This document shows positions 1-64,000 of a DNA stretch of 64,000 nucleotides, piece by piece. The translations under genes were made by a program, and so were the position numbers. Below the pieces are notes generated by a model. That model saw only the letters and a list, made by a program, of their open reading frames with translations. It was not told the DNA's origin and searched no databases. The DNA is from Candidatus Heimdallarchaeota archaeon (GTDB lineage: Archaea; Asgardarchaeota; Heimdallarchaeia; Hodarchaeales; Hodarchaeaceae), in contig JBHLSH010000001.1 in NCBI GenBank assembly GCA_048881705.1, positions 96,001 through 160,000 of the forward strand, in the 5' to 3' direction. Position 1 is the stretch's first letter. Each line of letters opens with the position of its first letter.

Positions 1-338
1 TCTACATAAGGGTCCGTCAAAACACCGAGAAAAGCAATACTCCCCACTGCTCGAATGAAGAATTTAAAATTCTCGCTCTCGGAAGTGAGTGAAACCCAAG
101 GTGAAGACCCTATTTCCCGACCAATCGTTACCATATTGGCGTTTATTCCCGCTACCAAGGAACAGAGAATTAAACTGCTTTCTTTCCCCAAAGTTCCTTC
201 TAAATTTATTTCCTCGATTAATAGTCCATCTGTATCAATGATGGTTACGGCATGAATCCCATTTAGCGAATTTACGATATCCTGAAGAACATCCTGGAGA
301 TTTTTGGTAAAACCTGCATTATTATTGGAGAGAGGCAC
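1..338 (-). CDS. Roadblock/LC7 (MglB-like) domain protein, runs off the window edge; absent from the ORF track
   Basis: Manual translation from GTG at 338: VPLSNNNAGFTKNLQDVLQDIVNSLNGIHAVTIIDTDGLLIEE...SLILCSLVAGINANMVTIGREIG...VSLTSESENFKFFIRAVGSIAFLGVLTDPYV. This is the roadblock helix/beta/DxDG/helix/beta pattern, with no stop before base 1. Confidence 0.85.
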   Translation of the reverse strand, partial: MPLSNNNAGFTKNLQDVLQDIVNSLNGIHAVTIIDTDGLLIEEINLEGTLGKESSLILCSLVAGINANMVTIGREIGSSPWVSLTSESENFKFFIRAVGSIAFLGVLTDPYV

Positions 339-373
339 GGCCTTTCAACCTGTCAAAGAAAGGGTTTATTAGT

Positions 374-675
374 GGAACAGACCAGATCTCGAGACATCCA
401 CGAATGATTGGCTGAACTTGGGTTTGTTCACGACCCGAGTCCGAACAGCGTAAACCCGCGATCTTAGAGCTGTTGCCTTCCGGCCCTGACCCAGTTTAAT
501 CTACCCTTCTTGCTCTTCTCTCCAGAAGAGCCTCGGGAAGAGCCCACCTGTCCGGGGAGCCGATCATTACAAATTCCAAGGAACCTCACACTGATTCAAT
601 CCCTCAATCTGGGATTCCGCTCGTCTTATAGCCTTCCGATATAGCCAGGAGGCTACCCTGGCCGCCTACTGTTCC
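374..675 (-). ncRNA. ffs: Archaeal SRP RNA (7S) with Alu and S domains
   Basis: Minus strand has the helix-8 motif GGUCAGGGCC-GGAA-GGCAACAGC and helix 6 CUCUUCU-GGAG-AGAAGAG. The termini pair (GGAACAG at 675-669 with CUGUUCC at 380-374). The Alu loops are complementary (GUAGCCU at 656-650, AGGCUAU at 634-628). Length is about 302 nt. Confidence 0.93.
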
Positions 676-862
676 GTAATGTTCGTAAATCGAGCGCGTT
701 TAACACCTTTTTGGAAGTGGTTTTATAATATAACTATAATATGGTCAATGGCCACCCCATCTTTGGGGGAGATAACTTTTTTAAGTGTTGTTGTTGTTGG
801 TCGTCACGACCAACACACGAGAATTTATCCACATGTTATTGTGTTTTGGGTGAAAATTCGAT

Positions 863-1141
863 TTGAATCAAGCCAAATTTGTCGAAAAAAGCATTCAAAC
901 TGATCTCTGTGGCATGCTAGAGCAGTTGCCTATTCCCCCTAGTGCAAAGAAGGTGTATACAGTTCTTCATAGAGAAGGTCCCCTTACCTCGGGAGATCTT
1001 GAAACACGTTGTTCTTATTCAGATAGAACGATCCGAAACGCTCTGAAACGTTTGATTAACTTGGGAGTCGTACGCAAGGTTGCAAATTTCCAAGATATGC
1101 GCACCTCCCTTTTCCATGTTCTTTCTAATCCAGCTGCTTAG
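863..1141 (+). CDS. Small archaeal winged-helix DNA-binding protein (MarR/Lrp-like)
   Basis: PPSAKKVYTVLHREGPLT...SDRTIRNALKRL...DMRTSLF matches the archaeal PPSAK...GPL...RTVRYAL...DAR pattern; paralog at 29545-29829. Confidence 0.8.
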   Translation: MNQAKFVEKSIQTDLCGMLEQLPIPPSAKKVYTVLHREGPLTSGDLETRCSYSDRTIRNALKRLINLGVVRKVANFQDMRTSLFHVLSNPAA

Positions 1142-1184
1142 GCACATAAGCTTTCATTAAGTATTTACTTTTTTTATTGGGTCA

Positions 1185-1799
1185 TCAAGTATTAAAAAGT
1201 TTCATTCCGTATAAATCCCAGAGGGTTTTCCAAACCCAATTGATGGGCAGTCCAACCACGTTATAGAAATCTCCGCGAATTGATTTTGCAAGCATTGCTC
1301 CCATACCCTGGATTGCATAGGCGCCCGCTCTGCCTTGCCATTCGTTGGTATCAAGGTAAAGTCTTATCTCTTCACGCGAAAGGTAGCGAAATTCAACTTC
1401 CGTGGATTCCACGGTCTGATAGCGCTTTCCGCCAGGATATACAACTATACATACCCCTGTCAACACATTATGTCGCTTTCCCGAAAGTCGGGCTAGCATT
1501 TGCCTGGCTTCGTCACGGTTCTTCGGTTTTCCAAGCGTTTGGCCTGTTATATCTAGAACGATTGTATCACATCCAATCACAGCAAAGGAAATCTTTCCTG
1601 ATTCCACCGTGAACTGCTGAGCGGCAACATTTTCTGCTTTTTTGCAGGAAAGCTGAAGTAGGTAGGTCCTAGGGTCAATCTCTGGAGAATCTTCTTTTAT
1701 TTGACTCGGAACGACCCGAAACGGTATAGCAAGCTGGGAAAGAAGGGTTTTTCGGGCTGGGGATCTACTGGCCAGAATAAGTACAGGAGTTGAAGTCAA
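1185..1799 (-). CDS. maf: Maf family nucleoside triphosphate pyrophosphatase
   Basis: LILASRSPARK, GCDTIV, GKP, LSGKRH and GRAGAYAIQG...GDFYNVVGLP motifs. Confidence 0.95.
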   Translation of the reverse strand: MTSTPVLILASRSPARKTLLSQLAIPFRVVPSQIKEDSPEIDPRTYLLQLSCKKAENVAAQQFTVESGKISFAVIGCDTIVLDITGQTLGKPKNRDEARQMLARLSGKRHNVLTGVCIVVYPGGKRYQTVESTEVEFRYLSREEIRLYLDTNEWQGRAGAYAIQGMGAMLAKSIRGDFYNVVGLPINWVWKTLWDLYGMKLFNT

Positions 1800-1996
1800 T
1801 ATCTATGGCCCTCTTATGTAATTTAGGCATTTCGCAGAGCTATTATGAAGTAGGTCAGGAAGAAAAAAGATAAGCTATTTGTGATTTCTTACAATTATTA
1901 CCTACAGCATGACCTGTCTTTATAGTACAGTGCCCAAATGGCTAGATACATTTTGTTCGATTAATATAGTATAAAACGGCTAACTTATCGGAATAG

Positions 1997-3214
1997 ATGG
2001 CAAACTGTATGACTGATCAGATCACAGAAAAAAAATCCTTGGATATTAGCCGCATTGCCAATCGCATGTCCCAGATACGACCATCGGGATTGCGAAAGCT
2101 CTTTGATTTAGAAAGAGAGATTTCGCCTTCAATAAAACGTAAAGTTCTATCTTTTGGTCTCGGTAATTTGAATATTCCAGTCCACGATGCCATAATTAGG
2201 CAATTGAAGGCGGTTTTGGATGATCCCGTTTCCCATCGTTATAGCAGTAATGCTGGAATATGGGAACTTCGAGAACAGCTTGTAAAGAAATATGACGATA
2301 TTTACGGCATTACTTATGCTGCCGATCAATTTGTGGTTACCGCTGGAGCCTTGGAAGCATTAATGGATACTTTTCTCGCCTTGATCAATCCTGGAGATGA
2401 GGTACTAATTCCAATCCCGGCATTCGGGTACTTCGCTAATCACATCCGATTAGCTGGTGGAAAAACCCGTACCATTGAAACAAACAGTAAATTTGAACTG
2501 GATCCCGATGTGGTCAACGAAGCTATTACCCCACGGACGAAAGCTTTGGTACTTAACTTCCCAAATAATCCTACGGGAAGTGTTATGGATAGTAGCCAAA
2601 TTCGAGCAATAGTAGAAACAGCAGCAGATAAAGGCATCCTTGTAATCTCTGATGAATCCTACGAATACATTACTTATGAAGGGCATAAACATACATGCGC
2701 TTCGGAATTTTCTCTCGAAAATGTGCTCGTAGTCTCATCTTTCTCCAAAACCTATGCAATGACTGGGTTCCGAGTTGGATATGTTGTTGGGCCAAGGACG
2801 TTAATTCCCCATATTTTGCTTCTCCATCAACACAACACAGCGTGTACGACCACGGTTTCCCAGTATGCTGCCAAAATAGCCTTGGAATCTCCCCCGTCCA
2901 TTCGTGAAACTTTGGTTCAAGAGCTGGCCGCACGAAGATTAGCCACCATTGATGCGTTTACATCGATAGATGGAATCGAGCTGAACTATGCTCCAAAGGG
3001 AGCTTTCTACATATTTCCTGATGTCAGCGGTACAGGAATGGATGGAACAGAGTTTTCTGAATATCTTCTTAAACATGCACAAGTTGTGGTTGTTCCAGGC
3101 GAGGAATTTGGCGTCATTGGAAAAAACCACGTACGAGTGGCCTATGGATTTCTTGAAGTATCTGAAATCAATGAGGCAGGAAAACGCATCCATGATGTGT
3201 TTGCCAATGGTTGA
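1997..3214 (+). CDS. PLP-dependent aminotransferase class I/II (aspartate aminotransferase-like); start may be 2009
   Basis: NFPNNPTG, DESY, SFSKTYAMTGFRVG (PLP lysine) and GAFYIFP motifs. Confidence 0.93.
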   Translation: MANCMTDQITEKKSLDISRIANRMSQIRPSGLRKLFDLEREISPSIKRKVLSFGLGNLNIPVHDAIIRQLKAVLDDPVSHRYSSNAGIWELREQLVKKYDDIYGITYAADQFVVTAGALEALMDTFLALINPGDEVLIPIPAFGYFANHIRLAGGKTRTIETNSKFELDPDVVNEAITPRTKALVLNFPNNPTGSVMDSSQIRAIVETAADKGILVISDESYEYITYEGHKHTCASEFSLENVLVVSSFSKTYAMTGFRVGYVVGPRTLIPHILLLHQHNTACTTTVSQYAAKIALESPPSIRETLVQELAARRLATIDAFTSIDGIELNYAPKGAFYIFPDVSGTGMDGTEFSEYLLKHAQVVVVPGEEFGVIGKNHVRVAYGFLEVSEINEAGKRIHDVFANG

Positions 3215-3330
3215 AATCTCCCAAATGGTCTCAATCAAATCCCATCCTCAGCCATTTTAAACAATCGAATTTATACTTACCAGATAAGGAATCAGTATAC
3301 CTTACTGAACAAGAGCAGATAGTGGAAAAT

Positions 3331-4647
3331 ATGAGCAAAAGTAGAGCCTTAATCCTTAAAGCTGACGAATTGCCGACCAAGTGGTATAATGTTGTGCCAG
3401 ACTTACCAGAATCTCTTCCACCACCGAAGGATCCCCCAGAGGGGTATTCAAGAGTTAAAGACCTGCCAAATATGCTTTTAAAGGAATGCCTGAACCAAGA
3501 AATGTCAGATAAGCGGTGGTTTGACATTCCTGATGGAATACGAGAACTCTTCTTGGCAGCTGGTCGACCAAGACCTTTGTACCGGGCAAAGAATCTGGAA
3601 GCAAAACTGGGAACACCAGCCAAGCTCTATTTCAAATCCGAGTTTTTCAGTCCAACAGGAAGCCATAAGGTCAATACCGCCCTGGTGCAAGCCTATTATG
3701 CCAAAAAAGAAGGATTTGAAAGACTTACAACTGAAACAGGGGCAGGACAATGGGGAAATGCGCTCGCTTATGCTGCAAGTCTAAATGATTTAGAATGTAC
3801 GGTTTTTTGGGTCCGGGCCGTCTATCGGTGGAAAGAGCAAAGACGCAAGTTTATGCAGTTGTACGGAGCGGATGTATATGCTTCACCCAGTAAAAAAACG
3901 GAATTCGGTAACAAGCTCTATAAGGAAAATCCCAACCACAACGGATCTCTCGGAATTGCCATCTCAGAGGGCCTGGAAGAAGCAAAGAAATCCCCGGATG
4001 CGGTGTATTGTCTTGGTTCAGTTTTGAATCATGTCTTAATGCATCAGACTATAATTGGACTCGAGACTAAGAAGCAGTTTGAGATGGCGGGCGAATATCC
4101 TGACATGGTGATTTCATGTCTTGGTGGAGGTAGTAACTTTGGAGGTATCGCTATTCCTTTTTTGCATGATGTTCTCGCAAAAAAGTCAGAAATAACGTTC
4201 ATTGCTGCTCAAAGCCAAACAGCTCCCAATTTACAAGGAGAATACAAATACGATTTCGCCGACCACGCCGAAATGACCCCTATGCTTAAAATGTATACCT
4301 TGGGTCATCAAGTAACCATGCTACCCATAAAAGGAGACGGTTTACGATATCATGGGTGTGCTCCAATTCTGAGTTTATTAAGGCATCATGGATATATTGA
4401 TACCGTAGCATATCCACCAGAAGAGAAATACGTGTTTGAACGAGCAAAAGAATTCGTTCGAGCCGAAGGCTTCTTACCTGCACCGGAATCTGCGTACAGC
4501 ATTGCTTGTGCCATTGATGAGGCAATAAAATGTAAGAAAGAAAAAGAGGAGAAAACGATTCTTTTTAACGTCAGTGGTCATGGTTTCATGGATATGGACG
4601 GGTATGCAGAGATCCTTGGTTTGAAAGGAAACCCCGAAAAGTCATAG
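3331..4647 (+). CDS. trpB2: TrpB-like PLP enzyme (TrpB2, tryptophan synthase beta chain 2)
   Basis: LPTKWYN, GSHKVNTA, TTETGAGQWG, GSVLNHV, GGGSNFGG, GLRYHG and NVSGHG motifs. ATG at 3331 preferred over the track start at 3211, which overlaps the upstream gene. No trpA nearby. Confidence 0.93.
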   Translation: MSKSRALILKADELPTKWYNVVPDLPESLPPPKDPPEGYSRVKDLPNMLLKECLNQEMSDKRWFDIPDGIRELFLAAGRPRPLYRAKNLEAKLGTPAKLYFKSEFFSPTGSHKVNTALVQAYYAKKEGFERLTTETGAGQWGNALAYAASLNDLECTVFWVRAVYRWKEQRRKFMQLYGADVYASPSKKTEFGNKLYKENPNHNGSLGIAISEGLEEAKKSPDAVYCLGSVLNHVLMHQTIIGLETKKQFEMAGEYPDMVISCLGGGSNFGGIAIPFLHDVLAKKSEITFIAAQSQTAPNLQGEYKYDFADHAEMTPMLKMYTLGHQVTMLPIKGDGLRYHGCAPILSLLRHHGYIDTVAYPPEEKYVFERAKEFVRAEGFLPAPESAYSIACAIDEAIKCKKEKEEKTILFNVSGHGFMDMDGYAEILGLKGNPEKS

Positions 4648-4661
4648 GATGAGTATGGATT

Positions 4662-4766
4662 CTATACCATGTGGCGTTCCCGTAGAACAGTCTTTCCTTT
4701 ATCTTTAACATCTACTCCCTTCAGACAAAAAGGGAAGCAGTCACGGAACGCTGCATGGTACTATAG
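4662..4766 (+). other. Long imperfect hairpin or structured RNA element between convergent trpB2 and the zinc-ribbon gene
   Basis: 4665-4680 UACCAUGUGGCGUUCC pairs fully with 4745-4760 GGAACGCUGCAUGGUA (two G-U pairs). There is an inner UCCCUU/AAGGGA hairpin and an outer CUAUA/UAUAG extension. Confidence 0.55.
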
Positions 4767-4835
4767 TGCGAGAGAATGTCTCTACCCTCAAGCAATTCCT
4801 CCCCGAAAACCTTGATTAAATCACACTCTAAATGA

Positions 4836-5042
4836 TTAGGAAATCAGCCTGCGAGATATGAAATCAGAAAGTTTTCTCGGAGTTCGGGTCACAAACGCAT
4901 CCATGCCACATTCGCTACACTTGAGGCGTAGAGTATTGTGGTTAACGATGGTCGAAACCGTATGAGTTGTACAGAACGGACAAACTAACTCACGTTCTGC
5001 TTGATGGTGCAGATCCACATTTTCTTCTATTTCAACTGTCAT
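4836..5042 (-). CDS. Small zinc-ribbon protein (CPFC-x17-CSEC)
   Basis: Two CxxC knuckles; strong GGAGGT Shine-Dalgarno at 5054-5049 ahead of the ATG. Confidence 0.8.
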   Translation of the reverse strand: MTVEIEENVDLHHQAERELVCPFCTTHTVSTIVNHNTLRLKCSECGMDAFVTRTPRKLSDFISRRLIS

Positions 5043-5069
5043 GGTTTAACCTCCTGTTTTGATGAGGGT

Positions 5070-5179
5070 GGAAAACCTTCCTTCGAGGAATTTGTTTTCC
5101 GATACAGATATACTGTATCACGCCGACCGTCAGTCGGGAAACCTATGCCGGGTTGGCCGTGTAGGAAAGAACTTCCCAC
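5070..5179 (-). promoter_or_regulatory. Structured 5' leader (four adjacent hairpins) of the zinc-ribbon gene
   Basis: Stems at 5070-5076/5094-5100, 5101-5107/5113-5119, 5123-5127/5133-5137 and 5161-5167/5173-5179. A TATA-like TTTAAATA lies about 25 nt upstream on the minus strand. Confidence 0.5.
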
Positions 5180-5190
5180 TAGGTAATGAT

Positions 5191-5252
5191 GTAATACATT
5201 ACGATATTTAAATATTTATGGGTAATTAATCCCTGATAATGTAATTTATTAC
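5191..5252. promoter_or_regulatory. Palindromic TATA-like element flanked by two GTAAT-N2-ATTAC inverted repeats (candidate operators)
   Basis: GTAATACATTAC at 5191-5202, ATATTTAAATAT at 5204-5215, GTAATTTATTAC at 5241-5252, and a degenerate GTAATTAATCC at 5222-5232. Confidence 0.55.
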
Positions 5253-5450
5253 ACCAATGACCGAAGAATTGCGCTTTTCAAGAGGAAGTATTATGGTTTA
5301 AATCAAAGATTATGCGATCTTCTTCAAATAACGTGGCTTAAAACATTTTCCATAGCGGTTTCAGGTAAAAATCTTGCCTTAGTAGTGACATTCATGTTTG
5401 GATATCTAGAAGTGGCAATAAGAGCTTTTATTATGGACAGTGGATAAATA

Positions 5451-6167
5451 ATGGCTTCATACAAACCATTGAAGTGGCGCCCGTACGTCATACTTTCAGC
5501 AGCCGCTAGTTTGGACGGCAAACTGGCAACAGACGCGGGAGACACAAACCTCTCGACAAAAAACGATTGGAAAAGGGTTCATCTCCTACGAATGGAATCT
5601 GATGCAATCATGGTTGGTGGTGGGACAATCCGAAAGGATGACTCTAAATTGGTTGTTGATCCAAAAAAATCAGGTTCTCCAATATCACGGCAACCTATTC
5701 GCGTTGTTGTCAGTGCAACAGGGAATATCCCCCTCGATGCTAGGGTGATCACTCATGATCCAATCGTTCCCACGTTAATTGCCGTTACATCAAATTGCTC
5801 TGCTAGACAGGTTAAAAAACTCGAGGATGTTGGATGTCAGGTCATCCATTGTGGCAATGAACGCTCTGTAGATCTGTCTCTGCTCCTGAGCATCTTAAAA
5901 ACTAAGTTTATGGTGAATCGTTTAATGTTGGAAGGTGGAGGAAGACTGAATGGATCTATGCTGTCTTTAAAATTGATAGATGAACTTCAAATAGCATATG
6001 CCCCGGTTATTGCGGGAAACGGTGTTTCATTATTCGAATTTTCCCAATCATTTCAAGATTTCTCTGAATCCCCATTTTTTGAGATAATCACTTCTAGACG
6101 GATCGATGACATGCTCTGGATCCACTTTAAAGTTCATTATACTCCACGGCAGCTTATCTGCTTATAA
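5451..6167 (+). CDS. RibD C-terminal-type reductase (archaeal riboflavin-pathway pyrimidine reductase-like)
   Basis: PYVILSAAASLDGKLA, DAIMVGGGTIRKDD and MLEGGGRLNGSML...IDEL motifs; no deaminase domain. Confidence 0.88.
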   Translation: MASYKPLKWRPYVILSAAASLDGKLATDAGDTNLSTKNDWKRVHLLRMESDAIMVGGGTIRKDDSKLVVDPKKSGSPISRQPIRVVVSATGNIPLDARVITHDPIVPTLIAVTSNCSARQVKKLEDVGCQVIHCGNERSVDLSLLLSILKTKFMVNRLMLEGGGRLNGSMLSLKLIDELQIAYAPVIAGNGVSLFEFSQSFQDFSESPFFEIITSRRIDDMLWIHFKVHYTPRQLICL

Positions 6168-6173
6168 TTTCAA

Positions 6174-7058
6174 TTAAATGAGAAAGAGGTTTAATACGAG
6201 CACCGCTCCAGAATAGATGACCGAGATTATCACGGGCTGATTTCCTTCTGGAACCATTGACTTAACCCCCCAGTACACCATTAAACCTCCCCAAATGAGC
6301 ACACCAATACCGATCCCGAGTAGAATCAATTCAGCGAAGCCCGAAACGGCAGGTATAGCGATTTTTTGGATATCCTCAGAAGTTCTAAGGACTACTGTCA
6401 TTTCTGAGACAAAAAACCAGTTATAACCGATATCAACTATCTGTCCTACGAATTGTGGCACAGATGCCCATCCTGTAATGGTTGCTGCTGTTTTAAAGTT
6501 CCGTCGATGAGAGGAAACTGCAGGGGCTACTACAGCCATAAGCAGGTAGAGAATTACACTATCAACCAGCCATGATATAATAGGGCCAAGTACGGAGAGA
6601 ATGATAAAGGTGAACCGTAGGTAGGACTCAAAATCAAATTCATCATAGAAGCTGGCTGGTAGATCAACTCCGGCTATATTTTGATAGAATTCTGGAAAAA
6701 TAGTCATTCTAAGCTTTGAGAGGAAAACAGCCATCGATACTCCCGCAAGAATTCCTATCAACAAGCTCAAGAAAAAGGGGTGTTTGTAGTTTGGTCTTTC
6801 CACGATTTTCGGCATTTCTTTTTGAGGGGTGATAATCACACCTTGAAAATATTGTAAAAACGGAAGAGGGGGTTCCGTGTGGCTCATTGCTGGCCTGGAG
6901 GTAATGTAATATGGAGATGCTGGAATTTGAGAAAGCGATTGGGGTCCTAACTTTGGTACTGGAGCTCCACAGTGTGCACAGAAAGCGGCACCAGGCAAGA
7001 GTTCTTTTCCACAAGATCCACAGTATTTGGGAGAGGTAGTATCGGAATTCATCGCCAT
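6174..7058 (-). CDS. Zinc-ribbon plus Yip1-domain membrane protein
   Basis: N-terminal CGSC...CAHC ribbon. Then GVIITPQKEMPKI and about five hydrophobic helices, with F..AATITGWASVP and WGGLMVYWGVK patterns typical of Yip1 domains. ATG at 7058 chosen. Confidence 0.7.
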   Translation of the reverse strand: MAMNSDTTSPKYCGSCGKELLPGAAFCAHCGAPVPKLGPQSLSQIPASPYYITSRPAMSHTEPPLPFLQYFQGVIITPQKEMPKIVERPNYKHPFFLSLLIGILAGVSMAVFLSKLRMTIFPEFYQNIAGVDLPASFYDEFDFESYLRFTFIILSVLGPIISWLVDSVILYLLMAVVAPAVSSHRRNFKTAATITGWASVPQFVGQIVDIGYNWFFVSEMTVVLRTSEDIQKIAIPAVSGFAELILLGIGIGVLIWGGLMVYWGVKSMVPEGNQPVIISVIYSGAVLVLNLFLI

Positions 7059-7174
7059 AGTTCCACTTTCAAAGCATGCTGGTAACAACAGTTTGTGTTA
7101 TATCGATAATAATCACAAGGATTCGAACAATCACCTATCGTCCTGCATAGAATCAATTACCAGAGGCGCAGGAA

Positions 7175-7504
7175 CTAAACAGCACGCTCCTTTAAAACCA
7201 CAATAGTAAAGCCAGCTGTCTCATCTGGTGTAATGATGATTTCAGATTGGGGCATTTCGACATAAACGCTTTGTAATTTTCCATGTTCAAGAGCATCAGA
7301 GACACTCCTGACCTTTTTTACCAAAGCTGCTACATGAGCTGAAACCCGTTCTGCATCTGATTGAGGAAGATTAGACTGCAGAGGAAGCCCTTCTTCATCA
7401 CAAACTAGTATTCCCTTAACCCCACGGCGAGCTGCAAGTCGTTTGATAGTATTTTGAAGGATGGTCGGCATGCTATATTTATCTGAAGACATTAGATCAA
7501 TCAC
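7175..7504 (-). CDS. Roadblock/LC7 protein, dynein light chain roadblock (DYNLRB)-like
   Basis: TIKRLAARRGVKGILVCDEEGLPLQS...EIIITPD resembles DYNLRB TLKRL...KGVQGIIVVNTEGIPIKS...EIMVAPD. Confidence 0.88.
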   Translation of the reverse strand: MIDLMSSDKYSMPTILQNTIKRLAARRGVKGILVCDEEGLPLQSNLPQSDAERVSAHVAALVKKVRSVSDALEHGKLQSVYVEMPQSEIIITPDETAGFTIVVLKERAV

Positions 7505-7507
7505 ACT

Positions 7508-7855
7508 CTATCTATTGGCTGTCAATGACATTTTGGTGCTATCTCGCTTCACCAAGGCAATTATAATGATCTCAGAATCATAATCAGGTATAATTTCGAC
7601 ATCTCCTGCCTCTAGTTCCAATCTGATGCTTCGTGCAACCTCCTGGGAGATTTCTTGCGAAATATATCGGATCCTACCAACCAAGGACGCCACTTGTGCC
7701 GCTACGTTCTCAGTATCTTCTGGGGGAAGACTACTTTGTAGTGGTAAACCGTCAGTATCGCTTAATACTGCTCCATAGACACCCTTATGTTTACCGACGC
7801 TACTAATTACTCTTTCTAACGCTTGCTGTGACAGGTATCCTGCTTCATGGGACAT
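7508..7855 (-). CDS. Roadblock/LC7 protein, DYNLRB-like paralog
   Basis: KHKGVYGAVLSDTDGLPLQS...VASLVGRIR...SIRLELEAGDVEIIPD. ATG at 7855 chosen; 3 nt from the next gene. Confidence 0.88.
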   Translation of the reverse strand: MSHEAGYLSQQALERVISSVGKHKGVYGAVLSDTDGLPLQSSLPPEDTENVAAQVASLVGRIRYISQEISQEVARSIRLELEAGDVEIIPDYDSEIIIIALVKRDSTKMSLTANR

Positions 7856-8729
7856 GATTGAAATCCTTCTTTCAGACGGATATATCACGGGATCAAGGAT
7901 GCAGACTAAAGACAACCTCGAATATAAGTTAGGTTCAACAGATTACGGAAGAATCTGATTCCTAACAGCCGAAATAATGCCGTCACACTTACTGATTCCC
8001 ATTTTCTCTTATTCCATCTTAAAACCTTTTGCTTTTAAGTAGCAAGAGATACTTCTTTGAAACCTCAATTGGGCCGTAGCGGTTTTAGTTTGTTCGCACA
8101 TCAAGCTAAATCAAGGAAATCACCAGAGATGACTGAAAATCCTAGGGAAGGATATTGAATCAATAATGTATATACAAAAACAATTGGTACAAACCTGAAG
8201 TCATATAGATATTATTTATTCAACAAAAATGGTACGAGAGGCCTCTGTGAAACCATTATATCGGATATTGTTAAAATCCAGATTTTTAATGCTGATTTCT
8301 AATATATCAGTATAAACTGAGCCAAAAAAATCTAATAGACAATTGGCCCTCGTGACATGCTTATTAAGTGCCTCTAGATATAATTAGAATCCAAGAATTT
8401 ATGTAAAAACGAAAACTGACGAAACTGTTCAATCAAAGAAACCAATCGGGTGTTTATAAGTACCTACTCAGCAAAAAGAACTAGTTGCCCGTCACCCCAT
8501 AAAAGCAGGCTTATCGTCATCGAAAATGATGACCACAGTTAGGTTAAAACGTAGTCAAACATTATTTTCACCGTTTGAATAATTTCATGCCATTTCTCAC
8601 ATTTTAACCAAGAATTGGATATACTCTCAATCAGAATACAACATATGAATATCGAGTGCGATCTTCCGGAATAGGTGAGTATTTAAGGAACAAGAAAATA
8701 AACGTAAATGCCTCAAGGAGGAAATTTGA

Positions 8730-9188
8730 GTGTCGAGTGACGATGAAAATCCCGAGGGCGAAAAGGTTCAAAGGACCTTAGAGCAGATACTGACTATTGT
8801 GAAAGCCCTTAAGGATGATCTAAATTTATTAGAGCATAGGATATCAAGTATAGAAGAACAAATCCTACCAGATCCATCAAAAAAACTAACCTATCAAGTT
8901 GTGGAGATACCTGGACTTTCTTCAAGTCAAAGCCAAAAAAATCCAGGAGACCTCATATTGAATTTTGAAGGACTTGAAGAACATTTAAAAGAAACTTATC
9001 AGACACTAGTCGACTCTAATCAGGCAATGACGGCCAATCAGTTGGCGAATCTACGGGGGAGAAAGCGGAGTACAATCAGTGATCATTTAAACCAGTTATT
9101 TAAGAGAGACTTGGTCGAAAAATCTCGGCAGGCTAAGGAAGTTCTCTATACTCCAAAAGAATTGAAAGATCTTTACAAGCATGAATGA
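8730..9188 (+). CDS. Coiled-coil plus winged-helix (ArsR/MarR-like) regulator
   Basis: N-terminal heptads LTIVKALKDDLNLLEHRISSIEEQI; C-terminal MTANQLANLRGRKRSTISDHLNQL...LVEKSRQAKEVLY. Confidence 0.75.
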   Translation: MSSDDENPEGEKVQRTLEQILTIVKALKDDLNLLEHRISSIEEQILPDPSKKLTYQVVEIPGLSSSQSQKNPGDLILNFEGLEEHLKETYQTLVDSNQAMTANQLANLRGRKRSTISDHLNQLFKRDLVEKSRQAKEVLYTPKELKDLYKHE

Positions 9189-9251
9189 TTCTAACTAAAT
9201 CAATTATTTTTGTTGGAATAGAGGGAAGAAGAGGAATGATGTGTCGAACGT

Positions 9252-9791
9252 TTATTCGGAAGTATACTTCAATATGGCCTTTCCCAATTCTTCAAAGGCC
9301 GCCTGAACACCCTCTCCCGACTTTGCGGAAGTTTCGATCAAAGGAACATCTAAACGATCCGCAAAGGCTTGACCTTCCTCAGTGGATGTAGCTTCTGCAC
9401 CCTCTTCATCACGGAGATCGATCTTATTCCCGAGGAGAACCACGGGGACTTTTCGCTCACGTCCAGAATTCGTCCAGAGGTCATTCAACCAGTTTTCGCT
9501 ATTCTTGAACGTGTGACGTCTGGTAACATCGTAAACTAAAACTCCTCCGAAAATCTTGGTATAATAGGCCTTCACGACATCAGCAAAGACCGGTTGACCT
9601 GCTAGGTCCCAAATTTGCCAACGAATTTCTGTAGCCCCGACTGTCGTATCATAGAGCGCAAAATCGGCGCCCATCGTCGAGAGGTAATCGGATTCGAAGC
9701 CTTCTCCTAAATAGCGTTTTCGGAGTGAGGTTTTACCAACTGCTCCGTCTCCTACAAGCACTATTTTCCATAATCGTCTATCATCGCTCAT
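9252..9791 (-). CDS. Rab-like small GTPase
   Basis: G1 GDGAVGKT, G2 YLSTMGADF, G3 WDLAGQ, LVYDVT, G4 NKID, G5 ETSAK. No C-terminal cysteine. Confidence 0.95.
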   Translation of the reverse strand: MSDDRRLWKIVLVGDGAVGKTSLRKRYLGEGFESDYLSTMGADFALYDTTVGATEIRWQIWDLAGQPVFADVVKAYYTKIFGGVLVYDVTRRHTFKNSENWLNDLWTNSGRERKVPVVLLGNKIDLRDEEGAEATSTEEGQAFADRLDVPLIETSAKSGEGVQAAFEELGKAILKYTSE

Positions 9792-10113
9792 TTCTTTATA
9801 CCTGCCTATTTATTCTTTTAATTGTCATACCGATACTCAGGAACGAATCCTAGGGAAAATTGACAAGGCGTCACCAAAAGTACGTTCCACTTAACTGCAC
9901 ACCGTATATCAAAGAGGGGTGACTTTCAGGAGTTTTTTTCTTCGTAAATGACGGAAAGTCCAAGTAGAGGTTGTTTTCCTTTCATTTTGGGCTTTATAGC
10001 AAATTATCTAGTAGATTTATAATATTTTGCAGATTGGGTGTAAATTCTTAGAATTGAGGCCTAGGGACGGAATGCATGGCTCTTTGGCTTTGGCTGATCA
10101 TATTTCTAGCTTT

Positions 10114-11829
10114 TTAAGACTGAGTTGGCGAGATTCGTTTCACGTACCCAAGTTTTCGTAACGCTTCTAAAGATTGATGTTCAAATTCTTGTTCTCTCTT
10201 CGTTATTTTAGCTGCAGTCTCTGGAGAAAGAACATCGGAAATGAAAAGCGCTCGGGCAGTAGGTCGCAATTCCTCAGGAAGATCGAGTATCCCCAATGCA
10301 TCAAATCGCTGGATTTGAACATAACGAGGGGGGAGTGTACAATCACACAAAGATTTGCCGGTTTCTTCTTCCAATTTTTTTGCCAAAGAACGGGGATTGA
10401 TGTTTAGATCTAAGAGAAATTTATGACGAGAATTGTGGGGGGTAGTGAACTCGTATAATAGGAGTTCCTTTGTTTTAGGATCAGAAATGTTCTCTTGTGC
10501 ATATTGACGAAAAATTTCCTCTGGATTTTCGTTTAATCGATTTGTCTCCGTGGCGTATGCTAACAATATTTGGCGTAAATCGTCTCTTACCGTATCTATA
10601 TCGAAAATGTATGGTTTAAAGACCTTTTTCACCAGTTCTTTTGCCAGAGCAAACCCTCCAATTCGGCCCGTCTTAGAGAAGTCGTTTATTGCACTTTCAA
10701 ATTGATCCTCAAACTGGTAAACAAATTGGCTTAGGAGATTACTTAAAGTCTCTGTTTCAACTGGACTGTAAAGGATTCCGACCACGCGATTTCCTTTCCT
10801 CAAAATAATCTTGGTACTGCCATTATCGATGCTTCGTAAATCCCATTCACCACGACGCCCCGCAGTTTCTGATACCATAAGTGCAATGCTATTCAAGGCG
10901 GCCGTAATTAGTGCAGGTTGCTTCATTTCATCTGCAGGTTTTCCAAAGAAGTAATAAAACATAGATTCTCCTGATCTGCGATCTGTAACAAATATTGCGT
11001 TGGGAGGTGCTTCTGTTTGATCTTCCAAGGAGACCGGCTCAAATCGTTCAGTTTCAGCAAAATTATGGAACAGCCTAGCAAAGTCATGAAAAATGGAATT
11101 AATGGGGGAGTGGGGGTTTTCAATGCTAAAAATCCCATCATCCGAGAATAGATTGAGATCGGGTAGCCAAGGAATATAATAAAATATAGGATGTCGAAGT
11201 TTTCCCCTCAATTCCTCTATCTTCTGCTCATACTGTCCTAAAACAACGGGAGGTTTGGCCATATTTACAATAAGGAAAGTAGGGACCGTCAAAAACGCTA
11301 AAAAGTTCTGAATGGTTGATCGGGTCATTTTCAGTGTAGGACTTTTTTCTGTAGAGATAATCCACACCACATCACTCTGAAGAATGGTGGCCATGGTGAT
11401 ACTGCTTTCTTCCAGGTCTACTGGGACAATAAATACAAGTATATCGATTGTATCTTTGAAAAACAAAGCGTTGATCCGGTATTTCACCTGTTCAAGAAGT
11501 GATTTTGATGGAGGTGGGCATCCGGAAGATGGAAGAACACGGACGAAAGTATCCCTGTCGGGATCTTCACTTACAACGAGGGCCTCTCTTACCAAGGTAT
11601 CTTCTGGGATCTCAGAAAGAAAATCACTGCTAGTAAATGGTGATTTCCCATAACTCTGTAGACTATATTGAAGTTCCTCCGTAGTAGAAAAATCGACAAT
11701 AAGAACCCTAAGACCGGGTTTCAGCTTAGCATAAGCCAAGAATGTGTTTATGGCGATTGTTTTTTTCCCAGACCTGGGAGTTCGGGAATAAACCGTGATT
11801 ACTCGTGGAGGAGACATTTTCTTATCCAT
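10114..11829 (-). CDS. Degenerate MinD/ParA-like ATPase domain fused to a longin-like domain and a C-terminal helical/winged-helix region
   Basis: VITVYSRTPRSGKKTIAIN...RVLIVDFS (MinD-like fold, altered Walker A). Then NAIFVTDRRSGESMFYY...LITAALNSIALMVSE...LRSIDNGSTKIILRKG (longin pattern). ATG at 11829 chosen. Confidence 0.7.
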   Translation of the reverse strand: MDKKMSPPRVITVYSRTPRSGKKTIAINTFLAYAKLKPGLRVLIVDFSTTEELQYSLQSYGKSPFTSSDFLSEIPEDTLVREALVVSEDPDRDTFVRVLPSSGCPPPSKSLLEQVKYRINALFFKDTIDILVFIVPVDLEESSITMATILQSDVVWIISTEKSPTLKMTRSTIQNFLAFLTVPTFLIVNMAKPPVVLGQYEQKIEELRGKLRHPIFYYIPWLPDLNLFSDDGIFSIENPHSPINSIFHDFARLFHNFAETERFEPVSLEDQTEAPPNAIFVTDRRSGESMFYYFFGKPADEMKQPALITAALNSIALMVSETAGRRGEWDLRSIDNGSTKIILRKGNRVVGILYSPVETETLSNLLSQFVYQFEDQFESAINDFSKTGRIGGFALAKELVKKVFKPYIFDIDTVRDDLRQILLAYATETNRLNENPEEIFRQYAQENISDPKTKELLLYEFTTPHNSRHKFLLDLNINPRSLAKKLEEETGKSLCDCTLPPRYVQIQRFDALGILDLPEELRPTARALFISDVLSPETAAKITKREQEFEHQSLEALRKLGYVKRISPTQS

Positions 11830-12335
11830 TGATCTGATTATATTCCGATTGAAGGATTGTCTTTGGATTTCAAAGAAACCTTCTATTTGAATTGCGGATA
11901 AATATTGCATCGTCCCGTTTAACTTCTAAGAATAATGCAAAAGGCATTCAGATTTTGTTCAGAAGCTCATCGGGTGCAATTCGATTTGACCTAAACCATA
12001 TGCCGAATAGGAATCGAGGTTGGGCGAGGTTCTAGCCTATCTTTTTTGTTTAGGAATTGGTTGAATTCATAAATGTATTGAAACTCCCTCTAAATAATGT
12101 CACCTAATTGGGCAAAGTTCTTTCACAATTATTCCAGATTCTATTACAACTAGCAGATTACAATATTTAATGGGTAGACTCCATAATTTAGGCGTCAATA
12201 GGCAAGGCTATATTCTTTCTTCCTAATATCGGATATGGCCTTTTCGAGTAGGTTCACTAAATAAGATCCGCTGACAACCTTATAGCTGCCCCTTTATGGG
12301 ACTTAAGGCGATTATCACGCAATGGTCGGATTCAA

Positions 12336-13139
12336 ATGACGGAGACTCAAGATCAACTCCCTGCTATCCAACTGTCCTTAGACGAGGTAGGAATCACCGA
12401 TTTTCAGACACAAATCTCGATTACGAGGGGAACCAAAGTGTATCACTACACTGTCACTGCCAGTGTGGTCATTGATCTTCCCCCTCACCGTAAGGGTGCG
12501 CATATGTCACGCATTGTCGAAAGCATCTCTGAAATTTTAGCGAGTGAGACTCAAACATACTATTCTTTGGAAAAAATGTCTGTACAAGTACTTGAAAGAT
12601 TAAACAAACGACATCCGTTTGAAAATGGATCAGTCCGTCTTGAATTTGTTTTCTTCTCCACTCGTATAACACCCGTTTCAAAACTAGAATCCATTGAGCA
12701 TTATAACGCTACTTTGACAACTTGGTGGGATCAGGGTAATATATGGCATGAATTGACCCTTGGAACCTATGGAAGTACTCTCTGTCCACATGCTTTATCC
12801 CAGAGTACAACCCACCACACGCATATTCAACGGGCGTATGCTGAAGTTCAACTACGAGGTAAGACAAGTGATATTCCAGATATGGAAGATCTATCAAAAC
12901 TATTGGACCAAAGCTTTTCAGCACCCACCTTTTCCCTCCTTAAGGCAGAAGATGAACAATGGGTGGTGAATAAGATGTGGAAAAACCCCCTTTTTGTCGA
13001 GGATGTTACTCGTAACCTGTTGGAACTTGTTTCTACCCAATTTGCAGATAGAGCCCTAGAAATTAGAGCAAAAACCATCTCACAGGAATCAATTCATAAA
13101 CATAACGTTCTATCAAAAGGCAGCTGTAAAACCAAGTAG
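12336..13139 (+). CDS. mptA: GTP cyclohydrolase, MptA/FolE2 family
   Basis: KGAHMSR, TLCPH, HTHIQR, LLKAEDEQWVV...NPLFVEDVTR and SQESIHKHN motifs. Confidence 0.9.
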   Translation: MTETQDQLPAIQLSLDEVGITDFQTQISITRGTKVYHYTVTASVVIDLPPHRKGAHMSRIVESISEILASETQTYYSLEKMSVQVLERLNKRHPFENGSVRLEFVFFSTRITPVSKLESIEHYNATLTTWWDQGNIWHELTLGTYGSTLCPHALSQSTTHHTHIQRAYAEVQLRGKTSDIPDMEDLSKLLDQSFSAPTFSLLKAEDEQWVVNKMWKNPLFVEDVTRNLLELVSTQFADRALEIRAKTISQESIHKHNVLSKGSCKTK

Positions 13140-13166
13140 TGCCCGAGGATGTTCATTCCTATGGAA

Positions 13167-14525
13167 TTAACGGCCTGAGTCTTTCTTCCTGCCAAATACG
13201 GTATCACGAAATTTCCTAGCAGCAGATAGTAACCCAATTTCCTCGACTGCCTTCCTTCCCACACTTACAGCTATATCTGTTTTAGAGATCTCTCCTGACT
13301 TGACTTTCTCCATGTAGCTCACAAGATCCTCGTAGGGTGGTAAAAAGTCAAAACGATAAATTTCGGCTTCCCAATAACCTTTTCCACGTTGGACCTTGTA
13401 GATAAGAATCACGATAACGAGGATAAATACCATGCTAGCCATTGTTAGGTCGTGATAGATTTCAGAAAAGCTAGCGAGACCTCCGAAAAGTTGGGTCCAT
13501 GCAGTTGCCATTCCACTCAAAACCTGAAGCTGGACAAGTTGAAATCCGAGGGCTAATCCCAAATAGATTAAGACGACACCTTCACCCCCTACGAATCCAA
13601 TGAAACGCCCAATACGGAATGGATCCTCGGTTTTCGGATCCGTTGTCTCACTCCCTTTCATTTTGATTCGTCTAGATATATTCTGGGCACTATAAACCAA
13701 GGAAAAAATTACCATGAAATAATCGAAACTGGTTACAATGTTTTCTGATCCACTAACGGAGGTAAGAAAGATCATGATTTGATTAGGTAAGTTCACCAGG
13801 AAAAAGAATCCGAGGGATGTATTAAAAACATCGTCCCCAGTAATAAATCCTCGGACGACCAGGATAACTAAAACTGCTAATCCAGCTCCAATAATTCCCA
13901 AACCGATGTAACTAAGCCGCGCTTGCTCAATACCAATCCCTATCATAATTATATTCCAAAAGATAGAAAAAACCGCCACAAGAGTCATTATTCCAGAAAA
14001 AATGGATTTACGATCTGAACTTGGTTTACCAAGGAATAGGATGCTGCCAGTAACTTTATTGGCAAATAAGCCCTTCGCAAATGCAAAGGATGCCAATGGA
14101 ATTAGAAGGGTCCAACTGAAAAAGGTTATCAACGGAATGAATTGTAGGAATGCATCTGAAATTGGCTGCAGCTCATTCATCTGTTCTGTCAAGAAAAAAA
14201 GGGCCTGCACAATAATTACGACGATGATTAACATACCGAATCTGATAGAGGTACTAAGTTTCTTTGAGAACAATCCTGCCAGAAGAAACCCGATAACGAT
14301 ACTAATCTGAAAAGAAACAATGAATTCTAGCACTTCAGGGGTTAAAATTGTCGAAGCTTGGTCTTGGAACACAATAACTCCCGTGGTAATCAGGGAAGTG
14401 ATGAACAGTACAATTGAAAATAAAATTAGCCTACGTGATAGGAGAATGCGGATTCCACCGAAGATTGTTGATTTTAAATAGTCCCAAAAGGCTTTTTCTA
14501 CATAGCTCACACTTTTTGCCTCCAA
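13167..14525 (-). CDS. Uncharacterised multi-pass membrane protein (about 10 TM)
   Basis: 452-aa ORF with about ten hydrophobic segments; no family recognised. Confidence 0.75.
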   Translation of the reverse strand: MEAKSVSYVEKAFWDYLKSTIFGGIRILLSRRLILFSIVLFITSLITTGVIVFQDQASTILTPEVLEFIVSFQISIVIGFLLAGLFSKKLSTSIRFGMLIIVVIIVQALFFLTEQMNELQPISDAFLQFIPLITFFSWTLLIPLASFAFAKGLFANKVTGSILFLGKPSSDRKSIFSGIMTLVAVFSIFWNIIMIGIGIEQARLSYIGLGIIGAGLAVLVILVVRGFITGDDVFNTSLGFFFLVNLPNQIMIFLTSVSGSENIVTSFDYFMVIFSLVYSAQNISRRIKMKGSETTDPKTEDPFRIGRFIGFVGGEGVVLIYLGLALGFQLVQLQVLSGMATAWTQLFGGLASFSEIYHDLTMASMVFILVIVILIYKVQRGKGYWEAEIYRFDFLPPYEDLVSYMEKVKSGEISKTDIAVSVGRKAVEEIGLLSAARKFRDTVFGRKKDSGR

Positions 14526-14663
14526 TTGAACAGGATTGTTGTACCTATCGTGATGGCATTATCATTTCGGAATGCCCATAAACGTTTAGGCGGGGAGTTT
14601 TTAAGCATTAAAAACATCTTGGAGGAGGAAGAAGAACAGATGAATATGTAAAAGAGGAGAACA

Positions 14664-14990
14664 ATGCAGCTGAAAGAGTTATCTGAGCTAGTAAATCAGT
14701 TCATTATGCGTCAAGGAGGCTATTGGAATCTTCCATGGATGTTGGCAGCCCTAACTGAAGAATTAGGTGAACTTTCGCGAGCCGCTCAAGTTTACGGAGA
14801 CCTGCGAGTACCTCCCGACCCCCGTGCATATCAAAAAAAGCGGCATACAAAGGACGCTCTCCTGGAAATGGCAGAAGAATGTGGAGACCTTTTATTTGCA
14901 CTATTGTGTCTCACGAATTCACTTGGGATTAATTTGGAGGCCGAGCTCCTTAAATCGCTAGAAAAATATTCCACCCGTGCTGATTCATAA
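14664..14990 (+). CDS. MazG-like nucleotide pyrophosphohydrolase
   Basis: LTEELGELSR...EECGDLLFALLCLTNSLGINLE motif. Confidence 0.9.
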   Translation: MQLKELSELVNQFIMRQGGYWNLPWMLAALTEELGELSRAAQVYGDLRVPPDPRAYQKKRHTKDALLEMAEECGDLLFALLCLTNSLGINLEAELLKSLEKYSTRADS

Positions 14991-15122
14991 GATACTAAAA
15001 AGCCGTACAATTACCTTCAACAGAAAAGGGAACCCGTGGTCAGGAGAGAAGATCTGCCGAAATCTTTATTATTTTATACAAGAACTCAGAGTCTATCATC
15101 GACAACTTGGAAGGATGAAAAA

Positions 15123-16550
15123 ATGGCAAGCGCAATCAAAATAGTTGCTGGACTATTCATATTGATCATTGGCCTCCCGATCGTTCTTGCGGGAAGTGCA
15201 ATCCTATTAATTGTCCCCATCTTTACTGATAGTCAAGGTTACTTTATGACTTCATCAATAAACGTTGGTCCATTTGACGGATATGCCGCTGTTCGTTACG
15301 ATATACCGTTAGATGATATTCAAATAGGAGTTGGTGTTGATCCATCAAACTTTATCACACTAAAAATGAATGCTCGTGATGCCAGTGGTAATGATGTCTT
15401 GGCTGGAATACTGCTCGCATCTGAAGCTGATGAGCTACTGGCAAGCGTAAATTACATTCAAATTACGAATCTAAGATTTCTTGAAGATTTTGAGTTTGGC
15501 TCGAGACCGACCACCACAATAGAGATGAATACAGTATCTAATGCTACTACTTGGGCTGCTCCTGACCCCAATTCAGTTAATTGGTTATTACGAGATACAG
15601 ATCAGACTTTTGAGTGGGCTCCCACGCTGGAAGCTCTTTCAGGCGGTTCACTTGCAGTAGTTCTTATGCACGCCAATTATAATACCTTCGATAGCCAATT
15701 AGCTAGTCATGTGCAGATTTCGTTCAGTGTTGGCGCCAGAGTACCTATTGTTGGAGCCATAGGATGGATCTTGGTGATAGTAGGTGGGCTATTCACATTA
15801 CTTGCGGTCATAGTTCTATGGAGTGGAATCCGCAGCAAGAAAGCTCACCCTCAACGGGTTCGCTACTACTACGGAGCCCCTACACAGAGGGTAGACCCGA
15901 TAGCTAGGACGGAACCAAAGTATCAACTTCAATGTAGCAATTGTGGATCGCTAAACGAGCCTGATAGTGCCTTTTGTTCCCAATGCGGTGAAATTTTACT
16001 CTCAGAGGATCGGACAACTGTAGACAAAATGGTCACAGAAAAGAAACTTGAAGTATTTGAACCTACGGGTGAGAAGCTCGTTGTAGCCGATGGATGGTCT
16101 CGATTTTGGTCCTGGCTAATCGATCTCTTGATAGTTGGTGCGATCGCAAATACCTTGACCTTTCTTTTCTTCTTCGGAATTAGGGATTGGTCCTTATGGT
16201 CTTCTGGTCCCCTTTTCGTCTCTTTTACCCCAACATCAGTATTCATGTTTCTGTATTTTTTGTTTATGGAAACTTACTACGGTCAGACCCTCGGTAAAAT
16301 GATACTAAAATTAGAAGTGGTTGCTGAAGAAACAGGTCAACGGCCGACTCCTGGTCAAATCGCTTTATCTGCGTTAGGAAAAGCCTTCTTTTTGCCCATA
16401 GATGTTATTCTGGGTTGGTTTGTCAAGGATAAGGATCAAATTCCGGATCTTGAGCAAAGAGCCACTCAAAAGTGGGCACGTGTGGTAGTAGTTCGTCAAC
16501 AACAGCAAAAGGATGCAAAAGTTCGATTTATCTCCAGTAGAGTCGGGTAA
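15123..16550 (+). CDS. Membrane protein: extracellular domain, zinc ribbon, and RDD domain
   Basis: TM helix then DSQGYFMT; second TM; CSNC...CSQC ribbon; RDD signature SRFWSWLIDLLI...YGQTLGKMILKLEVV. ATG at 15123 chosen. Confidence 0.8.
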   Translation: MASAIKIVAGLFILIIGLPIVLAGSAILLIVPIFTDSQGYFMTSSINVGPFDGYAAVRYDIPLDDIQIGVGVDPSNFITLKMNARDASGNDVLAGILLASEADELLASVNYIQITNLRFLEDFEFGSRPTTTIEMNTVSNATTWAAPDPNSVNWLLRDTDQTFEWAPTLEALSGGSLAVVLMHANYNTFDSQLASHVQISFSVGARVPIVGAIGWILVIVGGLFTLLAVIVLWSGIRSKKAHPQRVRYYYGAPTQRVDPIARTEPKYQLQCSNCGSLNEPDSAFCSQCGEILLSEDRTTVDKMVTEKKLEVFEPTGEKLVVADGWSRFWSWLIDLLIVGAIANTLTFLFFFGIRDWSLWSSGPLFVSFTPTSVFMFLYFLFMETYYGQTLGKMILKLEVVAEETGQRPTPGQIALSALGKAFFLPIDVILGWFVKDKDQIPDLEQRATQKWARVVVVRQQQQKDAKVRFISSRVG

Positions 16551-16578
16551 CCTGATTCTACTTCCCTTTTTCCTTTTT

Positions 16579-17067
16579 TTAACGGCTTTTGGGCTGGGAA
16601 TCTTTTAGGTGCTTTTTTTGGTTCATAAGAAATTCATGAGACTCGTTTAGGACACGCAAGTACCCATCAAACTTCAGCAGGGCTTGGGCCTCGTCATAGG
16701 TTGCCCAGTGTAAATCTGAATGTTCCGCAGAGAGTACAACTTTTTTAGAACTGAAGTGGACAAGAAAAAAGACCACTTTCTTAACGATAGTCTTCTTTCC
16801 ACGTTGAGGAAAGTAAATGGAATCACTGATGAGCCGTTTGACAATTTGGAATTGCGATTGTCCAGTCTCTTCCCGAATTTCCCGGATTGCTGTCTGTTCG
16901 TAAGATTCCCCTTCGATTTGGCGTCCTTTAGGGAAAGCCCAATAGGGATATGGACCATTATGTAAAACCAATAAGTATAACGGTTCTTCATCCTTTTTAA
17001 GATAAAAAGGAACCCCTCCACAAGAAATTTCATCAAACGCAGACGAGGAATCCGCTATGGTAGTCAT
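16579..17067 (-). CDS. Nudix hydrolase (Ap4A hydrolase-like)
   Basis: Nudix box WAFPKGRQIEGESYEQTAIREIREETG; LSAEHSDLHW. Confidence 0.92.
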   Translation of the reverse strand: MTTIADSSSAFDEISCGGVPFYLKKDEEPLYLLVLHNGPYPYWAFPKGRQIEGESYEQTAIREIREETGQSQFQIVKRLISDSIYFPQRGKKTIVKKVVFFLVHFSSKKVVLSAEHSDLHWATYDEAQALLKFDGYLRVLNESHEFLMNQKKHLKDSQPKSR

Positions 17068-17078
17068 ATTAAACCCAA

Positions 17079-18038
17079 GTGTTTAGGATCCGAGTATATT
17101 TAAAAAGCGAACCAAGTAACACGGACTTACAAGGAGGTCTTATTGTGGAGACAAGCGATCCCAAAAGATACCGAATTATCGTGAAAAAGGAAAATCCGGA
17201 CACTGATATATATAATGAGGAAGGGATGTTATACTTCCAGAAGAAGGATCTGTTATTTAGTCCTAGTTCTATGGATCCCTTGAAAGAACGTGTGTATCAA
17301 TTTGGGGACTTGATCGATGTTCAAATTGGTTCCGTTCGTGACGGACTGAGACGAAAGAAGGTTGCTGTGCTTCAATTCGCCAAGAAAAGTGCAAGGGTAG
17401 CCGTATATCTTGAACCAATTGATATAACACCCGAATACCTCCTCCAAGAAATAAAACAGCATCAGGACGATATTAGTAAAGGTTCTTTACCGGGGATTGT
17501 AGGTACACTAATAGAAAAAATAGGAAAGGAAGGCCAAAAGATTGTACGAGAAGTAGGGGCCGTACTAGAATCAACGTCTCGGGAACTAACGCAACTTACC
17601 CAGGCAACGGCGCAATTCATCAAGGAGTCAACTCAAGCGGCAAATCTTTTGGATAGTGAATCGGAATGGAGCGGTACAGATACCAGTAACCTTGATCTTT
17701 CGGAAATTGATGAGATTCTAAAACGATCTTTATCATCGGGCAAACTTGATGCCATAATATCGGGGCTCATGGCCAAGGCATTACTATCCGCCAAAGATCA
17801 GCGGTATAAAGAGGCTCGAGATGCCCTTAAGATTGCACGGGACGCCGCCGAGAGCGCTAAATTAAATGAATACACAGAGCTAGTCGAGGAGAACTTGAAA
17901 GAGGTCGACTCAGCTGAAGCCACTGAGAAGTTTAATCCGCATTTGGATAAAAAAGCTCTGAAATACGCTAGTGAGGCTCGTGAAATTGTGGCAGATTGGG
18001 AATCAACAGCGGAAAAGACTGAAAAAGATCCCATATAG
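17079..18038 (+). CDS. Hypothetical protein (beta-rich N-terminus, helical C-terminus)
   Basis: 319-aa ORF filling the space between two genes; no family recognised. Confidence 0.7.
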   Translation: MFRIRVYLKSEPSNTDLQGGLIVETSDPKRYRIIVKKENPDTDIYNEEGMLYFQKKDLLFSPSSMDPLKERVYQFGDLIDVQIGSVRDGLRRKKVAVLQFAKKSARVAVYLEPIDITPEYLLQEIKQHQDDISKGSLPGIVGTLIEKIGKEGQKIVREVGAVLESTSRELTQLTQATAQFIKESTQAANLLDSESEWSGTDTSNLDLSEIDEILKRSLSSGKLDAIISGLMAKALLSAKDQRYKEARDALKIARDAAESAKLNEYTELVEENLKEVDSAEATEKFNPHLDKKALKYASEAREIVADWESTAEKTEKDPI

Positions 18039-19113
18039 TGCAATTCTTGTCATTTGCATTGTGGGTGCGTTGACTGTTCAATTAAGAGCGAATGGTCTTA
18101 TAAATCCCAATAAGCCTAAAATACAGCATATCTTTTCCGATGATTTCAAGTTTAATCAATCCAAGGCATTTGAACTTGTCAAAAAACAAGTAGATTTGGG
18201 ACCTCGTTATCCCGGGTCAACAGGGATTGAGAGGGTTCGACGACTAATTCGGACTGAATTCCTCAATCAACAGGACTGGAGCGTGAATTACCAAAATTTT
18301 TCGAAAATTTGGATTGATAATCGAAATATTACAATCGTTAATGTGATATGCACTCCAAAGGATTTCAATGATTCTGGGGAGCCTTTCATCTTATTGGCTC
18401 ATTATGACACGAGATTATGGGCTGATGCCGATCCTGATCCTCAAAAACGTACACTACCCGTTCCTGGAGCTAATGATGGGGCCTCTGGCGTAGCTGTAGG
18501 CTTGGAGATAGGCCGTGTCCTCGTTAAGTACAACATCACTAATTTTATGCTATTGTTCGTTGATGCGGAAGACCAGGGTAACATTGGAGGATGGGATTGG
18601 ATACTAGGAAGCACCCACTTCGTGGAATCGGAGGAATTCAGTCGATTTGATTTCTCGTTTGGTATCCTCCTTGACATGGTAGGAGCGAAAGGAGCGACAT
18701 TCCTACGAGAAAGAAACTCTGATACACATTCAAAAGACTTGGTTGATACAGTGTGGAGCACCGCGCATGTTTTGGGATATTCCGATTATTTTCTTAATGT
18801 CACGGGACGATCAATTAAGGATGATCACATTCCATTTTTGAACAAGGGAATTCCCGTAATAGATATTATCGATGATTTTTCAATCCGTTATAAATCGTGG
18901 CACACGACATCGGATGATCTGTCTCAAATAAGCCCTGTGACTCTTGGCGTTGTTGGTCAGACCTTGGAAGCGGTGTTAGTCCAAAATCTTAATGCAACAA
19001 GGTTTACTTACCAATCCCCCTTTCTAACGTTCGGTAGTGATATTCTGTTGGGAATGTCCATATTGATTACCCTGTTCAGCCTTAAAAAAGGAAGGAAATC
19101 TGATGAAAAATAA
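17971..19113 (+). CDS. Secreted, membrane-anchored M28 zinc peptidase / glutaminyl-cyclase-like protein (start uncertain)
   Basis: LAHYDTR, PGANDGASG, DAEDQG, LLDMVG, DDHIPF and WHT motifs. N-terminal signal-like segment and a C-terminal hydrophobic-plus-basic tail. Confidence 0.85.
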   Translation: MRLVKLWQIGNQQRKRLKKIPYSAILVICIVGALTVQLRANGLINPNKPKIQHIFSDDFKFNQSKAFELVKKQVDLGPRYPGSTGIERVRRLIRTEFLNQQDWSVNYQNFSKIWIDNRNITIVNVICTPKDFNDSGEPFILLAHYDTRLWADADPDPQKRTLPVPGANDGASGVAVGLEIGRVLVKYNITNFMLLFVDAEDQGNIGGWDWILGSTHFVESEEFSRFDFSFGILLDMVGAKGATFLRERNSDTHSKDLVDTVWSTAHVLGYSDYFLNVTGRSIKDDHIPFLNKGIPVIDIIDDFSIRYKSWHTTSDDLSQISPVTLGVVGQTLEAVLVQNLNATRFTYQSPFLTFGSDILLGMSILITLFSLKKGRKSDEK

Positions 19114-19316
19114 CCTCTAAAAGATTCTTCTTCCCTATTATAACTCCCATTGGTACCAAAAAGTTTATTTTGATAATAAAAATAAAATGAGGTCTTAATG
19201 TTCATGAAAAAATTCCTTATTCCCTTTTTAAAAGAAGAAAACGCAAAAAAATACCCTTGAGGAAGATTTCCATAAATTTGGAGTTTAAAAGTGAATTATT
19301 CAAATAATACTAGACA

Positions 19317-19958
19317 ATGAAAATCATGAAATCCCGACTGGGCACCTTTCTGCAAAAGAAGAATGAGGAACCCCAGATCAAAGAGCAACAATTGCCAGGT
19401 GACGAGACGTGGAAGAATGACCTAATCTCATTGTATTGCATCCGTAACCACGATGGGCTGTGTCTCTTTGCTCATCATTTTCAGGTTGCCCGAATTGCAC
19501 AGTTGCATGAACCACAGCTAATCGGTATGGGATTCACTGCAATAACCAGAATGCTTTGTGAGGTGGTTGATAGCAAAGGCCACCTAAGATATATTGACTT
19601 CATCACAAAAAAGGTTTTGGTTGAAGAAAACCAGCATCAGCAATTTCTGACCGTCCTTATCACAACGAGGGATACTCCAATCGTTAGGAAAAAACTCCGG
19701 AAGTTTACCGAGTGTTTTGCTCAAATATTCCAGCTTCAGCACCAAATAAATCTCAGGAAAAACTATATCTCAAAGGAGGATTATGCCCTAGCGTCTGAAT
19801 TCGTCGCCATTATATTTTCAAACAAATCAAATCGCGTTCTGAACCTTTTTCCATTGATTTTCGATTCCATACGAACGGAACAGCCAATTGGTGGGGAAGA
19901 AACCAAAATAGTGACATCATCTAATACGACGCCCGTGAATATCAAAAAGAATATTTAA
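19317..19958 (+). CDS. Longin-like domain protein
   Basis: LYCIRNHDGLCLFAHHF...QLIGMGFTAITRMLCEV...LRYIDF...KVLVEE...LTVLIT...LRKFTECF, the typical Asgard longin pattern. Confidence 0.7.
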   Translation: MKIMKSRLGTFLQKKNEEPQIKEQQLPGDETWKNDLISLYCIRNHDGLCLFAHHFQVARIAQLHEPQLIGMGFTAITRMLCEVVDSKGHLRYIDFITKKVLVEENQHQQFLTVLITTRDTPIVRKKLRKFTECFAQIFQLQHQINLRKNYISKEDYALASEFVAIIFSNKSNRVLNLFPLIFDSIRTEQPIGGEETKIVTSSNTTPVNIKKNI

Positions 19959-20209
19959 ATGGGGAGAAAGGTGTGGCCCAACTGTACAAAAAGGATGAGA
20001 ACCTTTTCTAGTGCAAAAAGAATAGATGTCATTTTCGACACTAGTTAAATAGATAATAGCCATTAAGTATTTATCAGAAACCCTATTTTTCCTGCATTAA
20101 AGAAGAACAGTGGAAATGGTGACATTTCCCCTAAAACACAGATGAAAAGCAGTATAATCTCTGATAAACAATGTAGCGTGCTAGGTATTCACTTGATGAA
20201 GGTTAAAAC

Positions 20210-20671
20210 ATGAATGCATCAAAGGAAAAAAATGATGGTATCACATTTCGTCCTCTAACCACAGCAGATATTGATGCCATGATCAAGGTTGATGAAAAAA
20301 TCGTCCAAAGAGCGCGATCGTCACTCTTTCGAGAAAAGTTGGAGGAACAGATTTCTAAGTACGGTGATGAATCAATGGGAGCGTTCAAGGGTAATCTGCT
20401 CATTGGTTACATTCTGGCGGAAACAAAGGTATATATCTATGGATCTGACGATCTTAGTGCTTGGATCACTCTTTTAGGGGTAGATCCCGACTACCAAGAC
20501 CGTGGAATAGGAACGGCTTTAACCCGAAGGATGATAGAATATTTTATTCAGAAAGGAGTCAAACAGATCAGAACAATCGCATATTGGAGCTGGGGAGATC
20601 TGGTGGAATTCTTTAATTCTGTTGGATTTAAGCTATCAGATTATCTTACCTTAGAGCTGAACATTGGATAA
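20210..20671 (+). CDS. GNAT family N-acetyltransferase
   Basis: FRPLTTADID...WITLLGVDPDYQDRGIGTAL acetyl-CoA binding motif. Confidence 0.92.
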   Translation: MNASKEKNDGITFRPLTTADIDAMIKVDEKIVQRARSSLFREKLEEQISKYGDESMGAFKGNLLIGYILAETKVYIYGSDDLSAWITLLGVDPDYQDRGIGTALTRRMIEYFIQKGVKQIRTIAYWSWGDLVEFFNSVGFKLSDYLTLELNIG

Positions 20672-20693
20672 ACTAGCTAGGATAGAAACGAAC

Positions 20694-20873
20694 ATGGAAG
20701 AATTTAATCCACGACAGAGCAAATTTGAAGTATTCGGGGAAGAAATGCTGGAAAAAGTAGTAAAAAAGAGCGGAAATAGTGGCCGTGTTTATCTACCTCC
20801 CCATTGGATTGGGTGCCGTGTAAAAATAATTAGAATGGATCCGATTACTAGACAACGCGGATCAGAAGATTGA
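20694..20873 (+). CDS. DUF2080 family small protein (AbrB-like)
   Basis: KFEVFGEEMLEKVVKKSGNSGRVYLPPHWIGCRVKIIR is the characteristic DUF2080 pattern. Confidence 0.8.
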   Translation: MEEFNPRQSKFEVFGEEMLEKVVKKSGNSGRVYLPPHWIGCRVKIIRMDPITRQRGSED

Positions 20874-20904
20874 AATCTTGCTATTGAGATGAATTAGTGT
20901 CTGA

Positions 20905-22164
20905 TTAGGATTTTTCTGAGTCAGGTGGCTGCGGCTTCAGTTTGATTTTTTTCTTTTGAAGCAAGGCGGTTGCGTTGTCCCGTAGTTCTGAAACCATGAT
21001 TCCTGCTTCACGATATAGAACATTGATATCTTCCAGATCGAAAAACAGATCATCAGCGAGCCATTTATGTTTTCGGAATTCGTATAACGAAATACTGGCA
21101 ATTTGGGACTCAACTGATGGGATCTGCCGCTGTATTGTTTCAGAAAGTTTCTTCTTGGAGATCGATCGCAGCTGTTGAAAAGTCTCCTCGATAAATACTT
21201 TACACGCGAGGAGATTCATCCTGATTTTGGCCAATTCCTCCTTGCAGTTAGCAAGAATAGGCGCCTTAATCTCCATCACCTTCTTTGCTATGAGTTCATT
21301 ATCTACATTGAACAAATAATCTTGGAGATACTGGATTAGTAAAGGCCTGTCATCTTTCGCTGCGCTCTCCACCTCAGACAGGATAAGGTTGACAGGCAAT
21401 TTTACCAGTGCAGCAATAACCTTGCTTTGGACATCTACATCACTATCCTTAGATGCACTCAGAAGAGGGAGAACGCTGTCACCATCTTGTATTTTACCAA
21501 GGGCTTCTGCGGCATTAGCACGAGTCTCTTTGTCTGGGTCTCGCAGTCTTGAAATTAATACTGGAGTGGCCTGAGAGTTTTTAAGCTCTCCAAGGCTCCA
21601 AACCATGGCACGCTTTGCGTATTCATCCTTTTCGTTGTTTAATGCGCTTATAAGGGGATCTACCGATTGTTTCAATTGAAGAATGCCTAAAGTTCGGGCA
21701 GCATTCTCACGAATTTCTGATGTTTCTTGATCTTGTAGTACATTTATCAAATCTGGCCCCGCTTCAGAGGCGGCAGCACCCATTACTCCCAGCTGCTTTG
21801 CAACCATGGCACGAAAGTCAGGATCTTGATCACTTCTTAGGTAATTGACTAATGGTCTAACCGAACTAGGATTAGCAATTTCGCCAAGGGCTTCGACCGC
21901 GCCAAATCTCACTGTCCAAAAATCTATCGAAGGATCGAGCGCGTTGAGGATTTTAGGGATAGCCATTTGTGGATTGTTCTTTCCAAGAATTATGAGTTGA
22001 TGTATCGCAGATGACCGTATTAAGAGTTGTTGACTCTCCAATGCTCTAAGCATCACATCACAAAGTGCATCATCTGGCAATTCCTGATCATCCGGGATCT
22101 GCATTATTCTACGCAAGGCAGGATCCATTGTACCTTTGTCATCTGGATTCATTATCCTAACCAC
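20905..22164 (-). CDS. HEAT (PBS-lyase-type) repeat protein with a helical C-terminus
   Basis: Repeated VRxxAxxALG...V.PL...L.D units (VRFGAVEALG, IRENAARTLG, TRANAAEALG). Confidence 0.88.
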   Translation of the reverse strand: MVRIMNPDDKGTMDPALRRIMQIPDDQELPDDALCDVMLRALESQQLLIRSSAIHQLIILGKNNPQMAIPKILNALDPSIDFWTVRFGAVEALGEIANPSSVRPLVNYLRSDQDPDFRAMVAKQLGVMGAAASEAGPDLINVLQDQETSEIRENAARTLGILQLKQSVDPLISALNNEKDEYAKRAMVWSLGELKNSQATPVLISRLRDPDKETRANAAEALGKIQDGDSVLPLLSASKDSDVDVQSKVIAALVKLPVNLILSEVESAAKDDRPLLIQYLQDYLFNVDNELIAKKVMEIKAPILANCKEELAKIRMNLLACKVFIEETFQQLRSISKKKLSETIQRQIPSVESQIASISLYEFRKHKWLADDLFFDLEDINVLYREAGIMVSELRDNATALLQKKKIKLKPQPPDSEKS

Positions 22165-22290
22165 ATAGCTCTGTTCTGTTTCGTAATCTGAGGAAATTTT
22201 ATCTAATTAGATAAGATACGTTCATCCTTGCCTTAACGTAAAATCAGGCCAAAAAACCAGCGAAACTACTTCATAAGTTAAACTCCATAA

Positions 22291-22782
22291 TTACCCAATA
22301 CGGATCTCTACTGTCTGTTGTTTTGTACGGATTCTAGAAGAGAGAAACCGACCTTCCGCAGAGGATAGTTCCAGCATCAGCGGATTATTGGACCAGGAAC
22401 AACGAATGGAGGCTCCCTCAAAGGAACGGTCTGAAAATTCGGGGTTACCCCTCATAGTTTGGGGATTCTGAAATTCAAGTGAACCGCCTTCCCCTTTTTT
22501 GATTTTGAGATGAAAAACTGATAATGCGATTCCCCTACGCATCATAGAAGAAACATTCTCCTCAATTTCAATCGATTTATTATCGGAATGCCACGAAATT
22601 CGAGCCCGAATCCGACGTGGCTCAGGCTGTTCTATACTGATGAATTTCATCCCCGTGATAAAGAAACCAGTCCGATCTCGTCCACCATCATCATCTTTGA
22701 GGCCCTTCACATTCAGATGACTTTCATTTGGTTCTATGATTGGATAAATTTCGATTTTCTTTACTTCATCGATTTGAGTCAT
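22291..22782 (-). CDS. Hypothetical beta-rich protein
   Basis: 163-aa ORF co-oriented with and 15 nt from the upstream aminotransferase. Confidence 0.65.
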   Translation of the reverse strand: MTQIDEVKKIEIYPIIEPNESHLNVKGLKDDDGGRDRTGFFITGMKFISIEQPEPRRIRARISWHSDNKSIEIEENVSSMMRRGIALSVFHLKIKKGEGGSLEFQNPQTMRGNPEFSDRSFEGASIRCSWSNNPLMLELSSAEGRFLSSRIRTKQQTVEIRIG

Positions 22783-22797
22783 TTAAGACCTCCACTA

Positions 22798-23979
22798 TCA
22801 TTTAATTTTCTGAACAAAGGCTTCAACATGATCCAACGCTTCTTCCATTATTTCAATACGAGGGAGTACGACTGATCGGAAATGCTTTACACCCAATTCT
22901 CCGAAACCACTCCCAAAGACGAAAAGAACCCCAGTAGAACGAAGAAGTTCCAGGACAAACTTTTGATCATTAATATCTTTTTCAATTCTCGGAAATGCAT
23001 AAAATGCACCTTTAGGGGGAGATACAGAAAGGCCGTCGATGTCATTAATCCTTTTTGTGAAATAATCTGATCTTTGTTTAATTTTCTCTATAAAGCCAGG
23101 AATATGGCTCATTTCCCGATTTAGAACCTTACTAACCGCTACTTGCATCGGTGTGCTCGCACAAAGCCTAATTCTCGATTGTTTTGCCAGCAATTCCCAA
23201 AATTCCTCGAATTGAGCTTGATCATCCCGTAGGGTCATCCAACCCAGCCGCCATCCGGGTGATAGAAGGGTTTTTGAAATACCATTCAATTCAAGGACGG
23301 GAATCTCGGTCAAAGACGCTACAGAGCGAAACGAGTTGTCAAATGTGAGAAGATCATAAATCTCATCTGATAAAATTAATAAATTGTGTTCTCCAGCTAA
23401 ATCGGCCATCTGTTTAATGACCTTAGAGGAATAGACCGCGCCCGTAGGGTTATTTGGATTGATAATAAGAATAGCTTGAGTTTTTTCATTTATTTTCTTA
23501 GCAATATCATCCACATCGGGTTGCCATCCTTCAATTTCTCGTGTATAGTATTGGATTGGCACAACATTGTAGAAACGAAAATAGGATAAGTACGAGGGAT
23601 ACAGAGGGGAGGGGACCAATACTTCTGTTCCAGGTGCCAAACTGGCAGCAACAAATGAAATCGCTTCAGACACTCCTGTGGTCACTAGCACGTGGTCGGT
23701 GTCTAATGACGTCCCCCAGAGTCGTTTTTGTCGCAAGACGATTTCCTGTCTCAATCTAGGATCTCCCGCAGAGTCACTATAGTAATTTGCATTATCTTCC
23801 TGAACTGCGCGAACTAGAGCCTCTTTCAAGAAATCAGGGGTATCAAAGTCAAATTTGTTCGGATCGCCAATATTGAAATAGTATAACTTTATGCCTGATT
23901 GTCTCTCAACCTGTTTAGCAGAAATCACAATATCCCGAATCGCATACTTAATATTGGAAGCATTAGGTGAGAGTTTCAA
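22798..23979 (-). CDS. PLP-dependent aminotransferase class I/II (AlaA/alanine aminotransferase-like)
   Basis: IKYAIRDI, FNIGDP, INPNNPTGAVYS, SDEIYD and GISKTLLSPGWRLGW motifs. Confidence 0.92.
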   Translation of the reverse strand: MKLSPNASNIKYAIRDIVISAKQVERQSGIKLYYFNIGDPNKFDFDTPDFLKEALVRAVQEDNANYYSDSAGDPRLRQEIVLRQKRLWGTSLDTDHVLVTTGVSEAISFVAASLAPGTEVLVPSPLYPSYLSYFRFYNVVPIQYYTREIEGWQPDVDDIAKKINEKTQAILIINPNNPTGAVYSSKVIKQMADLAGEHNLLILSDEIYDLLTFDNSFRSVASLTEIPVLELNGISKTLLSPGWRLGWMTLRDDQAQFEEFWELLAKQSRIRLCASTPMQVAVSKVLNREMSHIPGFIEKIKQRSDYFTKRINDIDGLSVSPPKGAFYAFPRIEKDINDQKFVLELLRSTGVLFVFGSGFGELGVKHFRSVVLPRIEIMEEALDHVEAFVQKIK

Positions 23980-24189
23980 GAAAAGATCTTCCTGAATTGG
24001 TTATTAGAGAAAGAATACGTCGTACGTTCTCGTTCTGAAAATTTAGGCTTCTTTCTTAAAAATTTAGTCTAAATAGATAAAACAACTTTGACAGCATTGC
24101 CGGTTTTTTTAGCCATAAATACAAAACAATTTTTAGGAGAGCCTCAGAAATCATAGAAATGTCTATTCTTATTGAAAAAGGTGTAAAGT

Positions 24190-24882
24190 TTGGCAGCAAC
24201 AGATGTCGCATCTTTATCTGTTCTCATCTCCTCTCTAGTTGACCTCGGCGCAAAAATTTGCGTTCTTTCGGATATAAACGGATTACCAATCGTTACCCGC
24301 TCACGTATTGAGACCGAAGATGCGGAAATCGCTCTCAGCGCGTTGAGCAGCCTCGTGGTCTCAACAGGGGATACTATTGCTCGAGAATTGGATGGGAGTT
24401 TTGTCAATATGACTGTAAGAACATCTGGTGGTCTTTTGCTATCTAGCGTTATCGATGCAGACCCAAAAGTTATGTTGACGGCCATAGTCGATGAGAATCT
24501 TGAGACCACAATTATTCACGAGATGCAGCGCCTTCATCCAATTATCTCCAATGCCATTGAAGGAATTGCCATCGAAATCAAGGAGAGGGAAAAGTTGCAA
24601 CGTCCTGATGAGAGAAAGATTAATGCTTTTTTCGAATCTTTTACTGATAAGATCGAACAGGCGAACCAACCAGCCATTCTAGCAGGCATCATTCGGGCTC
24701 AGAAGGAAAACTTGTTCACATTGGTGAATTCGGGGACAATCTCTTATGAAATGAATAGATTCGCCCTAAAATTAGAAAAATTGGTTCGTAACAAACAAAT
24801 TGATCCCGAAAGTGTCTTAAATATCAAGCAGGCTATTAAAATGGCTATTAATGATTGGAAAAAACGACTAATGCCTGAATGA
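24190..24882 (+). CDS. Roadblock/LC7 domain plus C-terminal helical bundle
   Basis: ICVLSDINGLPIV...ALSALSSLVVSTGDTIARELDG...MTVRTSGGLLL, followed by about 100 aa of helical sequence. Confidence 0.8.
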   Translation: MAATDVASLSVLISSLVDLGAKICVLSDINGLPIVTRSRIETEDAEIALSALSSLVVSTGDTIARELDGSFVNMTVRTSGGLLLSSVIDADPKVMLTAIVDENLETTIIHEMQRLHPIISNAIEGIAIEIKEREKLQRPDERKINAFFESFTDKIEQANQPAILAGIIRAQKENLFTLVNSGTISYEMNRFALKLEKLVRNKQIDPESVLNIKQAIKMAINDWKKRLMPE

Positions 24883-25564
24883 TCTTCAAGATCATGTAAA
24901 AGAAAAAAAAAGCGTAAAAATCTGTGAATCACACGATTTTTGTTATGAGCCCTGAGTATTGAAAGCCACTTTTTGATTCACTTCTAGACCATTCGAATGT
25001 CTGGGGAAGTCAACTATTTACATATCAAGGTACGCAACACTTCATCAACTCGTCTCAACCAAGCTAGCGCGGTGAAACGTAAGTGGGAAGTCGATGAACA
25101 GAACAGTATGTACGGCTCTATTTTCGCAAAAAACCGGATGTTTTATATCTAAAAGCTTATATAATTCTGGTGAATAAAACTATACACGGAAAGGAAAGGC
25201 TTAATGCCTGGAATCTAGTATGATTACTGCACCAGCCTTTTCTTTCACCTTTTCTCCATTTTTCATCGGAAAAGGGGACGAGTGAGGCGGTATAGGCCAA
25301 TAAGAAGTGAAAGGATTTAATATCACCATTTACATTCAGATAGCTTTCGCTCCCGAAGTTTACGGATGGCCTATAACGGGCCATTGAATATAGGAACACC
25401 GCTAGAATTAGATCTAGAACATAGAACATATTCTTGTCTAAAAACCTAAACTGAACCTTTCTGCTCTCCCCTGGACATTAACCTCCCATAAAGGTATGAA
25501 GATATTATAGATTGCCCAATTAAAACAGAATATGGAAATATATGCAGTTTATTCTTTTTTATCA

Positions 25565-26281
25565 TTATTTTGCGGAAAATCCTTGGACAAAGTTCATTAT
25601 CGTATCTGCATTACCTGGTGGTTCAATCTGGGTGGCGCAATTTGGACAAATTGAGTAATCCAAACTTGTTGATTTACCCCAATAAGAGATTTTGTAGGAA
25701 CCCTGCCAATAGGTACCCCCGCAATCACATTCTAAATCCGAATTTTCTGTAAAACTTGTTTCCATCTGTCGTATTTGGCTAATGGCCTTCCTCATGTAAA
25801 TCGTGGGGTTTCCAATGCGATGTAGTGGTTCAGCCTCAAATCTAGTCTCTAAAAAGGTTATTTTTGTTACTTCAGGGTATTTGGGCTCAAAATTTTCCTG
25901 GAGTAAAGTTGGAGCTAAAATTCCAGTTGAAACAAAAATGAAATGGATATTTTTTAGTCCTGCAGCCTGAATTCCATCCAAACCTTCCTTTAAAGACATG
26001 TCTCCAGGAAAATGGGCAATTAGTTCATCGGATTCCACCGATTTTACTAGGGTCACCCTGCTTTCGGAATCTAAGGTAAGAATATCAGCTACTACTCCAT
26101 CGATAAGTGGCAATAACGATTTTATATCGCTCCGCCCAGCTAAAGGCCCAGAAGTCCGCGATAACACATGGTGTGCTATCCTATGGCCATTGGATTTCAA
26201 CCAATCAATAATAATGCGTAGATACAAGAATCGCTTGTGATCCTCGGGCGAAATTCGGGAACCATTCATCCTCTTTGTCAC
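25565..26281 (-). CDS. Hypothetical protein with a C-terminal zinc ribbon; N-terminus weakly PD-(D/E)XK-like
   Basis: WLKSNGH...ADILTLD...VTLVK pattern; CDCGG...CPNC. Confidence 0.6.
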   Translation of the reverse strand: MTKRMNGSRISPEDHKRFLYLRIIIDWLKSNGHRIAHHVLSRTSGPLAGRSDIKSLLPLIDGVVADILTLDSESRVTLVKSVESDELIAHFPGDMSLKEGLDGIQAAGLKNIHFIFVSTGILAPTLLQENFEPKYPEVTKITFLETRFEAEPLHRIGNPTIYMRKAISQIRQMETSFTENSDLECDCGGTYWQGSYKISYWGKSTSLDYSICPNCATQIEPPGNADTIMNFVQGFSAK

Positions 26282-26359
26282 CTTCTGTACCTTTAAAGAA
26301 CGTTAAGAAGATTAATGGGATCCATATTAATATTGGTTTGTGTTTCAAATTGAAACCGG

Positions 26360-27538
26360 GTGAAAAATGTGACCAGCCGAAAACGTGTCTTATGTGTAGG
26401 CCGTGAAGTTGGCCCGTTAGGACACCTTCTGAAAGAAACCGTTCCCAACCTCCAAATAGGTGCAATAGATGTCTTAGGTAACATAGACACACGACAATAT
26501 GTTGATTGGGCTTTTTCGGTAGAAAAACAGGTGGCTGATCAATCCATATATCGACCCAAACGCCGAAGTCTCGAGGAACTCCTCTTTGAACTTACTCAGG
26601 TAATGTTGGAAGAAATATCCTTTGATTTAGTTATTCCGTCTTCCCCCTTCCAAACCAAACTGGATTATTTGAAGAAAATTTCGGAGCAAACAGAAGTTTC
26701 AATGCCTGAGGTATCTACACTAGAAAAGGTAACGACTGCCTTCCATTTCGTCACCAATCTTGAAGATTGTTGCCCTTCGTTTCTTCGTGCCTTGAAGAAT
26801 AAGATTTTGATCTCCGAAATAGTAAATGATGATCTCCCTGGCATATTAATTACAGAGAAGGGGAATTTCGTTCTGAAGACTCCATCATATTTGAATACCA
26901 TCAGTTCTCAAAAGTTAGAAGGATTCTATGCACGTACCTCAAACATTCATGTCGCATTCTTTTTGGACTCAGGCCATCAAAGCCAGTTCTGGGGGGTACA
27001 AACCGTTGCTCCCCCATATCATCACCCGATTTTTCCAAATTTCCTAGAGCGAAACAGCCTTATTCCCTATTCAGCTTCAGAAACATCCCCTATATTAGAA
27101 GTCAAACAGTTTGGTCAGGAACTAATTAACAACCTAGATCTCTCAGGTATGATCACACTTTACTTCTGTAAAACCGATCAGCAACTCGTACCCCTCTCTT
27201 GTAGTTTACTCCCAGATGAGAATCTAAGGTTGTGGGGCCGAAATCACCCCAATCTAGTTGTTAAATTTTTGATGACGCCTTCACGTGAATCCAATCCAAT
27301 CTCCCCTCCTAATGATTTTGTTTATCGAATTCCAATTTATTCAAGGTTCCCGCTAAAAGTTCCCTCTTTTCCTGAAGGTGCCTGCAGTCAGAAAAACCTT
27401 GCAAATAGCCTTTCTCACCACGAATACCCCATCTGCGTAATAACAGGGACTGGCGAAACAAAAAATAGCGCAGAAGAACGCCAAATGAAAGAACTCACTG
27501 AGATAACTCGATATTTTGAACTATATGGCCAAGAATAA
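26360..27538 (+). CDS. Divergent ATP-grasp-like protein (COG2232-type N-terminus)
   Basis: RVLCVG...AIDVLGNIDT...DLVIPSSPF resembles the AxDxFGDxD...DxxxxGSGFE N-terminus of COG2232. The core ATP-binding motifs look eroded. Confidence 0.55.
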   Translation: MKNVTSRKRVLCVGREVGPLGHLLKETVPNLQIGAIDVLGNIDTRQYVDWAFSVEKQVADQSIYRPKRRSLEELLFELTQVMLEEISFDLVIPSSPFQTKLDYLKKISEQTEVSMPEVSTLEKVTTAFHFVTNLEDCCPSFLRALKNKILISEIVNDDLPGILITEKGNFVLKTPSYLNTISSQKLEGFYARTSNIHVAFFLDSGHQSQFWGVQTVAPPYHHPIFPNFLERNSLIPYSASETSPILEVKQFGQELINNLDLSGMITLYFCKTDQQLVPLSCSLLPDENLRLWGRNHPNLVVKFLMTPSRESNPISPPNDFVYRIPIYSRFPLKVPSFPEGACSQKNLANSLSHHEYPICVITGTGETKNSAEERQMKELTEITRYFELYGQE

Positions 27539-27780
27539 AAATCCCGACCCTTAAGCGATATCATCATTCCTCCGATATTCAGGTCCGAATTTTATTTTAA
27601 AGCATTAAGACAGACTTTAAGAGTGTGTTTTCAAGTTAAAGCCTAGCTAATGTCTCGATGCGTTCGATAGTTCTGATATTAGTATATATTACTCGCCCAA
27701 AATCATCACATAAAAGAAAACCTTTAAGAGAAAGTCCTTAACATAGGCTTTTAGTGATTCTAGTGTCGAGTACGGGTGAA

Positions 27781-28176
27781 ATGGCTCAAACGATCGCTCA
27801 AGATGCATTCAGAAAATGCCCTGCCTCCTTAGTGTTCAAAATTCGTGGAGGTAAAGGGAGTGTACTTGCCACGGTCTCAAATCTTTCTGAATTAATATCT
27901 ACATTACACGAAATCCCTCCCACGATTGTACATTTCCATGTCTTCCGGGAAACAATGTCGGGCCTGTTTGATGAACAATTAAATGGCCCTGTTGTAAGGT
28001 CAGACATCGCATTGTGGATAAACTACGTTCTGGGAGATGACGAGCTGTCACGAAGAGTGTGGGAAATTGGAAAACGTGAAAAAAACCCACGAGAATTAAA
28101 GAAAAAAGTGATTGAAACACTTAAGGAGCGCGAAAAAGAGCTTAGGATGGTATTGGAGAGATCTGTACGAAGATGA
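27781..28176 (+). CDS. DUF5752-like small protein
   Basis: SNLSELISTLHEIPPTIVHFH...DIALWINYVLGDDELS pattern. Confidence 0.6.
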   Translation: MAQTIAQDAFRKCPASLVFKIRGGKGSVLATVSNLSELISTLHEIPPTIVHFHVFRETMSGLFDEQLNGPVVRSDIALWINYVLGDDELSRRVWEIGKREKNPRELKKKVIETLKEREKELRMVLERSVRR

Positions 28177-28227
28177 GGGGATGGATGTTAAGAATCTTGG
28201 TTATCAAGCGACTCTAACATCATTTAT

Positions 28228-29496
28228 TTGACAGAAGATGATCCGATGTACCTTATTCGTCGCATATTTCGTGTTGATCCACGTATTGAGCTGAAAAAAG
28301 GACAAAAAGCCTTTGACCAGCGAAATTTCAAATCAGCTCTCAAATCATTTGAAAAGGCCTTCAAACGGCTAAGTAACGTTGATATGCAGATAATGGCACT
28401 GGATAACGCTGCGCTTTGTGCAGAAAAGGCTTCCCTGTTTGAGAAGGCCACAGAACTATATTATCAATTAATTCTTCTAAAATTATCCCATAAAACTACA
28501 AAGCCATCTAGATTGGTTATGTCGGACATTAACCGTGCCATGGCGGTAGCCAGATTAAGTCCAAAACCCATCATTCCCATTTCCAAGTTTTTGTTGATGA
28601 AATTCTTGATATTCCTGGGCGAGAACGACCTTGATAAGCTAATCCCGTTTTATGAAAAGCTGAATCACGAGGTAAACGATGAATATAAGGCGGCTATTGA
28701 CACCACTTGGGAACTAATTCACACACAAGATACGTATGTACAGAAAAAACCCCTGCCTGAAATAGATTTGCCTAGGGAGTTTTTATCTGTGAGGCAGGAA
28801 GCAGAGCATTTTATGCAACGCCTTTCCCTGTGCCAGGTAACGTCCCTTACGCTTGATAACTCAAAATCTCTTGAAAAAGGCACGCCTTTCTCAATTTCCG
28901 GATCTTTTACCGTACACGCTGAACTAGCAATCGTATCCATTAGCCTGAGAATTGGCTCACACGGAAGAATAGTATCGTCAAACTTACCACAACTACCCAT
29001 TACCATGACAGAAGGCGCAAGCCAAATGGTACATTATTCATTGATTCCTAATTTACCGGGCAAATGGACCATAGGCCCATTAACTGTCGTTTACAGAATC
29101 CCCGCTGACCATAATACGAGCCAGGAGTATTCTGTGGTCTCAAAAACCCTAATCGCCTCCATCAAGGAAGCACCCCCTGCATTACAACTCTCGATGGTCT
29201 ATGAAACCATGGAAGAAGATCATGAATACACGATTACTATTAGTGCGGAAAACATAGGTAAAACTAGTTTACAGGATCTTAAAATTATTTTGGAAATTCC
29301 AGATGGAGTTGAATTGGGAACCGGTACAGAGCAGAAAACCATTGGTATCTTAGGCCAAGGAGAAGTCTTTTCTTATGAATTAAAGGTACAGTTCTCAATG
29401 GACCGAACGCATTTCGAAGGACATATCCTTAAAGCTGCAGGATATATCCAGAATAAACGCTTAGCTAAATGCTCTCTTAAGATTGGCGGTAGTTGA
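28228..29496 (+). CDS. TPR/alpha-solenoid plus two Ig-like beta-sandwich domains
   Basis: N-terminal TPR helices GQKAFDQRNFKSALKSFEKA. C-terminal GKWTIGPLTVVY and ITISAENIG...LKIILEIPDGVEL (CARDB/BatD-like strands). Confidence 0.65.
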   Translation: MTEDDPMYLIRRIFRVDPRIELKKGQKAFDQRNFKSALKSFEKAFKRLSNVDMQIMALDNAALCAEKASLFEKATELYYQLILLKLSHKTTKPSRLVMSDINRAMAVARLSPKPIIPISKFLLMKFLIFLGENDLDKLIPFYEKLNHEVNDEYKAAIDTTWELIHTQDTYVQKKPLPEIDLPREFLSVRQEAEHFMQRLSLCQVTSLTLDNSKSLEKGTPFSISGSFTVHAELAIVSISLRIGSHGRIVSSNLPQLPITMTEGASQMVHYSLIPNLPGKWTIGPLTVVYRIPADHNTSQEYSVVSKTLIASIKEAPPALQLSMVYETMEEDHEYTITISAENIGKTSLQDLKIILEIPDGVELGTGTEQKTIGILGQGEVFSYELKVQFSMDRTHFEGHILKAAGYIQNKRLAKCSLKIGGS

Positions 29497-29544
29497 TGGT
29501 AGAACCTTTTTCATTCATTCAGAGAACAGAAAAGGCAGGATATG

Positions 29545-29829
29545 TTACTTAAGCCGCGTTATAACCATTAATTCCCCCTTCAACTGCTCTATCGTAGCCC
29601 TCGGAAGGTGGGGTGTGACAGAATAGAGCGTTTGTCTCATATCATTTAAACAGGGATATTTTCTGACATATTCCTGATCAAGTAGCAATTTTAACGCATA
29701 CCTGACAGACCGCGTCGAGCACGAGACTTTTTTGACGATTTCTTTTGAGCTCAAAGGACCTTCGTTAATGATGATACTGTAGACTTCTTTGGCCGATCGT
29801 GGTAAATTGGCTAAAACCGTCTCCGACAC
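29545..29829 (-). CDS. Small archaeal winged-helix DNA-binding protein
   Basis: LPRSAKEVY...EGPLSSKEI...RSVRYALK...NDMRQTLY; paralog of 863-1141. Confidence 0.82.
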   Translation of the reverse strand: MSETVLANLPRSAKEVYSIIINEGPLSSKEIVKKVSCSTRSVRYALKLLLDQEYVRKYPCLNDMRQTLYSVTPHLPRATIEQLKGELMVITRLK

Positions 29830-29957
29830 TAGATAACCATCCTAGAGCTTCAATGGCTTCTTTAACTGTCAAATGCTCATTCTTTTAAATAAAGTTGTCT
29901 TTTAGTGCAATCGTAGAGAATGGGAACTCGAGTGCGGATGGATTAAAAAATCGACTT

Positions 29958-32150
29958 CTAAGTTGGTCGCAATCCAAGTCGCGTAATAAATGTGCTGTAA
30001 TACGCGTAGCAATCAATCGACTCTTTCTCTCCTAGTGTCACAGAAGAATGCACAATACGGTTCCTTATGTTTCGGTAATGTATAATCTTTTTGCTACTAG
30101 GTAGATCATATCCATGCGTTCTGAGTTCTTCAACCTGCATTGTAAAATCTGGCTTAGATAGGAGGTTCAGCGAGACAATCTGCTGGTAACGGACAAAAAG
30201 GAGGTTTTTGACCGCTGTGTCAGCTTTTATTACAAAAAGCTCGTAGTTTTTTTCCTTAAAGGCCCGCTTGGCTTGATTCCATAATACCCGGACATAATTG
30301 ATATTCTTGATTATTTGATCAAGATCTAATTGCTGAACAGGTTCTATTCCAGAATCGGAAGCTCGCTGGTAGTTTTGTATAACATAAGAGAGGCGATTAT
30401 TGAGCTGATTATATGCAAAAATTGGAGACACATTCACGAATAGCACAGGAATTACCAGAATGGTCAGGGGGAGAATCAGAACAAGCAGAAGATTTGTAAT
30501 TCCGTCTATATAGAAGGGGAGGAAATTCTGAGAGAGAAACAGATAGCTTAGAAGATTTAGACTCGTATAAAGGATCGCGCCTATAAAAAAATAGATTAGC
30601 CACTCCACTTTGCGGCGTAACCGTCTGGAAAATACCAAGGTTTCTTCTTCAGTTGATTCAACACAACTAATCAGAGCATAGGTGGATACAGGAATACTCG
30701 CGACTCTGACTAGGATAGAATCTTCCGGAACTTCGTCTAGTTTATATATTCCTCTAAAACTATCTTTGAGCAGTTTATAGGTTTCCTTTCGGTGTGCTGG
30801 AACGGACCATTGGTTGACCCGAAACCATTTTCCTTTAATATCCAGGTAGATCAGGTAGCCCGGGAGTGCTACTAGGGTACTGATTATCAAGAGAAGTCCA
30901 GAGACATCCCAAACGAAAGGACGGGGTGGTTGAATCTCTAAATGAATATAAAACACTCCTATGGCATTATCTTGGGGAGATACAACAAGATAATAGGTTC
31001 CTATATCGAGTAACAGTGTGTTTGTTATATTTATTTCGCCATCACGATCCTGCTGTTCTTCAGCTGCCCTAAATATCGGATTTTGCCCCCCTTCAGCAAA
31101 AATTTCGACAATTGCCAAATCAAGAACTTCTGATGTGGTACGATTATCTTCAAATAGCCAAATAAATATCCCCGTCCGACTATGATTCACCTGAAACGCA
31201 AAATAGTATTCCTTGGCGGTCCACTCCTGATTAATTCTCACAGGTGTTGTATGGTTATCCTGTAGCTTCCCTGCCGTTTGAAAGCTATATAAAGCCGGCG
31301 CCGCGTTAAAAGAAATATTGTACAATCCTATCTGGGAGGTCTCTTGGTTATGTTCGATTTCAATGATGTAAGTGGCTTGAGTTCCAGCATTCCAAGAAAA
31401 GTTATACCCCCCACGAATTTCCGTAAACGGGAGAACAGGGTTTTGGAGAAAATTTTCTCTATATATTCCCAATCGCGCCTTAAAAAGCACACTTGAGTCA
31501 ACTTCCTTTAAAACTAGGGTTCCATTCTGGTTTTTATTAAGAAAGATTTTCCAATAATGAATTTCATGGGGAATCGTGAAATTAGCCATCCATGGGATTG
31601 GTTCCACTTCAAGGGCCTTATCCTCACTATACGAAACCATTGGAATGGAGACCAAGATTTCGTAGGTCGCATTCATGTCTCTAACAATTCGTGTATCATT
31701 AACTTGGAGGATCCAATCCCCTGAGATTGGGGTAGTGAATGATCCCAAATAGGGAGAAAATCCACTGGAGTCGCTACGGATATGATTGAAGGATACCCCG
31801 TCAGAGGTGTAAAGCCCTACCGTGAATTCAGATTTCGAATATGGAGCTTTTGGATCCACAGAAAAATAGATTACCTGTTCTATAGGGATGTTTTCAATTC
31901 TCCAGTTATGTGACATTGAAATATTCGAAAACACTCCGATTTGAGGAATTCCGTGTGTCAAAATGACTTGATTGGGAAAATCATTCGATTCTTCTTCAGC
32001 AGAAATAGGTATCACGTCTATAAAAGAGGAAAGGAGTACCGAAATTATCGCCAACCACATTAAAAAGAGTTTAGGAGAATTTTTTCTCGAAATATTTCGC
32101 TTAGGGATACCAATGAATGCCAAAGTATGATTTTTCATTGTTGTAGACAC
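29958..32150 (-). CDS. Signal peptide, extracellular beta-sandwich repeats, 3 TM helices, and a C-terminal HEPN-like domain
   Basis: Hydrophobic N-terminal segment; repeats ending in GxW/Y.L.V or Y.I.I (PPC-like); three TM segments; C-terminal AKRAFKEKNYELFVIKADTAVK...YRNIRNRIVH with the RxxxxH motif at 30065-30048. Confidence 0.75.
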   Translation of the reverse strand: MSTTMKNHTLAFIGIPKRNISRKNSPKLFLMWLAIISVLLSSFIDVIPISAEEESNDFPNQVILTHGIPQIGVFSNISMSHNWRIENIPIEQVIYFSVDPKAPYSKSEFTVGLYTSDGVSFNHIRSDSSGFSPYLGSFTTPISGDWILQVNDTRIVRDMNATYEILVSIPMVSYSEDKALEVEPIPWMANFTIPHEIHYWKIFLNKNQNGTLVLKEVDSSVLFKARLGIYRENFLQNPVLPFTEIRGGYNFSWNAGTQATYIIEIEHNQETSQIGLYNISFNAAPALYSFQTAGKLQDNHTTPVRINQEWTAKEYYFAFQVNHSRTGIFIWLFEDNRTTSEVLDLAIVEIFAEGGQNPIFRAAEEQQDRDGEINITNTLLLDIGTYYLVVSPQDNAIGVFYIHLEIQPPRPFVWDVSGLLLIISTLVALPGYLIYLDIKGKWFRVNQWSVPAHRKETYKLLKDSFRGIYKLDEVPEDSILVRVASIPVSTYALISCVESTEEETLVFSRRLRRKVEWLIYFFIGAILYTSLNLLSYLFLSQNFLPFYIDGITNLLLVLILPLTILVIPVLFVNVSPIFAYNQLNNRLSYVIQNYQRASDSGIEPVQQLDLDQIIKNINYVRVLWNQAKRAFKEKNYELFVIKADTAVKNLLFVRYQQIVSLNLLSKPDFTMQVEELRTHGYDLPSSKKIIHYRNIRNRIVHSSVTLGEKESIDCYAYYSTFITRLGLRPT

Positions 32151-32376
32151 TTTTTATCCATTTAATTCTCCTAGAGGTTCTATGGATCAGGATTTCTGAA
32201 TAAAAGATATGATAACGAGAGAACAATAACAATGTTTTAAAAACTCGGGGGACAGGATTCTACCGAGTAATGATTGATACTCAATTTCCCAGCTTAAAAA
32301 AGAATTTCATTCCGCGCTGATCGAAACCACAGTTTGGTAAACATAAAAACCATAATAGGCAAATCTGGCGATAAAT

Positions 32377-33009
32377 GTGCATTCTTCGGTTCGACTTGTT
32401 AAGAAAAGGCTTCAATTAAGTCAAAAAAAGTGGAACCAAATCCAAAACCACTCATTACGGACAGTTAATTCGATCCTAACAGTACTTTCACGACTGAATA
32501 TGATTCAAGCGAGACCCGAGGTTTTTTCTGAACTGTTATTAAAGGAATTCGTGGATATACCAGATCGCCTTGCATATCGACTTGCTGACATTATCAATAA
32601 AAACCTTGCAGACTTGAATCGCTATCTCTCTCAATTTTCAGATGTATTAAAAGAGATGCGGAAAATCGAAACACAATTTCGGCTTGATTTTTCAGAGCTT
32701 GCCAAGAAAAAGGTTTTAGGTGAAAACCCTGTTGGAGGAGAGCATGATCTGGAGGTTATTGAGCAGGCTGAGCTGACTATCCAAAAGATCGTAGATATGT
32801 ACGAAACGGAATTGTCTCTTCGTCAGGCAATCATTGCTGAAATTCAGGATATGACAGCCTTACAACCAGCTCATATCACGGCTTACTTGGTCTTATGGTC
32901 TTCCGAAATCTATATCGAGCCAAACAAGATCGTCGAGCTGATTGAAGAGTTTACCCACGTTGAGAAAATCTATCGCCAATCCTATGATTCTTTACCAAAA
33001 TCACGCTGA
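32377..33009 (+). CDS. All-helical protein, candidate C1orf109/AIRIM (CA109-like) homolog
   Basis: KKWNQIQ...NSILTVLSRLNMIQ...LKEFVDIPDRL...DMYETELSLRQAII...LVLW pattern; resemblance recalled from memory only. Confidence 0.55.
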   Translation: MHSSVRLVKKRLQLSQKKWNQIQNHSLRTVNSILTVLSRLNMIQARPEVFSELLLKEFVDIPDRLAYRLADIINKNLADLNRYLSQFSDVLKEMRKIETQFRLDFSELAKKKVLGENPVGGEHDLEVIEQAELTIQKIVDMYETELSLRQAIIAEIQDMTALQPAHITAYLVLWSSEIYIEPNKIVELIEEFTHVEKIYRQSYDSLPKSR

Positions 33010-33014
33010 AGAAT

Positions 33015-34418
33015 TCAACTTGCGTGGTAATTTCCTCTGTGTAATAAGGTGTTAATTGACCCTTTTTGGAATTCTTGGATCAAAACTTGTTGAACTAGAT
33101 CATTAACGGCATATGCAGGTTCTCCTTGTCCCAGGAGGGTTTTAACTAGATTCATCGTAAATTCGAGATCTTTACGCGCATGATGTTCATTACCTTCTGC
33201 ATATATGGCTACTCCTCTAAGTTGTGCATTATCAGGGCCGGTTTGGGAAGTAAACACACATTGTTTGTCGCCAGCGGTCAAATGATCTGGAGTATGTCCA
33301 ATGAGATCGGAACTCATTGATTGAATTGCCGAAAATAACCCCGTGTACAAACAAACTTCTTGCCCAGCTGGACGATGGCTAGCAAAAAGAGGTAACCCTC
33401 CATCTTCAAAGATATAGACTTCGGACTCAGTAAAAATCTGTCCTAGTACTTTGTATCGCCCATCTTCATCTGGGGAGTTTTCTATATCTAAAACGCTAGT
33501 ATCGACACCATTAACGCCTTGTGAAGTATCCAGCGAGGTTATCAAGCTATCTATCTCTTGGAGCGGGGCTGGCAATACTGCTTCGATCGGATGGTTATCT
33601 GTCAGCATGAGAGCCATTGTATATTCGGGAAAACAAGACCCTACTACATTCGAAAAATGATTTTGGAGATCTTTTCCAAATGTGGTCGAGAGTCGCCCAA
33701 CAATTCTGTTCATTTCTTTCAAACTTAAAGGATCCTGCGAATGGACAGTAACGAAGAGAGTTTCGAGTTTTTCAAGGTTTTCTGGTTGACTTATAGCCAA
33801 CATCTGTCCTGCCTTATCTATTGCATCCATCGTACAAGTTTCAAGGGCGGGAGATGATGAAAATCCGTAGAATAATTGTTCTGTGTTTCCAAAAATCTGA
33901 ATGAGATCAGAAAACGTTACACCCAATCCCTTTGGAGATTGAAAAACTGAGATAATGGAATCTAGAAGTACTAGAAATTCCCAACGAGATTGTTCTTCTT
34001 TGGAATCTAGGTGGAAATAGCTTCCTGGAATTAATTTGTGATCTTCCTTTTCGAAACCCGTTCCTATGTCAATCAAAAGAGGGATTGCCCCATTACTTCG
34101 GATTGAGTCAAGAACTCGCATCAGGATTGGAAGTGTAGTTGTATCAGAGGAATTAAAAATAAATAGCAAAAAATAGGCGTTTAATAGATTATGTACTTGC
34201 GACAAAACGGCTTCAGAATTGAAAACAATTATTTGATCACACAGATCATCCGAGACAGGATGAGCGGTAAGGTGCAATAGTGGCAGACGCGCCTCTTCTC
34301 TTACATCCAAGTACTCTCGGATGATATCCAAGGCGGAAGGAATATCTCCGATGCAGACTATTTTTCCACGAGGTCGAAAATACCCTAATAGGGCACTATC
34401 TTCAATAGTCATGTTCAA
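33015..34418 (-). CDS. Degenerate FtsZ/tubulin-like domain fused to a C-terminal longin-like domain
   Basis: KIVCIG; LLFIFNSSDTTTLPIL in place of GGGTGTG; SPKGLGVTFSDL in place of PGLINVDFAD; TLFVTVHSQDPLSLKEM...YTMALMLT (FtsZ C-domain). Then EVYIFEDGGLPLF...LYTGLFSAIQSMS. Confidence 0.65.
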   Translation of the reverse strand: MNMTIEDSALLGYFRPRGKIVCIGDIPSALDIIREYLDVREEARLPLLHLTAHPVSDDLCDQIIVFNSEAVLSQVHNLLNAYFLLFIFNSSDTTTLPILMRVLDSIRSNGAIPLLIDIGTGFEKEDHKLIPGSYFHLDSKEEQSRWEFLVLLDSIISVFQSPKGLGVTFSDLIQIFGNTEQLFYGFSSSPALETCTMDAIDKAGQMLAISQPENLEKLETLFVTVHSQDPLSLKEMNRIVGRLSTTFGKDLQNHFSNVVGSCFPEYTMALMLTDNHPIEAVLPAPLQEIDSLITSLDTSQGVNGVDTSVLDIENSPDEDGRYKVLGQIFTESEVYIFEDGGLPLFASHRPAGQEVCLYTGLFSAIQSMSSDLIGHTPDHLTAGDKQCVFTSQTGPDNAQLRGVAIYAEGNEHHARKDLEFTMNLVKTLLGQGEPAYAVNDLVQQVLIQEFQKGSINTLLHRGNYHAS

Positions 34419-34677
34419 AGCTATTTCTCTTCTTCAATGTTAACCTAGTTTTCTGTTTAGCTGTTGTCTTGATAGAATTGGGTGAAAACAAGGATCGGAT
34501 TAAAAGTGGGGGAGTCTACCTCATTAACCGCCATATCATGTTGGAGTTATCAGATCCTAGTTACTTCACAGTTCATCCAGATTAACTAATTTTCCGAAAA
34601 AGATGAGGCGAAAATAAAAAAACCATCGAAACTCGAACTCCATTGAAACAAATTACACTGAAGAGAACGAACTTTCA

Positions 34678-36597
34678 ATGAGCTTTGAAATCAACAAATG
34701 TGATGGTCAGGGAAGAGCAGGCATTTGGAAAGAAGGGAACCTTGGAACGCCAACCTTCGTTAATCTCTGTTCATCGGCATTTCCGACATCACAATCCGAT
34801 TTTCTTGGATTCACACAAATCCCAAAGCATAATACAAGCGAACTCTATCATTCGGGTAATACCAAAGCACGAGACGGAGGAGATGATACTAAATTTCCTA
34901 ATTGCTATGTATATCCCTCGCTGCAGGTTCAAGGAAAGTCAATACGTGATCTCAGACAGATTACGGATTTTTTTCCTGAAAATACGATCCATAAATCATC
35001 TTCTCATCGATCTTTTCATTTAATCCCCTGGGATTTACCTACTATCTATCTCGATGGATTTGGTGAATATGTTACGACTCTCAATAATCTTGAAGAACAG
35101 AATCCTTCAAGCAACTTACAATTCTTTCTAAATGTGCCATTTAGAAAGGAAATACTCAATAATAACCTTCCAAAACTGATGGCCAAATCGATTGTGGGGA
35201 TCAGCTTAGGGGATCTTTCAGCAGTTGTCTCAAATCCCAAATCACTCATCGAATATATCAATCGAATTAGGTCATGGATGTCTCCTCGACGATTATTGTA
35301 TGCTCCTGGTATTCCAATTACATACATCCCGATATTGGTGTACCTTGGAGTTGATATTTTCGATTTTTTGCAGCTGGAATTAATTTCAGGGGCCACACCT
35401 TATCGACCTGGCGTATTATTTGAGCAAAACCCTTCCCTCATCAAATTCATTGATATTTTAGAACAGACACAGAATGCACTCATGGAAGGAACCTTAAGGG
35501 ATATGGTAAGAGTTTTTGCAAATGCATATCCACCTCTTAAAGCTATCCTGCGTCGAATTGACCAAGATATCCCGGTAGAGGGTACGCCACTTTATAGAAC
35601 CCAAAGATTATTGTGTACAGATGAAACAGACTTCACTAGACCCGAAGTGTCCTCTTTTCGTGAACGGGTACGTTCACGTTATTTTCCCTCACCCAAGACT
35701 GAAGGGATAATATTTCTCCCGTGTTCGGCCAAAAAACCATATTCTACATCAAAATCGCATGCCAGATTTAAAGGTACAATAAAACGGGCCATAAAACGCC
35801 GGCGCCACTTGATCCAGGAAATAATTTTAACCAGTCCTTTGGGAGTGGTGCCCCGAGAACTAGAATACACATATCCTGCGGGACATTATGACATACCGGT
35901 GACCGATTATTGGACAATTGAAGAGAAAAGTCATATAACCGAAGACATTCGAAACCTCTTGGCGAAACTTGATCCATCTTTACCCCTTGTTGGCTTTGTA
36001 AGGGGAACCGATCGTGAAATCTTAGCCGAAGCTTGCGATCAAGAAGGTCGTACTATTCATCTCGCCGACCCCGATATCGGGCATTTAACGTCCCCTGAAA
36101 GTCTCCGACACTTCAGTACTCTCTTAAGGGCGGCTTTTGGAGGGATTACCATAAATGAAACATCCTCCAGCCGTCTATTATTCCTCAGAACAATAGCTGA
36201 TTTTCAATTTGGAAAAGGAACGGGAAACTTGTTACTTCCCGATCAGGCAAGAATATCAGGCCATCTAGATCATGGATTGCGGGTAACGATGGATGGAAAA
36301 CATCTTGTTACGTTTCGCCCCGAAACAGGATTACTGACATTATCTCTCGCTGCTGGGCAACGAATAATGAACTATACTGAGAATATTGTTGTATTTGACG
36401 GTGAAAAAATCCAGGGTTCCACAATTTTTGCTCTCGGTATAATTCACGCCAATACTGCCATCCGCCCCAATGATGAAGTCTTGGTTGTGAACAAGGAAGG
36501 ACAGCTAATTGCAGTAGGAACATCATATCTTTCAGGCTGCCTATTGGTTGAAATGAATCGGGGAAAAGGAATAAAAATACGGCAAAAAGTGAATTAA
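34678..36597 (+). CDS. arcS: Archaeosine synthase subunit alpha with PUA domain
   Basis: TGT-like N-terminus, LPCSAKKPYSTSKSH, TSPLGVVPRELE...YPAGHYDIPVT, ADFQFG and a C-terminal PUA domain. Confidence 0.92.
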   Translation: MSFEINKCDGQGRAGIWKEGNLGTPTFVNLCSSAFPTSQSDFLGFTQIPKHNTSELYHSGNTKARDGGDDTKFPNCYVYPSLQVQGKSIRDLRQITDFFPENTIHKSSSHRSFHLIPWDLPTIYLDGFGEYVTTLNNLEEQNPSSNLQFFLNVPFRKEILNNNLPKLMAKSIVGISLGDLSAVVSNPKSLIEYINRIRSWMSPRRLLYAPGIPITYIPILVYLGVDIFDFLQLELISGATPYRPGVLFEQNPSLIKFIDILEQTQNALMEGTLRDMVRVFANAYPPLKAILRRIDQDIPVEGTPLYRTQRLLCTDETDFTRPEVSSFRERVRSRYFPSPKTEGIIFLPCSAKKPYSTSKSHARFKGTIKRAIKRRRHLIQEIILTSPLGVVPRELEYTYPAGHYDIPVTDYWTIEEKSHITEDIRNLLAKLDPSLPLVGFVRGTDREILAEACDQEGRTIHLADPDIGHLTSPESLRHFSTLLRAAFGGITINETSSSRLLFLRTIADFQFGKGTGNLLLPDQARISGHLDHGLRVTMDGKHLVTFRPETGLLTLSLAAGQRIMNYTENIVVFDGEKIQGSTIFALGIIHANTAIRPNDEVLVVNKEGQLIAVGTSYLSGCLLVEMNRGKGIKIRQKVN

Positions 36598-36598
36598 A

Positions 36599-37705
36599 AT
36601 GTCTCCGTCTCTAAATTTTCGTTTGGCTTCGACGATAACAAAACTTCGACATGAATATCTTGCTCTCCAAAAAGAAGATGCTCATCAAAAGCTATGGGAT
36701 AAATTCGAAAAAGGTCCCGGATTTAATACTTTGACGGTCGTAATCCCTACAAGGGGGTGTAGCTGGGCATTGTCTGGAAATGGCGGGTGTTCTATGTGTG
36801 GATATGTCAATGATTCCTCCCGGGATCAACCTATCCCCTCTGAGCGAATCTTAAGAAATATAAGAAATCAACTATTAGAAAATCACGAGGAAAAACCTAT
36901 TCATCTGAAGATCTATAACTCTGGAAGTTTTTTTGATCAATGGGATGTTCCGAAAAATCTTCGTGACCAGCTAATTAGGCTTATTCAAGAAACTCCGAAT
37001 GTATTCAAGCTAAGTGTAGAAAGTAAATCGGAATATATCCTCTCCTGTTTTGATCTTATCAAGGAAGCTGCCAAACAATTGGCTCCTAAAGAGCTAGAGA
37101 TCGGTATTGGATTAGAAAGTTCAAACGATGCAATCATAAGGGATTGCCACAATAAAGGCACCTCCTTGGATGTGTATAACCAAAGTGTGCAGCTACTTCG
37201 GCCCTTAGGGGTTCGAATCAAGACCTATATACTTATAAAACCCCCCTTTCTTACCGAAGCCGATTCTATAAGAGATGCTATCCAAACAGCTATCGAAGCA
37301 GCCAAGATCGGAACTGATATCATTTCTTTCAGTCCGTGCACCGTTCAAAGCGGAACCTTGGTAGACTTTCTTTATAGACAGGACCGATACCAACCACCTT
37401 GGCTATGGTCAGTTCTTTACATTGTCCGAGAGATTCGCTCTCTTTACCCATCACTACCTATCATCTGTGATCCAGTCGCTGCAGGAAAACCGAGAGGAGC
37501 CCACAACTGTGGAAAATGCGATACACAGGTACTTGAAGAAATTAATAGAATGACAGCTTCCGAAAGCATCCCTCGGAATCTTTCTGAACTTTCTGACATC
37601 TGTACCTGTCATTACAAGTGGATACGTTTGGTACAAACCCCAATCGAAATTTTCCGCTCACGAAACCTTTCGCAGCTACGAAAGTCATACCCTTTAGAAA
37701 ACTAA
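36599..37705 (+). CDS. Archaeosine biosynthesis radical SAM protein RaSEA
   Basis: TRGCSWA...GGCSMCGY, YNSGSFFD, GLES, YILIKPPFLTE, YQPPWLWS and RGAHNCGKCD motifs; 1 nt after arcS. Confidence 0.92.
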   Translation: MSPSLNFRLASTITKLRHEYLALQKEDAHQKLWDKFEKGPGFNTLTVVIPTRGCSWALSGNGGCSMCGYVNDSSRDQPIPSERILRNIRNQLLENHEEKPIHLKIYNSGSFFDQWDVPKNLRDQLIRLIQETPNVFKLSVESKSEYILSCFDLIKEAAKQLAPKELEIGIGLESSNDAIIRDCHNKGTSLDVYNQSVQLLRPLGVRIKTYILIKPPFLTEADSIRDAIQTAIEAAKIGTDIISFSPCTVQSGTLVDFLYRQDRYQPPWLWSVLYIVREIRSLYPSLPIICDPVAAGKPRGAHNCGKCDTQVLEEINRMTASESIPRNLSELSDICTCHYKWIRLVQTPIEIFRSRNLSQLRKSYPLEN

Positions 37706-37715
37706 CCTCTCACTC

Positions 37716-38864
37716 TTACGTCTTTGAAGTAAGGAATTTTTGGAGTTCCTTGGCATCATGGAAAACATAACTGTCATCAATCTCTTCTCGTATACGTTGA
37801 AGAGTCTGTTTGACGGGCTTTTTCAGCTTTGGAGGAATTTTTACCTTGAGTCCAACATAAAAATCTCCTCTTTGAGAGCTATTTGGTATGGGAGCTCCTT
37901 TCTTCCTTATCGTGATGATCTCCCCACTCTCAGTCCCAGGGGCTACTGTGATTCTTTCTGTTCCGTTAATAGAGGGAACAGTGAGCTTTACGCCTAGGAT
38001 GGCATCAATAAAACTTATAGGGTACTCAAGTAGGATATCTGCCCCGCTACGCTTGAAAAAAGGATGAGGATCTACGGATATAACCAAGAGCAGATCACCA
38101 CGAGGACCCCCTAATTCACCAGGCCGGCCTTCGCCACGCATAATCACTCGCATTCCAGAGTCCACGCCAGCGGGAATATTGGCCTCAACCGTTCTAAATT
38201 GTTTAACCTTGCCAACACCATCGCATGTTTCACATTCGGCACCACGAGGAATTGTTTGACCTTCTCCTCGGCAACGGGGGCATGTTGAAATATTTACAAT
38301 TTGGCCAAAGGCAGACCGCTGAACTTGACGGATTTCCCCGGTTCCTTGGCAGGTAGAACAAGTGGACGATGATTTACCGGGTTTTACTTTCATTCCGTGG
38401 CAAGTCGGACATTGTGCCCAATTGGGTACCTTTATTTTCTTGGTTAGTCCATTCATTGCTTCTTCAAACGAGATTTCTAGATTAAGATGGACATCAGCCC
38501 CACGTTGAGGTCGTGGTCGGGAAGTTCGTGCTCGAGTCCCTCCTCCAAAGCCGCCAAAGAGATCCTCAAAGATACCAAAACCTCGGAATAAATCCTCAAA
38601 GCCCATACCTGAAAAATCGGTGAAAGGTGTACCAGAAATTCCCGCGTGACCGTATCGGTCGTATCGAGCTCGATTTTCACTGTCAGAGAGTACTTCGAAG
38701 GCCTCTGCGGCTTCCTTGAATTTGTTTTCAGCGTCAGGGTCATCAGGTTTCATGTCAGGGTGATATTTTCTCGCTAGCTTACGAAATGCCTTCTTAATTG
38801 TCTTGAGATCCGCATCCCTGGGAACTCCCAAGACTTCATAGTAATCCCGCTTGTTTTCGCTCAT
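37716..38864 (-). CDS. dnaJ: Chaperone DnaJ
   Basis: J domain with HPD, G/F region, four CxxCxGx repeats, C-terminal domains. Confidence 0.98.
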
Positions 38865-38931
38865 CTATGTCACTTTGATGATATTATAAACCTTTGTGGA
38901 AACAGGGAAGATATATGCCCGCCTACTAGGG

Positions 38932-40797
38932 TTATTTTTTATCCTCATCCACAATTTCGTAATCGACATCTACTACTTCAGATTCATCAGCGCCTGCAGG
39001 TGCTCCCTGAAATCCTGAGCCAGGTGCTCCTTGGAAATCTGCTCCAGCAGCTCCTTGTGCTTGGGCTTGTTGAGCATACATCTGCTGTGCCAATTGATGA
39101 GTTACCTTTTCAAGTTCTTCTACATTCTGTTTAATAGCAGCAACATTTTGTCCCTGTAGAGCCGTTTTTGTTGCCTCAATTTGCTTCTCGGCCTGGGTAC
39201 GCAAACCACTGTCAACAGCATCTCCTAGATCCTTGAGCAGCTTCTCAGTCTGATAAACCAGCGAATCGGCCTTATTTCGAGTTTCAGCTGCTTGGAGTCG
39301 CTCTGTATCTTCGGTCTCGTATTTCGCTGCCTCATCTACCATCCGTTGGAGGTCAGCTGCGCTAAGCCCACTATCGCTTTTAATTGTGACTTTCTGTTCA
39401 TTTCCTGTTCCCAGATCTTTCGCTGATACATGGGCAATTCCATTGGCATCCATATCAAAGGTCACTTCAATTTGAGGGATACCCCTAAGAGCAGGTGGGA
39501 TCCCTACAAGTTGAAATCTCCCCAAAGTAATATTATCCCCAGCCATCTTTCGTTCTCCCTGCAGCACGTGAATTTCTACGCTGGGTTGGTTATCAGCTGC
39601 AGTAGAAAAGATTTGACTCTTTTTTGTGGGAATTGTGGTGTTTCTGTCAATTAGTCTGGTGAAAACTCCACCCAAGGTTTCTATTCCAAGCGATAAAGGA
39701 GTAACATCAAGAAGCAAAACACCTTCGACGTCACCAAGCAAAATTGCCGCTTGAACTGCGGCTCCCAGGGCAACGCATTCATCTGGATTGATTTCTTTAG
39801 TAGGCTCTTTTCGGAAGTACGAACGTATAGCAGATTGGACGGCAGGAACACGGGTAGATCCGCCCACAAGCAGTATCTTGTCAATTTCAGAGGGTTGCAG
39901 CTTCGCATCTGAAAGCGCCTGCCGTGTTGGGCCCATTGCTGCTTCTATTAGATCTGCAATCATGATCTCAAATTTCGCTCGCGTGAGAGTGAGATTTAGA
40001 TGCTTTGGGCCCGAACTATCCGCATAAATATAAGGTAAATTGATTTCCGCACTTGTTTTCTGAGACAATTCGATTTTGGCCTGCTCTGATGCATCTTTTA
40101 AGCGCTGCATAGCCATGGGATCCTTGGATAAATCGAGTCCCGAATCTTTCCGGAATTCTTCCACAATCCAATCCATAATCCGTTGGTCCATATCATCCCC
40201 TCCTAATCGATTGTTACCTGAGGTAGCTTTAACCTCGAAAACTCCTTCAGAAAGTTCGAGAATCGAGACATCAAAGGTTCCTCCTCCTAGATCGAAAACG
40301 AGGATAGTTTGTTCCTCTTCTTTATCTAGACCGTACGCCAATGAAGCGCTGGTCGGTTCATTAATAATCCGCATCACATCCAGTCCGGCAATTCGACCTG
40401 CATCCTTAGTTGCCTGCCGTTGGGAATCGGAGAAGTATGCCGGGACTGTAATTACCGCTTTTTGGATTGTTTCCCCTAGATATGCTTCGGCATCGCGCTT
40501 AAGTTTTTGAAGAATCATAGCACTAATTTCAGGGGGCTTATAGGTTTTTCCGTCAATATCTATCGTAAAATTGGTTCCCATTTCACGTTTAATTGATCGT
40601 ATTGTTCGTTCGGGTTTTGAAATAGCCTGACGTTTAGCCAATACCCCAACAACGCGTTCACCATCTTTAGAAATGGTCACTACGCTTGGAGTTGTTCTTT
40701 GTCCTTCTGCGTTAGGAATAATAACAGGTTTTCCGCCTTCCATTGTAGCAATGGCGGAGAATGTTGTCCCTAGATCTATACCGATAGGTCGTGTCAC
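38932..40797 (-). CDS. dnaK: Chaperone DnaK (Hsp70), short Gram-positive/archaeal type
   Basis: [29 protein letters not shown] and [13 protein letters not shown] motifs. Confidence 0.99.
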
Positions 40798-40815
40798 TTA
40801 AAGTTCACCTTCTCA

Positions 40816-41436
40816 TTATGGTTCTTGGTTTTGTTTTGCAATAATAACTTTAGCAGGCCGTAGTAGCGAAGAGTTTATCAGATATCCAGTTTCTATTTCC
40901 TCTAAAATGGTGTCTTCCTCTTCGGAAGAGGAACGTACCGAAACAACTTCATGGAGATTAGGATCGAACTTCTCACCAAGGGCCTGGATCGGTTTAACAC
41001 CCTCATTCTTCAGAAAACTCTGGAATTGCTTATGAATCGCTTGAAAACCAGTTAAGATTTCATCAGGATCTAGCTGATCTTTAACCCAACTCGTTTCAGC
41101 TTTTTGAAAGCTATGGGCAATACTTAGCAGCTTCAACAGCAATTTTTCGTTGGCCTGCTTCAGAAGTCGAGCCTGCTCGGCCTGAGAGCGTTTCCTCAGA
41201 TTCTCGTAGTCAGCAAGCGCTCGAAGATAACGTCGATGAAGCTTGTTGTACTCATCATCTTTCTCTTCCAGCTTTTCATAGAGCCCTTTAATCTCAGCTA
41301 AGAGCGGTTCGCTAGGACGCTCTGCGCTTTCTGGCGTCTTCTGGTTTGACATCGTTTCAGCTTGTTCAATCTGTTCGTCAATGTCCAAATATTCGCTTTC
41401 ACTGTCATCGGGAGTCTTGGTTTTTTTCTCGACCAT
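40816..41436 (-). CDS. grpE: Nucleotide exchange factor GrpE
   Basis: YLRALADYENLRKR, GEKFDPNLHEVV and GYLINSSLLRPAKV. ATG at 41436 follows a GGTGA Shine-Dalgarno. Confidence 0.96.
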   Translation of the reverse strand: MVEKKTKTPDDSESEYLDIDEQIEQAETMSNQKTPESAERPSEPLLAEIKGLYEKLEEKDDEYNKLHRRYLRALADYENLRKRSQAEQARLLKQANEKLLLKLLSIAHSFQKAETSWVKDQLDPDEILTGFQAIHKQFQSFLKNEGVKPIQALGEKFDPNLHEVVSVRSSSEEEDTILEEIETGYLINSSLLRPAKVIIAKQNQEP

Positions 41437-41446
41437 TGTTATCAAT

Positions 41447-42172
41447 TCACCCTTTTTTATTGTTTATGGCGGTTTCAAGCTTATTAAGAAGAATAAGACC
41501 TTTTTTAGGGAGAAGATCCTTCTCCTGAAGTCGACGTAGTGAAATAAGGAGATCCTCTCGTTTAGATTTAACCTCTTTCTGAACTAGCTCAAGAGTAATT
41601 GGGTCACTCCGAGAGAAAATCGTGTATGCCAATTCTCGGTCTTTTCGATGTGCATCCCCTTCTAATTTCATGGATATTGTTTCGTTTAGATCTCCTGTTA
41701 TCGAGAGTTTTCTACTCAGAAGAAAATTCTCAATCTCCTGAGCCTGATTTAGAGCGGCATCTAGCGTCTGAATTTGCTGATCGAAATCGGAATTCTGCGT
41801 TTCAAGAGCCTCCTCTAGACTCAATGTAAGATCTCGACTCAGAGATTCAGCATGGCTCTTCATCGGCTGGTGTCCTAGTGTAATATCCAAAACATCAAAT
41901 TTGAACGCATGACGGGTTAAAGTAATTCGCACAGCTATATTCTTAGCGATCCTATAGAGTTTCCTAGCGGGACCATGTGGTCCCTCAACCGTCTCGCATT
42001 CTAGCCACTCATGATCCAATAGAAGATGAAGATGCTTTTGTAACGTCTGATTTGATCTATTGAGCTCTTGAGCTAGCTGAAAGAGATATTTAGGTTCTTG
42101 TGTAACCGAACGTAGAATGTCTCGCCGAGTTTTATTCCCAACCAGCCAGAAAAAGTCTTCTTCATCCATCAA
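41447..42172 (-). CDS. ArsR-family HTH regulator heading the grpE-dnaK-dnaJ operon (COG1777 / heat-shock-regulator-like)
   Basis: LVGNKTRRDILR...QLAQELNRSNQTLQKHL...GPARKLYRI, followed by a coiled coil. Confidence 0.85.
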   Translation of the reverse strand: MMDEEDFFWLVGNKTRRDILRSVTQEPKYLFQLAQELNRSNQTLQKHLHLLLDHEWLECETVEGPHGPARKLYRIAKNIAVRITLTRHAFKFDVLDITLGHQPMKSHAESLSRDLTLSLEEALETQNSDFDQQIQTLDAALNQAQEIENFLLSRKLSITGDLNETISMKLEGDAHRKDRELAYTIFSRSDPITLELVQKEVKSKREDLLISLRRLQEKDLLPKKGLILLNKLETAINNKKG

Positions 42173-42335
42173 ACCGACACCAGTCGTCGTAAAAGTCTTT
42201 TTATCTCGAGTAATCGCTCATTTGCTATTCAGTTATATATTGCACTAGTATAAAGTCGTATTGACTAGATTATCTCGATCCTAGTTAGTCTCAAAACCTA
42301 GAGAAATCTCCCGAACCAGCCCAAAAATAAATATG

Positions 42336-43295
42336 TTACTCCTCTTCATCATCTGAGAGAGATAAATCAAGAAAATCAGGGGTTTGAGTCATCATGATTC
42401 TCATTTCTTCAATTGAAAGGGTTTTCTTCTTCTTCTGACTCAATCGTTCCTTTATTTTTTCACTTTGTTCCTCCAGCATTTCCGCGGTTGCCCGATCACG
42501 TTCTAGCTGAACCTGTTCACGTTGAATACGGCGCTGTTCTTTGAAAATGCTGGATTTTTCTCTCAATATCTTGTTAATATTTCTAAATTCCTCACGTAAT
42601 TCGCGCAGTTCTTCTGTGCGGTCTAAAAACTCCTTGTGTTGACGATCGGCCTCGTCTTTAGCGCGTTTCCCCGAATCGTACAATTCTGTAAGCTGCTGAT
42701 GCGTCTTTTGGCTTTTCTCAACGAGTTCCTGAAAATCCCGCCAGCTATGATCTAGAAATCCACGAAGGTTATTTATCTCGCGATTGAGTTCTTTTCTAGC
42801 TTTTAGTTTCTCGGTCGAAACGGAAATATCCCCCAGTTGATCCATTAACTTGTTGACCTCCTCGGTCAACTGCCTCTCTTCTGCAATTCCCATTCCCGGG
42901 GTTGTTTGTATTCGCCAATCCAAATTATCTATTCTTTTACGGATACTGTGAGAGTGCCTAATATCTCTTTCCGAAATTTCCATAGATTGAATTTCTTCCT
43001 GAATCAGCTTTACGTTTCCAATTAAAGATCGCATTTCTTCTAAGACACTACGTCTGACGGCTTTGAGCTCTTGAATGGCACGATTGTTTTTGTCACGCAA
43101 GGTTTTAAGTTCTTTAACTTGGCCAAAGTTTTCAGAGGCAACCTGATTTAACTCATCTCTCGCCGCTCGATTTTGATTTCGCTCCCGCTCCAATTTACGA
43201 AGTTGATCAAGTAGTGTGGATTTTCGGTTACGAAGTTGCATGATTTCGGCCTTTAAATCACGAAGATCTTGAACTTCAAACGCTTTAGCCATCAT
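42336..43295 (-). CDS. Archaeal coiled-coil protein (COG1340-like)
   Basis: Long heptads, LDWRIQTT...EERQLTEEV, KDEADRQHKEF, C-terminal KKKTLSIEE. Confidence 0.85.
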   Translation of the reverse strand: MMAKAFEVQDLRDLKAEIMQLRNRKSTLLDQLRKLERERNQNRAARDELNQVASENFGQVKELKTLRDKNNRAIQELKAVRRSVLEEMRSLIGNVKLIQEEIQSMEISERDIRHSHSIRKRIDNLDWRIQTTPGMGIAEERQLTEEVNKLMDQLGDISVSTEKLKARKELNREINNLRGFLDHSWRDFQELVEKSQKTHQQLTELYDSGKRAKDEADRQHKEFLDRTEELRELREEFRNINKILREKSSIFKEQRRIQREQVQLERDRATAEMLEEQSEKIKERLSQKKKKTLSIEEMRIMMTQTPDFLDLSLSDDEEE

Positions 43296-43539
43296 GGTTC
43301 GCTCGGTGTTGAATTCTTTAATCTAGCTTAAGTGACGAGTTCTTGAAGCTATCATGCCTTGGAATCATGAGTAGAGATTCCCCATAAATAACGAAGATAC
43401 GGAAAAGAGCCCCGAATTTAAATTTTTTTTTTGGATATGAGAATCTTGAAAAACAATGTTCTTGAGAGCAGGATGAAGCCTCCATTTATAGAGGAGATGA
43501 ACTGAAATCAAAGAATACATCGAAACTCACGGAAATCAG

Positions 43540-44286
43540 TTGGATCGAGCGGTCATTTTTGATTTCGATGGTACACTTGTGGATACTATGGGCAGTTTCT
43601 ATGATATGGTAATTACTAATCTGAACCAACACGGGATAATAGTTTCAGAATCAACTATAAACCGACTAGGTACAGATTTGATCGCTGAATTTCACTCTAG
43701 ATCGCAATCAAACGGAGCTGCACTAATTCTCAGGTTATTCTGGAATATTGGCCGAAAGGCAGGTTTATCACGATATCGATCTTTTCGATTTGCCATGAAA
43801 TGCGCAATGCAATCGAGAGATGTTTATAAATCTGCTCCATTGTTTTCTGATGTACGATCAACACTAAAAAGACTTCAAGACGAGGGAGGATTCAAATTAG
43901 GCATTTACACACTCGCCCCACGTAAAATCCTCCTTAATACACTGGAAACACATGATTTAATACAATATTTTTCGAGGGAGGGGATCGTATCCCGTGATGA
44001 TGTGCAAAATTTGAAACCTGACCCCGAGGGGGTTTTTCTTGCTCTTGAAGGATGTTCTGTTCCGGCTTCTTATTCTGTACTGATTGGAGACATGCCAGCA
44101 GATATCCTGGCAGGAGCAGCAGCAGGATTAACCACTATTGGGCTTACAACTGGTTTGATTTCGCGGGAAATATTCCAGCAATTTTCTCATCCAACAAAGA
44201 TTTTTGATTCCCTGGAACAAGCATCTCAATGGATACTAGAATCGTATCTGAAAGGAAATGGAGAATCTGATGATCAACACGCCTGA
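43540..44286 (+). CDS. HAD-superfamily phosphatase (phosphoglycolate phosphatase-like)
   Basis: AVIFDFDGTLVD, KPDPEG and IGDMPADILAG motifs. Confidence 0.93.
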   Translation: MDRAVIFDFDGTLVDTMGSFYDMVITNLNQHGIIVSESTINRLGTDLIAEFHSRSQSNGAALILRLFWNIGRKAGLSRYRSFRFAMKCAMQSRDVYKSAPLFSDVRSTLKRLQDEGGFKLGIYTLAPRKILLNTLETHDLIQYFSREGIVSRDDVQNLKPDPEGVFLALEGCSVPASYSVLIGDMPADILAGAAAGLTTIGLTTGLISREIFQQFSHPTKIFDSLEQASQWILESYLKGNGESDDQHA

Positions 44287-44432
44287 AAAAGAATGTGGAG
44301 AACGTAAATGTACAAAATCCTCATATGGCTATCCGATAAGTAATGGGATATTTCCTCACATTTCTGTCCGTTTTGATAGGATAAATGGCCTTTTTTTCGT
44401 GATTATTAAGACTAGCTTCGCGGTAATCGATT

Positions 44433-45074
44433 TTAGTTTGTCTTCCTCACTTCTTTCCTGATATCCGGCAGGTTTTTTAGTTCCTCCAGCCCCCGATTTA
44501 GCTCCCCTTCCAATTCCTTAATCTTTTTTTGTAGAAAGTCAATGGTGGTCTGGTTATCCTTCTGTGCCAATTCGTCTCCGCATGAGGCGCATATGAACCC
44601 CATTTCAAAGGCATCTGAAAATGTTACGGGGGAATGTCCCTCCTGGCAAGCATAAAGGAGATTTCTCTGTTCATAATCTAAACGTTGTCGTAATTTCTTT
44701 AGACTAAGTTTTCGGCGGCTTATAATCAGATCTCGTATTCGCTCCCAGATAGGAGACCAATAGTATACAAAATAGCCGGTTTCCTTATCGCGCACGCGCC
44801 TATAACGAGCCAAAGACCTTTCATTCAATTTGTACAACGATTTTCTTACTTCCTTTAGGGCGATACGAGAACTCTCATTTATGGCATCATCGGGTTGGGA
44901 TGAAGGAACTTCCGATTTTTCTTCGATCTCTTCATTGAGAAGGTTTACGATTTGTTCGTCAATAATTTCCTTCTGGTTTAGCAGGATATTAAGAACACTC
45001 ACAGTCACGGGATCTGTGAGTTTTAGCATTATGTCGTTTAACTGCGAAAAACGCATAAATATGACCCGTGTCAC
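44433..45074 (-). CDS. tfe: Transcription factor E (TFE alpha)
   Basis: EVRKSLYKLNERSLARYRRVRDKETGYFVYYW; zinc finger YACQEGH...FSDAFEMGFICASCG. Confidence 0.95.
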   Translation of the reverse strand: MTRVIFMRFSQLNDIMLKLTDPVTVSVLNILLNQKEIIDEQIVNLLNEEIEEKSEVPSSQPDDAINESSRIALKEVRKSLYKLNERSLARYRRVRDKETGYFVYYWSPIWERIRDLIISRRKLSLKKLRQRLDYEQRNLLYACQEGHSPVTFSDAFEMGFICASCGDELAQKDNQTTIDFLQKKIKELEGELNRGLEELKNLPDIRKEVRKTN

Positions 45075-45196
45075 TTTTTTGGAAGGAAGAAAAATAAATT
45101 TTTCCAGATCCTTCTAGTTAATTCTGGTTGGCTTTTGCACCCACACAAAAAGTAACGAAAAACAGAAGAAACAGGGAGTCGTTTCAAAGGCGCTTA

Positions 45197-45676
45197 CTAG
45201 AAGTTTTCCAACTCTTTTAACGCCGCCATTATGGATTGAGATTCCGGCTTCTTAATCTTTACTGCTGGTTCCGTTAATTTTCCCATCAACATGGCCAAGG
45301 CCTCTGATGTTTCCTTCATACGAACGCGTACCAGGCCTAGCTGGGCATCAGGCTCGGCTACCACGACGAGAATCCCCCTATCCCCTGATTGAGCGGTCAA
45401 TATTTTACCATCAGTGAATTCAGCAAGCATGACGGACAGATTTCCTAGTGCCAGCGCACTACCTTGTTCTGCTGCACCACAGAAGACTGCTGAAGCAATT
45501 GCACCAATGCTCTCTAGATCAAATGCTCCCATTGTTTCGGAAACGAGCAAACGTGATGCACGCGCAATAGTAAGACCTGTACGATCCCCGAGTAACGTCA
45601 CCTTGATAGATGTGTCACTTTTAAGTAGCCGGGACAGTTCTGCGTTGATTTCATTCTTCTGCAAAACAGGATTCAC
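45197..45676 (-). CDS. Roadblock/LC7 (MglB-like) protein
   Basis: TLLGDRTGLTIA...IGAIASAVFCGAAEQG...MLAEFTDGKIL...AQLGLVRVRM. Confidence 0.9.
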   Translation of the reverse strand: MNPVLQKNEINAELSRLLKSDTSIKVTLLGDRTGLTIARASRLLVSETMGAFDLESIGAIASAVFCGAAEQGSALALGNLSVMLAEFTDGKILTAQSGDRGILVVVAEPDAQLGLVRVRMKETSEALAMLMGKLTEPAVKIKKPESQSIMAALKELENF

Positions 45677-45773
45677 CCTTTAATCTCAATTAATCTCATT
45701 TAGGCCAGTGCCCTTTAAATTCTTTTGCCTATTGATTTAAGGATGCACAGAAATCGGGAACCAAAGTTGGATT

Positions 45774-46493
45774 CTAGAGTACAACAATGACAATTACAAG
45801 GGCAATTACTGACCCCGCCAACAGAGCCAATAATGTACGGTTCTGGGTCAGTTTTCTCGAAATTTTCCCTAATGTTGATTGAACTTTCTGCAATTTAGAA
45901 TTTACTTCGTTAATTTTTGTATCGATTTTATCGATTTTAACTCCCTGTTCATCCAAACGCCGAGCTAGGGTACCTAGATTCTGGGATATTTGGGTTATCT
46001 GTTCATTCATCCTATCCATAGAAGTTAAAAAGGAATTTTCAAGCATTTGGAGGCGTTCTTCTAGAGTTCCCACATTTTTAGAGGAAATTGCTTCTCCTGG
46101 ATATGCAATTTCATAAATCCGGGTACCAACACCCGTTTGTTCTTGGGGGCTCGCTCTTAAATCCATAGTTTCGATTGATTCGCTGATTTCTCCCAACGTT
46201 CCACGAAGTAGCTGCATTTTTCGTTTTGTTTCATCAATTTCCCTAATCTTTTCATTTTGTTTTTTGATATCTCCTGGTTGAAGAAAACGAGGCATAGATG
46301 CAAGTAATTTGGATGTCAATGAGCGTTTCTGGACCACTTGTTCTGACATTCCTCCCGAAAGATCAGCAGCCATTCCTTCCATCGATTCTAAGACAGAGTC
46401 TAAGTCATGAATGAAATTTACGAGAAGTTCTTTCTCGGTAGGTTCATCAGGTTTTTTAAACCATTTACTCAAACGTTTTGTAAAGACCGACAC
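45774..46493 (-). CDS. Tail-anchored Q-SNARE-like protein
   Basis: Helical N-domain; heptad res 159-211 with hydrophobic residues at all 15 outer layers around Q183 (RLDEQGVKIDKI); basic linker; terminal TM LLALLAGSVIALVIVIVVL. Confidence 0.8.
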   Translation of the reverse strand: MSVFTKRLSKWFKKPDEPTEKELLVNFIHDLDSVLESMEGMAADLSGGMSEQVVQKRSLTSKLLASMPRFLQPGDIKKQNEKIREIDETKRKMQLLRGTLGEISESIETMDLRASPQEQTGVGTRIYEIAYPGEAISSKNVGTLEERLQMLENSFLTSMDRMNEQITQISQNLGTLARRLDEQGVKIDKIDTKINEVNSKLQKVQSTLGKISRKLTQNRTLLALLAGSVIALVIVIVVL

Positions 46494-46671
46494 GTTTTTT
46501 TCGCCTGTTAAAGGTATACTCGGTAATGATTAGTTATAAATTGAGTTTACGCAGAATGTTATCCGCTCAATCTATTTATCGCTTTATAAGAATAACTCAA
46601 AACGATATGAGACGGGAAATTTGGTATTACCAAGCAAAAGGGCCGTCTAGTAAATATGAACGAATGGTGTT

Positions 46672-47946
46672 TTAGTAAATCAGGTTGCCGTTTTCAACCA
46701 CTAAACAGCCGTCCTTGAATACTTTCTCAGCTAGATTGATCCCATAATTGTAAGAAAAAAATTTGTGATTAGGAGCATTAAAAATCACAATATCCGCTCT
46801 TTTTCCCTCCTCAAGGCTTCCTATGTCATGAGCTCGATCGATAGAATGCGCTGCATTGATAGTTGCAGCGGTGAGCGCTTCGGCTGTTGTCATTTTCATT
46901 CGAAGAACACCAAGAGTCATCATCATCTGCATAGACTCGCACATATTTGCTGCACTTACATCGGTAGCTAAAGCGACAGGTAATCCCTTATCAATTATGG
47001 CACGGGCATCCGCGTAAGTCCCTACATAGCAGAATGGAGAAGTTGGTAAGAAGATGATAATAGTACCTTGATCCTTAAGAGCTTCCACTTCGTCCATTGG
47101 GGTGAATATCAGATGATCTACGGAGGTTACATCTCCTAAATCGGCAGCCAACTTAGCTCCCCCACTATGAGCCAACCAATCGCAGTGATTTCTTAATTTC
47201 AATCCGTATTTTCTACCCGTTTCCAAAATCCGACGGCTTTGTTCAAGGTTGTAGTAGCCTCTTTCGCAAAATACGTCTATATATTCGGCTAGTTTTCGTT
47301 TGGAGATCTCAGGGATCCATTTTTCGACAATTTCATCGACCAAGTCGTCCACCCGCTCTTCAAATTCTGGTGGTATCCCCTGTGCCAGAAAAGTTGGAAC
47401 GAGGTCAAGAGGATGGAGTTTATTCAGAGTGTTAATTATTTCCAGCTGTTTAATCTCCCCTTCGAAAGTCATTTCATATCCGCTTTTCGCTTCAATAGTG
47501 GTTGTTCCATGAATAAGCATCTTGTCTAGTATTTTGGAGGTTATTCCAATCTGTGTTTTAAAACTGGTCGCTGCAGTTTCTTTTAACGATTTATTCATAC
47601 CTCCGCCTTGAGCTTTAATCTCCAGATATGGAACACCTAATACAGCCATTTTTTCAAGTTCATCTTCTCTGGTACCAGCAAATACCAGATGGACATGAGG
47701 ATCGATTAATCCTGGAGTCACAAGTTTTCCTGCGGCATCTACAACTTCAAATCCTTTATTAAGATGATTTAAAACATCCTGCGTCTTTCCGACAGCAATT
47801 ATCCTCCCGTTTCTTACCGCTACGGCACCATCACGAATGATTCCCAATTCTCTCATTTTTGTTTTAACTCGAGGATCCTCACTTGACCCGTTAAGCGTTA
47901 CCAGTTCATTCGCATTAATAATAACGAAATCTGCTTCTAAAACCAT
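46672..47946 (-). CDS. hutI: Imidazolonepropionase
   Basis: TPGLIDPHVHLVFAGTREDE, GTTTIEAKSGY, DVFCE and ALATD motifs. ATG at 47946 chosen. Confidence 0.95.
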   Translation of the reverse strand: MVLEADFVIINANELVTLNGSSEDPRVKTKMRELGIIRDGAVAVRNGRIIAVGKTQDVLNHLNKGFEVVDAAGKLVTPGLIDPHVHLVFAGTREDELEKMAVLGVPYLEIKAQGGGMNKSLKETAATSFKTQIGITSKILDKMLIHGTTTIEAKSGYEMTFEGEIKQLEIINTLNKLHPLDLVPTFLAQGIPPEFEERVDDLVDEIVEKWIPEISKRKLAEYIDVFCERGYYNLEQSRRILETGRKYGLKLRNHCDWLAHSGGAKLAADLGDVTSVDHLIFTPMDEVEALKDQGTIIIFLPTSPFCYVGTYADARAIIDKGLPVALATDVSAANMCESMQMMMTLGVLRMKMTTAEALTAATINAAHSIDRAHDIGSLEEGKRADIVIFNAPNHKFFSYNYGINLAEKVFKDGCLVVENGNLIY

Positions 47947-47975
47947 TTTTACCACCCGTATTTCTATTGATGATC

Positions 47976-49304
47976 TTAAACATCTAAATATCTCTTTCTT
48001 TCCCACTCATGAACATAAACGTTGAAATCGTGCCATTCACGAGTTTTAACCTCGAGATATTTTTGGTAAAAATCCGAACCCAGTGATTCTTCAAGGTCGC
48101 GATCTTTTCGAAGGTGATAAAGCGCCTCTCCGAAATTTCCTGGAAGTGTTTCAATTCCTCTTTCCGTACGCTCATTGGGACTCATTTTATAGATATCCTC
48201 TTCAACAGCAGGAGGGGGTATTAGTTTCTTTTTGATGCCATCTAGTCCTGTTGCGAGTAGGGCAGCATAAGATAAATAAAAATTGCAGGAACCATCAGTA
48301 GGACGATACTCCAGCCGCGCGGCTTTCTTTTTTCCAGGTGGGATTCTAATCAGCGTTGAACGGTTATAATTGGCCCATGAAATGTAAACAGGGGCTTCCC
48401 ATCCCGGCACAAGGCGTTTATAAGAATTAACTGAGGGATTTGTTATGCCTGTCAGACCTTTTGCATGAGCAAGAATTCCTGCCATGAATCCTAACGCCAT
48501 ATCACTTAAGCCATGAGATTGAGCAGGATCCGCGAAAAGATTAACCTTGTTTTTATCATCCCGTAGATTAATATGGGTATGCAACCCTGCTCCGTATTCT
48601 CCGTGGAACGGCTTGGGCATAAAAGACGCGATGACTCCCTTTTTGGCAGCAATTATTTTTGTTAGGAATTTAACAAGATAAATAGTATCCGCCATTCGTA
48701 ATGCTTGATCGTAGGCCAAATTGAACTCGCTTTTTCCATGAGGAACCTCATGGTGATGTTTTTCAATTGCAATTCCTATTTGGCTAAAGTGTTTGGTCAT
48801 TTCAAGACGAAGCTCTGCACCACGATCTGCTGGGGGAGAAGCTAGATATCCTGCTTCATCGATCAGTTTGATTTTATCGTGTTCTCTCATTTCAAACAGG
48901 AAGAACTCGATTTCACTCGCCGTATAACTGTTGACATTAGCCCCTAATGTGCCTTGAATGTTCTTCAAAACCTTTTTCAAAATAAAACGGGGATCTAACT
49001 CGAATTGTTTGGTTGAATCTGGCTCGTACAAATCACAAACTACTCTTGCGACCCGTTGTGGAAACAAACCATGTGGAAGCACAATAAAACTACTGGGATC
49101 AGGTATCAACTTAACGTCACTCTTGCTGACATCAACCACTCCTAATGAACTACCATCCGTATGCATTCCTTCCTCAAAGATAGTCGAAAAATGCTTGACG
49201 GGAACCCAAAGCGTATGAAGGATACCCACTAGATCAGTGAATTGTAAAGCAATTTCTTCAACCTTTTCTCGTTCCATTACTTCCTCAACTTCATTAATAG
49301 GCAT
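47976..49304 (-). CDS. glnA: Glutamine synthetase type I family protein
   Basis: LQFTDLVG, DGSS, EIEFFLF, HHEV, MPKP...GAGLHTH, NSYKRLVPGWEAP, NRSTLIRIP and RLEYR motifs. Confidence 0.88.
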   Translation of the reverse strand: MPINEVEEVMEREKVEEIALQFTDLVGILHTLWVPVKHFSTIFEEGMHTDGSSLGVVDVSKSDVKLIPDPSSFIVLPHGLFPQRVARVVCDLYEPDSTKQFELDPRFILKKVLKNIQGTLGANVNSYTASEIEFFLFEMREHDKIKLIDEAGYLASPPADRGAELRLEMTKHFSQIGIAIEKHHHEVPHGKSEFNLAYDQALRMADTIYLVKFLTKIIAAKKGVIASFMPKPFHGEYGAGLHTHINLRDDKNKVNLFADPAQSHGLSDMALGFMAGILAHAKGLTGITNPSVNSYKRLVPGWEAPVYISWANYNRSTLIRIPPGKKKAARLEYRPTDGSCNFYLSYAALLATGLDGIKKKLIPPPAVEEDIYKMSPNERTERGIETLPGNFGEALYHLRKDRDLEESLGSDFYQKYLEVKTREWHDFNVYVHEWERKRYLDV

Positions 49305-49341
49305 GGATCAGGCTTCCTTATCCGATTTACTAACTTACAGG

Positions 49342-49357
49342 GATGGTTAAAACCATC
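49342..49357. promoter_or_regulatory. Perfect palindrome GATGGTT-AA-AACCATC between divergent glnA and M20 genes (candidate operator)
   Basis: Directly visible 7-2-7 inverted repeat in a 110-bp divergent intergenic region. Confidence 0.4.
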
Positions 49358-49414
49358 TTTTAAGGGGTTATTTATGAAGCCTGACCACGGAATGAATTCA
49401 AGGAGATATGGCAT

Positions 49415-50611
49415 TTGATATACCGAGATTTAAAACGTCAGATAATCCAAGAGGCCAGAGACTTGGAGGAGTACATCGTCCAAACACGTCGTCATCTCCA
49501 TATGCACCCAGAAACAGCATACGAAGAACATAAAACTGCAGATTATATTGAAAATGAACTAAAGAACCTTGGGTATGACACTGAAAGAACTGCGGGTACT
49601 GGGATCCTCGGAATCCTTAATAATGATTCTCAAGGAAAAACTGTGGCCTTACGGGCTGATATCGACGCGTTAAATATTACTGAGGAGAATGATATCCCAT
49701 ACAGAAGTAAAGTACCTGGAAAGATGCATGCCTGTGGACATGATGCTCATACAGCGATGTTATTAGGTGCGGCCAAAATTCTTTTCAAGTACCGAAAGGT
49801 TTTATCAGGTCCTCTGAAGCTGATATTTCAACCTGGGGAAGAAGGCAAAGCTGGGGCAAAGAAAATTGTAGAAGAGGGGCAGCTTGACAATGTGGACACG
49901 ATTTTTGGTCTTCATGTCTGGCAAGCATCATCATCGGGTGAAATAGCAACTGGGGCGGACGGGGCTTTATTTGCTTCCTCAGACCGTTTCACAATTAGAA
50001 TTTCTGGGATCGGGGGACATGCCGCAATGCCTCATGAAACTGTGGATCCGATTCCTGTACTTTTCGATATATACAATGCACTCCAAAAGGTAATTTCACG
50101 TGAGATAGATCCCTTTGAACCAGTTGTGTTAACCATGCCGCGGATCGTGGGGAGTAGTGCCCACAATATAATCCCATCGGTTGGGATCCTAAATGGAACG
50201 CTTCGAACACTAAATCCCAGGGTTCGCTCACGTATCTTGGATCGCCTTCAGGAGGTGGTCGTTGGATATTCACGAGCGTGGCGTTGCAAGGGATCAGTCA
50301 ATATTGATCCCCTAGGCTATCCGGCCTTGATCAATGACAAAGATACCACAAAGAAGATTATTACGATACTCCATGATCTAGATGAAGTAAAACCAGCACC
50401 CCCGAGTATGATTGGCGAGGATTTCGGATTTTATTTACAAAGAACCAAAGGAGTTTTTTTCACTCTAGGGATCTACAATAAAGAAAAAGGGATAATTTAT
50501 CCACACCATCATCCTCAATTTCAGGTAGACGAGTCGGTACTTTGGAAAGGAACCGCGATCTATGCCATTTCGGGCCTCTATTATTATTTCAGCTCGGATT
50601 TTGAACCATGA
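49415..50611 (+). CDS. M20D family amidohydrolase (carboxypeptidase / IAA-amino acid hydrolase-like)
   Basis: RRHLHMHPE, LRADIDAL, MHACGHDAH, FQPGEEG, EDFGFY and HHPQF motifs. TTG start 9 nt after AGGAG. Confidence 0.93.
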   Translation: MIYRDLKRQIIQEARDLEEYIVQTRRHLHMHPETAYEEHKTADYIENELKNLGYDTERTAGTGILGILNNDSQGKTVALRADIDALNITEENDIPYRSKVPGKMHACGHDAHTAMLLGAAKILFKYRKVLSGPLKLIFQPGEEGKAGAKKIVEEGQLDNVDTIFGLHVWQASSSGEIATGADGALFASSDRFTIRISGIGGHAAMPHETVDPIPVLFDIYNALQKVISREIDPFEPVVLTMPRIVGSSAHNIIPSVGILNGTLRTLNPRVRSRILDRLQEVVVGYSRAWRCKGSVNIDPLGYPALINDKDTTKKIITILHDLDEVKPAPPSMIGEDFGFYLQRTKGVFFTLGIYNKEKGIIYPHHHPQFQVDESVLWKGTAIYAISGLYYYFSSDFEP

Positions 50612-50630
50612 AATCTGGTTGGATTTTTAT

Positions 50631-52121
50631 CTACAGCTTTCGTTTTCGGATCAGTTGAACACATTTGGAAATGTCTGGGGCCAATTCTCGGTCATGTATT
50701 AAAGAGGAGACTACCTCACGGATTGTGGAGTGGGTTTTCTCAGTTTTTGGTGCAAGAATGTCTTTATTTTCGGCTAAATCTATGGCTTGTGCCGCGCATA
50801 GTAATTCAATGGCCAGGATGTTGTGCAAATTTTGAATTATTTTTCGAGTTTTTGACGCTGCGGATGTACCCATAGAAGAAAAATCTTCTTGGTTTGCAGA
50901 AACTGGAATTGAATCAACAGAGGCAGGAGACGCGAGATGGTTGTTTTCAGCAACCAATGAGGCGGCAGTATATTGGGCGATCATTAAACCAGAATTAGGC
51001 CCCGAAGTAGGGGCGAGAAAGGCAGGCAAACCACTAAGACTTGGATTTAACAAGCGTTCAACCCGTCGTTCTGAGATCGTTCCAATCCCTGTCATGGCTA
51101 GCCCCAAGAAATCCATTGCGATCGCAACAGGATGACCATGAAAATTTCCTCCAGAATAAATCTGATCGACCGAGAAAATCAGGGGATTATCAGTAGAAGA
51201 GTTCATTTCCACCTCTACCACGTTTTCGGTATATCGAACTGCATCTAAGATAGCTCCGTGGACTGCTGGAACACAACGCAAGGAATAAGCATCTTGGTGA
51301 GGTATCTGATGCCGAACGCTCTTACTTCCATCCAAAATATCCAATATTTCCTTCGCTACATCTATCTGACCAGGATGTGGGCGAGCTTGATGTATCAACG
51401 GATTTAAAGCATCAATATTGGCCCTGTGCACCTCCATACTCATCGCAGTTGCTAGATTAGCGATCCTGATTAGATATTTTGCGTCTGCAACTGCTAATGC
51501 GGCGATCGCTGTCATTGCTTGTGTTCCATTGAGTAAGGCTAGTCCATCTTTGGCTCCCAATCGAAGGGAGGTAAGCCCTACCTTTTTCAGAGCTGCTCTA
51601 CCAGTAATCCGTTGGCCACCAAAATCCACCCAACCTTTACCGATCAAAACCTGTGATAGATGTGCCAGCGGCGCAAGATCCCCACTCGCTCCAAGACTTC
51701 CCTGAGAGGGAACTACGGGGACAATATCGTGGTTTAATAGATCGACAAGGAGCTCGACCACTTCCAATCGTACCCCAGAATGTCCACGCACAAGTTTATT
51801 GATTTGTAATACCATCATTCCCCTAACTACTTCTAAGGGTAGTTCCAACCCTACCCCTGCGGAGTGACTAAGAACAAGGTTTTCTTGAAGTTGATATACA
51901 TCATCAGAAGACACCGGTACTTCCTGGAGATGTCCGAATCCCGTTGTAACACCATAAATTCGTCTATTCTGCTTCAAAACAGTTTGAACGATATTTGCGG
52001 CCTGTTCTATTCTTGAAACAACCTCGGACGCTATTTCTACTGCATATTTGTCTCGTGTTATCAAAATTATATCTGAAATAGTAAGAGATTCTCCATCTAA
52101 TGTAACGACTGGCTTTTCCAT
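50631..52121 (-). CDS. hutH: Histidine ammonia-lyase
   Basis: IYGVTTGFG, MIO triad in GSLGASGDLAPL, QDAYSLRC, DNPL, GGNFHG and SANQED motifs. Confidence 0.96.
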   Translation of the reverse strand: MEKPVVTLDGESLTISDIILITRDKYAVEIASEVVSRIEQAANIVQTVLKQNRRIYGVTTGFGHLQEVPVSSDDVYQLQENLVLSHSAGVGLELPLEVVRGMMVLQINKLVRGHSGVRLEVVELLVDLLNHDIVPVVPSQGSLGASGDLAPLAHLSQVLIGKGWVDFGGQRITGRAALKKVGLTSLRLGAKDGLALLNGTQAMTAIAALAVADAKYLIRIANLATAMSMEVHRANIDALNPLIHQARPHPGQIDVAKEILDILDGSKSVRHQIPHQDAYSLRCVPAVHGAILDAVRYTENVVEVEMNSSTDNPLIFSVDQIYSGGNFHGHPVAIAMDFLGLAMTGIGTISERRVERLLNPSLSGLPAFLAPTSGPNSGLMIAQYTAASLVAENNHLASPASVDSIPVSANQEDFSSMGTSAASKTRKIIQNLHNILAIELLCAAQAIDLAENKDILAPKTEKTHSTIREVVSSLIHDRELAPDISKCVQLIRKRKL

Positions 52122-52189
52122 GGTAATTTACTCCTTGTCATCATTTTTTTATAGGTCGTTGGGTATTCTAAGACAAATGTATAAGTTTT

Positions 52190-52210
52190 ATAGCGTTTAG
52201 TGGACGCTAT
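52190..52210. promoter_or_regulatory. Inverted repeat ATAGCGT-N7-ACGCTAT abutting a TATA-like box upstream of hutH (candidate operator)
   Basis: Perfect 7-bp arms. The minus-strand TATAAAA overlaps the left arm, about 70 nt upstream of the hutH ATG. Confidence 0.4.
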
Positions 52211-52621
52211 TATGGAGTAAGGCATGAAAATTATTAATGTTAATGAGGTGTATACTTCAATTTTAATAAACCAAGAGGTTTTCTACCGATGGAGAAAGTT
52301 GTATTCCCAATTTCTGAAACCTTATCCTATGGGTCGTAGTGGGGTTTATTTTTGCCATTATAATAGAATTGACACATGTTACATTTATAAACGAAAAATT
52401 GAGCCCAATTACGAACGATCAAAAAATTTGAAAGGAAGAGTGGGGTTTCTGGAGTTGTCAACCCGACCTGTTCCATGCCTATTTCGAGGGGAATGAAGCC
52501 CTATCTCTCTTATCTTAAGTTCATATCTTGCCGGGAACTTTTCCACAGGCCAGTACTATTTATTTTATCAGATAGCTTATTTGCCCGCACTCCTGATTAA
52601 CAAAAAACGAGCTAATGGGCA

Positions 52622-53056
52622 TTGATCCGTAATGATGTTGCCTTTATCATTGGATACAAGTTAGGAGAACTCGCTCGTTACTTGGAACTGGCGATTGAAA
52701 GATCGAGTCGGACACCCAAGCGAGAAAGAGTTCTAGTTAGGGCCTTATATGTATACGAGACGTTGAAAAATCTAGAATCGGATCTATCCCAGCTTCAATT
52801 CGCCGACGATGTGCATAAAGACATTGATACGTATGTCCAGCGGTTGGGCGAAAAGTATGGAGAGATTAGAAGACGTTTAGAAGAAGAAAAACCTCAAATG
52901 CAAGATAATCCGATGTGGGTGTCAAAAATAAAGCAAAAACTCTCCGTAATAAAACGAACCAATCAGGTTCTTGGGATGGAGGAAGTTAAGAATCTCCAGA
53001 TTAAGCTTAAGTTCTGGAAAGACAGATTAACGATAGGTATGTCCTCCCAGCCTTGA
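52622..53056 (+). CDS. Hypothetical helical protein
   Basis: 144-aa ORF convergent with the next gene; no family recognised. Confidence 0.6.
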   Translation: MIRNDVAFIIGYKLGELARYLELAIERSSRTPKRERVLVRALYVYETLKNLESDLSQLQFADDVHKDIDTYVQRLGEKYGEIRRRLEEEKPQMQDNPMWVSKIKQKLSVIKRTNQVLGMEEVKNLQIKLKFWKDRLTIGMSSQP

Positions 53057-53083
53057 AAATTCTATTTTTTAAATGGTAAACAG

Positions 53084-56000
53084 CTAAATCTGTAAATAAT
53101 CTTCTGCAAGAACTTGTTCAAGCTTTTTTATGAGGTGAACGGCATTATCCTTTGTGAATATTAAAGGAGGTTTAATTTTAATCACATTCAACAAGGGACC
53201 ATCGAAACCAAGCAATATTCCTTCTTCTTTCATCCTTTCTACAACATATCGGGTTTTTAGCGGCGCTGGATCCTTTTTTTCCGGATTTATAACCAATTCA
53301 GCCCCAAGAAAGAGTCCCTCTCCTCGGACATCGCCAATTATCGGAAATCTCTCCTTTAATTTCAGAAGCTCCGTCTTGAGATAGGCTCCGATTTCGCGTG
53401 CATTTTTTTGAAGGTTTTCCGTTTGAATGACTTCAAGAACAGCTAATCCAACTGCACATGAGACGGGATTGCCTCCTGTGGTTGTAAAATATTCCATTCC
53501 ATTATCAAATGCCCTTGCTATTTCTGGTGTTGTCACAACAGCACCTATAGGATGTCCATTACCCATTGGTTTTCCCAGGGTCACAATATCAGGCACCACA
53601 TTCTGAAGTTCAAACCCCCAGAAATGGCTGCCCACTCTGCCAAAGCCCACCTGAACCTCATCTGCAATACAGACTCCACCGCAACTTCTGATATGTTTAT
53701 AAACCTCTTCCAAGTATCCCTTGGGAAAAACAATCTGTCCTCCAACTCCAGGTAACGACTCACAAATAAAGGCCGCTGGGCCTCTTCCAGCTCCCTGCAA
53801 GCTTACCAATATTTGCTCTACTTCTGTAGCATATTTCTTGGATGCCTCTGGATCACCAGCTCTGTATAATCCCCGAAAAATATCTGGCATACTCACCTTA
53901 TGTACGTAGGGAGGTGAACCTTGACCTCCGGGGCCTTCATGTTTGTAGGGACTGATATTGATTAATTCCCCAGTATTCCCGTGATAGGCATGATCGATGA
54001 CGATTATGTCATGTTGTTTTGTATACGTCCTAGCTAGCCGCAAGGCTAATTCATTCGCTTCACTGCCACTATTGACAAAAAAACACACTTTGAGAGGGTC
54101 GGGGAATGTTGCACACAAACGTAGAGCATATCTTACTAGATTTTCATGCAGATAACGCGTGTTAGTGTTTAAAACGATTGACTGGCGGCGTAAAGCATCC
54201 ACTACCTTCGGATGATTGTGTCCAACATGTGGGACATTATTCACCGCATCAAGGTAAGAACGTGCATTTTGGTCATATAGATATTGTCCGTACCCCCTTA
54301 CAATGTGCAAGGGATTTATATATGAGATACTCAAAGATGGGCCTATTTTCTGCTTTCTTAACATAAGAATCTCTTCCATAGATAGCCCATCTTGGGGAAA
54401 CGATTCATCAGGAATCCGTAAGAAAATATTAGGGTCGAGACACACCGACAACCAGACTTTTTTTTGATTTGCTGGAATTTTGAAGGGGAACTTGTTTGTG
54501 GTTCCGAATAAACAGGTTGACAGCTGAAAATGAAGGAAATAAAGAGGGGTTTCACCCTTTAGTTTCCCCATATAACCCAAATGTTCCCCTTGGCTGATTT
54601 CATCACCAATTTCAAGGTTTTTTATCGAATCAGCCTCTAAATTTCTGTAAATAGTGAAATAAGTTAACTCTCCCTTGTCTAGATCTAGAATATGTTTGAG
54701 GATAAAGAGAGAAGTAAAATCAGACGATTCATGACCTTGTTTCCAGTAAACTTGACCATCAGCAGGACTGTAAATTGGTATACGGGATATTAGGAATAAA
54801 TCGTACCCTAGATGTATTGTTGGGGTTTCAACAGAACTGGGCAGATCAATGGTGTAATATAGACGCGGCTCATTATGTCTCCCAATACCGATATTGATAT
54901 TTGATTCTTTCATTCTGTCATAGATAAGACGCTGTAACCGGTCCTTATTCTGAAGTTCGTAAAATGAGCTGAATTCCAAACTATTCACACTGAGATCAAA
55001 GACGATGTGCGGCTGATTTGAGAAGTTATATTCTATAATAGAAGTATGTGAAGTTCGAGCAAGCCATTGGCCTATACTTTGTGTTTTCAGAGAGGGGATC
55101 ATTTTACATGCTATACGAAAGGATATATGGGCAAATTCGGGATGAATCTCTTTGAGCTGGTATAATGTTTTCCACGCCAAATCCTCTGAAATGCTCAGAT
55201 ATTCATTGTCGGGATCTATTTTCCGCTGATATGCCGATATAGTCACACTTAGACAGAGACGGAGACAAATAAAAATAAACAAGCATTCCACTTCCAGGTC
55301 AGTCAATGGAAATACGGAATGGAACCCTGTAACGGCTACTGAAGCAATACCAATTGGATTTTCTTTCCCAAGCATCAAATATGCAATAGCAACTGCCAGC
55401 TCAAAAACGGTACAACTCTTTACCATATCTCCAAAATCTATGATACCAAAATCGTAGCTAAACGGCGTGGGCCGATAATTTACAATAATGTTGAAATCGT
55501 TCGCATCGTTATGGATCACGCTCTTCCGTAACTTGCCTACCTTGGATTTCGTATTATTTTCAAAAAACGTCAAGAAATATTCTAAAAGCGCCTTTCTTTC
55601 AGGAAGTTGGATATATTCTTTATATCTTTCAATCACAGTATGAGCATGTCTTAAATCCCAGTGAAACTCACGTTCTGATGAAGGATGAGAAAAAGTTGAC
55701 AAACCCTTAGTTAGTTCTCCGATAAAATGGCCAAATTTCGCAACAAGCTCTTCATGGTGAGGATTTATTCTTGCAAGAACCTTTCCAGGAAGATAAGTGA
55801 GCAATCTTATGAAATAATTCTCTTCTCCCCTTTTATAATGCCCAAGCAGATTATTATTCCTCGTCAAAATTATCCGTGGCGCGATCCCGGAAGCAACAGA
55901 AGATAGATGAATCAAGGCTTGATTTTGAAAATCAAGTATTTCCCTCTTCTCAAGTGTACTAGCAATCTTTAAAACAAATTCAAGCCCATCCGATGCCCTT

Positions 56001-56143
56001 AGATAAAAATTTTGGTCACGTTCACTAGGAAACTCCTGTGCGATTCCGTTAACTCCGTACAGCTTCATGACAATTGCTTGGGCCTCTTCCTCCGAGAATT
56101 CGGGCCTTTTTAATGAGTGGTTCACTGAAATTCTAACCCGCAC
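53084..56143 (-). CDS. Fusion of an APH/hydroxylysine-kinase-like domain, a degenerate M23-like domain, and a class III aminotransferase/phospho-lyase
   Basis: [22 protein letters not shown] and GIIDFGD (kinase); IHLGYDL; [23 protein letters not shown] and TLGKPMGNG (class III PLP). Confidence 0.92.
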
Positions 56144-56182
56144 GAATAATGATATAATTATAAGGTAAAAACGGGATCCAGT

Positions 56183-58069
56183 TCATATTAATTGTATTTC
56201 GTATGTTTCCAAAGGGGGATAGAGATCGATGTCTGTACGACCTTCCACAAGGTGAATTAGTTCCAGATACAACTTCCGATAGGATGGATCCCGTTGTTCG
56301 CTTATTCCGGGTATCAGAATGTCGTGAACTTTTGCTAACTCGATAGATTTAGAGTAACCGGCAGCTGCGTGTCTTAAGATGGCAGACATAGGATCCCATG
56401 TCAGAACCCTGAATATCCGTTCTTGAGAGATTTGGGTGCCGTCTGCTACGCAGACCTGGCCAGCATGAAGTGAGTATCCCACTCCTACACCGCCGCCGCC
56501 ATGATAACTTGTCCATGTGGCGCCACATAAGGAATTTCCGAGAAGATTAAGAACAGCATAATCCCCTATAGCATCGGATCCATCTTCCATCCCTTCTGTC
56601 TCGCGATAAGGACTGGCTACTGATCCTCCATCCAAATGGTCCCGACCAATAATAACTGGGGCCTTAATCAACCCATCTGCATACAGTTTGTTTAAAAGCA
56701 TGCCGAACGCAGCCCTGCCCTTGTAGCCTGCCCAAAAAACTCGCGCAGGAAGCCCTCCCTCGAAGGGGATGTACTTCGAAGCCAAATTAATCCAGTTTAT
56801 CAACATTGGGTCATCGTGAAATAGCTTCTTCGCGTAAATATCTGTAGTACGAATGTCCTCTGGGTCATTTGACAACGCGGCCCATCGGAACGGTCCTTTT
56901 CCTTCACAAAACAAAGGACGAATGTAATTAATAACGAATCCTGCAAATCCAAACGCGTCACCAAGTCCAGCTGCATGCGCTTGAGCACGAATGTTATTAC
57001 CATAGTCAAATGTCTCAGCTCCCCGTTTTTGCAGGGTCAACATTGCCCGTACATGGCGTTTTACAGTTTTATGAGCCAGTTTCTTGTACTTGACCGGATC
57101 GGATTTCCGCAGTTCAATTGCTTCTTCGAAGGACATCTCCGCAGGAATGTATCCATTTAGCATATCGTGAGCAGAGGTTTGGTCGGTCAATACGTGAGGT
57201 GTGATGCTCTCCGAAATCAAATACTCTAACAAGTCCACGGCGTTGCATAAAATGCCGATGGATATAGCTTCATCTTTCTTGGAGTATTCTTGTGCAAGCT
57301 TGATACTTTCAGAAATGGATGTCGTTTTTATGTCAAGATAAGGGGTTCCCTTGTCACGTCCTTGGGCATAAATCCTATCCAGATTTGATGGATCAATTTC
57401 CGCAATCAATGCCACCTTCCCTGCCATCTTAATAGCTAAAGGCTGAGCCCCTCCCATAAGTCCCAATCCCGCTGTTACAACCAATTTTTGTTCAAACGGC
57501 GATAGAGTAGCATAAGACGGTCTTTCTTCAGCTTTATTGATGGCGGCTACCAGTGTCTCATACGTTCCTTGTATAATTCCCTGAAGGCCAATGAAAATCC
57601 AGCTTCCTGCCGTCATCTGACCGTAAACGGTCAAACCCGCGTCTACAAACTCTTGGAAAGATTGGATCCAGTTGGGCACAATAATGGAATTGGTGATTAC
57701 ACACCTTGGCGCCAAAGGGTGGGTGATGGTTTTGCCATAGGGCACCCCAGACTGCATAAAAAGCGTTTCATTTTGTTCTAAGTTCTTTAAAAGATCAATA
57801 GTATCGTAAAAAGCTTTCCAGTTGCGCATTGCCTTCCCACTCCCTCCATAAATGAAAAACGTCTCCCAATCTTTGCCATTATGTAGATTTGACAGAATTG
57901 CTCGGATGATACCCTCGGTCTGCCAACCAGCTTTTGTACTAGGTGCAAGTGCATTCGCTCCACTTGGTAATGGAGGTATTTTTTCAGGTTTTAAATCCAG
58001 ACGCAGCCTTTCGCGCTCGGGTAACCTAAATTTTCCCCGCACAATCTCGTTCAAGCGAGTCTGTTTCAT
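56183..58069 (-). CDS. hutU: Urocanate hydratase
   Basis: IYGGSGKA, GQMTAGSWIFIGLQGI, AGLGLMGGAQPLA, TDQTSAHD, FDYGNN, GRDHLD and HGGGGVG motifs. Confidence 0.97.
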   Translation of the reverse strand: MKQTRLNEIVRGKFRLPERERLRLDLKPEKIPPLPSGANALAPSTKAGWQTEGIIRAILSNLHNGKDWETFFIYGGSGKAMRNWKAFYDTIDLLKNLEQNETLFMQSGVPYGKTITHPLAPRCVITNSIIVPNWIQSFQEFVDAGLTVYGQMTAGSWIFIGLQGIIQGTYETLVAAINKAEERPSYATLSPFEQKLVVTAGLGLMGGAQPLAIKMAGKVALIAEIDPSNLDRIYAQGRDKGTPYLDIKTTSISESIKLAQEYSKKDEAISIGILCNAVDLLEYLISESITPHVLTDQTSAHDMLNGYIPAEMSFEEAIELRKSDPVKYKKLAHKTVKRHVRAMLTLQKRGAETFDYGNNIRAQAHAAGLGDAFGFAGFVINYIRPLFCEGKGPFRWAALSNDPEDIRTTDIYAKKLFHDDPMLINWINLASKYIPFEGGLPARVFWAGYKGRAAFGMLLNKLYADGLIKAPVIIGRDHLDGGSVASPYRETEGMEDGSDAIGDYAVLNLLGNSLCGATWTSYHGGGGVGVGYSLHAGQVCVADGTQISQERIFRVLTWDPMSAILRHAAAGYSKSIELAKVHDILIPGISEQRDPSYRKLYLELIHLVEGRTDIDLYPPLETYEIQLI

Positions 58070-58527
58070 ATGATAACCACCAAACGACTGAGAGAATAGT
58101 GGGCTTTAATTCTTCAGGATTGATTTCTGAATTTAAAATGATACTTCTGCTCACGAAGTACTTGCTGATTCATTAAGCCGCCCTAAAGTCAGGGAGTCAT
58201 CTTCTATTCAATCCCCAGTATATGAAAACATCCTTCAAGACGGCCAAGGATTCCACACTGGTACGCATCACCTACTCCATGCTTCCTTCAGTACCATGAG
58301 GACGCCCAAGCCGAACATTATGAAACAACTGATCATCCTACGAGAGGTAGCATCAAAGAACTATCAATTTTCAATGAAATCTTCTTACCTCAAAGACATC
58401 TCCTTGAACAATCTTGGATTTCAACATTGGAAAACATTGCGGCGGTTGAACAAAAACGTACGATTCTTCTATATTTTATAATGACGGTGACAATTTAAAG
58501 CAAGTTATTTACCAATATTATTCAACA

Positions 58528-59505
58528 ATGAGTGAAGGCAAACGCATGAAATTGATAGAACAACAGCAGCAAGATAAGCAGCGATTGAAAGATATTCAAA
58601 CACAACTGAACGCACTGAAAACTAAACTTTTAGCATTGGAAACTGAAAAGGAACGGATTGAACAGCAAATCGCAGGCCGTGAACAAGAAATCAGGGACCA
58701 AGCCAACTCTGAGAGTGATATAAGTCAAATTCAGCTACAAGAAGAAGGTCAATTGGGCATTCTAAAGGAAATTTGGTTTTTCCCCTCCTGGAATCAATTG
58801 ATTGATACGAATTTTAAGGGATTTTATTTAAATCAGCCTGTAATGGAATTAAAAAGAGATTCCGTCTTGTTAATCCCGGATATTACTCTCACAGGAACTG
58901 ACGAAACAACTGGTGAAGCTTTTATCCTTGTTGTAGGTGTTGGTGTTTATTATGCTCAATTCTCTATCTCTTTGGGAAAAATCATTACAGATTTTCGTGA
59001 AATCTGCGGGATTGTATTACCCACTGAAGCTTTTATTCGAGCTCAGGATCAAGCCAGCTCGACAATCAACTCTCAAAAATTAGAAATGACAGAGTACATG
59101 ACTAAGATTCCGTTTACTTTTCTTTTAGAACGAGAAACAACTCAGATGTATATGCGAGGTGTTGTAACGAGGAATATAATGCATCCAAATAAGGAAATCT
59201 TTGATCTATTAGAAAATTTGTGTAAATCAAAAACGACACTTTCAGAGGAAGACGGCTTTAAGATTTTATCAGGGGGGTTATCTGCAGAACATTCAATCTA
59301 CAAGAACGAATTATTAACAGAAAAACAAATACCTGAGTACAGTCGAATTACTGCGGGGTTAAAAAACGTTAAACCAACGTTAGGAAAGATTATGAGTACC
59401 TTACAGTTAGAAGAAATGAGGGCTCAGATCTTTAAGAATATAAAGCAAATCAAACACGATTATACCACTATTGGGCTTCCCCGATTACGCGATTGGATGC
59501 CGTAG
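58528..59505 (+). CDS. Hypothetical protein with an N-terminal coiled coil
   Basis: Heptads over res 5-60, then a globular region of unknown family. Confidence 0.75.
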   Translation: MSEGKRMKLIEQQQQDKQRLKDIQTQLNALKTKLLALETEKERIEQQIAGREQEIRDQANSESDISQIQLQEEGQLGILKEIWFFPSWNQLIDTNFKGFYLNQPVMELKRDSVLLIPDITLTGTDETTGEAFILVVGVGVYYAQFSISLGKIITDFREICGIVLPTEAFIRAQDQASSTINSQKLEMTEYMTKIPFTFLLERETTQMYMRGVVTRNIMHPNKEIFDLLENLCKSKTTLSEEDGFKILSGGLSAEHSIYKNELLTEKQIPEYSRITAGLKNVKPTLGKIMSTLQLEEMRAQIFKNIKQIKHDYTTIGLPRLRDWMP

Positions 59506-59602
59506 GCTTTTTATTGTATAAAAATGAAGGATTTTCTTTTTTCCTTATTATCCATTGTAAGAAGTAGGGTCTTAGGATAGGGAACGAAGTAATACGGAAT
59601 GT

Positions 59603-60304
59603 TCAGTTTTTACTAAGTTCGGCCACCAGGATATCCCGAATGACTTGCTGGATGGGCATGATGATTCGTTGTACTGGCTGAGGTCGAGATTTCGGGTTCC
59701 AGTTTCCACTACTCCATGTTTCCTTTAATGCCTGTAAAGCCTCCAAACATGAAACTTCATGCACACTGGCAAAAGTGTCTCGTAACTTGTCCGAGACCCC
59801 TGCTTCCACCATCAAACGCCCAACATCTGCTGCCGAAATACGTGTGCCAACGGGTAAATCCATCTTATTTAGCATTATCTGCAATTTGACTTCTCCATTG
59901 AGGAGTTTATCTTCTAAGATCTCAAACAATTCCGTAAGCGAAGTTTTGTTCTCCTCCCACCGCGCAGATTCTGAATCCAACACGACTATGATGCCATGAA
60001 GGCCATTCACAACGATCTTACGCATGCTTTTGAAACGATCTTGTCCAGGAGTCGTAAAGAGGTGATATTTAAATTCTCTTCCCGTACCTGTACCCAAACC
60101 GAAGGTAGCCTGATCGAATCCGATGGTACGCTCCGTAGCCTTGTCTTCAAGTTTGAGGAAATTATAGACATTCTCGGGATCTTCCCGTTTTTTTATGGCG
60201 TGGAAAAGCGAGAGCGCCGTGGTCTTCCCAGCCATCGTTGCACCCCAAAAGACGATCTTAATTCCCTGTTTGCTCTCTTCAAAGACAACCTCTTCTTGGC
60301 TCAA
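59603..60304 (-). CDS. MglA-like small GTPase
   Basis: KIVFWGATMAGKTT, ERTIGFD (MglA DRTLFFD-like), TTPGQ, GIIVVLDS and NKMD motifs. TTG start. Confidence 0.9.
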   Translation of the reverse strand: MSQEEVVFEESKQGIKIVFWGATMAGKTTALSLFHAIKKREDPENVYNFLKLEDKATERTIGFDQATFGLGTGTGREFKYHLFTTPGQDRFKSMRKIVVNGLHGIIVVLDSESARWEENKTSLTELFEILEDKLLNGEVKLQIMLNKMDLPVGTRISAADVGRLMVEAGVSDKLRDTFASVHEVSCLEALQALKETWSSGNWNPKSRPQPVQRIIMPIQQVIRDILVAELSKN

Positions 60305-60524
60305 TATCAGTTCCTCGTGTTCCTGTATAGTACGTTTATAATGAGATTCGTGATCGTTCCGATGACGGATCTGCTCGAGAACGTGGTAACAGTGTGGTTC
60401 TAAATTTTCGATGTGTCTATCTTAAAAGCTGCTTGCTTTTTTTTAAAGATTAGGGAACGCTCTCAAAACCGACAATAAAACAAAATCAGAGGATCTTAGG
60501 TACAAGTGAAGGTGGAAAACACAG

Positions 60525-61250
60525 ATGACGGAGCATTATGATGTAATAGCGGTTTCTCCTCATCCAGACGACGCTGAGATCGGATGTGGCGGCACTCTAG
60601 CACTGCTATCGAACGAGGGATATCGCTGCGGAATCATTGACCTTACAGATGGGGAGCCCACGCCTTTCAATGATGACCCCGCAATTCGAATTGAAGAGTC
60701 GCTTCAATCTGCAAAAACATTAGGAATCGAACGAATTTTACTTGATCTGCCTAATCGTACACTTATGGATTCCATTAAGGCCCGTTTAGCTCTGGCAAGG
60801 GCATTCCGTCAAACCCAGCCACGAATCGTAATTGGAATGCAGGGGGTCACCCCTAATGCCTCGCCAGATCACCATCAAAGCCAATTGATTTTTGACGCGG
60901 CAATCTTCTATAGTCGCCTATCAAAGTGGGAACATCACTTTGATGGGTTACCTCCCTGGCGTATACCTCAAACCTTTTACTATTACACTGCTCGAGAAAT
61001 CCATAGCGAAGGTTTTTTTCCCCTTCAGTTTATTGTTGATATTTCAAATCAATTCGAGAGAAAAAAGGAAGCTCTTTTGCAGTACAAAAGCCAATTTCGA
61101 GCTCATCCCTCATATAATCCACCTATCTTGGACTGGATTGAGGGCATGGGGCGCTATTTCGGCTCATTGATCGGTTGTAAATATGGCGAGATATTCTATG
61201 GAACCAAGGTTTTGAACGTGAATCTATTCCAAACCTATCTTTCGAGATGA
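60525..61250 (+). CDS. PIG-L family deacetylase (BshB1-like)
   Basis: SPHPDDAEIGCGGTL, DLTDGE, SPDHHQ, VDIS...KKEALLQYKSQF and GSLIGCKYGE motifs. Confidence 0.9.
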   Translation: MTEHYDVIAVSPHPDDAEIGCGGTLALLSNEGYRCGIIDLTDGEPTPFNDDPAIRIEESLQSAKTLGIERILLDLPNRTLMDSIKARLALARAFRQTQPRIVIGMQGVTPNASPDHHQSQLIFDAAIFYSRLSKWEHHFDGLPPWRIPQTFYYYTAREIHSEGFFPLQFIVDISNQFERKKEALLQYKSQFRAHPSYNPPILDWIEGMGRYFGSLIGCKYGEIFYGTKVLNVNLFQTYLSR

Positions 61251-62182
61251 CGGGAACGCGCGATTTTCGCCGCCATCAGGGCATATTCCAAAAATTCACG
61301 ACTGCCTAGCTGGTCGATTGAGGCCTTTAACGCCTTTAGAATCTGTTCTTGCCGTTGGTCTTGCTTATCAAATGAGGGCTGGGAGAGGCATTTACTATAA
61401 AAGACGGCGGCATCTTGAAAATTCCCTAATTTGAAAAGCCCTTCTGCTATTGCATGATGATCGCTCCACGGATCTCGTTTGGACTCAGACTGCAATTCAT
61501 CGAGTAAATCCGCATAATGTTTTAGGGCAATGATTGCACATCTTAAGGTATCGATTACCGCGTGTTTGGCCAGGATATCACATGCTTTAACTTGGAGAGA
61601 CATAACCAGTCTTTTTTGTTCAGAGGGACGATCAGACATACTAGTACCTAATGTATCAAGCACTCGCCAATATTGAGGAATTTCATAGCCTTCGATAGGA
61701 TCAGAAACTCGTTGAAGAATTCGTGACTTAGTGCCAAATTCGGCCAAATCCTTAACATCCATATTGGGACCAAGAATGTCAGCTAGACCAATATCACGGA
61801 ATTTTGGATTATAGTATGATCCCATATAGCTATAAAATTCCAAGTAGTTGGGGATAATGTTTGTTATATATTCCAACACCCTCCGTTTAAATTGTTCAAA
61901 GCGGGTATTATTTGTTAGATGAAACAAACAGATTTCGGATCCATGTGCTACACACATAGAGATAATTTGTCCGAGCGGTCCATCTGATTCCAGTTTGAAG
62001 ATACAAGTCCCGCTTGGTAGCGTAATCGGAATCTCGACCGTTTTTTCAAAGGTAGAAACTGTAAGGTCAGATACCTTTACCCAAGGTTCTGCCAAAACAT
62101 TGGAAAATATCCAGAGCTCTGGCTGATTGGCCAGTTCAAATAATGTTTTTCGAGTTCTTTTGTGAGACACAGCCGTATCCAC
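61235..62182 (-). CDS. Hypothetical protein with a C-terminal TPR-like region
   Basis: IAEGLFKLGNFQDAAVFYSKCL is TPR-like; N-terminus unrecognised. Confidence 0.7.
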   Translation of the reverse strand: MDTAVSHKRTRKTLFELANQPELWIFSNVLAEPWVKVSDLTVSTFEKTVEIPITLPSGTCIFKLESDGPLGQIISMCVAHGSEICLFHLTNNTRFEQFKRRVLEYITNIIPNYLEFYSYMGSYYNPKFRDIGLADILGPNMDVKDLAEFGTKSRILQRVSDPIEGYEIPQYWRVLDTLGTSMSDRPSEQKRLVMSLQVKACDILAKHAVIDTLRCAIIALKHYADLLDELQSESKRDPWSDHHAIAEGLFKLGNFQDAAVFYSKCLSQPSFDKQDQRQEQILKALKASIDQLGSREFLEYALMAAKIARSRHLER

Positions 62183-62215
62183 ACTGGTATCAATATCAAT
62201 TCTAGATAAGTTTTT

Positions 62216-64000
62216 CTAACGTCGGACTCGCACGGCTACTCCACGGTTAAAATCCAGCATTTCAGGGACAGAAAGGACACTCTTTCCATAATTCAGAAAC
62301 GAACCTTGTTTATTCACGATAAGAACCTCCTCGCCGCATCGAATCATAGGATCCGCTTTTATAACGAACTTTGCCAAGAGATCTTTATTCTGTTTGACAA
62401 ATGGTACTGCTTCATCGCTCGCCTCGACTCGCATTTGAGGCCTAGGAAGGAAATTGTACAGCATCTCGGCAAATCTAGGCGACGGTACAATAATGAAGTC
62501 GGAGGCCCTAAAAGTTCCTAAGAGATCATCACCTTCGGTAAAACGCCGTAACACCCCAGTTTTTTGCGATCTTTCAATTGTAAGGTTAATATTCTCAAGT
62601 AATTTATGAGAACCAGCTCCGAATTGATAATCAACAATTGCTTTTATGATATAAACGTCATCCCGCCTGCTTAAGGATCTTGGGCGTTCGAAAAAATCAA
62701 AACCTTGAAGAAGTTCGTTTTCAACGGAGACTGATGGATGGATCAATATTTCTTTGAATTTGGATTTAAATCTGTTAAGAAAAACCTCGATATATTCAAT
62801 GATCTCTGAAGAAATTTCCATTGGAATCCGTTCGTGTTGTACCAAGGGATATACTCCTAGCAACTCATCGGGGATAATCCCAAAGGTGGGAGACAGGCGT
62901 ATAACTTGATAAGACTGCGAGGAATGCAATTTTTGATTTTCCCGGGTAATAACCAACTTAGAACTCCAAGAAAAGAATCGTTCCATTATTCTTTGGCGAT
63001 AACGAAGTAACAGAGGCTGATTAATCAAGATTGGATGAGTGATCAGTAATGCTCTAGTCTTTGAAGCTGTTTCAAAGGGTTCGACGAGTTTTGATGTTGA
63101 TTTGCCAAAAAGAAGGTTGATATTTTTCATCAATGAAGGATGAGCCGCTGCGCGGACCAGTGCTAGTTCATATAATCGCCCCTCTGTGATCGCTTGTCTA
63201 ATTCTCCGAATTTCTTCCAGGCTCACAATCAAGTTATGTTTGGCTAACAGAATTGTACGGGTTTCCAAATCGAGGTGACGTAATTCTACAGGGACAAAAT
63301 TAACACACACCTCACATGAGCAAGGGAAATACTCCAGATTTTCCAAGTATTCAGTACCAGTTACCGTGATATAGCGATTTTTCTGGGCATAAAGCATATA
63401 GGCGGCAGAATCGAAAACATCAACACCAAGAAGTACCGCAATCCCAAAAATCATGGGATGTCCTGCCCCAAACAGATGAATCGGTCTATTGGTGGGAAGA
63501 TGCTGCTTGATTGTCAGAAGCATTCGAATAACGTTTTCATAATCATATTTCTCAAGGAGTGGAACAACTGATCCAAGAGGGTGAATATGAAAAGGATGTT
63601 TGCGCATCTTTTCACATGATGATTCAATTAAATCCAAATGTATCCCCCCTTGAATAGGACCCGCCCATAGAATTGGATTATCGGAGCTTCTAAGCTTTAA
63701 ATTTTCTTCAGCTCTCTTAACAGTCTTTTCCAATGCTGCTTTATGGTCCTCATACTTCTCAGTTTTGACCGGAACGTCCAAAAATACCCCGATGTCGCTT
63801 CCTATTTGTTCCTGAAATTGTATAATCTCAAGGTTGGATACTTCGACATCCCCGTATTGCATTAGTTGAAATGCCCCCGAATCAGTCATTATGGGGCCCG
63901 AAAACCCTAGATATTTATGTAATCCTGATTGAAGGACACTTTCTCGGTTTTCAGCGTTACGGAACAAGAGATATGCGTTAGTGATAAATGCTTCCGCACC
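62216..64000 (-). CDS. tgtA: Archaeal tRNA-guanine(15) transglycosylase (arcTGT) with PUA domain; start lies beyond the window edge
   Basis: The frame stays open to base 64000 (GAEAFITNAYLLFR). MTDSGAFQL, GPIQGG, HLFGAGHP, DVFDSAAY, CSCEVC, C-terminal PUA and RGVAVRVR. Confidence 0.96.
   Translation of the reverse strand, partial: GAEAFITNAYLLFRNAENRESVLQSGLHKYLGFSGPIMTDSGAFQLMQYGDVEVSNLEIIQFQEQIGSDIGVFLDVPVKTEKYEDHKAALEKTVKRAEENLKLRSSDNPILWAGPIQGGIHLDLIESSCEKMRKHPFHIHPLGSVVPLLEKYDYENVIRMLLTIKQHLPTNRPIHLFGAGHPMIFGIAVLLGVDVFDSAAYMLYAQKNRYITVTGTEYLENLEYFPCSCEVCVNFVPVELRHLDLETRTILLAKHNLIVSLEEIRRIRQAITEGRLYELALVRAAAHPSLMKNINLLFGKSTSKLVEPFETASKTRALLITHPILINQPLLLRYRQRIMERFFSWSSKLVITRENQKLHSSQSYQVIRLSPTFGIIPDELLGVYPLVQHERIPMEISSEIIEYIEVFLNRFKSKFKEILIHPSVSVENELLQGFDFFERPRSLSRRDDVYIIKAIVDYQFGAGSHKLLENINLTIERSQKTGVLRRFTEGDDLLGTFRASDFIIVPSPRFAEMLYNFLPRPQMRVEASDEAVPFVKQNKDLLAKFVIKADPMIRCGEEVLIVNKQGSFLNYGKSVLSVPEMLDFNRGVAVRVRR

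Follow-up and report, generated by a model that had tools for sequence, protein, structure and literature searches.

In eukaryotic Rag GTPases, a G domain is followed by a C-terminal Roadblock domain. Fusions of GTPases to longin and to Roadblock domains have been described for Asgard archaea (PMC10933270; bioRxiv 10.1101/2020.10.19.343400). The same general design, an NTPase-fold domain followed by a longin- or Roadblock-type platform, is found in two genes, here called A and B, within the window, a stretch of 64,000 nucleotides from a Candidatus Heimdallarchaeota archaeon (contig JBHLSH010000001.1, positions 96,001 to 160,000; Table 1). In contrast to the described fusions, A has an NTPase domain of the ParA/MinD (SIMIBI) class and B one of the tubulin class, neither of them Ras-like and both catalytically degenerate. 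The likeness of A to Rag chains is confined to domain order, as Foldseek alignments over 355–400 columns had an rmsd of about 21 A. A sequence-only reading had described A and B as a dead MinD and a dead FtsZ, each carrying a longin, and had proposed that they form one undescribed system. Neither the pseudo-ParA/MinD-longin nor the FtsZ-longin fusion was found described in the literature searched, and "undescribed" is apt in that respect.

Table 1. Coordinates of genes A and B, their domains and neighbouring features in the window.
Feature	Position	Strand	Remarks
Yip1-domain membrane protein, N-terminal zinc ribbon	6174..7088	-	Pfam Yip1 E 6.7e-10, Zn_Ribbon_1 E 2e-7; syntenic
Roadblock/LC7 protein, 109 aa	7175..7504	-	Pfam Robl_LC7 E 2e-16; paralogue of the 7508..7915 gene, 3 bp apart
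Roadblock/LC7 protein, 135 aa	7508..7915	-	Pfam Robl_LC7 E 1.7e-11; 80-83% identity in relatives
TrmB-type winged-helix regulator	8730..9188	+	Inside gene A cluster; Pfam TrmB E 2.5e-8; syntenic in relatives
Ras-family small GTPase	9252..9791	-	322 bp downstream of gene A, same strand; Pfam Ras E 1.2e-43
Gene A	10114..11817	-	567 aa; pseudo-ParA/MinD domain, longin domain, helical C-terminal region; ORF and translation
Gene A residues 406-567, helical region	10117..10602	-	Ends in strand-helices-strand unit (AF2 secondary structure)
Gene A residues 271-405, longin domain	10603..11007	-	VIA structure matches
Gene A residues 1-258, ParA/MinD fold	11044..11817	-	Degenerate Walker A and Walker B
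Third longin-domain gene, 213 aa	19317..19958	+	Between A and B; broadened A-type longin HMM E 2.9e-23
Gene B	33015..34412	-	465 aa; pseudo-FtsZ and C-terminal longin; ORF
Gene B residues 316-450, longin-type domain	33063..33467	-	AF2 topology and hhalign to longin set
Gene B residues 11-272, FtsZ/tubulin fold	33597..34382	-	Both subdomains; T1, T4, T7 loops gone

According to database homologues, gene A starts at 11817 and not at 11910. It is a single-copy gene in the genome to which the window belongs, and its 61 homologous clusters stem nearly all from Hodarchaeales- or Heimdall-labelled MAGs. In the AF2 model (pLDDT 71), the N-terminal domain shares its fold with the deviant-Walker-A ATPases ParA, MinD and FlhG (PDB 8ray, 4rz2, 4v02, 1g3r), with VIA Z scores of 18.6 for ParA (8ray_A), 17.2 for FlhG and 16.6 for MinD and a Foldseek match to the ParA/MinD fold at E 1.5e-9. 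Homology was also detectable in the sequence: hhalign against Asgard KGGxGKT ATPases gave 98.9% probability (E 8.6e-17), the motifs lying in matched columns, and Pfam CbiA was weakly matched by 15 of the 58 family members. The domain has the general ParA/MinD/FlhG fold, for which the label "MinD" is too specific. Unlike in these ATPases, the signature lysine, the glycine-rich P-loop, the Mg-binding threonine and the Walker B aspartate are all replaced. In Walker A, now SRTPxxGKKT, the signature lysine and the GG pair are gone; DFS stands where DxD is expected, and isoleucine takes the place of the Walker B aspartate. By these lost motifs, gene A is predicted to be an inactivated NTPase fold.

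A further difference from ParA, MinD and FlhG is the fusion to a longin domain and a helical tail. The longin domain was most similar to Sec22 (3egd_C, VIA Z 12.5, 123 residues aligned), VAMP7 (12.4), synbindin (11.7) and CPLANE and AP-3 sigma (11.5 each), with further matches to AP sigma/mu and SRX. It shares the fold of the eukaryotic longins Sec22, VAMP7, synbindin/TRAPPC4, AP sigma and mu, and SRX (Z 10-12.5 over 111-131 residues); however, identity is only 6-16%, and a SNARE, adaptor or TRAPP context is absent. This domain is the most conserved part of gene A (43 of its 135 columns are invariant, compared with 29 of 258 for the N-domain). The C-terminal region, in which Cys491 and Cys493 are conserved, had no Pfam match; in the model, its final unit looks like a winged helix.

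Gene B starts at 34412 rather than 34418, again judged by database homologues. It is monocistronic, convergent with 32377-33009 and divergent from 34678-36597, is single-copy in the window's own genome and has 68 homologous clusters. The AF2 model (pLDDT 71.6) matched FtsZ over 247 residues of the N-terminal part (VIA Z 16.3), ahead of CetZ (14.0) and tubulins (~13), and the FtsZ fold was also recovered by Foldseek (E 3.5e-6). FtsZ provided the only matches in a PDB profile search (best E 1.4e-3), and the clade's FtsZ HMM matched gene B family members at 1e-7 to 1e-8. Read directly, the loops are CIGDIPSA (T1), NSSDTTT (T4) and GVTFSD (T7). With its GTP loops lost, gene B is likewise a predicted inactivated NTPase fold. 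The C-terminal domain runs strand-strand-helix-strand-strand-strand-helix-helix in the AF2 model, which is the longin order; judged from model topology and remote homology, it is longin-type. Similarly to gene A, the longin is the most conserved part (42 of 135 columns invariant, compared with 11 of 262 for the FtsZ-like part).

The loss of catalytic motifs in both genes, and the lower conservation of the N-domains than of the longins, could be read as decay, with the dead NTPase domains as relics without a role or A and B as pseudogenes. We regard this as hardly credible: each family has about 60 sequence clusters, at 45-67% identity, with unbroken reading frames, the A and B folds are confidently predicted, and the degenerate P-loop of gene A is itself nearly invariant (Y10, S11, R12, T13, G17, K18, T20). 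Moreover, the degenerate state, including that of the Walker B region, is common to the order-level orthologue of gene A, at 28% identity.

The closest relatives of gene B's design were found in Hodarchaeales-labelled MAGs, in proteins that carry the NCBI name "cell division protein FtsZ" (P0132, P0141-P0151) and share with gene B the two-part design and the longin subfamily. P0132 and P0141-P0145 matched Pfam Tubulin at about 1e-40 and FtsZ_C at about 1e-19 and retain, where the sequence covers them, the motifs GVGGGGNN, GGGTGTG and NLD(Y/F)SD; P0141 and P0144 are partial sequences that lack the first of these (GVGGGGNN). In P0132, the B-type longin was located at residues 432-553 (B HMM E 1.5e-22). 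The motif-intact proteins thus differ from gene B in a canonical FtsZ part with T1, T4 and T7 intact and in a length of ~575 aa, whereas gene B, at 465 aa, retains none of the three loops. Judged by these sequences, gene B is a degenerate relative of the motif-intact FtsZ-longin family of other Hodarchaeales MAGs. The motif-intact form was found in none of the 83 class genomes searched.

The longin motifs that the sequence-only reading had seen in both genes were borne out, as the columns that hold them are matched to each other in a significant comparison of profiles: hhalign of B against a longin set that includes gene A gave 96.6% probability and E 5e-10 over 103 columns. The narrow family profiles alone did not match significantly (P 0.047), and the A-family and B-family HMMs each missed the other family (E >0.03). 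By these profile comparisons the two longins are distant homologues and belong to different subfamilies. The domain is a promiscuous module in Asgard archaea. The window's own genome (3.96 Mb) holds about 37 longin ORFs of many architectures, one of them between A and B (19317..19958), which was also matched by the B-type HMM (E 0.002) and had no Pfam match. Of 301 Asgard genomes, 119 gave matches to the A-type longin; the reading frames concerned, MFS transporters among them, span about 350 to 1400 aa.

These results bear on the proposal that the longins of A and B heterodimerise, bridge MinD-like and FtsZ-like scaffolds and present a GEF-like face to small GTPases as one division-to-trafficking adaptor system. 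The longins are homologous, and longin domains commonly dimerise (PMC10933270). Both families are restricted to one and the same clade: of 20 genomes, all carry B and 18 carry A, and signs of an assembly gap were seen in the two that lack A. Co-occurrence is nevertheless uninformative because of this very confinement; a shared distribution would also be expected under one shared system and was counted against independence. The spacing of about 21 kb holds by the coordinates, and A and B lie 21-27 kb apart in seven relatives; however, this is within a collinear block, the intervening genes are unrelated housekeeping genes, and in one genome (G244) 1.4 Mb separates A from B, with the neighbourhood of either gene preserved. 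Neither the shared longin nor the spacing is specific to the pair, given 37 longin ORFs with one in between. The residual rate correlation of A and B was -0.29, rank 44 of 55 gene pairs in a crude and weak test. As the N-domain of A is not assignable to MinD over ParA, FlhG or another relative, the logic of a MinD/FtsZ division pair is also weak. With a promiscuous module, separate subfamilies and separate neighbourhoods, the bridging system finds no support, and we consider it very unlikely.

Other partners are likelier for gene A than gene B, namely the Ras-family GTPase, the Roadblock pair and the Yip1 protein. The gene order Yip1, Roadblock, Roadblock, TrmB, Ras, A, folE2 was kept in all six relatives compared, in which the Ras-family gene occupies the same position at 73-79% identity. 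The 109-aa Roadblock protein is 84-89% identical across the clade, with one close relative at 98%, and the tandem pair was found in the sister family too. Of the 37 longin genes in the window's own genome, 6 have a Ras-like gene no more than 3 kb away, against 5.8% expected (P 0.019). A-Yip1 was the second-ranked pair in the crude rate-covariation test (0.54). Several findings count against such a module: in the same test, A did not covary with Ras (-0.17) or with the near-invariant Roadblock (-0.70); the 322 bp between A and the Ras gene contain TATA-like elements, which makes co-transcription of the two less certain; and elsewhere among Asgard genomes, a further 20 loci with an A-type longin lack a Ras neighbour. 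In composition, the cluster, with its Ras GTPase, two Roadblock proteins, longin and Yip1, recalls MglA-MglB, Ragulator-Rag, and TRAPP or Mon1-Ccz1 with Rab and Yip1; it differs in that the longin protein carries a pseudo-ATPase, and it matches no single eukaryotic or bacterial complex.

Gene A could instead be unrelated to the neighbouring GTPase and act as a ParA-like positioning or DNA-associated adaptor. Contact with a surface or with DNA would then be made by a dimer of the pseudo-ATPase and by the winged-helix-like tail, and the longin would serve only regulation or dimerisation. The ParA/MinD fold, the predicted secondary structure of the tail and the 20 loci without a GTPase neighbour are in keeping with this, as is another Asgard protein (L070) that joins the same longin type to winged-helix domains. 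Such a role is unlikely, since the Ras gene adjoins A in every relative examined, the ATP motifs required for ParA-type positioning are lost, and the tail fold is a resemblance in secondary structure without a Pfam match. No MinC, MinE or ParB genes were found near gene A.

The small-GTPase link of the sequence-only reading is plausible for each protein separately and finds no support as a joint A-B system. No GTPase gene was found near gene B. A probable motif-intact FtsZ-longin gene on a metagenome contig (L125) is preceded on the same strand, at a distance of 321 bp, by a Ras-family gene; this FtsZ is truncated at residue 261, and its longin is deduced from 74% identity to P0142. Canonical FtsZ loci had no Ras-family neighbour. 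As the L125 Ras-family protein is 46% identical to the neighbour of gene A, A and B might, without contact, form two effector or regulator arms of one Ras-like GTPase pathway, for example with the A-adjacent GTPase signalling to B. The related longins, whose fold is a small-GTPase platform (PMC3747258, PMC10933270), and the common clade distribution would fit. However, 46% is paralogue level, true orthologues of A's neighbour reaching 73-79%; nothing singles out one of the genome's 35 Ras-like ORFs for both proteins, and B-Ras covariation was -0.22. A common pathway is accordingly rather improbable.

On balance, we favour the reading, with somewhat better than even confidence, that A and B are independent products of Asgard longin shuffling and no matched pair, A belonging to a Ras-Roadblock-Yip1 module and B deriving from an FtsZ-longin paralogue. 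For partners and activities, which we infer, the following is proposed. Gene A would be a non-catalytic ParA/MinD-fold scaffold with longin and helical tail that most likely works with the downstream Ras-family GTPase, the two adjacent Roadblock proteins and the Yip1 protein; its longin, probably dimerised into a platform, would offer a binding site to the GTPase or to the Roadblock proteins that regulate it, with A acting as a GEF/GAP scaffold or effector. The ancestor of gene B would have arisen when an FtsZ paralogue gained a C-terminal longin, a fusion that other Hodarchaeales retain with unbroken GTP motifs. In gene B's clade, the GTP loops would have decayed with the longin under strong constraint, leaving what is probably an adaptor whose longin sits on an FtsZ-shaped body that does not hydrolyse, and which possibly still docks on FtsZ or tubulin-like polymers. 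The evidence places A and B as variants of the known Asgard longin-shuffling theme, in two separate modules and not in one system, and each is of interest singly, as a dead-NTPase longin fusion.

Genes A and B are best read as products of longin shuffling that arose side by side but separately, each of them plausibly and independently linked to small GTPases. Both genes occur once in the 3.96 Mb assembly to which the window belongs, and both families occur almost solely in MAGs labelled Hodarchaeales, Hodarchaeota, or Heimdallarchaeota, which assigns the window to an Asgard archaeon from this group. Scanning of the whole proteins and of each domain piece returned no usable Pfam or NCBIfam match for either gene. 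In the literature searched, no published description of FtsZ-longin or MinD-longin fusions was found.

An AF2 model of the gene A protein was generated from an alignment of 58 sequences (pLDDT 71). In this model, residues 1-258 adopt a SIMIBI alpha/beta fold of the ParA/MinD type, as determined by VIA, Foldseek, and hhalign. The VIA comparison yielded Z scores of 18.6 to 8ray_A (231 residues aligned), 17.2 to 4rz2_A, and 16.6 to 4v02_A, with ParA, FlhG, MinD, Soj, and BcsQ about equally close. Foldseek gave an E value of 1.5e-9, and hhalign matched the domain profile to a profile of Asgard KGGxGKT ATPases with 98.9% probability (E 8.6e-17). Pfam CbiA was weakly matched by 15 of the 58 family members. 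The deviant Walker A motif (KGGxGK[ST]) is absent. The columns that hold S-KGG-GKTT in the ATPases read SRTPxxGKKT in the hhalign alignment, with the signature Lys replaced by Thr, GG by Pro-x, and the Mg-binding Thr by Lys. Likewise, DxD reads DFS, and the position of the Walker B Asp is occupied by the nearly invariant Ile130. This degenerate P-loop is conserved in its own right across the family, and the Walker B Asp is likewise missing from the sister-family orthologue, which shares just 28% identity. Judged from these motifs, the assignment of the N-domain as a putatively catalytically dead member of the ParA/MinD superfamily is well founded. An earlier reading made from the sequence alone had described a dead MinD. 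The first word is borne out by the replaced Walker A, DxD, and Walker B motifs, whereas the second is too specific, given the nearly equal matches to five kinds of protein. At the position where MinD proper carries a C-terminal amphipathic membrane helix, the MinD-like domain of gene A is followed by a longin, and no MinC/MinE-type partners were seen among the gene neighbours scanned.

Residues 271-405 of gene A form a longin fold in the AF2 model, with a five-stranded sheet and the order strand-strand-helix-strand-strand-strand-helix-helix, one of the strands being of low confidence. Z scores determined via VIA were 12.5 to Sec22 (123 of 137 residues), 12.4 to the VAMP7 and SYBL1 longins, and 10-11.7 to synbindin, CPLANE, sedlin, AP sigma and mu, and SRX. 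Conservation within the protein is highest in this longin (43 invariant columns out of 135, compared to 29 out of 258 in the N-domain). The remaining residues, 406-567, are predicted to be helical, and by its secondary structure the C-terminal unit looks like a winged helix.

For gene B, the AF2 model was built from 64 sequences (pLDDT 71.6). Residues 11-272 show the FtsZ fold with both subdomains (VIA Z 16.3, 247 residues aligned, rmsd 3.4; Foldseek E 3.5e-6), and the next-best VIA matches were CetZ (Z 14.0) and tubulins (about 13). When the family profile was compared with PDB sequences, all 25 matches were FtsZ, and the clade's own FtsZ HMM matches the gene B family at 1e-7 to 1e-8 on the C-terminal subdomain. 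The GTP-binding loops are absent: T1 (GGGxxN) reads CIGDIPSA and T4 (GGGTG[ST]G) reads NSSDTTT, both loops having been placed by reading and secondary structure (after model strands 1 and 4), without a significant alignment of the N-terminal subdomain. The catalytic T7 loop (NxDxxD) aligns as G-V-(T/S)-F-S-D, in which the last Asp alone is kept. The description of gene B as a dead FtsZ is supported by the FtsZ fold and homology together with the loss of the T1, T4, and T7 motifs.

An acidic, unconserved linker precedes residues 316-450 of gene B, which follow the longin order of strands and helices in the topology of the AF2 model. Alignment of this C-terminal domain to the longin set by hhalign gave 96.6% (E 5e-10); the structure-search lists for the full-length protein were filled by the FtsZ domain. 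Again, this putative longin is the most conserved part of the protein, with 42 of 135 columns invariant compared to 11 of 262 in the FtsZ-like part. Gene B is monocistronic, its flanking genes are C1orf109-like and archaeosine tRNA-guanine transglycosylase-like, and no GTPase gene was found near it.

Gene B is best read as descending from a fusion of FtsZ with a longin and as having become GTP-dead. The nearest outside relative of its longin is the database protein P0132 (572 aa), a canonical FtsZ (Pfam Tubulin 3.9e-40, FtsZ_C 1.5e-19) with intact GVGGGGNN, GGGTGTG, and NLDYSD motifs and a B-type longin at residues 432-553. A targeted search revealed a small family of such FtsZ-longin proteins, about 575 aa long when complete, in Hodarchaeales-labelled MAGs. 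The intact proteins are annotated by NCBI simply as FtsZ, and none was present in the 83 genomes of the class that were searched. On the metagenome contig L125, a Ras-family GTPase is encoded 321 bp upstream, on the same strand, of an FtsZ that is 74% identical to P0142, one of the motif-intact fusions, and that is cut by the contig end. No Ras-family neighbour was found at the canonical FtsZ loci of the clade. Three of the 10 phmmer matches (P0134, P0135, and P0139) were considered as relatives of the gene B longin, turned out to be repeat proteins, and were judged spurious.

At the position syntenic with gene B, the sister family encodes a 495-aa protein of which the C-terminal longin alone is recognisably B-like; for the N-terminal part of this protein there is no match to the B profile or to FtsZ. 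Furthermore, a third tubulin-family gene lies 16 kb upstream of the window. It keeps a GxGxxGxN-like loop, is syntenic across the clade, and stands in an apparent operon with genes for 1185-aa and 358-aa proteins of unknown family, with a longin ORF about 2 kb away. This gene was ruled out as a relative of gene B, as the two share no pairwise similarity.

The longins of A and B had initially been taken for the same module. With narrow profiles made from each family's own alignment, the first helix alone was aligned (P 0.047), a result superseded by widened profiles. The A-type profile was extended by 20 domain segments from other Asgard genomes, and the B-type profile by a few outside relatives found when the B longin was run with phmmer against all 1.84 billion representatives (10 matches). 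The widened profiles align over 103 columns with 96.6% probability (E 5e-10), and a profile without the gene A family altogether still gave 96%. The three motifs on which the common module had been proposed (G.plf, L.(T/S)(G/A)..., and I..G..k) lie in aligned columns of this alignment. Because the widened profiles align and place all three motifs in aligned columns, the two domains are distant homologues. Homology is thus upheld, but a single subfamily is not: with the HMM of either family, no match to the other was obtained at E < 0.03, and the two belong to different subfamilies. As leads only, one archaeal cluster came out on top for both longins in a protein-atlas feature search (score 0.91), and both also matched a 'Roadblock/LAMTOR2, Fuz_longin_1' cluster (0.85 and 0.88).

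That A and B share a longin module is not very special. Among the six-frame ORFs of the window's own genome, 37 longin-type domains were counted, along with 35 Ras-like GTPases. Longin genes are thus spaced ~107 kb apart on average, and the chance of another one no more than 21 kb away is arithmetically about one in three. Of 301 Asgard genomes, 119 have a match to the A-type longin, which mostly forms the C-terminal part of proteins (~350-1400 aa) that have nothing else in common; its hosts include MFS transporters of the same clade and a winged-helix protein. This spread fits the extensive expansion and domain shuffling of Roadblock and longin domains in Asgard archaea (bioRxiv 10.1101/2020.10.19.343400; PMC10933270). 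The features located in this study are summarized below.

Location of genes A and B and of further features in the window, the same genome, and other Asgard genomes
Feature	Location	Strand	Remarks
Gene A	window 10114-11817	-	567 aa from Met at 11817, the start in ~60 database homologues; ORF 10114-11910
Third longin gene, 213 aa	window 19317-19958	+	N-terminal A-type longin HMM E 2.9e-23; no Pfam match; 7.4 kb from gene A, between A and B
CA109-like protein, 210 aa	window 32377-33009	+	Pfam CA109-like (ribosome-biogenesis protein C1orf109-like) E 1.9e-8; tail to tail with gene B; syntenic in relatives
Gene B	window 33015-34412	-	465 aa
Chaperone cluster	window 37716-41445	-	DnaJ, DnaK, GrpE, then HTH regulator gene
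P-loop ORF	window 59603-60304	-	GxxxxGKT P-loop and NKxD motif; by these motifs, may be the 'MglA-like GTPase' of the sequence-only reading
Third tubulin-family gene	L049:2634-4034 = G000:C1:78634-80034	-	466 aa; Pfam Tubulin E 3.3e-15
Longin ORF near it	G000:C1:75685-76458		window's own genome
Protein in the gene B slot	L058:5325-6812	+	sister family (G286)
MFS-longin proteins	L078:159-1835; L081:2469-4181; L076:2507-3712		three clade relatives; C-terminal A-type longin
ORFs with C-terminal longin	C47:20971-22677; C35:4903-6591		window's own genome
Longin plus winged-helix protein	L070:2045-2983	-	313 aa; Asgard genome G007

The fusions of an MFS-transporter domain to the longin suggest transporters under longin or GTPase control. 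Two ORFs of the window's own genome, identified by a C-terminal longin, are similar in length to these proteins of the relatives. In the protein from G007, an N-terminal A-type longin is followed by weak winged-helix matches (DUF742 and HTH_47). In the 'conservons' of actinobacteria, DUF742 occurs alongside Roadblock and Ras-like genes.

The sequence-only reading had proposed that the two longins bridge A and B as a single adaptor system from division to trafficking. A was present at full length in 18 of the 20 clade genomes, and the sister family has a diverged orthologue of it; B was present at full length in all 20, and in the sister family its longin alone is recognisable. The lack of A in two genomes (G119 and G220) is due to assembly gaps and was rejected as a sign of independent loss, since orthologues of the Ras and folE2 genes are likewise not found there and a run of N marks the spot in G220. 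Since both A and B are restricted to the clade, their co-occurrence is uninformative either way. In seven relatives the genes are 21-27 kb apart with the whole block collinear, and in one genome (G244) they are separated by 1.4 Mb, each with its own neighbours kept. The genes between A and B are unrelated (folE2, MazG, RDD protein, NUDIX, M28 peptidase, GNAT acetyltransferase, HEAT-repeat protein, and aminotransferase). Rate covariation between A and B was -0.29, rank 44 of 55 pairs in a crude comparison of 11 genomes and 11 genes with non-independent gene pairs, and gave no sign of coupling. A complex prediction for A residues 262-410 with B residues 312-465, each with its own alignment, scored 0.08 compared to a mark of 0.32, which speaks neither for nor against contact. 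Nothing tested favours a direct bridge between A and B, which we regard as improbable. Were a single A-B adaptor system real, its importance would be greater, but it is at present unsupported. In a broader version, the FtsZ and ParA/MinD folds, NTPase folds that serve in filament formation and positioning, would be wired to Ras-like GTPase signalling via longins, and A and B would be two branches of a common spatial system under GTPase control. In this version, FtsZ/tubulin-like polymers would be the docking site of the dead FtsZ-longin, and the membrane module of Ras, Roadblock, and Yip1 that of the dead ParA-longin. We consider this version quite improbable.

For gene A taken by itself, the gene-neighbourhood evidence indicates that its most likely role is in the neighbouring module of Ras, Roadblock, and Yip1. 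The six relatives compared all share one gene order: Yip1 (with a zinc ribbon), two Roadblock genes (109 aa, then 135 aa), a TrmB regulator on the opposite strand, a Ras-family GTPase, gene A, and folE2. The Ras gene, both Roadblock genes, gene A, and Yip1 fit within 5.7 kb, and a small GTPase is encoded together with candidate Roadblock and longin regulators, as in platform modules of the MglA-MglB, Ragulator, and TRAPP type. By gene neighbourhood, the longin may be a dimeric platform to which a small GTPase binds. Across the clade, the identity is 73-79% for the GTPase, ~80-89% for the Roadblock proteins, and 54-62% for gene A, the least conserved of these. The gap between A and the Ras gene measures 322 bp and contains TATA-like elements. 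Among the 37 longin genes of the window's own genome, six lie no more than 3 kb from a Ras-like gene, compared to 5.8% expected (P 0.019). No GTPase neighbour was found at 20 A-type longin loci elsewhere.

Eukaryotic Rab, Rag, and Arf regulators have longin and Roadblock domains as their platforms, and the Hodarchaeales, described as the archaeal order nearest to eukaryotes, are among the closest known archaeal relatives of the latter. The pairing of Asgard GTPases with their regulators from gene order is usually not possible (PMC10933270). With the Ras, Roadblock, and Yip1 genes conserved beside it, gene A provides a rare Asgard case in which gene order matches a GTPase to candidate regulators. 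Regarding gene B and its relatives, a tubulin-superfamily protein in which a longin stands where the C-terminal tail would normally be would physically connect a cytoskeletal fold of a prokaryote to the signalling of small GTPases, in a concrete form that is open to testing, and this applies both to the motif-intact forms adjoining a Ras-like gene and to the GTP-dead form of this clade.

Follow-up and report, generated by a model that had tools for sequence, protein, structure and literature searches.

A SNARE-like tail-anchored protein of a Candidatus Heimdallarchaeota archaeon: near-certain orthology to HPS1 and probable homotetrameric assembly

Introduction

The locus analyzed here raises the question of whether an archaeal protein that joins a long heptad-like motif to a C-terminal membrane anchor is truly a SNARE and, if so, with which partner it would assemble. 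Eukaryotic SNAREs are heterotetramers with a 3Q:1R layer, and they are reliant on SM proteins, NSF and alpha-SNAP. Among archaea, the class Heimdallarchaeia is regarded as the nearest to eukaryotes. The DNA examined is a stretch of 64,000 nt (hereafter, the window) from Candidatus Heimdallarchaeota archaeon (GCA_048881705.1, JBHLSH010000001.1, positions 96,001-160,000), and an initial annotation of it had interpreted one gene product as a Q-SNARE, noting that SNARE-like tail-anchored proteins had been reported from Heimdallarchaeota and describing their native partners and function as unknown.

The earlier reports are those on HPS1 and HPS2, members of a family described as the "Heimdallarchaeota prototypic SNAREs" (HPS) by Neveu et al. 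(bioRxiv 10.1101/810531) and taken up again by the same laboratory in Bentahar et al. (bioRxiv 10.64898/2026.10.19.760048, October 2026). The protein family is thus already known, crystal structure included, and the analysis reported here addresses the place of the present copy within it, the evidence for its mode of assembly and the conservation of its genomic context.

Results

A tail-anchored gene with a sixteen-layer motif

The gene is the one long ORF of its interval and occurs on the minus strand only, the plus strand being interrupted there by many stop codons (Table 1). The strand had gone unstated in the initial annotation, the rest of whose observation is exact. The GTG start falls in an alignment column common to 23 orthologues.

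Layers -7 to +8 had been assigned to M159, M162, I166, I169, L173, L176, L180, Q183, I187, I190, I194, V197, L201, V204, L208 and I211, and a script that checked each of these residues found all sixteen as claimed, together with the core RLDEQGVKIDKI, which starts at residue 179, and the basic segment SRKLTQNRT, which starts at residue 212. The transmembrane (TM) helix placed at the extreme C-terminus was likewise borne out, because the final 20 residues (TLLALLAGSVIALVIVIVVL) are hydrophobic and terminate the protein, which also passed a one-TM tail-anchor filter run across the whole genome. As read from the sequence, the 3-4 spacing of the core extends past the motif through L215, N218, L222, L225, V229, L232 and I236.

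Table 1. Features of the SNARE-like gene and its two downstream neighbors, in window coordinates
Feature	Coordinates	Strand	Basis or remarks
SNARE-like gene, tail-anchored, 239 aa, assigned as HPS1 orthologue	45774..46493	-	GTG start; stop codon 45774-45776; ORF list and translation
N-terminal helical hairpin, residues 20-109 (predicted helices 20-54 and 74-109)	46167..46436	-	AF2 model
YE(I/L)AYPGE loop, residues 127-134, joining N-terminal domain to motif	46092..46115	-	Conservation
SNARE motif, layers -7 to +8, residues 159-211 (53 residues)	45861..46019	-	Layer residues, conservation, model interface
Zero-layer Gln183 codon (CAG)	45945..45947	-	Read from sequence
Basic juxtamembrane linker SRKLTQNR, residues 212-219	45837..45860	-	Highest conservation in the protein
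C-terminal TM tail anchor, residues 220-239, without luminal tail	45777..45836	-	Hydrophobic run
Roadblock/LC7 gene, 97 bp downstream of the SNARE-like gene	45197..45676	-	Pfam Robl_LC7, 31.8 bits
TFE (TFIIE-alpha) gene, third in the syntenic run	44433..45074	-	Pfam TFIIE_alpha, 42.4 bits

Orthology to HPS1

The protein aligns over its 239 aa, without gaps, to HPS1 (PWI47941.1, archaeon B3-JM-08 / B3_Heim) at 64% identity, and the B3_Heim contig that encodes HPS1 (L027:6001-6720) was matched by tblastn with an E-value of 3e-93 in a scan of reference genomes. Identity amounts to 68% in the motif, 93% in the linker plus transmembrane domain (TMD) and 54% in residues 1-140, the 36% of residues that differ being located chiefly in the N-terminal domain. 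Both proteins have the same length and a motif spanning residues 159-211, with F155 and Q183 at identical numbers. Given this gap-free alignment and the matching F155 and Q183, the present protein is identified as the orthologue of the crystallized HPS1, and sequence comparison makes its membership in the HPS family close to certain.

A substantial body of work is therefore available for the orthologue. According to Neveu et al. (bioRxiv 10.1101/810531), HPS1, whose SNARE motif spans aa 159-211, enters into complexes with SNAREs of neurons. In the later study (Bentahar et al., bioRxiv 10.64898/2026.10.19.760048), HPS1 gave a mass of 34 kDa in SEC-MALS, consistent with a tetramer, and its 2.4 Å crystal structure is a homotetramer of parallel chains, in which the central one of the 16 layers is a ring of four Q183; it unfolded only above 90 °C, showed a core volume profile like that of eukaryotic bundles and localized to the ER in HeLa cells, while mouse NSF did not disassemble the complex. 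These experiments belong to HPS1, whereas the present copy is known from its sequence. The SNARE-like reading of the initial annotation is hence well founded, both in the architecture (helical N-terminal domain, 16-layer motif with a central Gln, short basic linker and tail anchor) and in the orthology to HPS1. The Q-SNARE typing, however, has to be given up, since the family falls outside Qa, Qb, Qc and R in the published trees (bioRxiv 10.1101/810531; bioRxiv 10.64898/2026.10.19.760048), and the native partner is no longer without a candidate, since HPS1 associates with itself into a tetramer, both in solution and when crystallized.

Conservation and distribution of the family

A word-indexed search returned 67 close relatives at 54-100% identity, and those that are named carry Hodarchaeota, Hodarchaeales or Heimdallarchaeota labels, save for one Thorarchaeota and one Promethearchaeota label. 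The closest genome record (L015, JBHLRO010000002.1, equivalent to G102:C2) bears the NCBI label 'Candidatus Thorarchaeota'; across the matched genes of a 12.7-kb segment, its proteins are 89-99% identical to those of the present locus. Because GTDB assigns it to the genus of a record labeled Heimdallarchaeota bin6, its label looks like a misassignment rather than a SNARE in the Thorarchaeia.

More distant relatives, at 27-39% identity, were added by exhaustive search and retain all layers and the QG core. HPS2 (OLS22354.1, Heimdallarchaeota LC_2) and the Heimdall- and Kari-type members have the same architecture as the present protein, but they are far more divergent and have other neighbors, and some of them present tandem paralogues or a His at layer 0. 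In a diverse alignment of 25 homologues (mean pairwise identity 33%, 19% for the least alike pair), the 15 hydrophobic layers are nearly all hydrophobic, with a few Ala, Thr and Cys at +3, +4 and +6, and layer 0 is Gln in 23 of the 25 sequences and His in the other two; among close homologues it is Gln in 23 out of 23. Since the layers are kept at such a mean identity, the pattern is, on the evidence of the alignment, more than chance. The two members with a zero-layer His, P0069 and P0082 (LEEHGMKLE and LGDHGVKLD), are both distant.

Conservation is uneven along the protein. Mean pairwise identity among close orthologues reaches 0.94 in the linker and 0.87 in the TMD (residues 221-239), as compared to 0.75 in the motif and 0.57 in the N-terminal domain. 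In the loop that precedes the motif, Y127, E128, P132, G133 and E134 are invariant across 23 Hodarchaeales-type orthologues, and the YE(I/L)AYPGE signature is largely retained in many more distant homologues too.

A survey of 301 genomes of the phylum located SNARE matches in five families of a single class, namely the family of the present genome (f1, 18/20 genomes), f2 (2/2), f4 (11/11), f5 (1/1) and f6 (3/3). No match was obtained in the remaining families of the class that were scanned (f3, 0/29; f7, 0/11), nor, with the exception of a weak one (E 3e-6), in other classes. This distribution agrees with the published account, according to which HPS genes are restricted to Heimdallarchaeia and usually found once per genome (Bentahar et al., bioRxiv 10.64898/2026.10.19.760048).

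Tandem pairs of SNARE-like genes were observed in assemblies GCA_024276395.1 and GCA_048938655.1 and in genome G268, at L038:5001-5714 and 5774-6493, L039:4279-4932 and 5001-5717, and G268:C473:2993-3697 and 3760-4470. Two of the pairs were compared: the paralogues share 36% identity in one and 27% in the other, and Gln is kept at layer 0 in both. Bentahar et al. (bioRxiv 10.64898/2026.10.19.760048) name only two duplications, those of GCA_027018025 and GCA_027042105, one of which may or may not correspond to G268.

The N-terminal domain

The initial annotation had suggested that the helical N-terminal domain could be Habc-like. The domain is helical in the AF2 models, but no clear Habc fold emerges from them. 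Both the full-length model (pLDDT 67.6) and a model of residues 1-140 based on a 26-sequence alignment (pLDDT 77.8 overall) present instead a long two-helix hairpin (pLDDT ~90 in the latter model), followed by a weak third helix at residues 120-130. In the monomer model the motif is broken at residues 183-189 and folds back onto this hairpin, hinting, at moderate confidence, at a possible closed form of the protein. When searched with Foldseek and VIA-align, the full-length and N-terminal domain models drew only generic bundles and hairpins, with no SNARE or syntaxin chain among the matches listed; the best matches were an iron-binding four-helix bundle (Z 12.9) and, for the N-terminal domain, the hairpin of CHMP4B (Z 10.2).

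Comparison with eukaryotic SNAREs and generic coiled coils

The protein resembles eukaryotic Q-SNAREs such as syntaxin-6, syntaxin-7 and the N-terminal Qb motif of SNAP-25 in its 16 layers, central Gln, basic linker and tail anchor. It differs from them in that a single gene would supply all the helices, its orthologue being a 4Q homotetramer that resists NSF, in that it has no Qa, Qb, Qc or R assignment, and in that its N-terminal domain is modeled as a hairpin and not as the three-helix bundle of Habc.

The statistical support for a common origin is slender. The Pfam SNARE model (PF05739) scores 23.0 bits against the protein, below its cut-off of 26.8 bits; in a six-frame search the score was 26.4 bits, or 26.8 bits (equal to the cut-off) upon adding neighboring matches in frame. 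The same model matches 12 of 25 family members at E ≤0.01, with a best E-value of 4.8e-5. The core likeness to SNAP-25 (LDEQGEQL) pointed out in the initial annotation is real and in register, but it is weak, with a phmmer E-value of ~0.02 for the single sequence against the PDB. A profile of the family also matches SNAP-25 in register, and it aligns in register with syntaxin-7 (E 2.4e-3) and with syntaxin-6 (Qc, PDB 2NPS chain D, E 1.1e-3), the latter being its best natural SNARE match. In that search, syntaxin-6 is outscored by designed coiled coils and by reovirus sigma-1 (E 5.9e-5). In a separate comparison, PHROG families that include XhlA-like phage 'hemolysin' reach 20-24 bits (20.8 bits and E 7.6e-4 for the XhlA-like one). 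Sequence statistics by themselves are therefore, in our judgment, insufficient to argue homology to the eukaryotic SNAREs.

A metagenomic protein of 2716 aa, P0079, illustrates the specificity of such models. It comprises 16 motif-like stretches and surpasses the Pfam V-SNARE_C cut-off at 47.7 bits, yet it is a giant low-complexity repeat protein made up of TSVGTVNT...LGTTNTKLDTIN units and was rejected as a SNARE relative. The fact that P0079 passes the cut-off indicates that SNARE HMMs cross-react with periodic coiled coils, and the protein stands as a caution for SNARE calls based on HMMs.

As to the cofactors of the eukaryotic system, Pfam searches of the 90.9%-complete genome gave no match to Sec1/Munc18 or Longin, but these negatives carry little weight, since the corresponding search controls matched nowhere. 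Matches to alpha-SNAP were weak (27.4 bits at most singly) and spread over many long open frames. The genome does encode a Get3/ArsA homologue (284.5 bits) and four Cdc48-like ATPases, which would fit a route for tail-anchor insertion and, possibly, for disassembly.

Taken at face value, the scores of generic coiled-coil families, the cross-reaction of SNARE HMMs with repeat proteins and the generic helical bundles returned for the monomer model would suit a convergent tail-anchored coiled coil, acting as a static cis-oligomeric scaffold or tether that is neither a fusogen nor an ancestor of eukaryotic SNAREs; the inertness of the HPS complex towards NSF and the failure to find Sec1/Munc18 can be read in the same direction. 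Such convergence would have to account, however, for the joint coincidence with SNAREs of a 16-layer length, a single central polar layer, a short linker and a tail anchor, for the fact that syntaxin-6 and SNAP-25 align in register with Q on Q, and for the restriction of the family to the archaeal class held closest to eukaryotes. Furthermore, HPS1 joins neuronal SNARE complexes, and its core volumes fit those of eukaryotic bundles. The XhlA-like phage 'hemolysin', along with further TM-anchored coiled coils (phrog_937 and phrog_1193), likewise places a TM helix at the C-terminus, after a coiled coil, and gives a similar HMM score, but the present gene lies outside any phage context. It is chromosomal, single-copy and conserved across five families within a single class, and the crystal of its orthologue shows a parallel tetramer. 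We thus consider a convergent scaffold unlikely, if still the most serious competitor of a SNARE. The initial annotation had weighed against its own reading a generic coiled coil unable to form four-helix complexes: coiled-coil families do score roughly on a par with the SNARE HMMs, but four-helix assembly is supported by the HPS1 crystal. With generic HMM support being weak, it is the orthology to a protein with a solved four-helix bundle, and not the HMMs, that decides the case for a SNARE.

Gene neighborhood

The SNARE-like, Roadblock and TFE genes follow one another on one strand in every one of the 17 related loci whose sequence extends downstream; the genes upstream vary. Across these loci the Roadblock protein is 80-99% identical, and the SNARE-Roadblock pair persists even in a lineage where the SNARE-like protein has dropped to 39% identity and Roadblock to 57%. 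Roadblock and TFE neighbors are also found on the B3_Heim contig, next to HPS1; the adjacency is mentioned in neither Neveu et al. nor Bentahar et al.

Such persistence invites the idea of a functional module in which the Roadblock/LC7 protein regulates SNARE assembly, in the manner of eukaryotic longin domains or GTPase platforms. The adjacency is nonetheless confined to one order (families f1 and f2), and other SNARE-bearing lineages have different neighbors; in one of them, the TFE gene lies 3 kb from the SNARE-like gene on the opposite strand, adjoining an unannotated 162-aa gene that was not identified as Roadblock. Moreover, Roadblock homologues (40-46% identity) occur in 277 of the 301 genomes of the phylum, including classes devoid of SNARE. 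Because they are present whether or not the SNARE is, the two genes show no co-distribution, and Roadblock was rejected as a co-evolving partner on these grounds. Hence, a regulatory module appears improbable, and the adjacency is better described as order-level synteny, with a functional link between both genes held to be similarly doubtful.

Upstream of the SNARE-like gene, window positions 46672-52121 harbor genes for an imidazolonepropionase-like amidohydrolase, a glutamine synthetase, an M20 peptidase and an aromatic amino acid (histidine ammonia) lyase, a cluster that is hut-like by Pfam annotation alone. In related loci, the amidohydrolase gene has its orientation switched or is located ~3.5 kb further away. 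Elsewhere in the window, positions 32377-33009 (plus strand) encode a 210-aa protein that matches Pfam CA109-like (ribosome biogenesis protein C1orf109-like) with 34.8 bits for a cut-off of 27; the 467-aa ORF beside it (33015-34418, minus strand) gave no Pfam match at E ≤0.01.

Assembly model and search for partners

The four-helix bundle that the initial annotation had proposed for modeling was built from four copies of residues 141-219 using the family alignment, in three runs and with three controls. The runs yielded ipSAE values of 0.82-0.83, as opposed to 0.00 for the best control, with pLDDT of 87-88 and at least 99% of contacts common to all of them. Contacts are parallel and in register (204:204, 197:197, 190:190), and all layer residues lie in the interface, so that the four-copy model (ipSAE 0.83) agrees with the HPS1 assembly. 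The mark used for ipSAE is reached by 20 of 30 solved homo-pairs and by 1 of 23 single chains, counts that apply only roughly to a tetramer because the calibration used two copies only, and the high score may reflect likeness to solved SNARE bundles. Short of proof, the model supports a parallel homotetramer of the present protein, and in conjunction with the crystal of its orthologue it makes this mode of assembly highly probable. A homotetramer is equally compatible with assembly in cis and in trans.

The search for R- or other Q-type partners advocated in the initial annotation came out empty. Within the genome (3.96 Mb; completeness 90.9%, contamination 7.5%), the SNARE-like gene is present once, and whole-genome searches with the protein, with PF05739 and with PF00957 (Synaptobrevin) revealed no second SNARE gene. 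A motif HMM run over 9296 ORFs and over 133 crude tail-anchored ORFs returned no convincing partner; among the latter, the present gene scored an E-value of 1.4e-36 and the next best one of 2.2. Three genomes searched by Neveu et al. (bioRxiv 10.1101/810531) likewise yielded no further SNARE-like protein with a tail anchor. With one copy and no second protein of this kind, the likely partner of the present protein is itself.

The motif HMM also picked out, with an E-value of 4.7e-4, a 290-aa protein (G000:C43:9457-10329, minus strand) with a zinc-ribbon-like CxxC pair at its N-terminus, joined by a long Pro-rich linker to a coiled coil of ~60 aa at its C-terminus. This protein is soluble, with no TM helix. 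It carries Ser at the layer-0 column and was set aside as a hidden partner, representing probably coiled-coil background.

A heteromer, in which the protein would contribute one helix to a SNARE complex completed by divergent R- or Q-type partners of the same genome, is accordingly very unlikely: a partner gene could be missing from an incomplete and partly contaminated assembly, tandem paralogues could give rise to heteromers in some other lineages and the soluble 290-aa protein does match the motif weakly, but no R-type candidate for a 3Q:1R QabcR complex turned up in the genome, a single match is the rule in 36 of 37 SNARE-bearing genomes, and HPS1 on its own is a very stable 4Q homotetramer.

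Discussion

Considered as a whole, the evidence is best explained by a tail-anchored, homotetrameric SNARE of the HPS family that would zipper membranes together, a reading to which we assign a probability of roughly 0.8. The proposed sequence of events would begin with the post-translational insertion of the hydrophobic C-terminal tail into the membrane, most likely by a Get3-type route, with the N-terminal hairpin and the motif of 53 residues remaining cytoplasmic. Four such motifs would then zip into a parallel, in-register bundle of 15 hydrophobic layers and a ring of four Gln183. If the copies resided in two membranes lying face to face, zippering in the direction of the anchors would draw these membranes together, as eukaryotic SNAREs do. 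The bundle being very stable, its recycling would call for an unfoldase, for which one of the four Cdc48-like ATPases is a candidate. That the cellular role is fusion or tethering is what we would infer from this scheme, at slightly less than even odds.

The linker and the TMD deserve separate consideration. Given their conservation, which exceeds that of the motif itself, and the continued 3-4 spacing beyond layer +8, the bundle may run on through the membrane. This proposal, in which the anchors would form a defined TM tetramer with Asn218 as a polar layer, the anchor would be active and, in Hodarchaeales, assembly would be under Roadblock control, is a speculative extension of the sequence pattern that we deem rather unlikely. 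Were it true, the anchor itself would share in the work of the machine, through force transmission or as a fusion-pore-like assembly, and the adjacent Roadblock protein of Hodarchaeales might control it.

As regards membrane fusion in the native cell, the present sequence makes the question no more testable than HPS1 does. The origin of membrane trafficking is the wider issue to which SNARE-like proteins from the archaea nearest to eukaryotes are relevant, a point already made, with structural support, for the HPS family. To this family, the present copy contributes another orthologue, the order-level synteny with Roadblock and TFE and a hyper-conserved linker and TMD, to which the tandem paralogues of other lineages and the His variants of layer 0 add further comparative detail.
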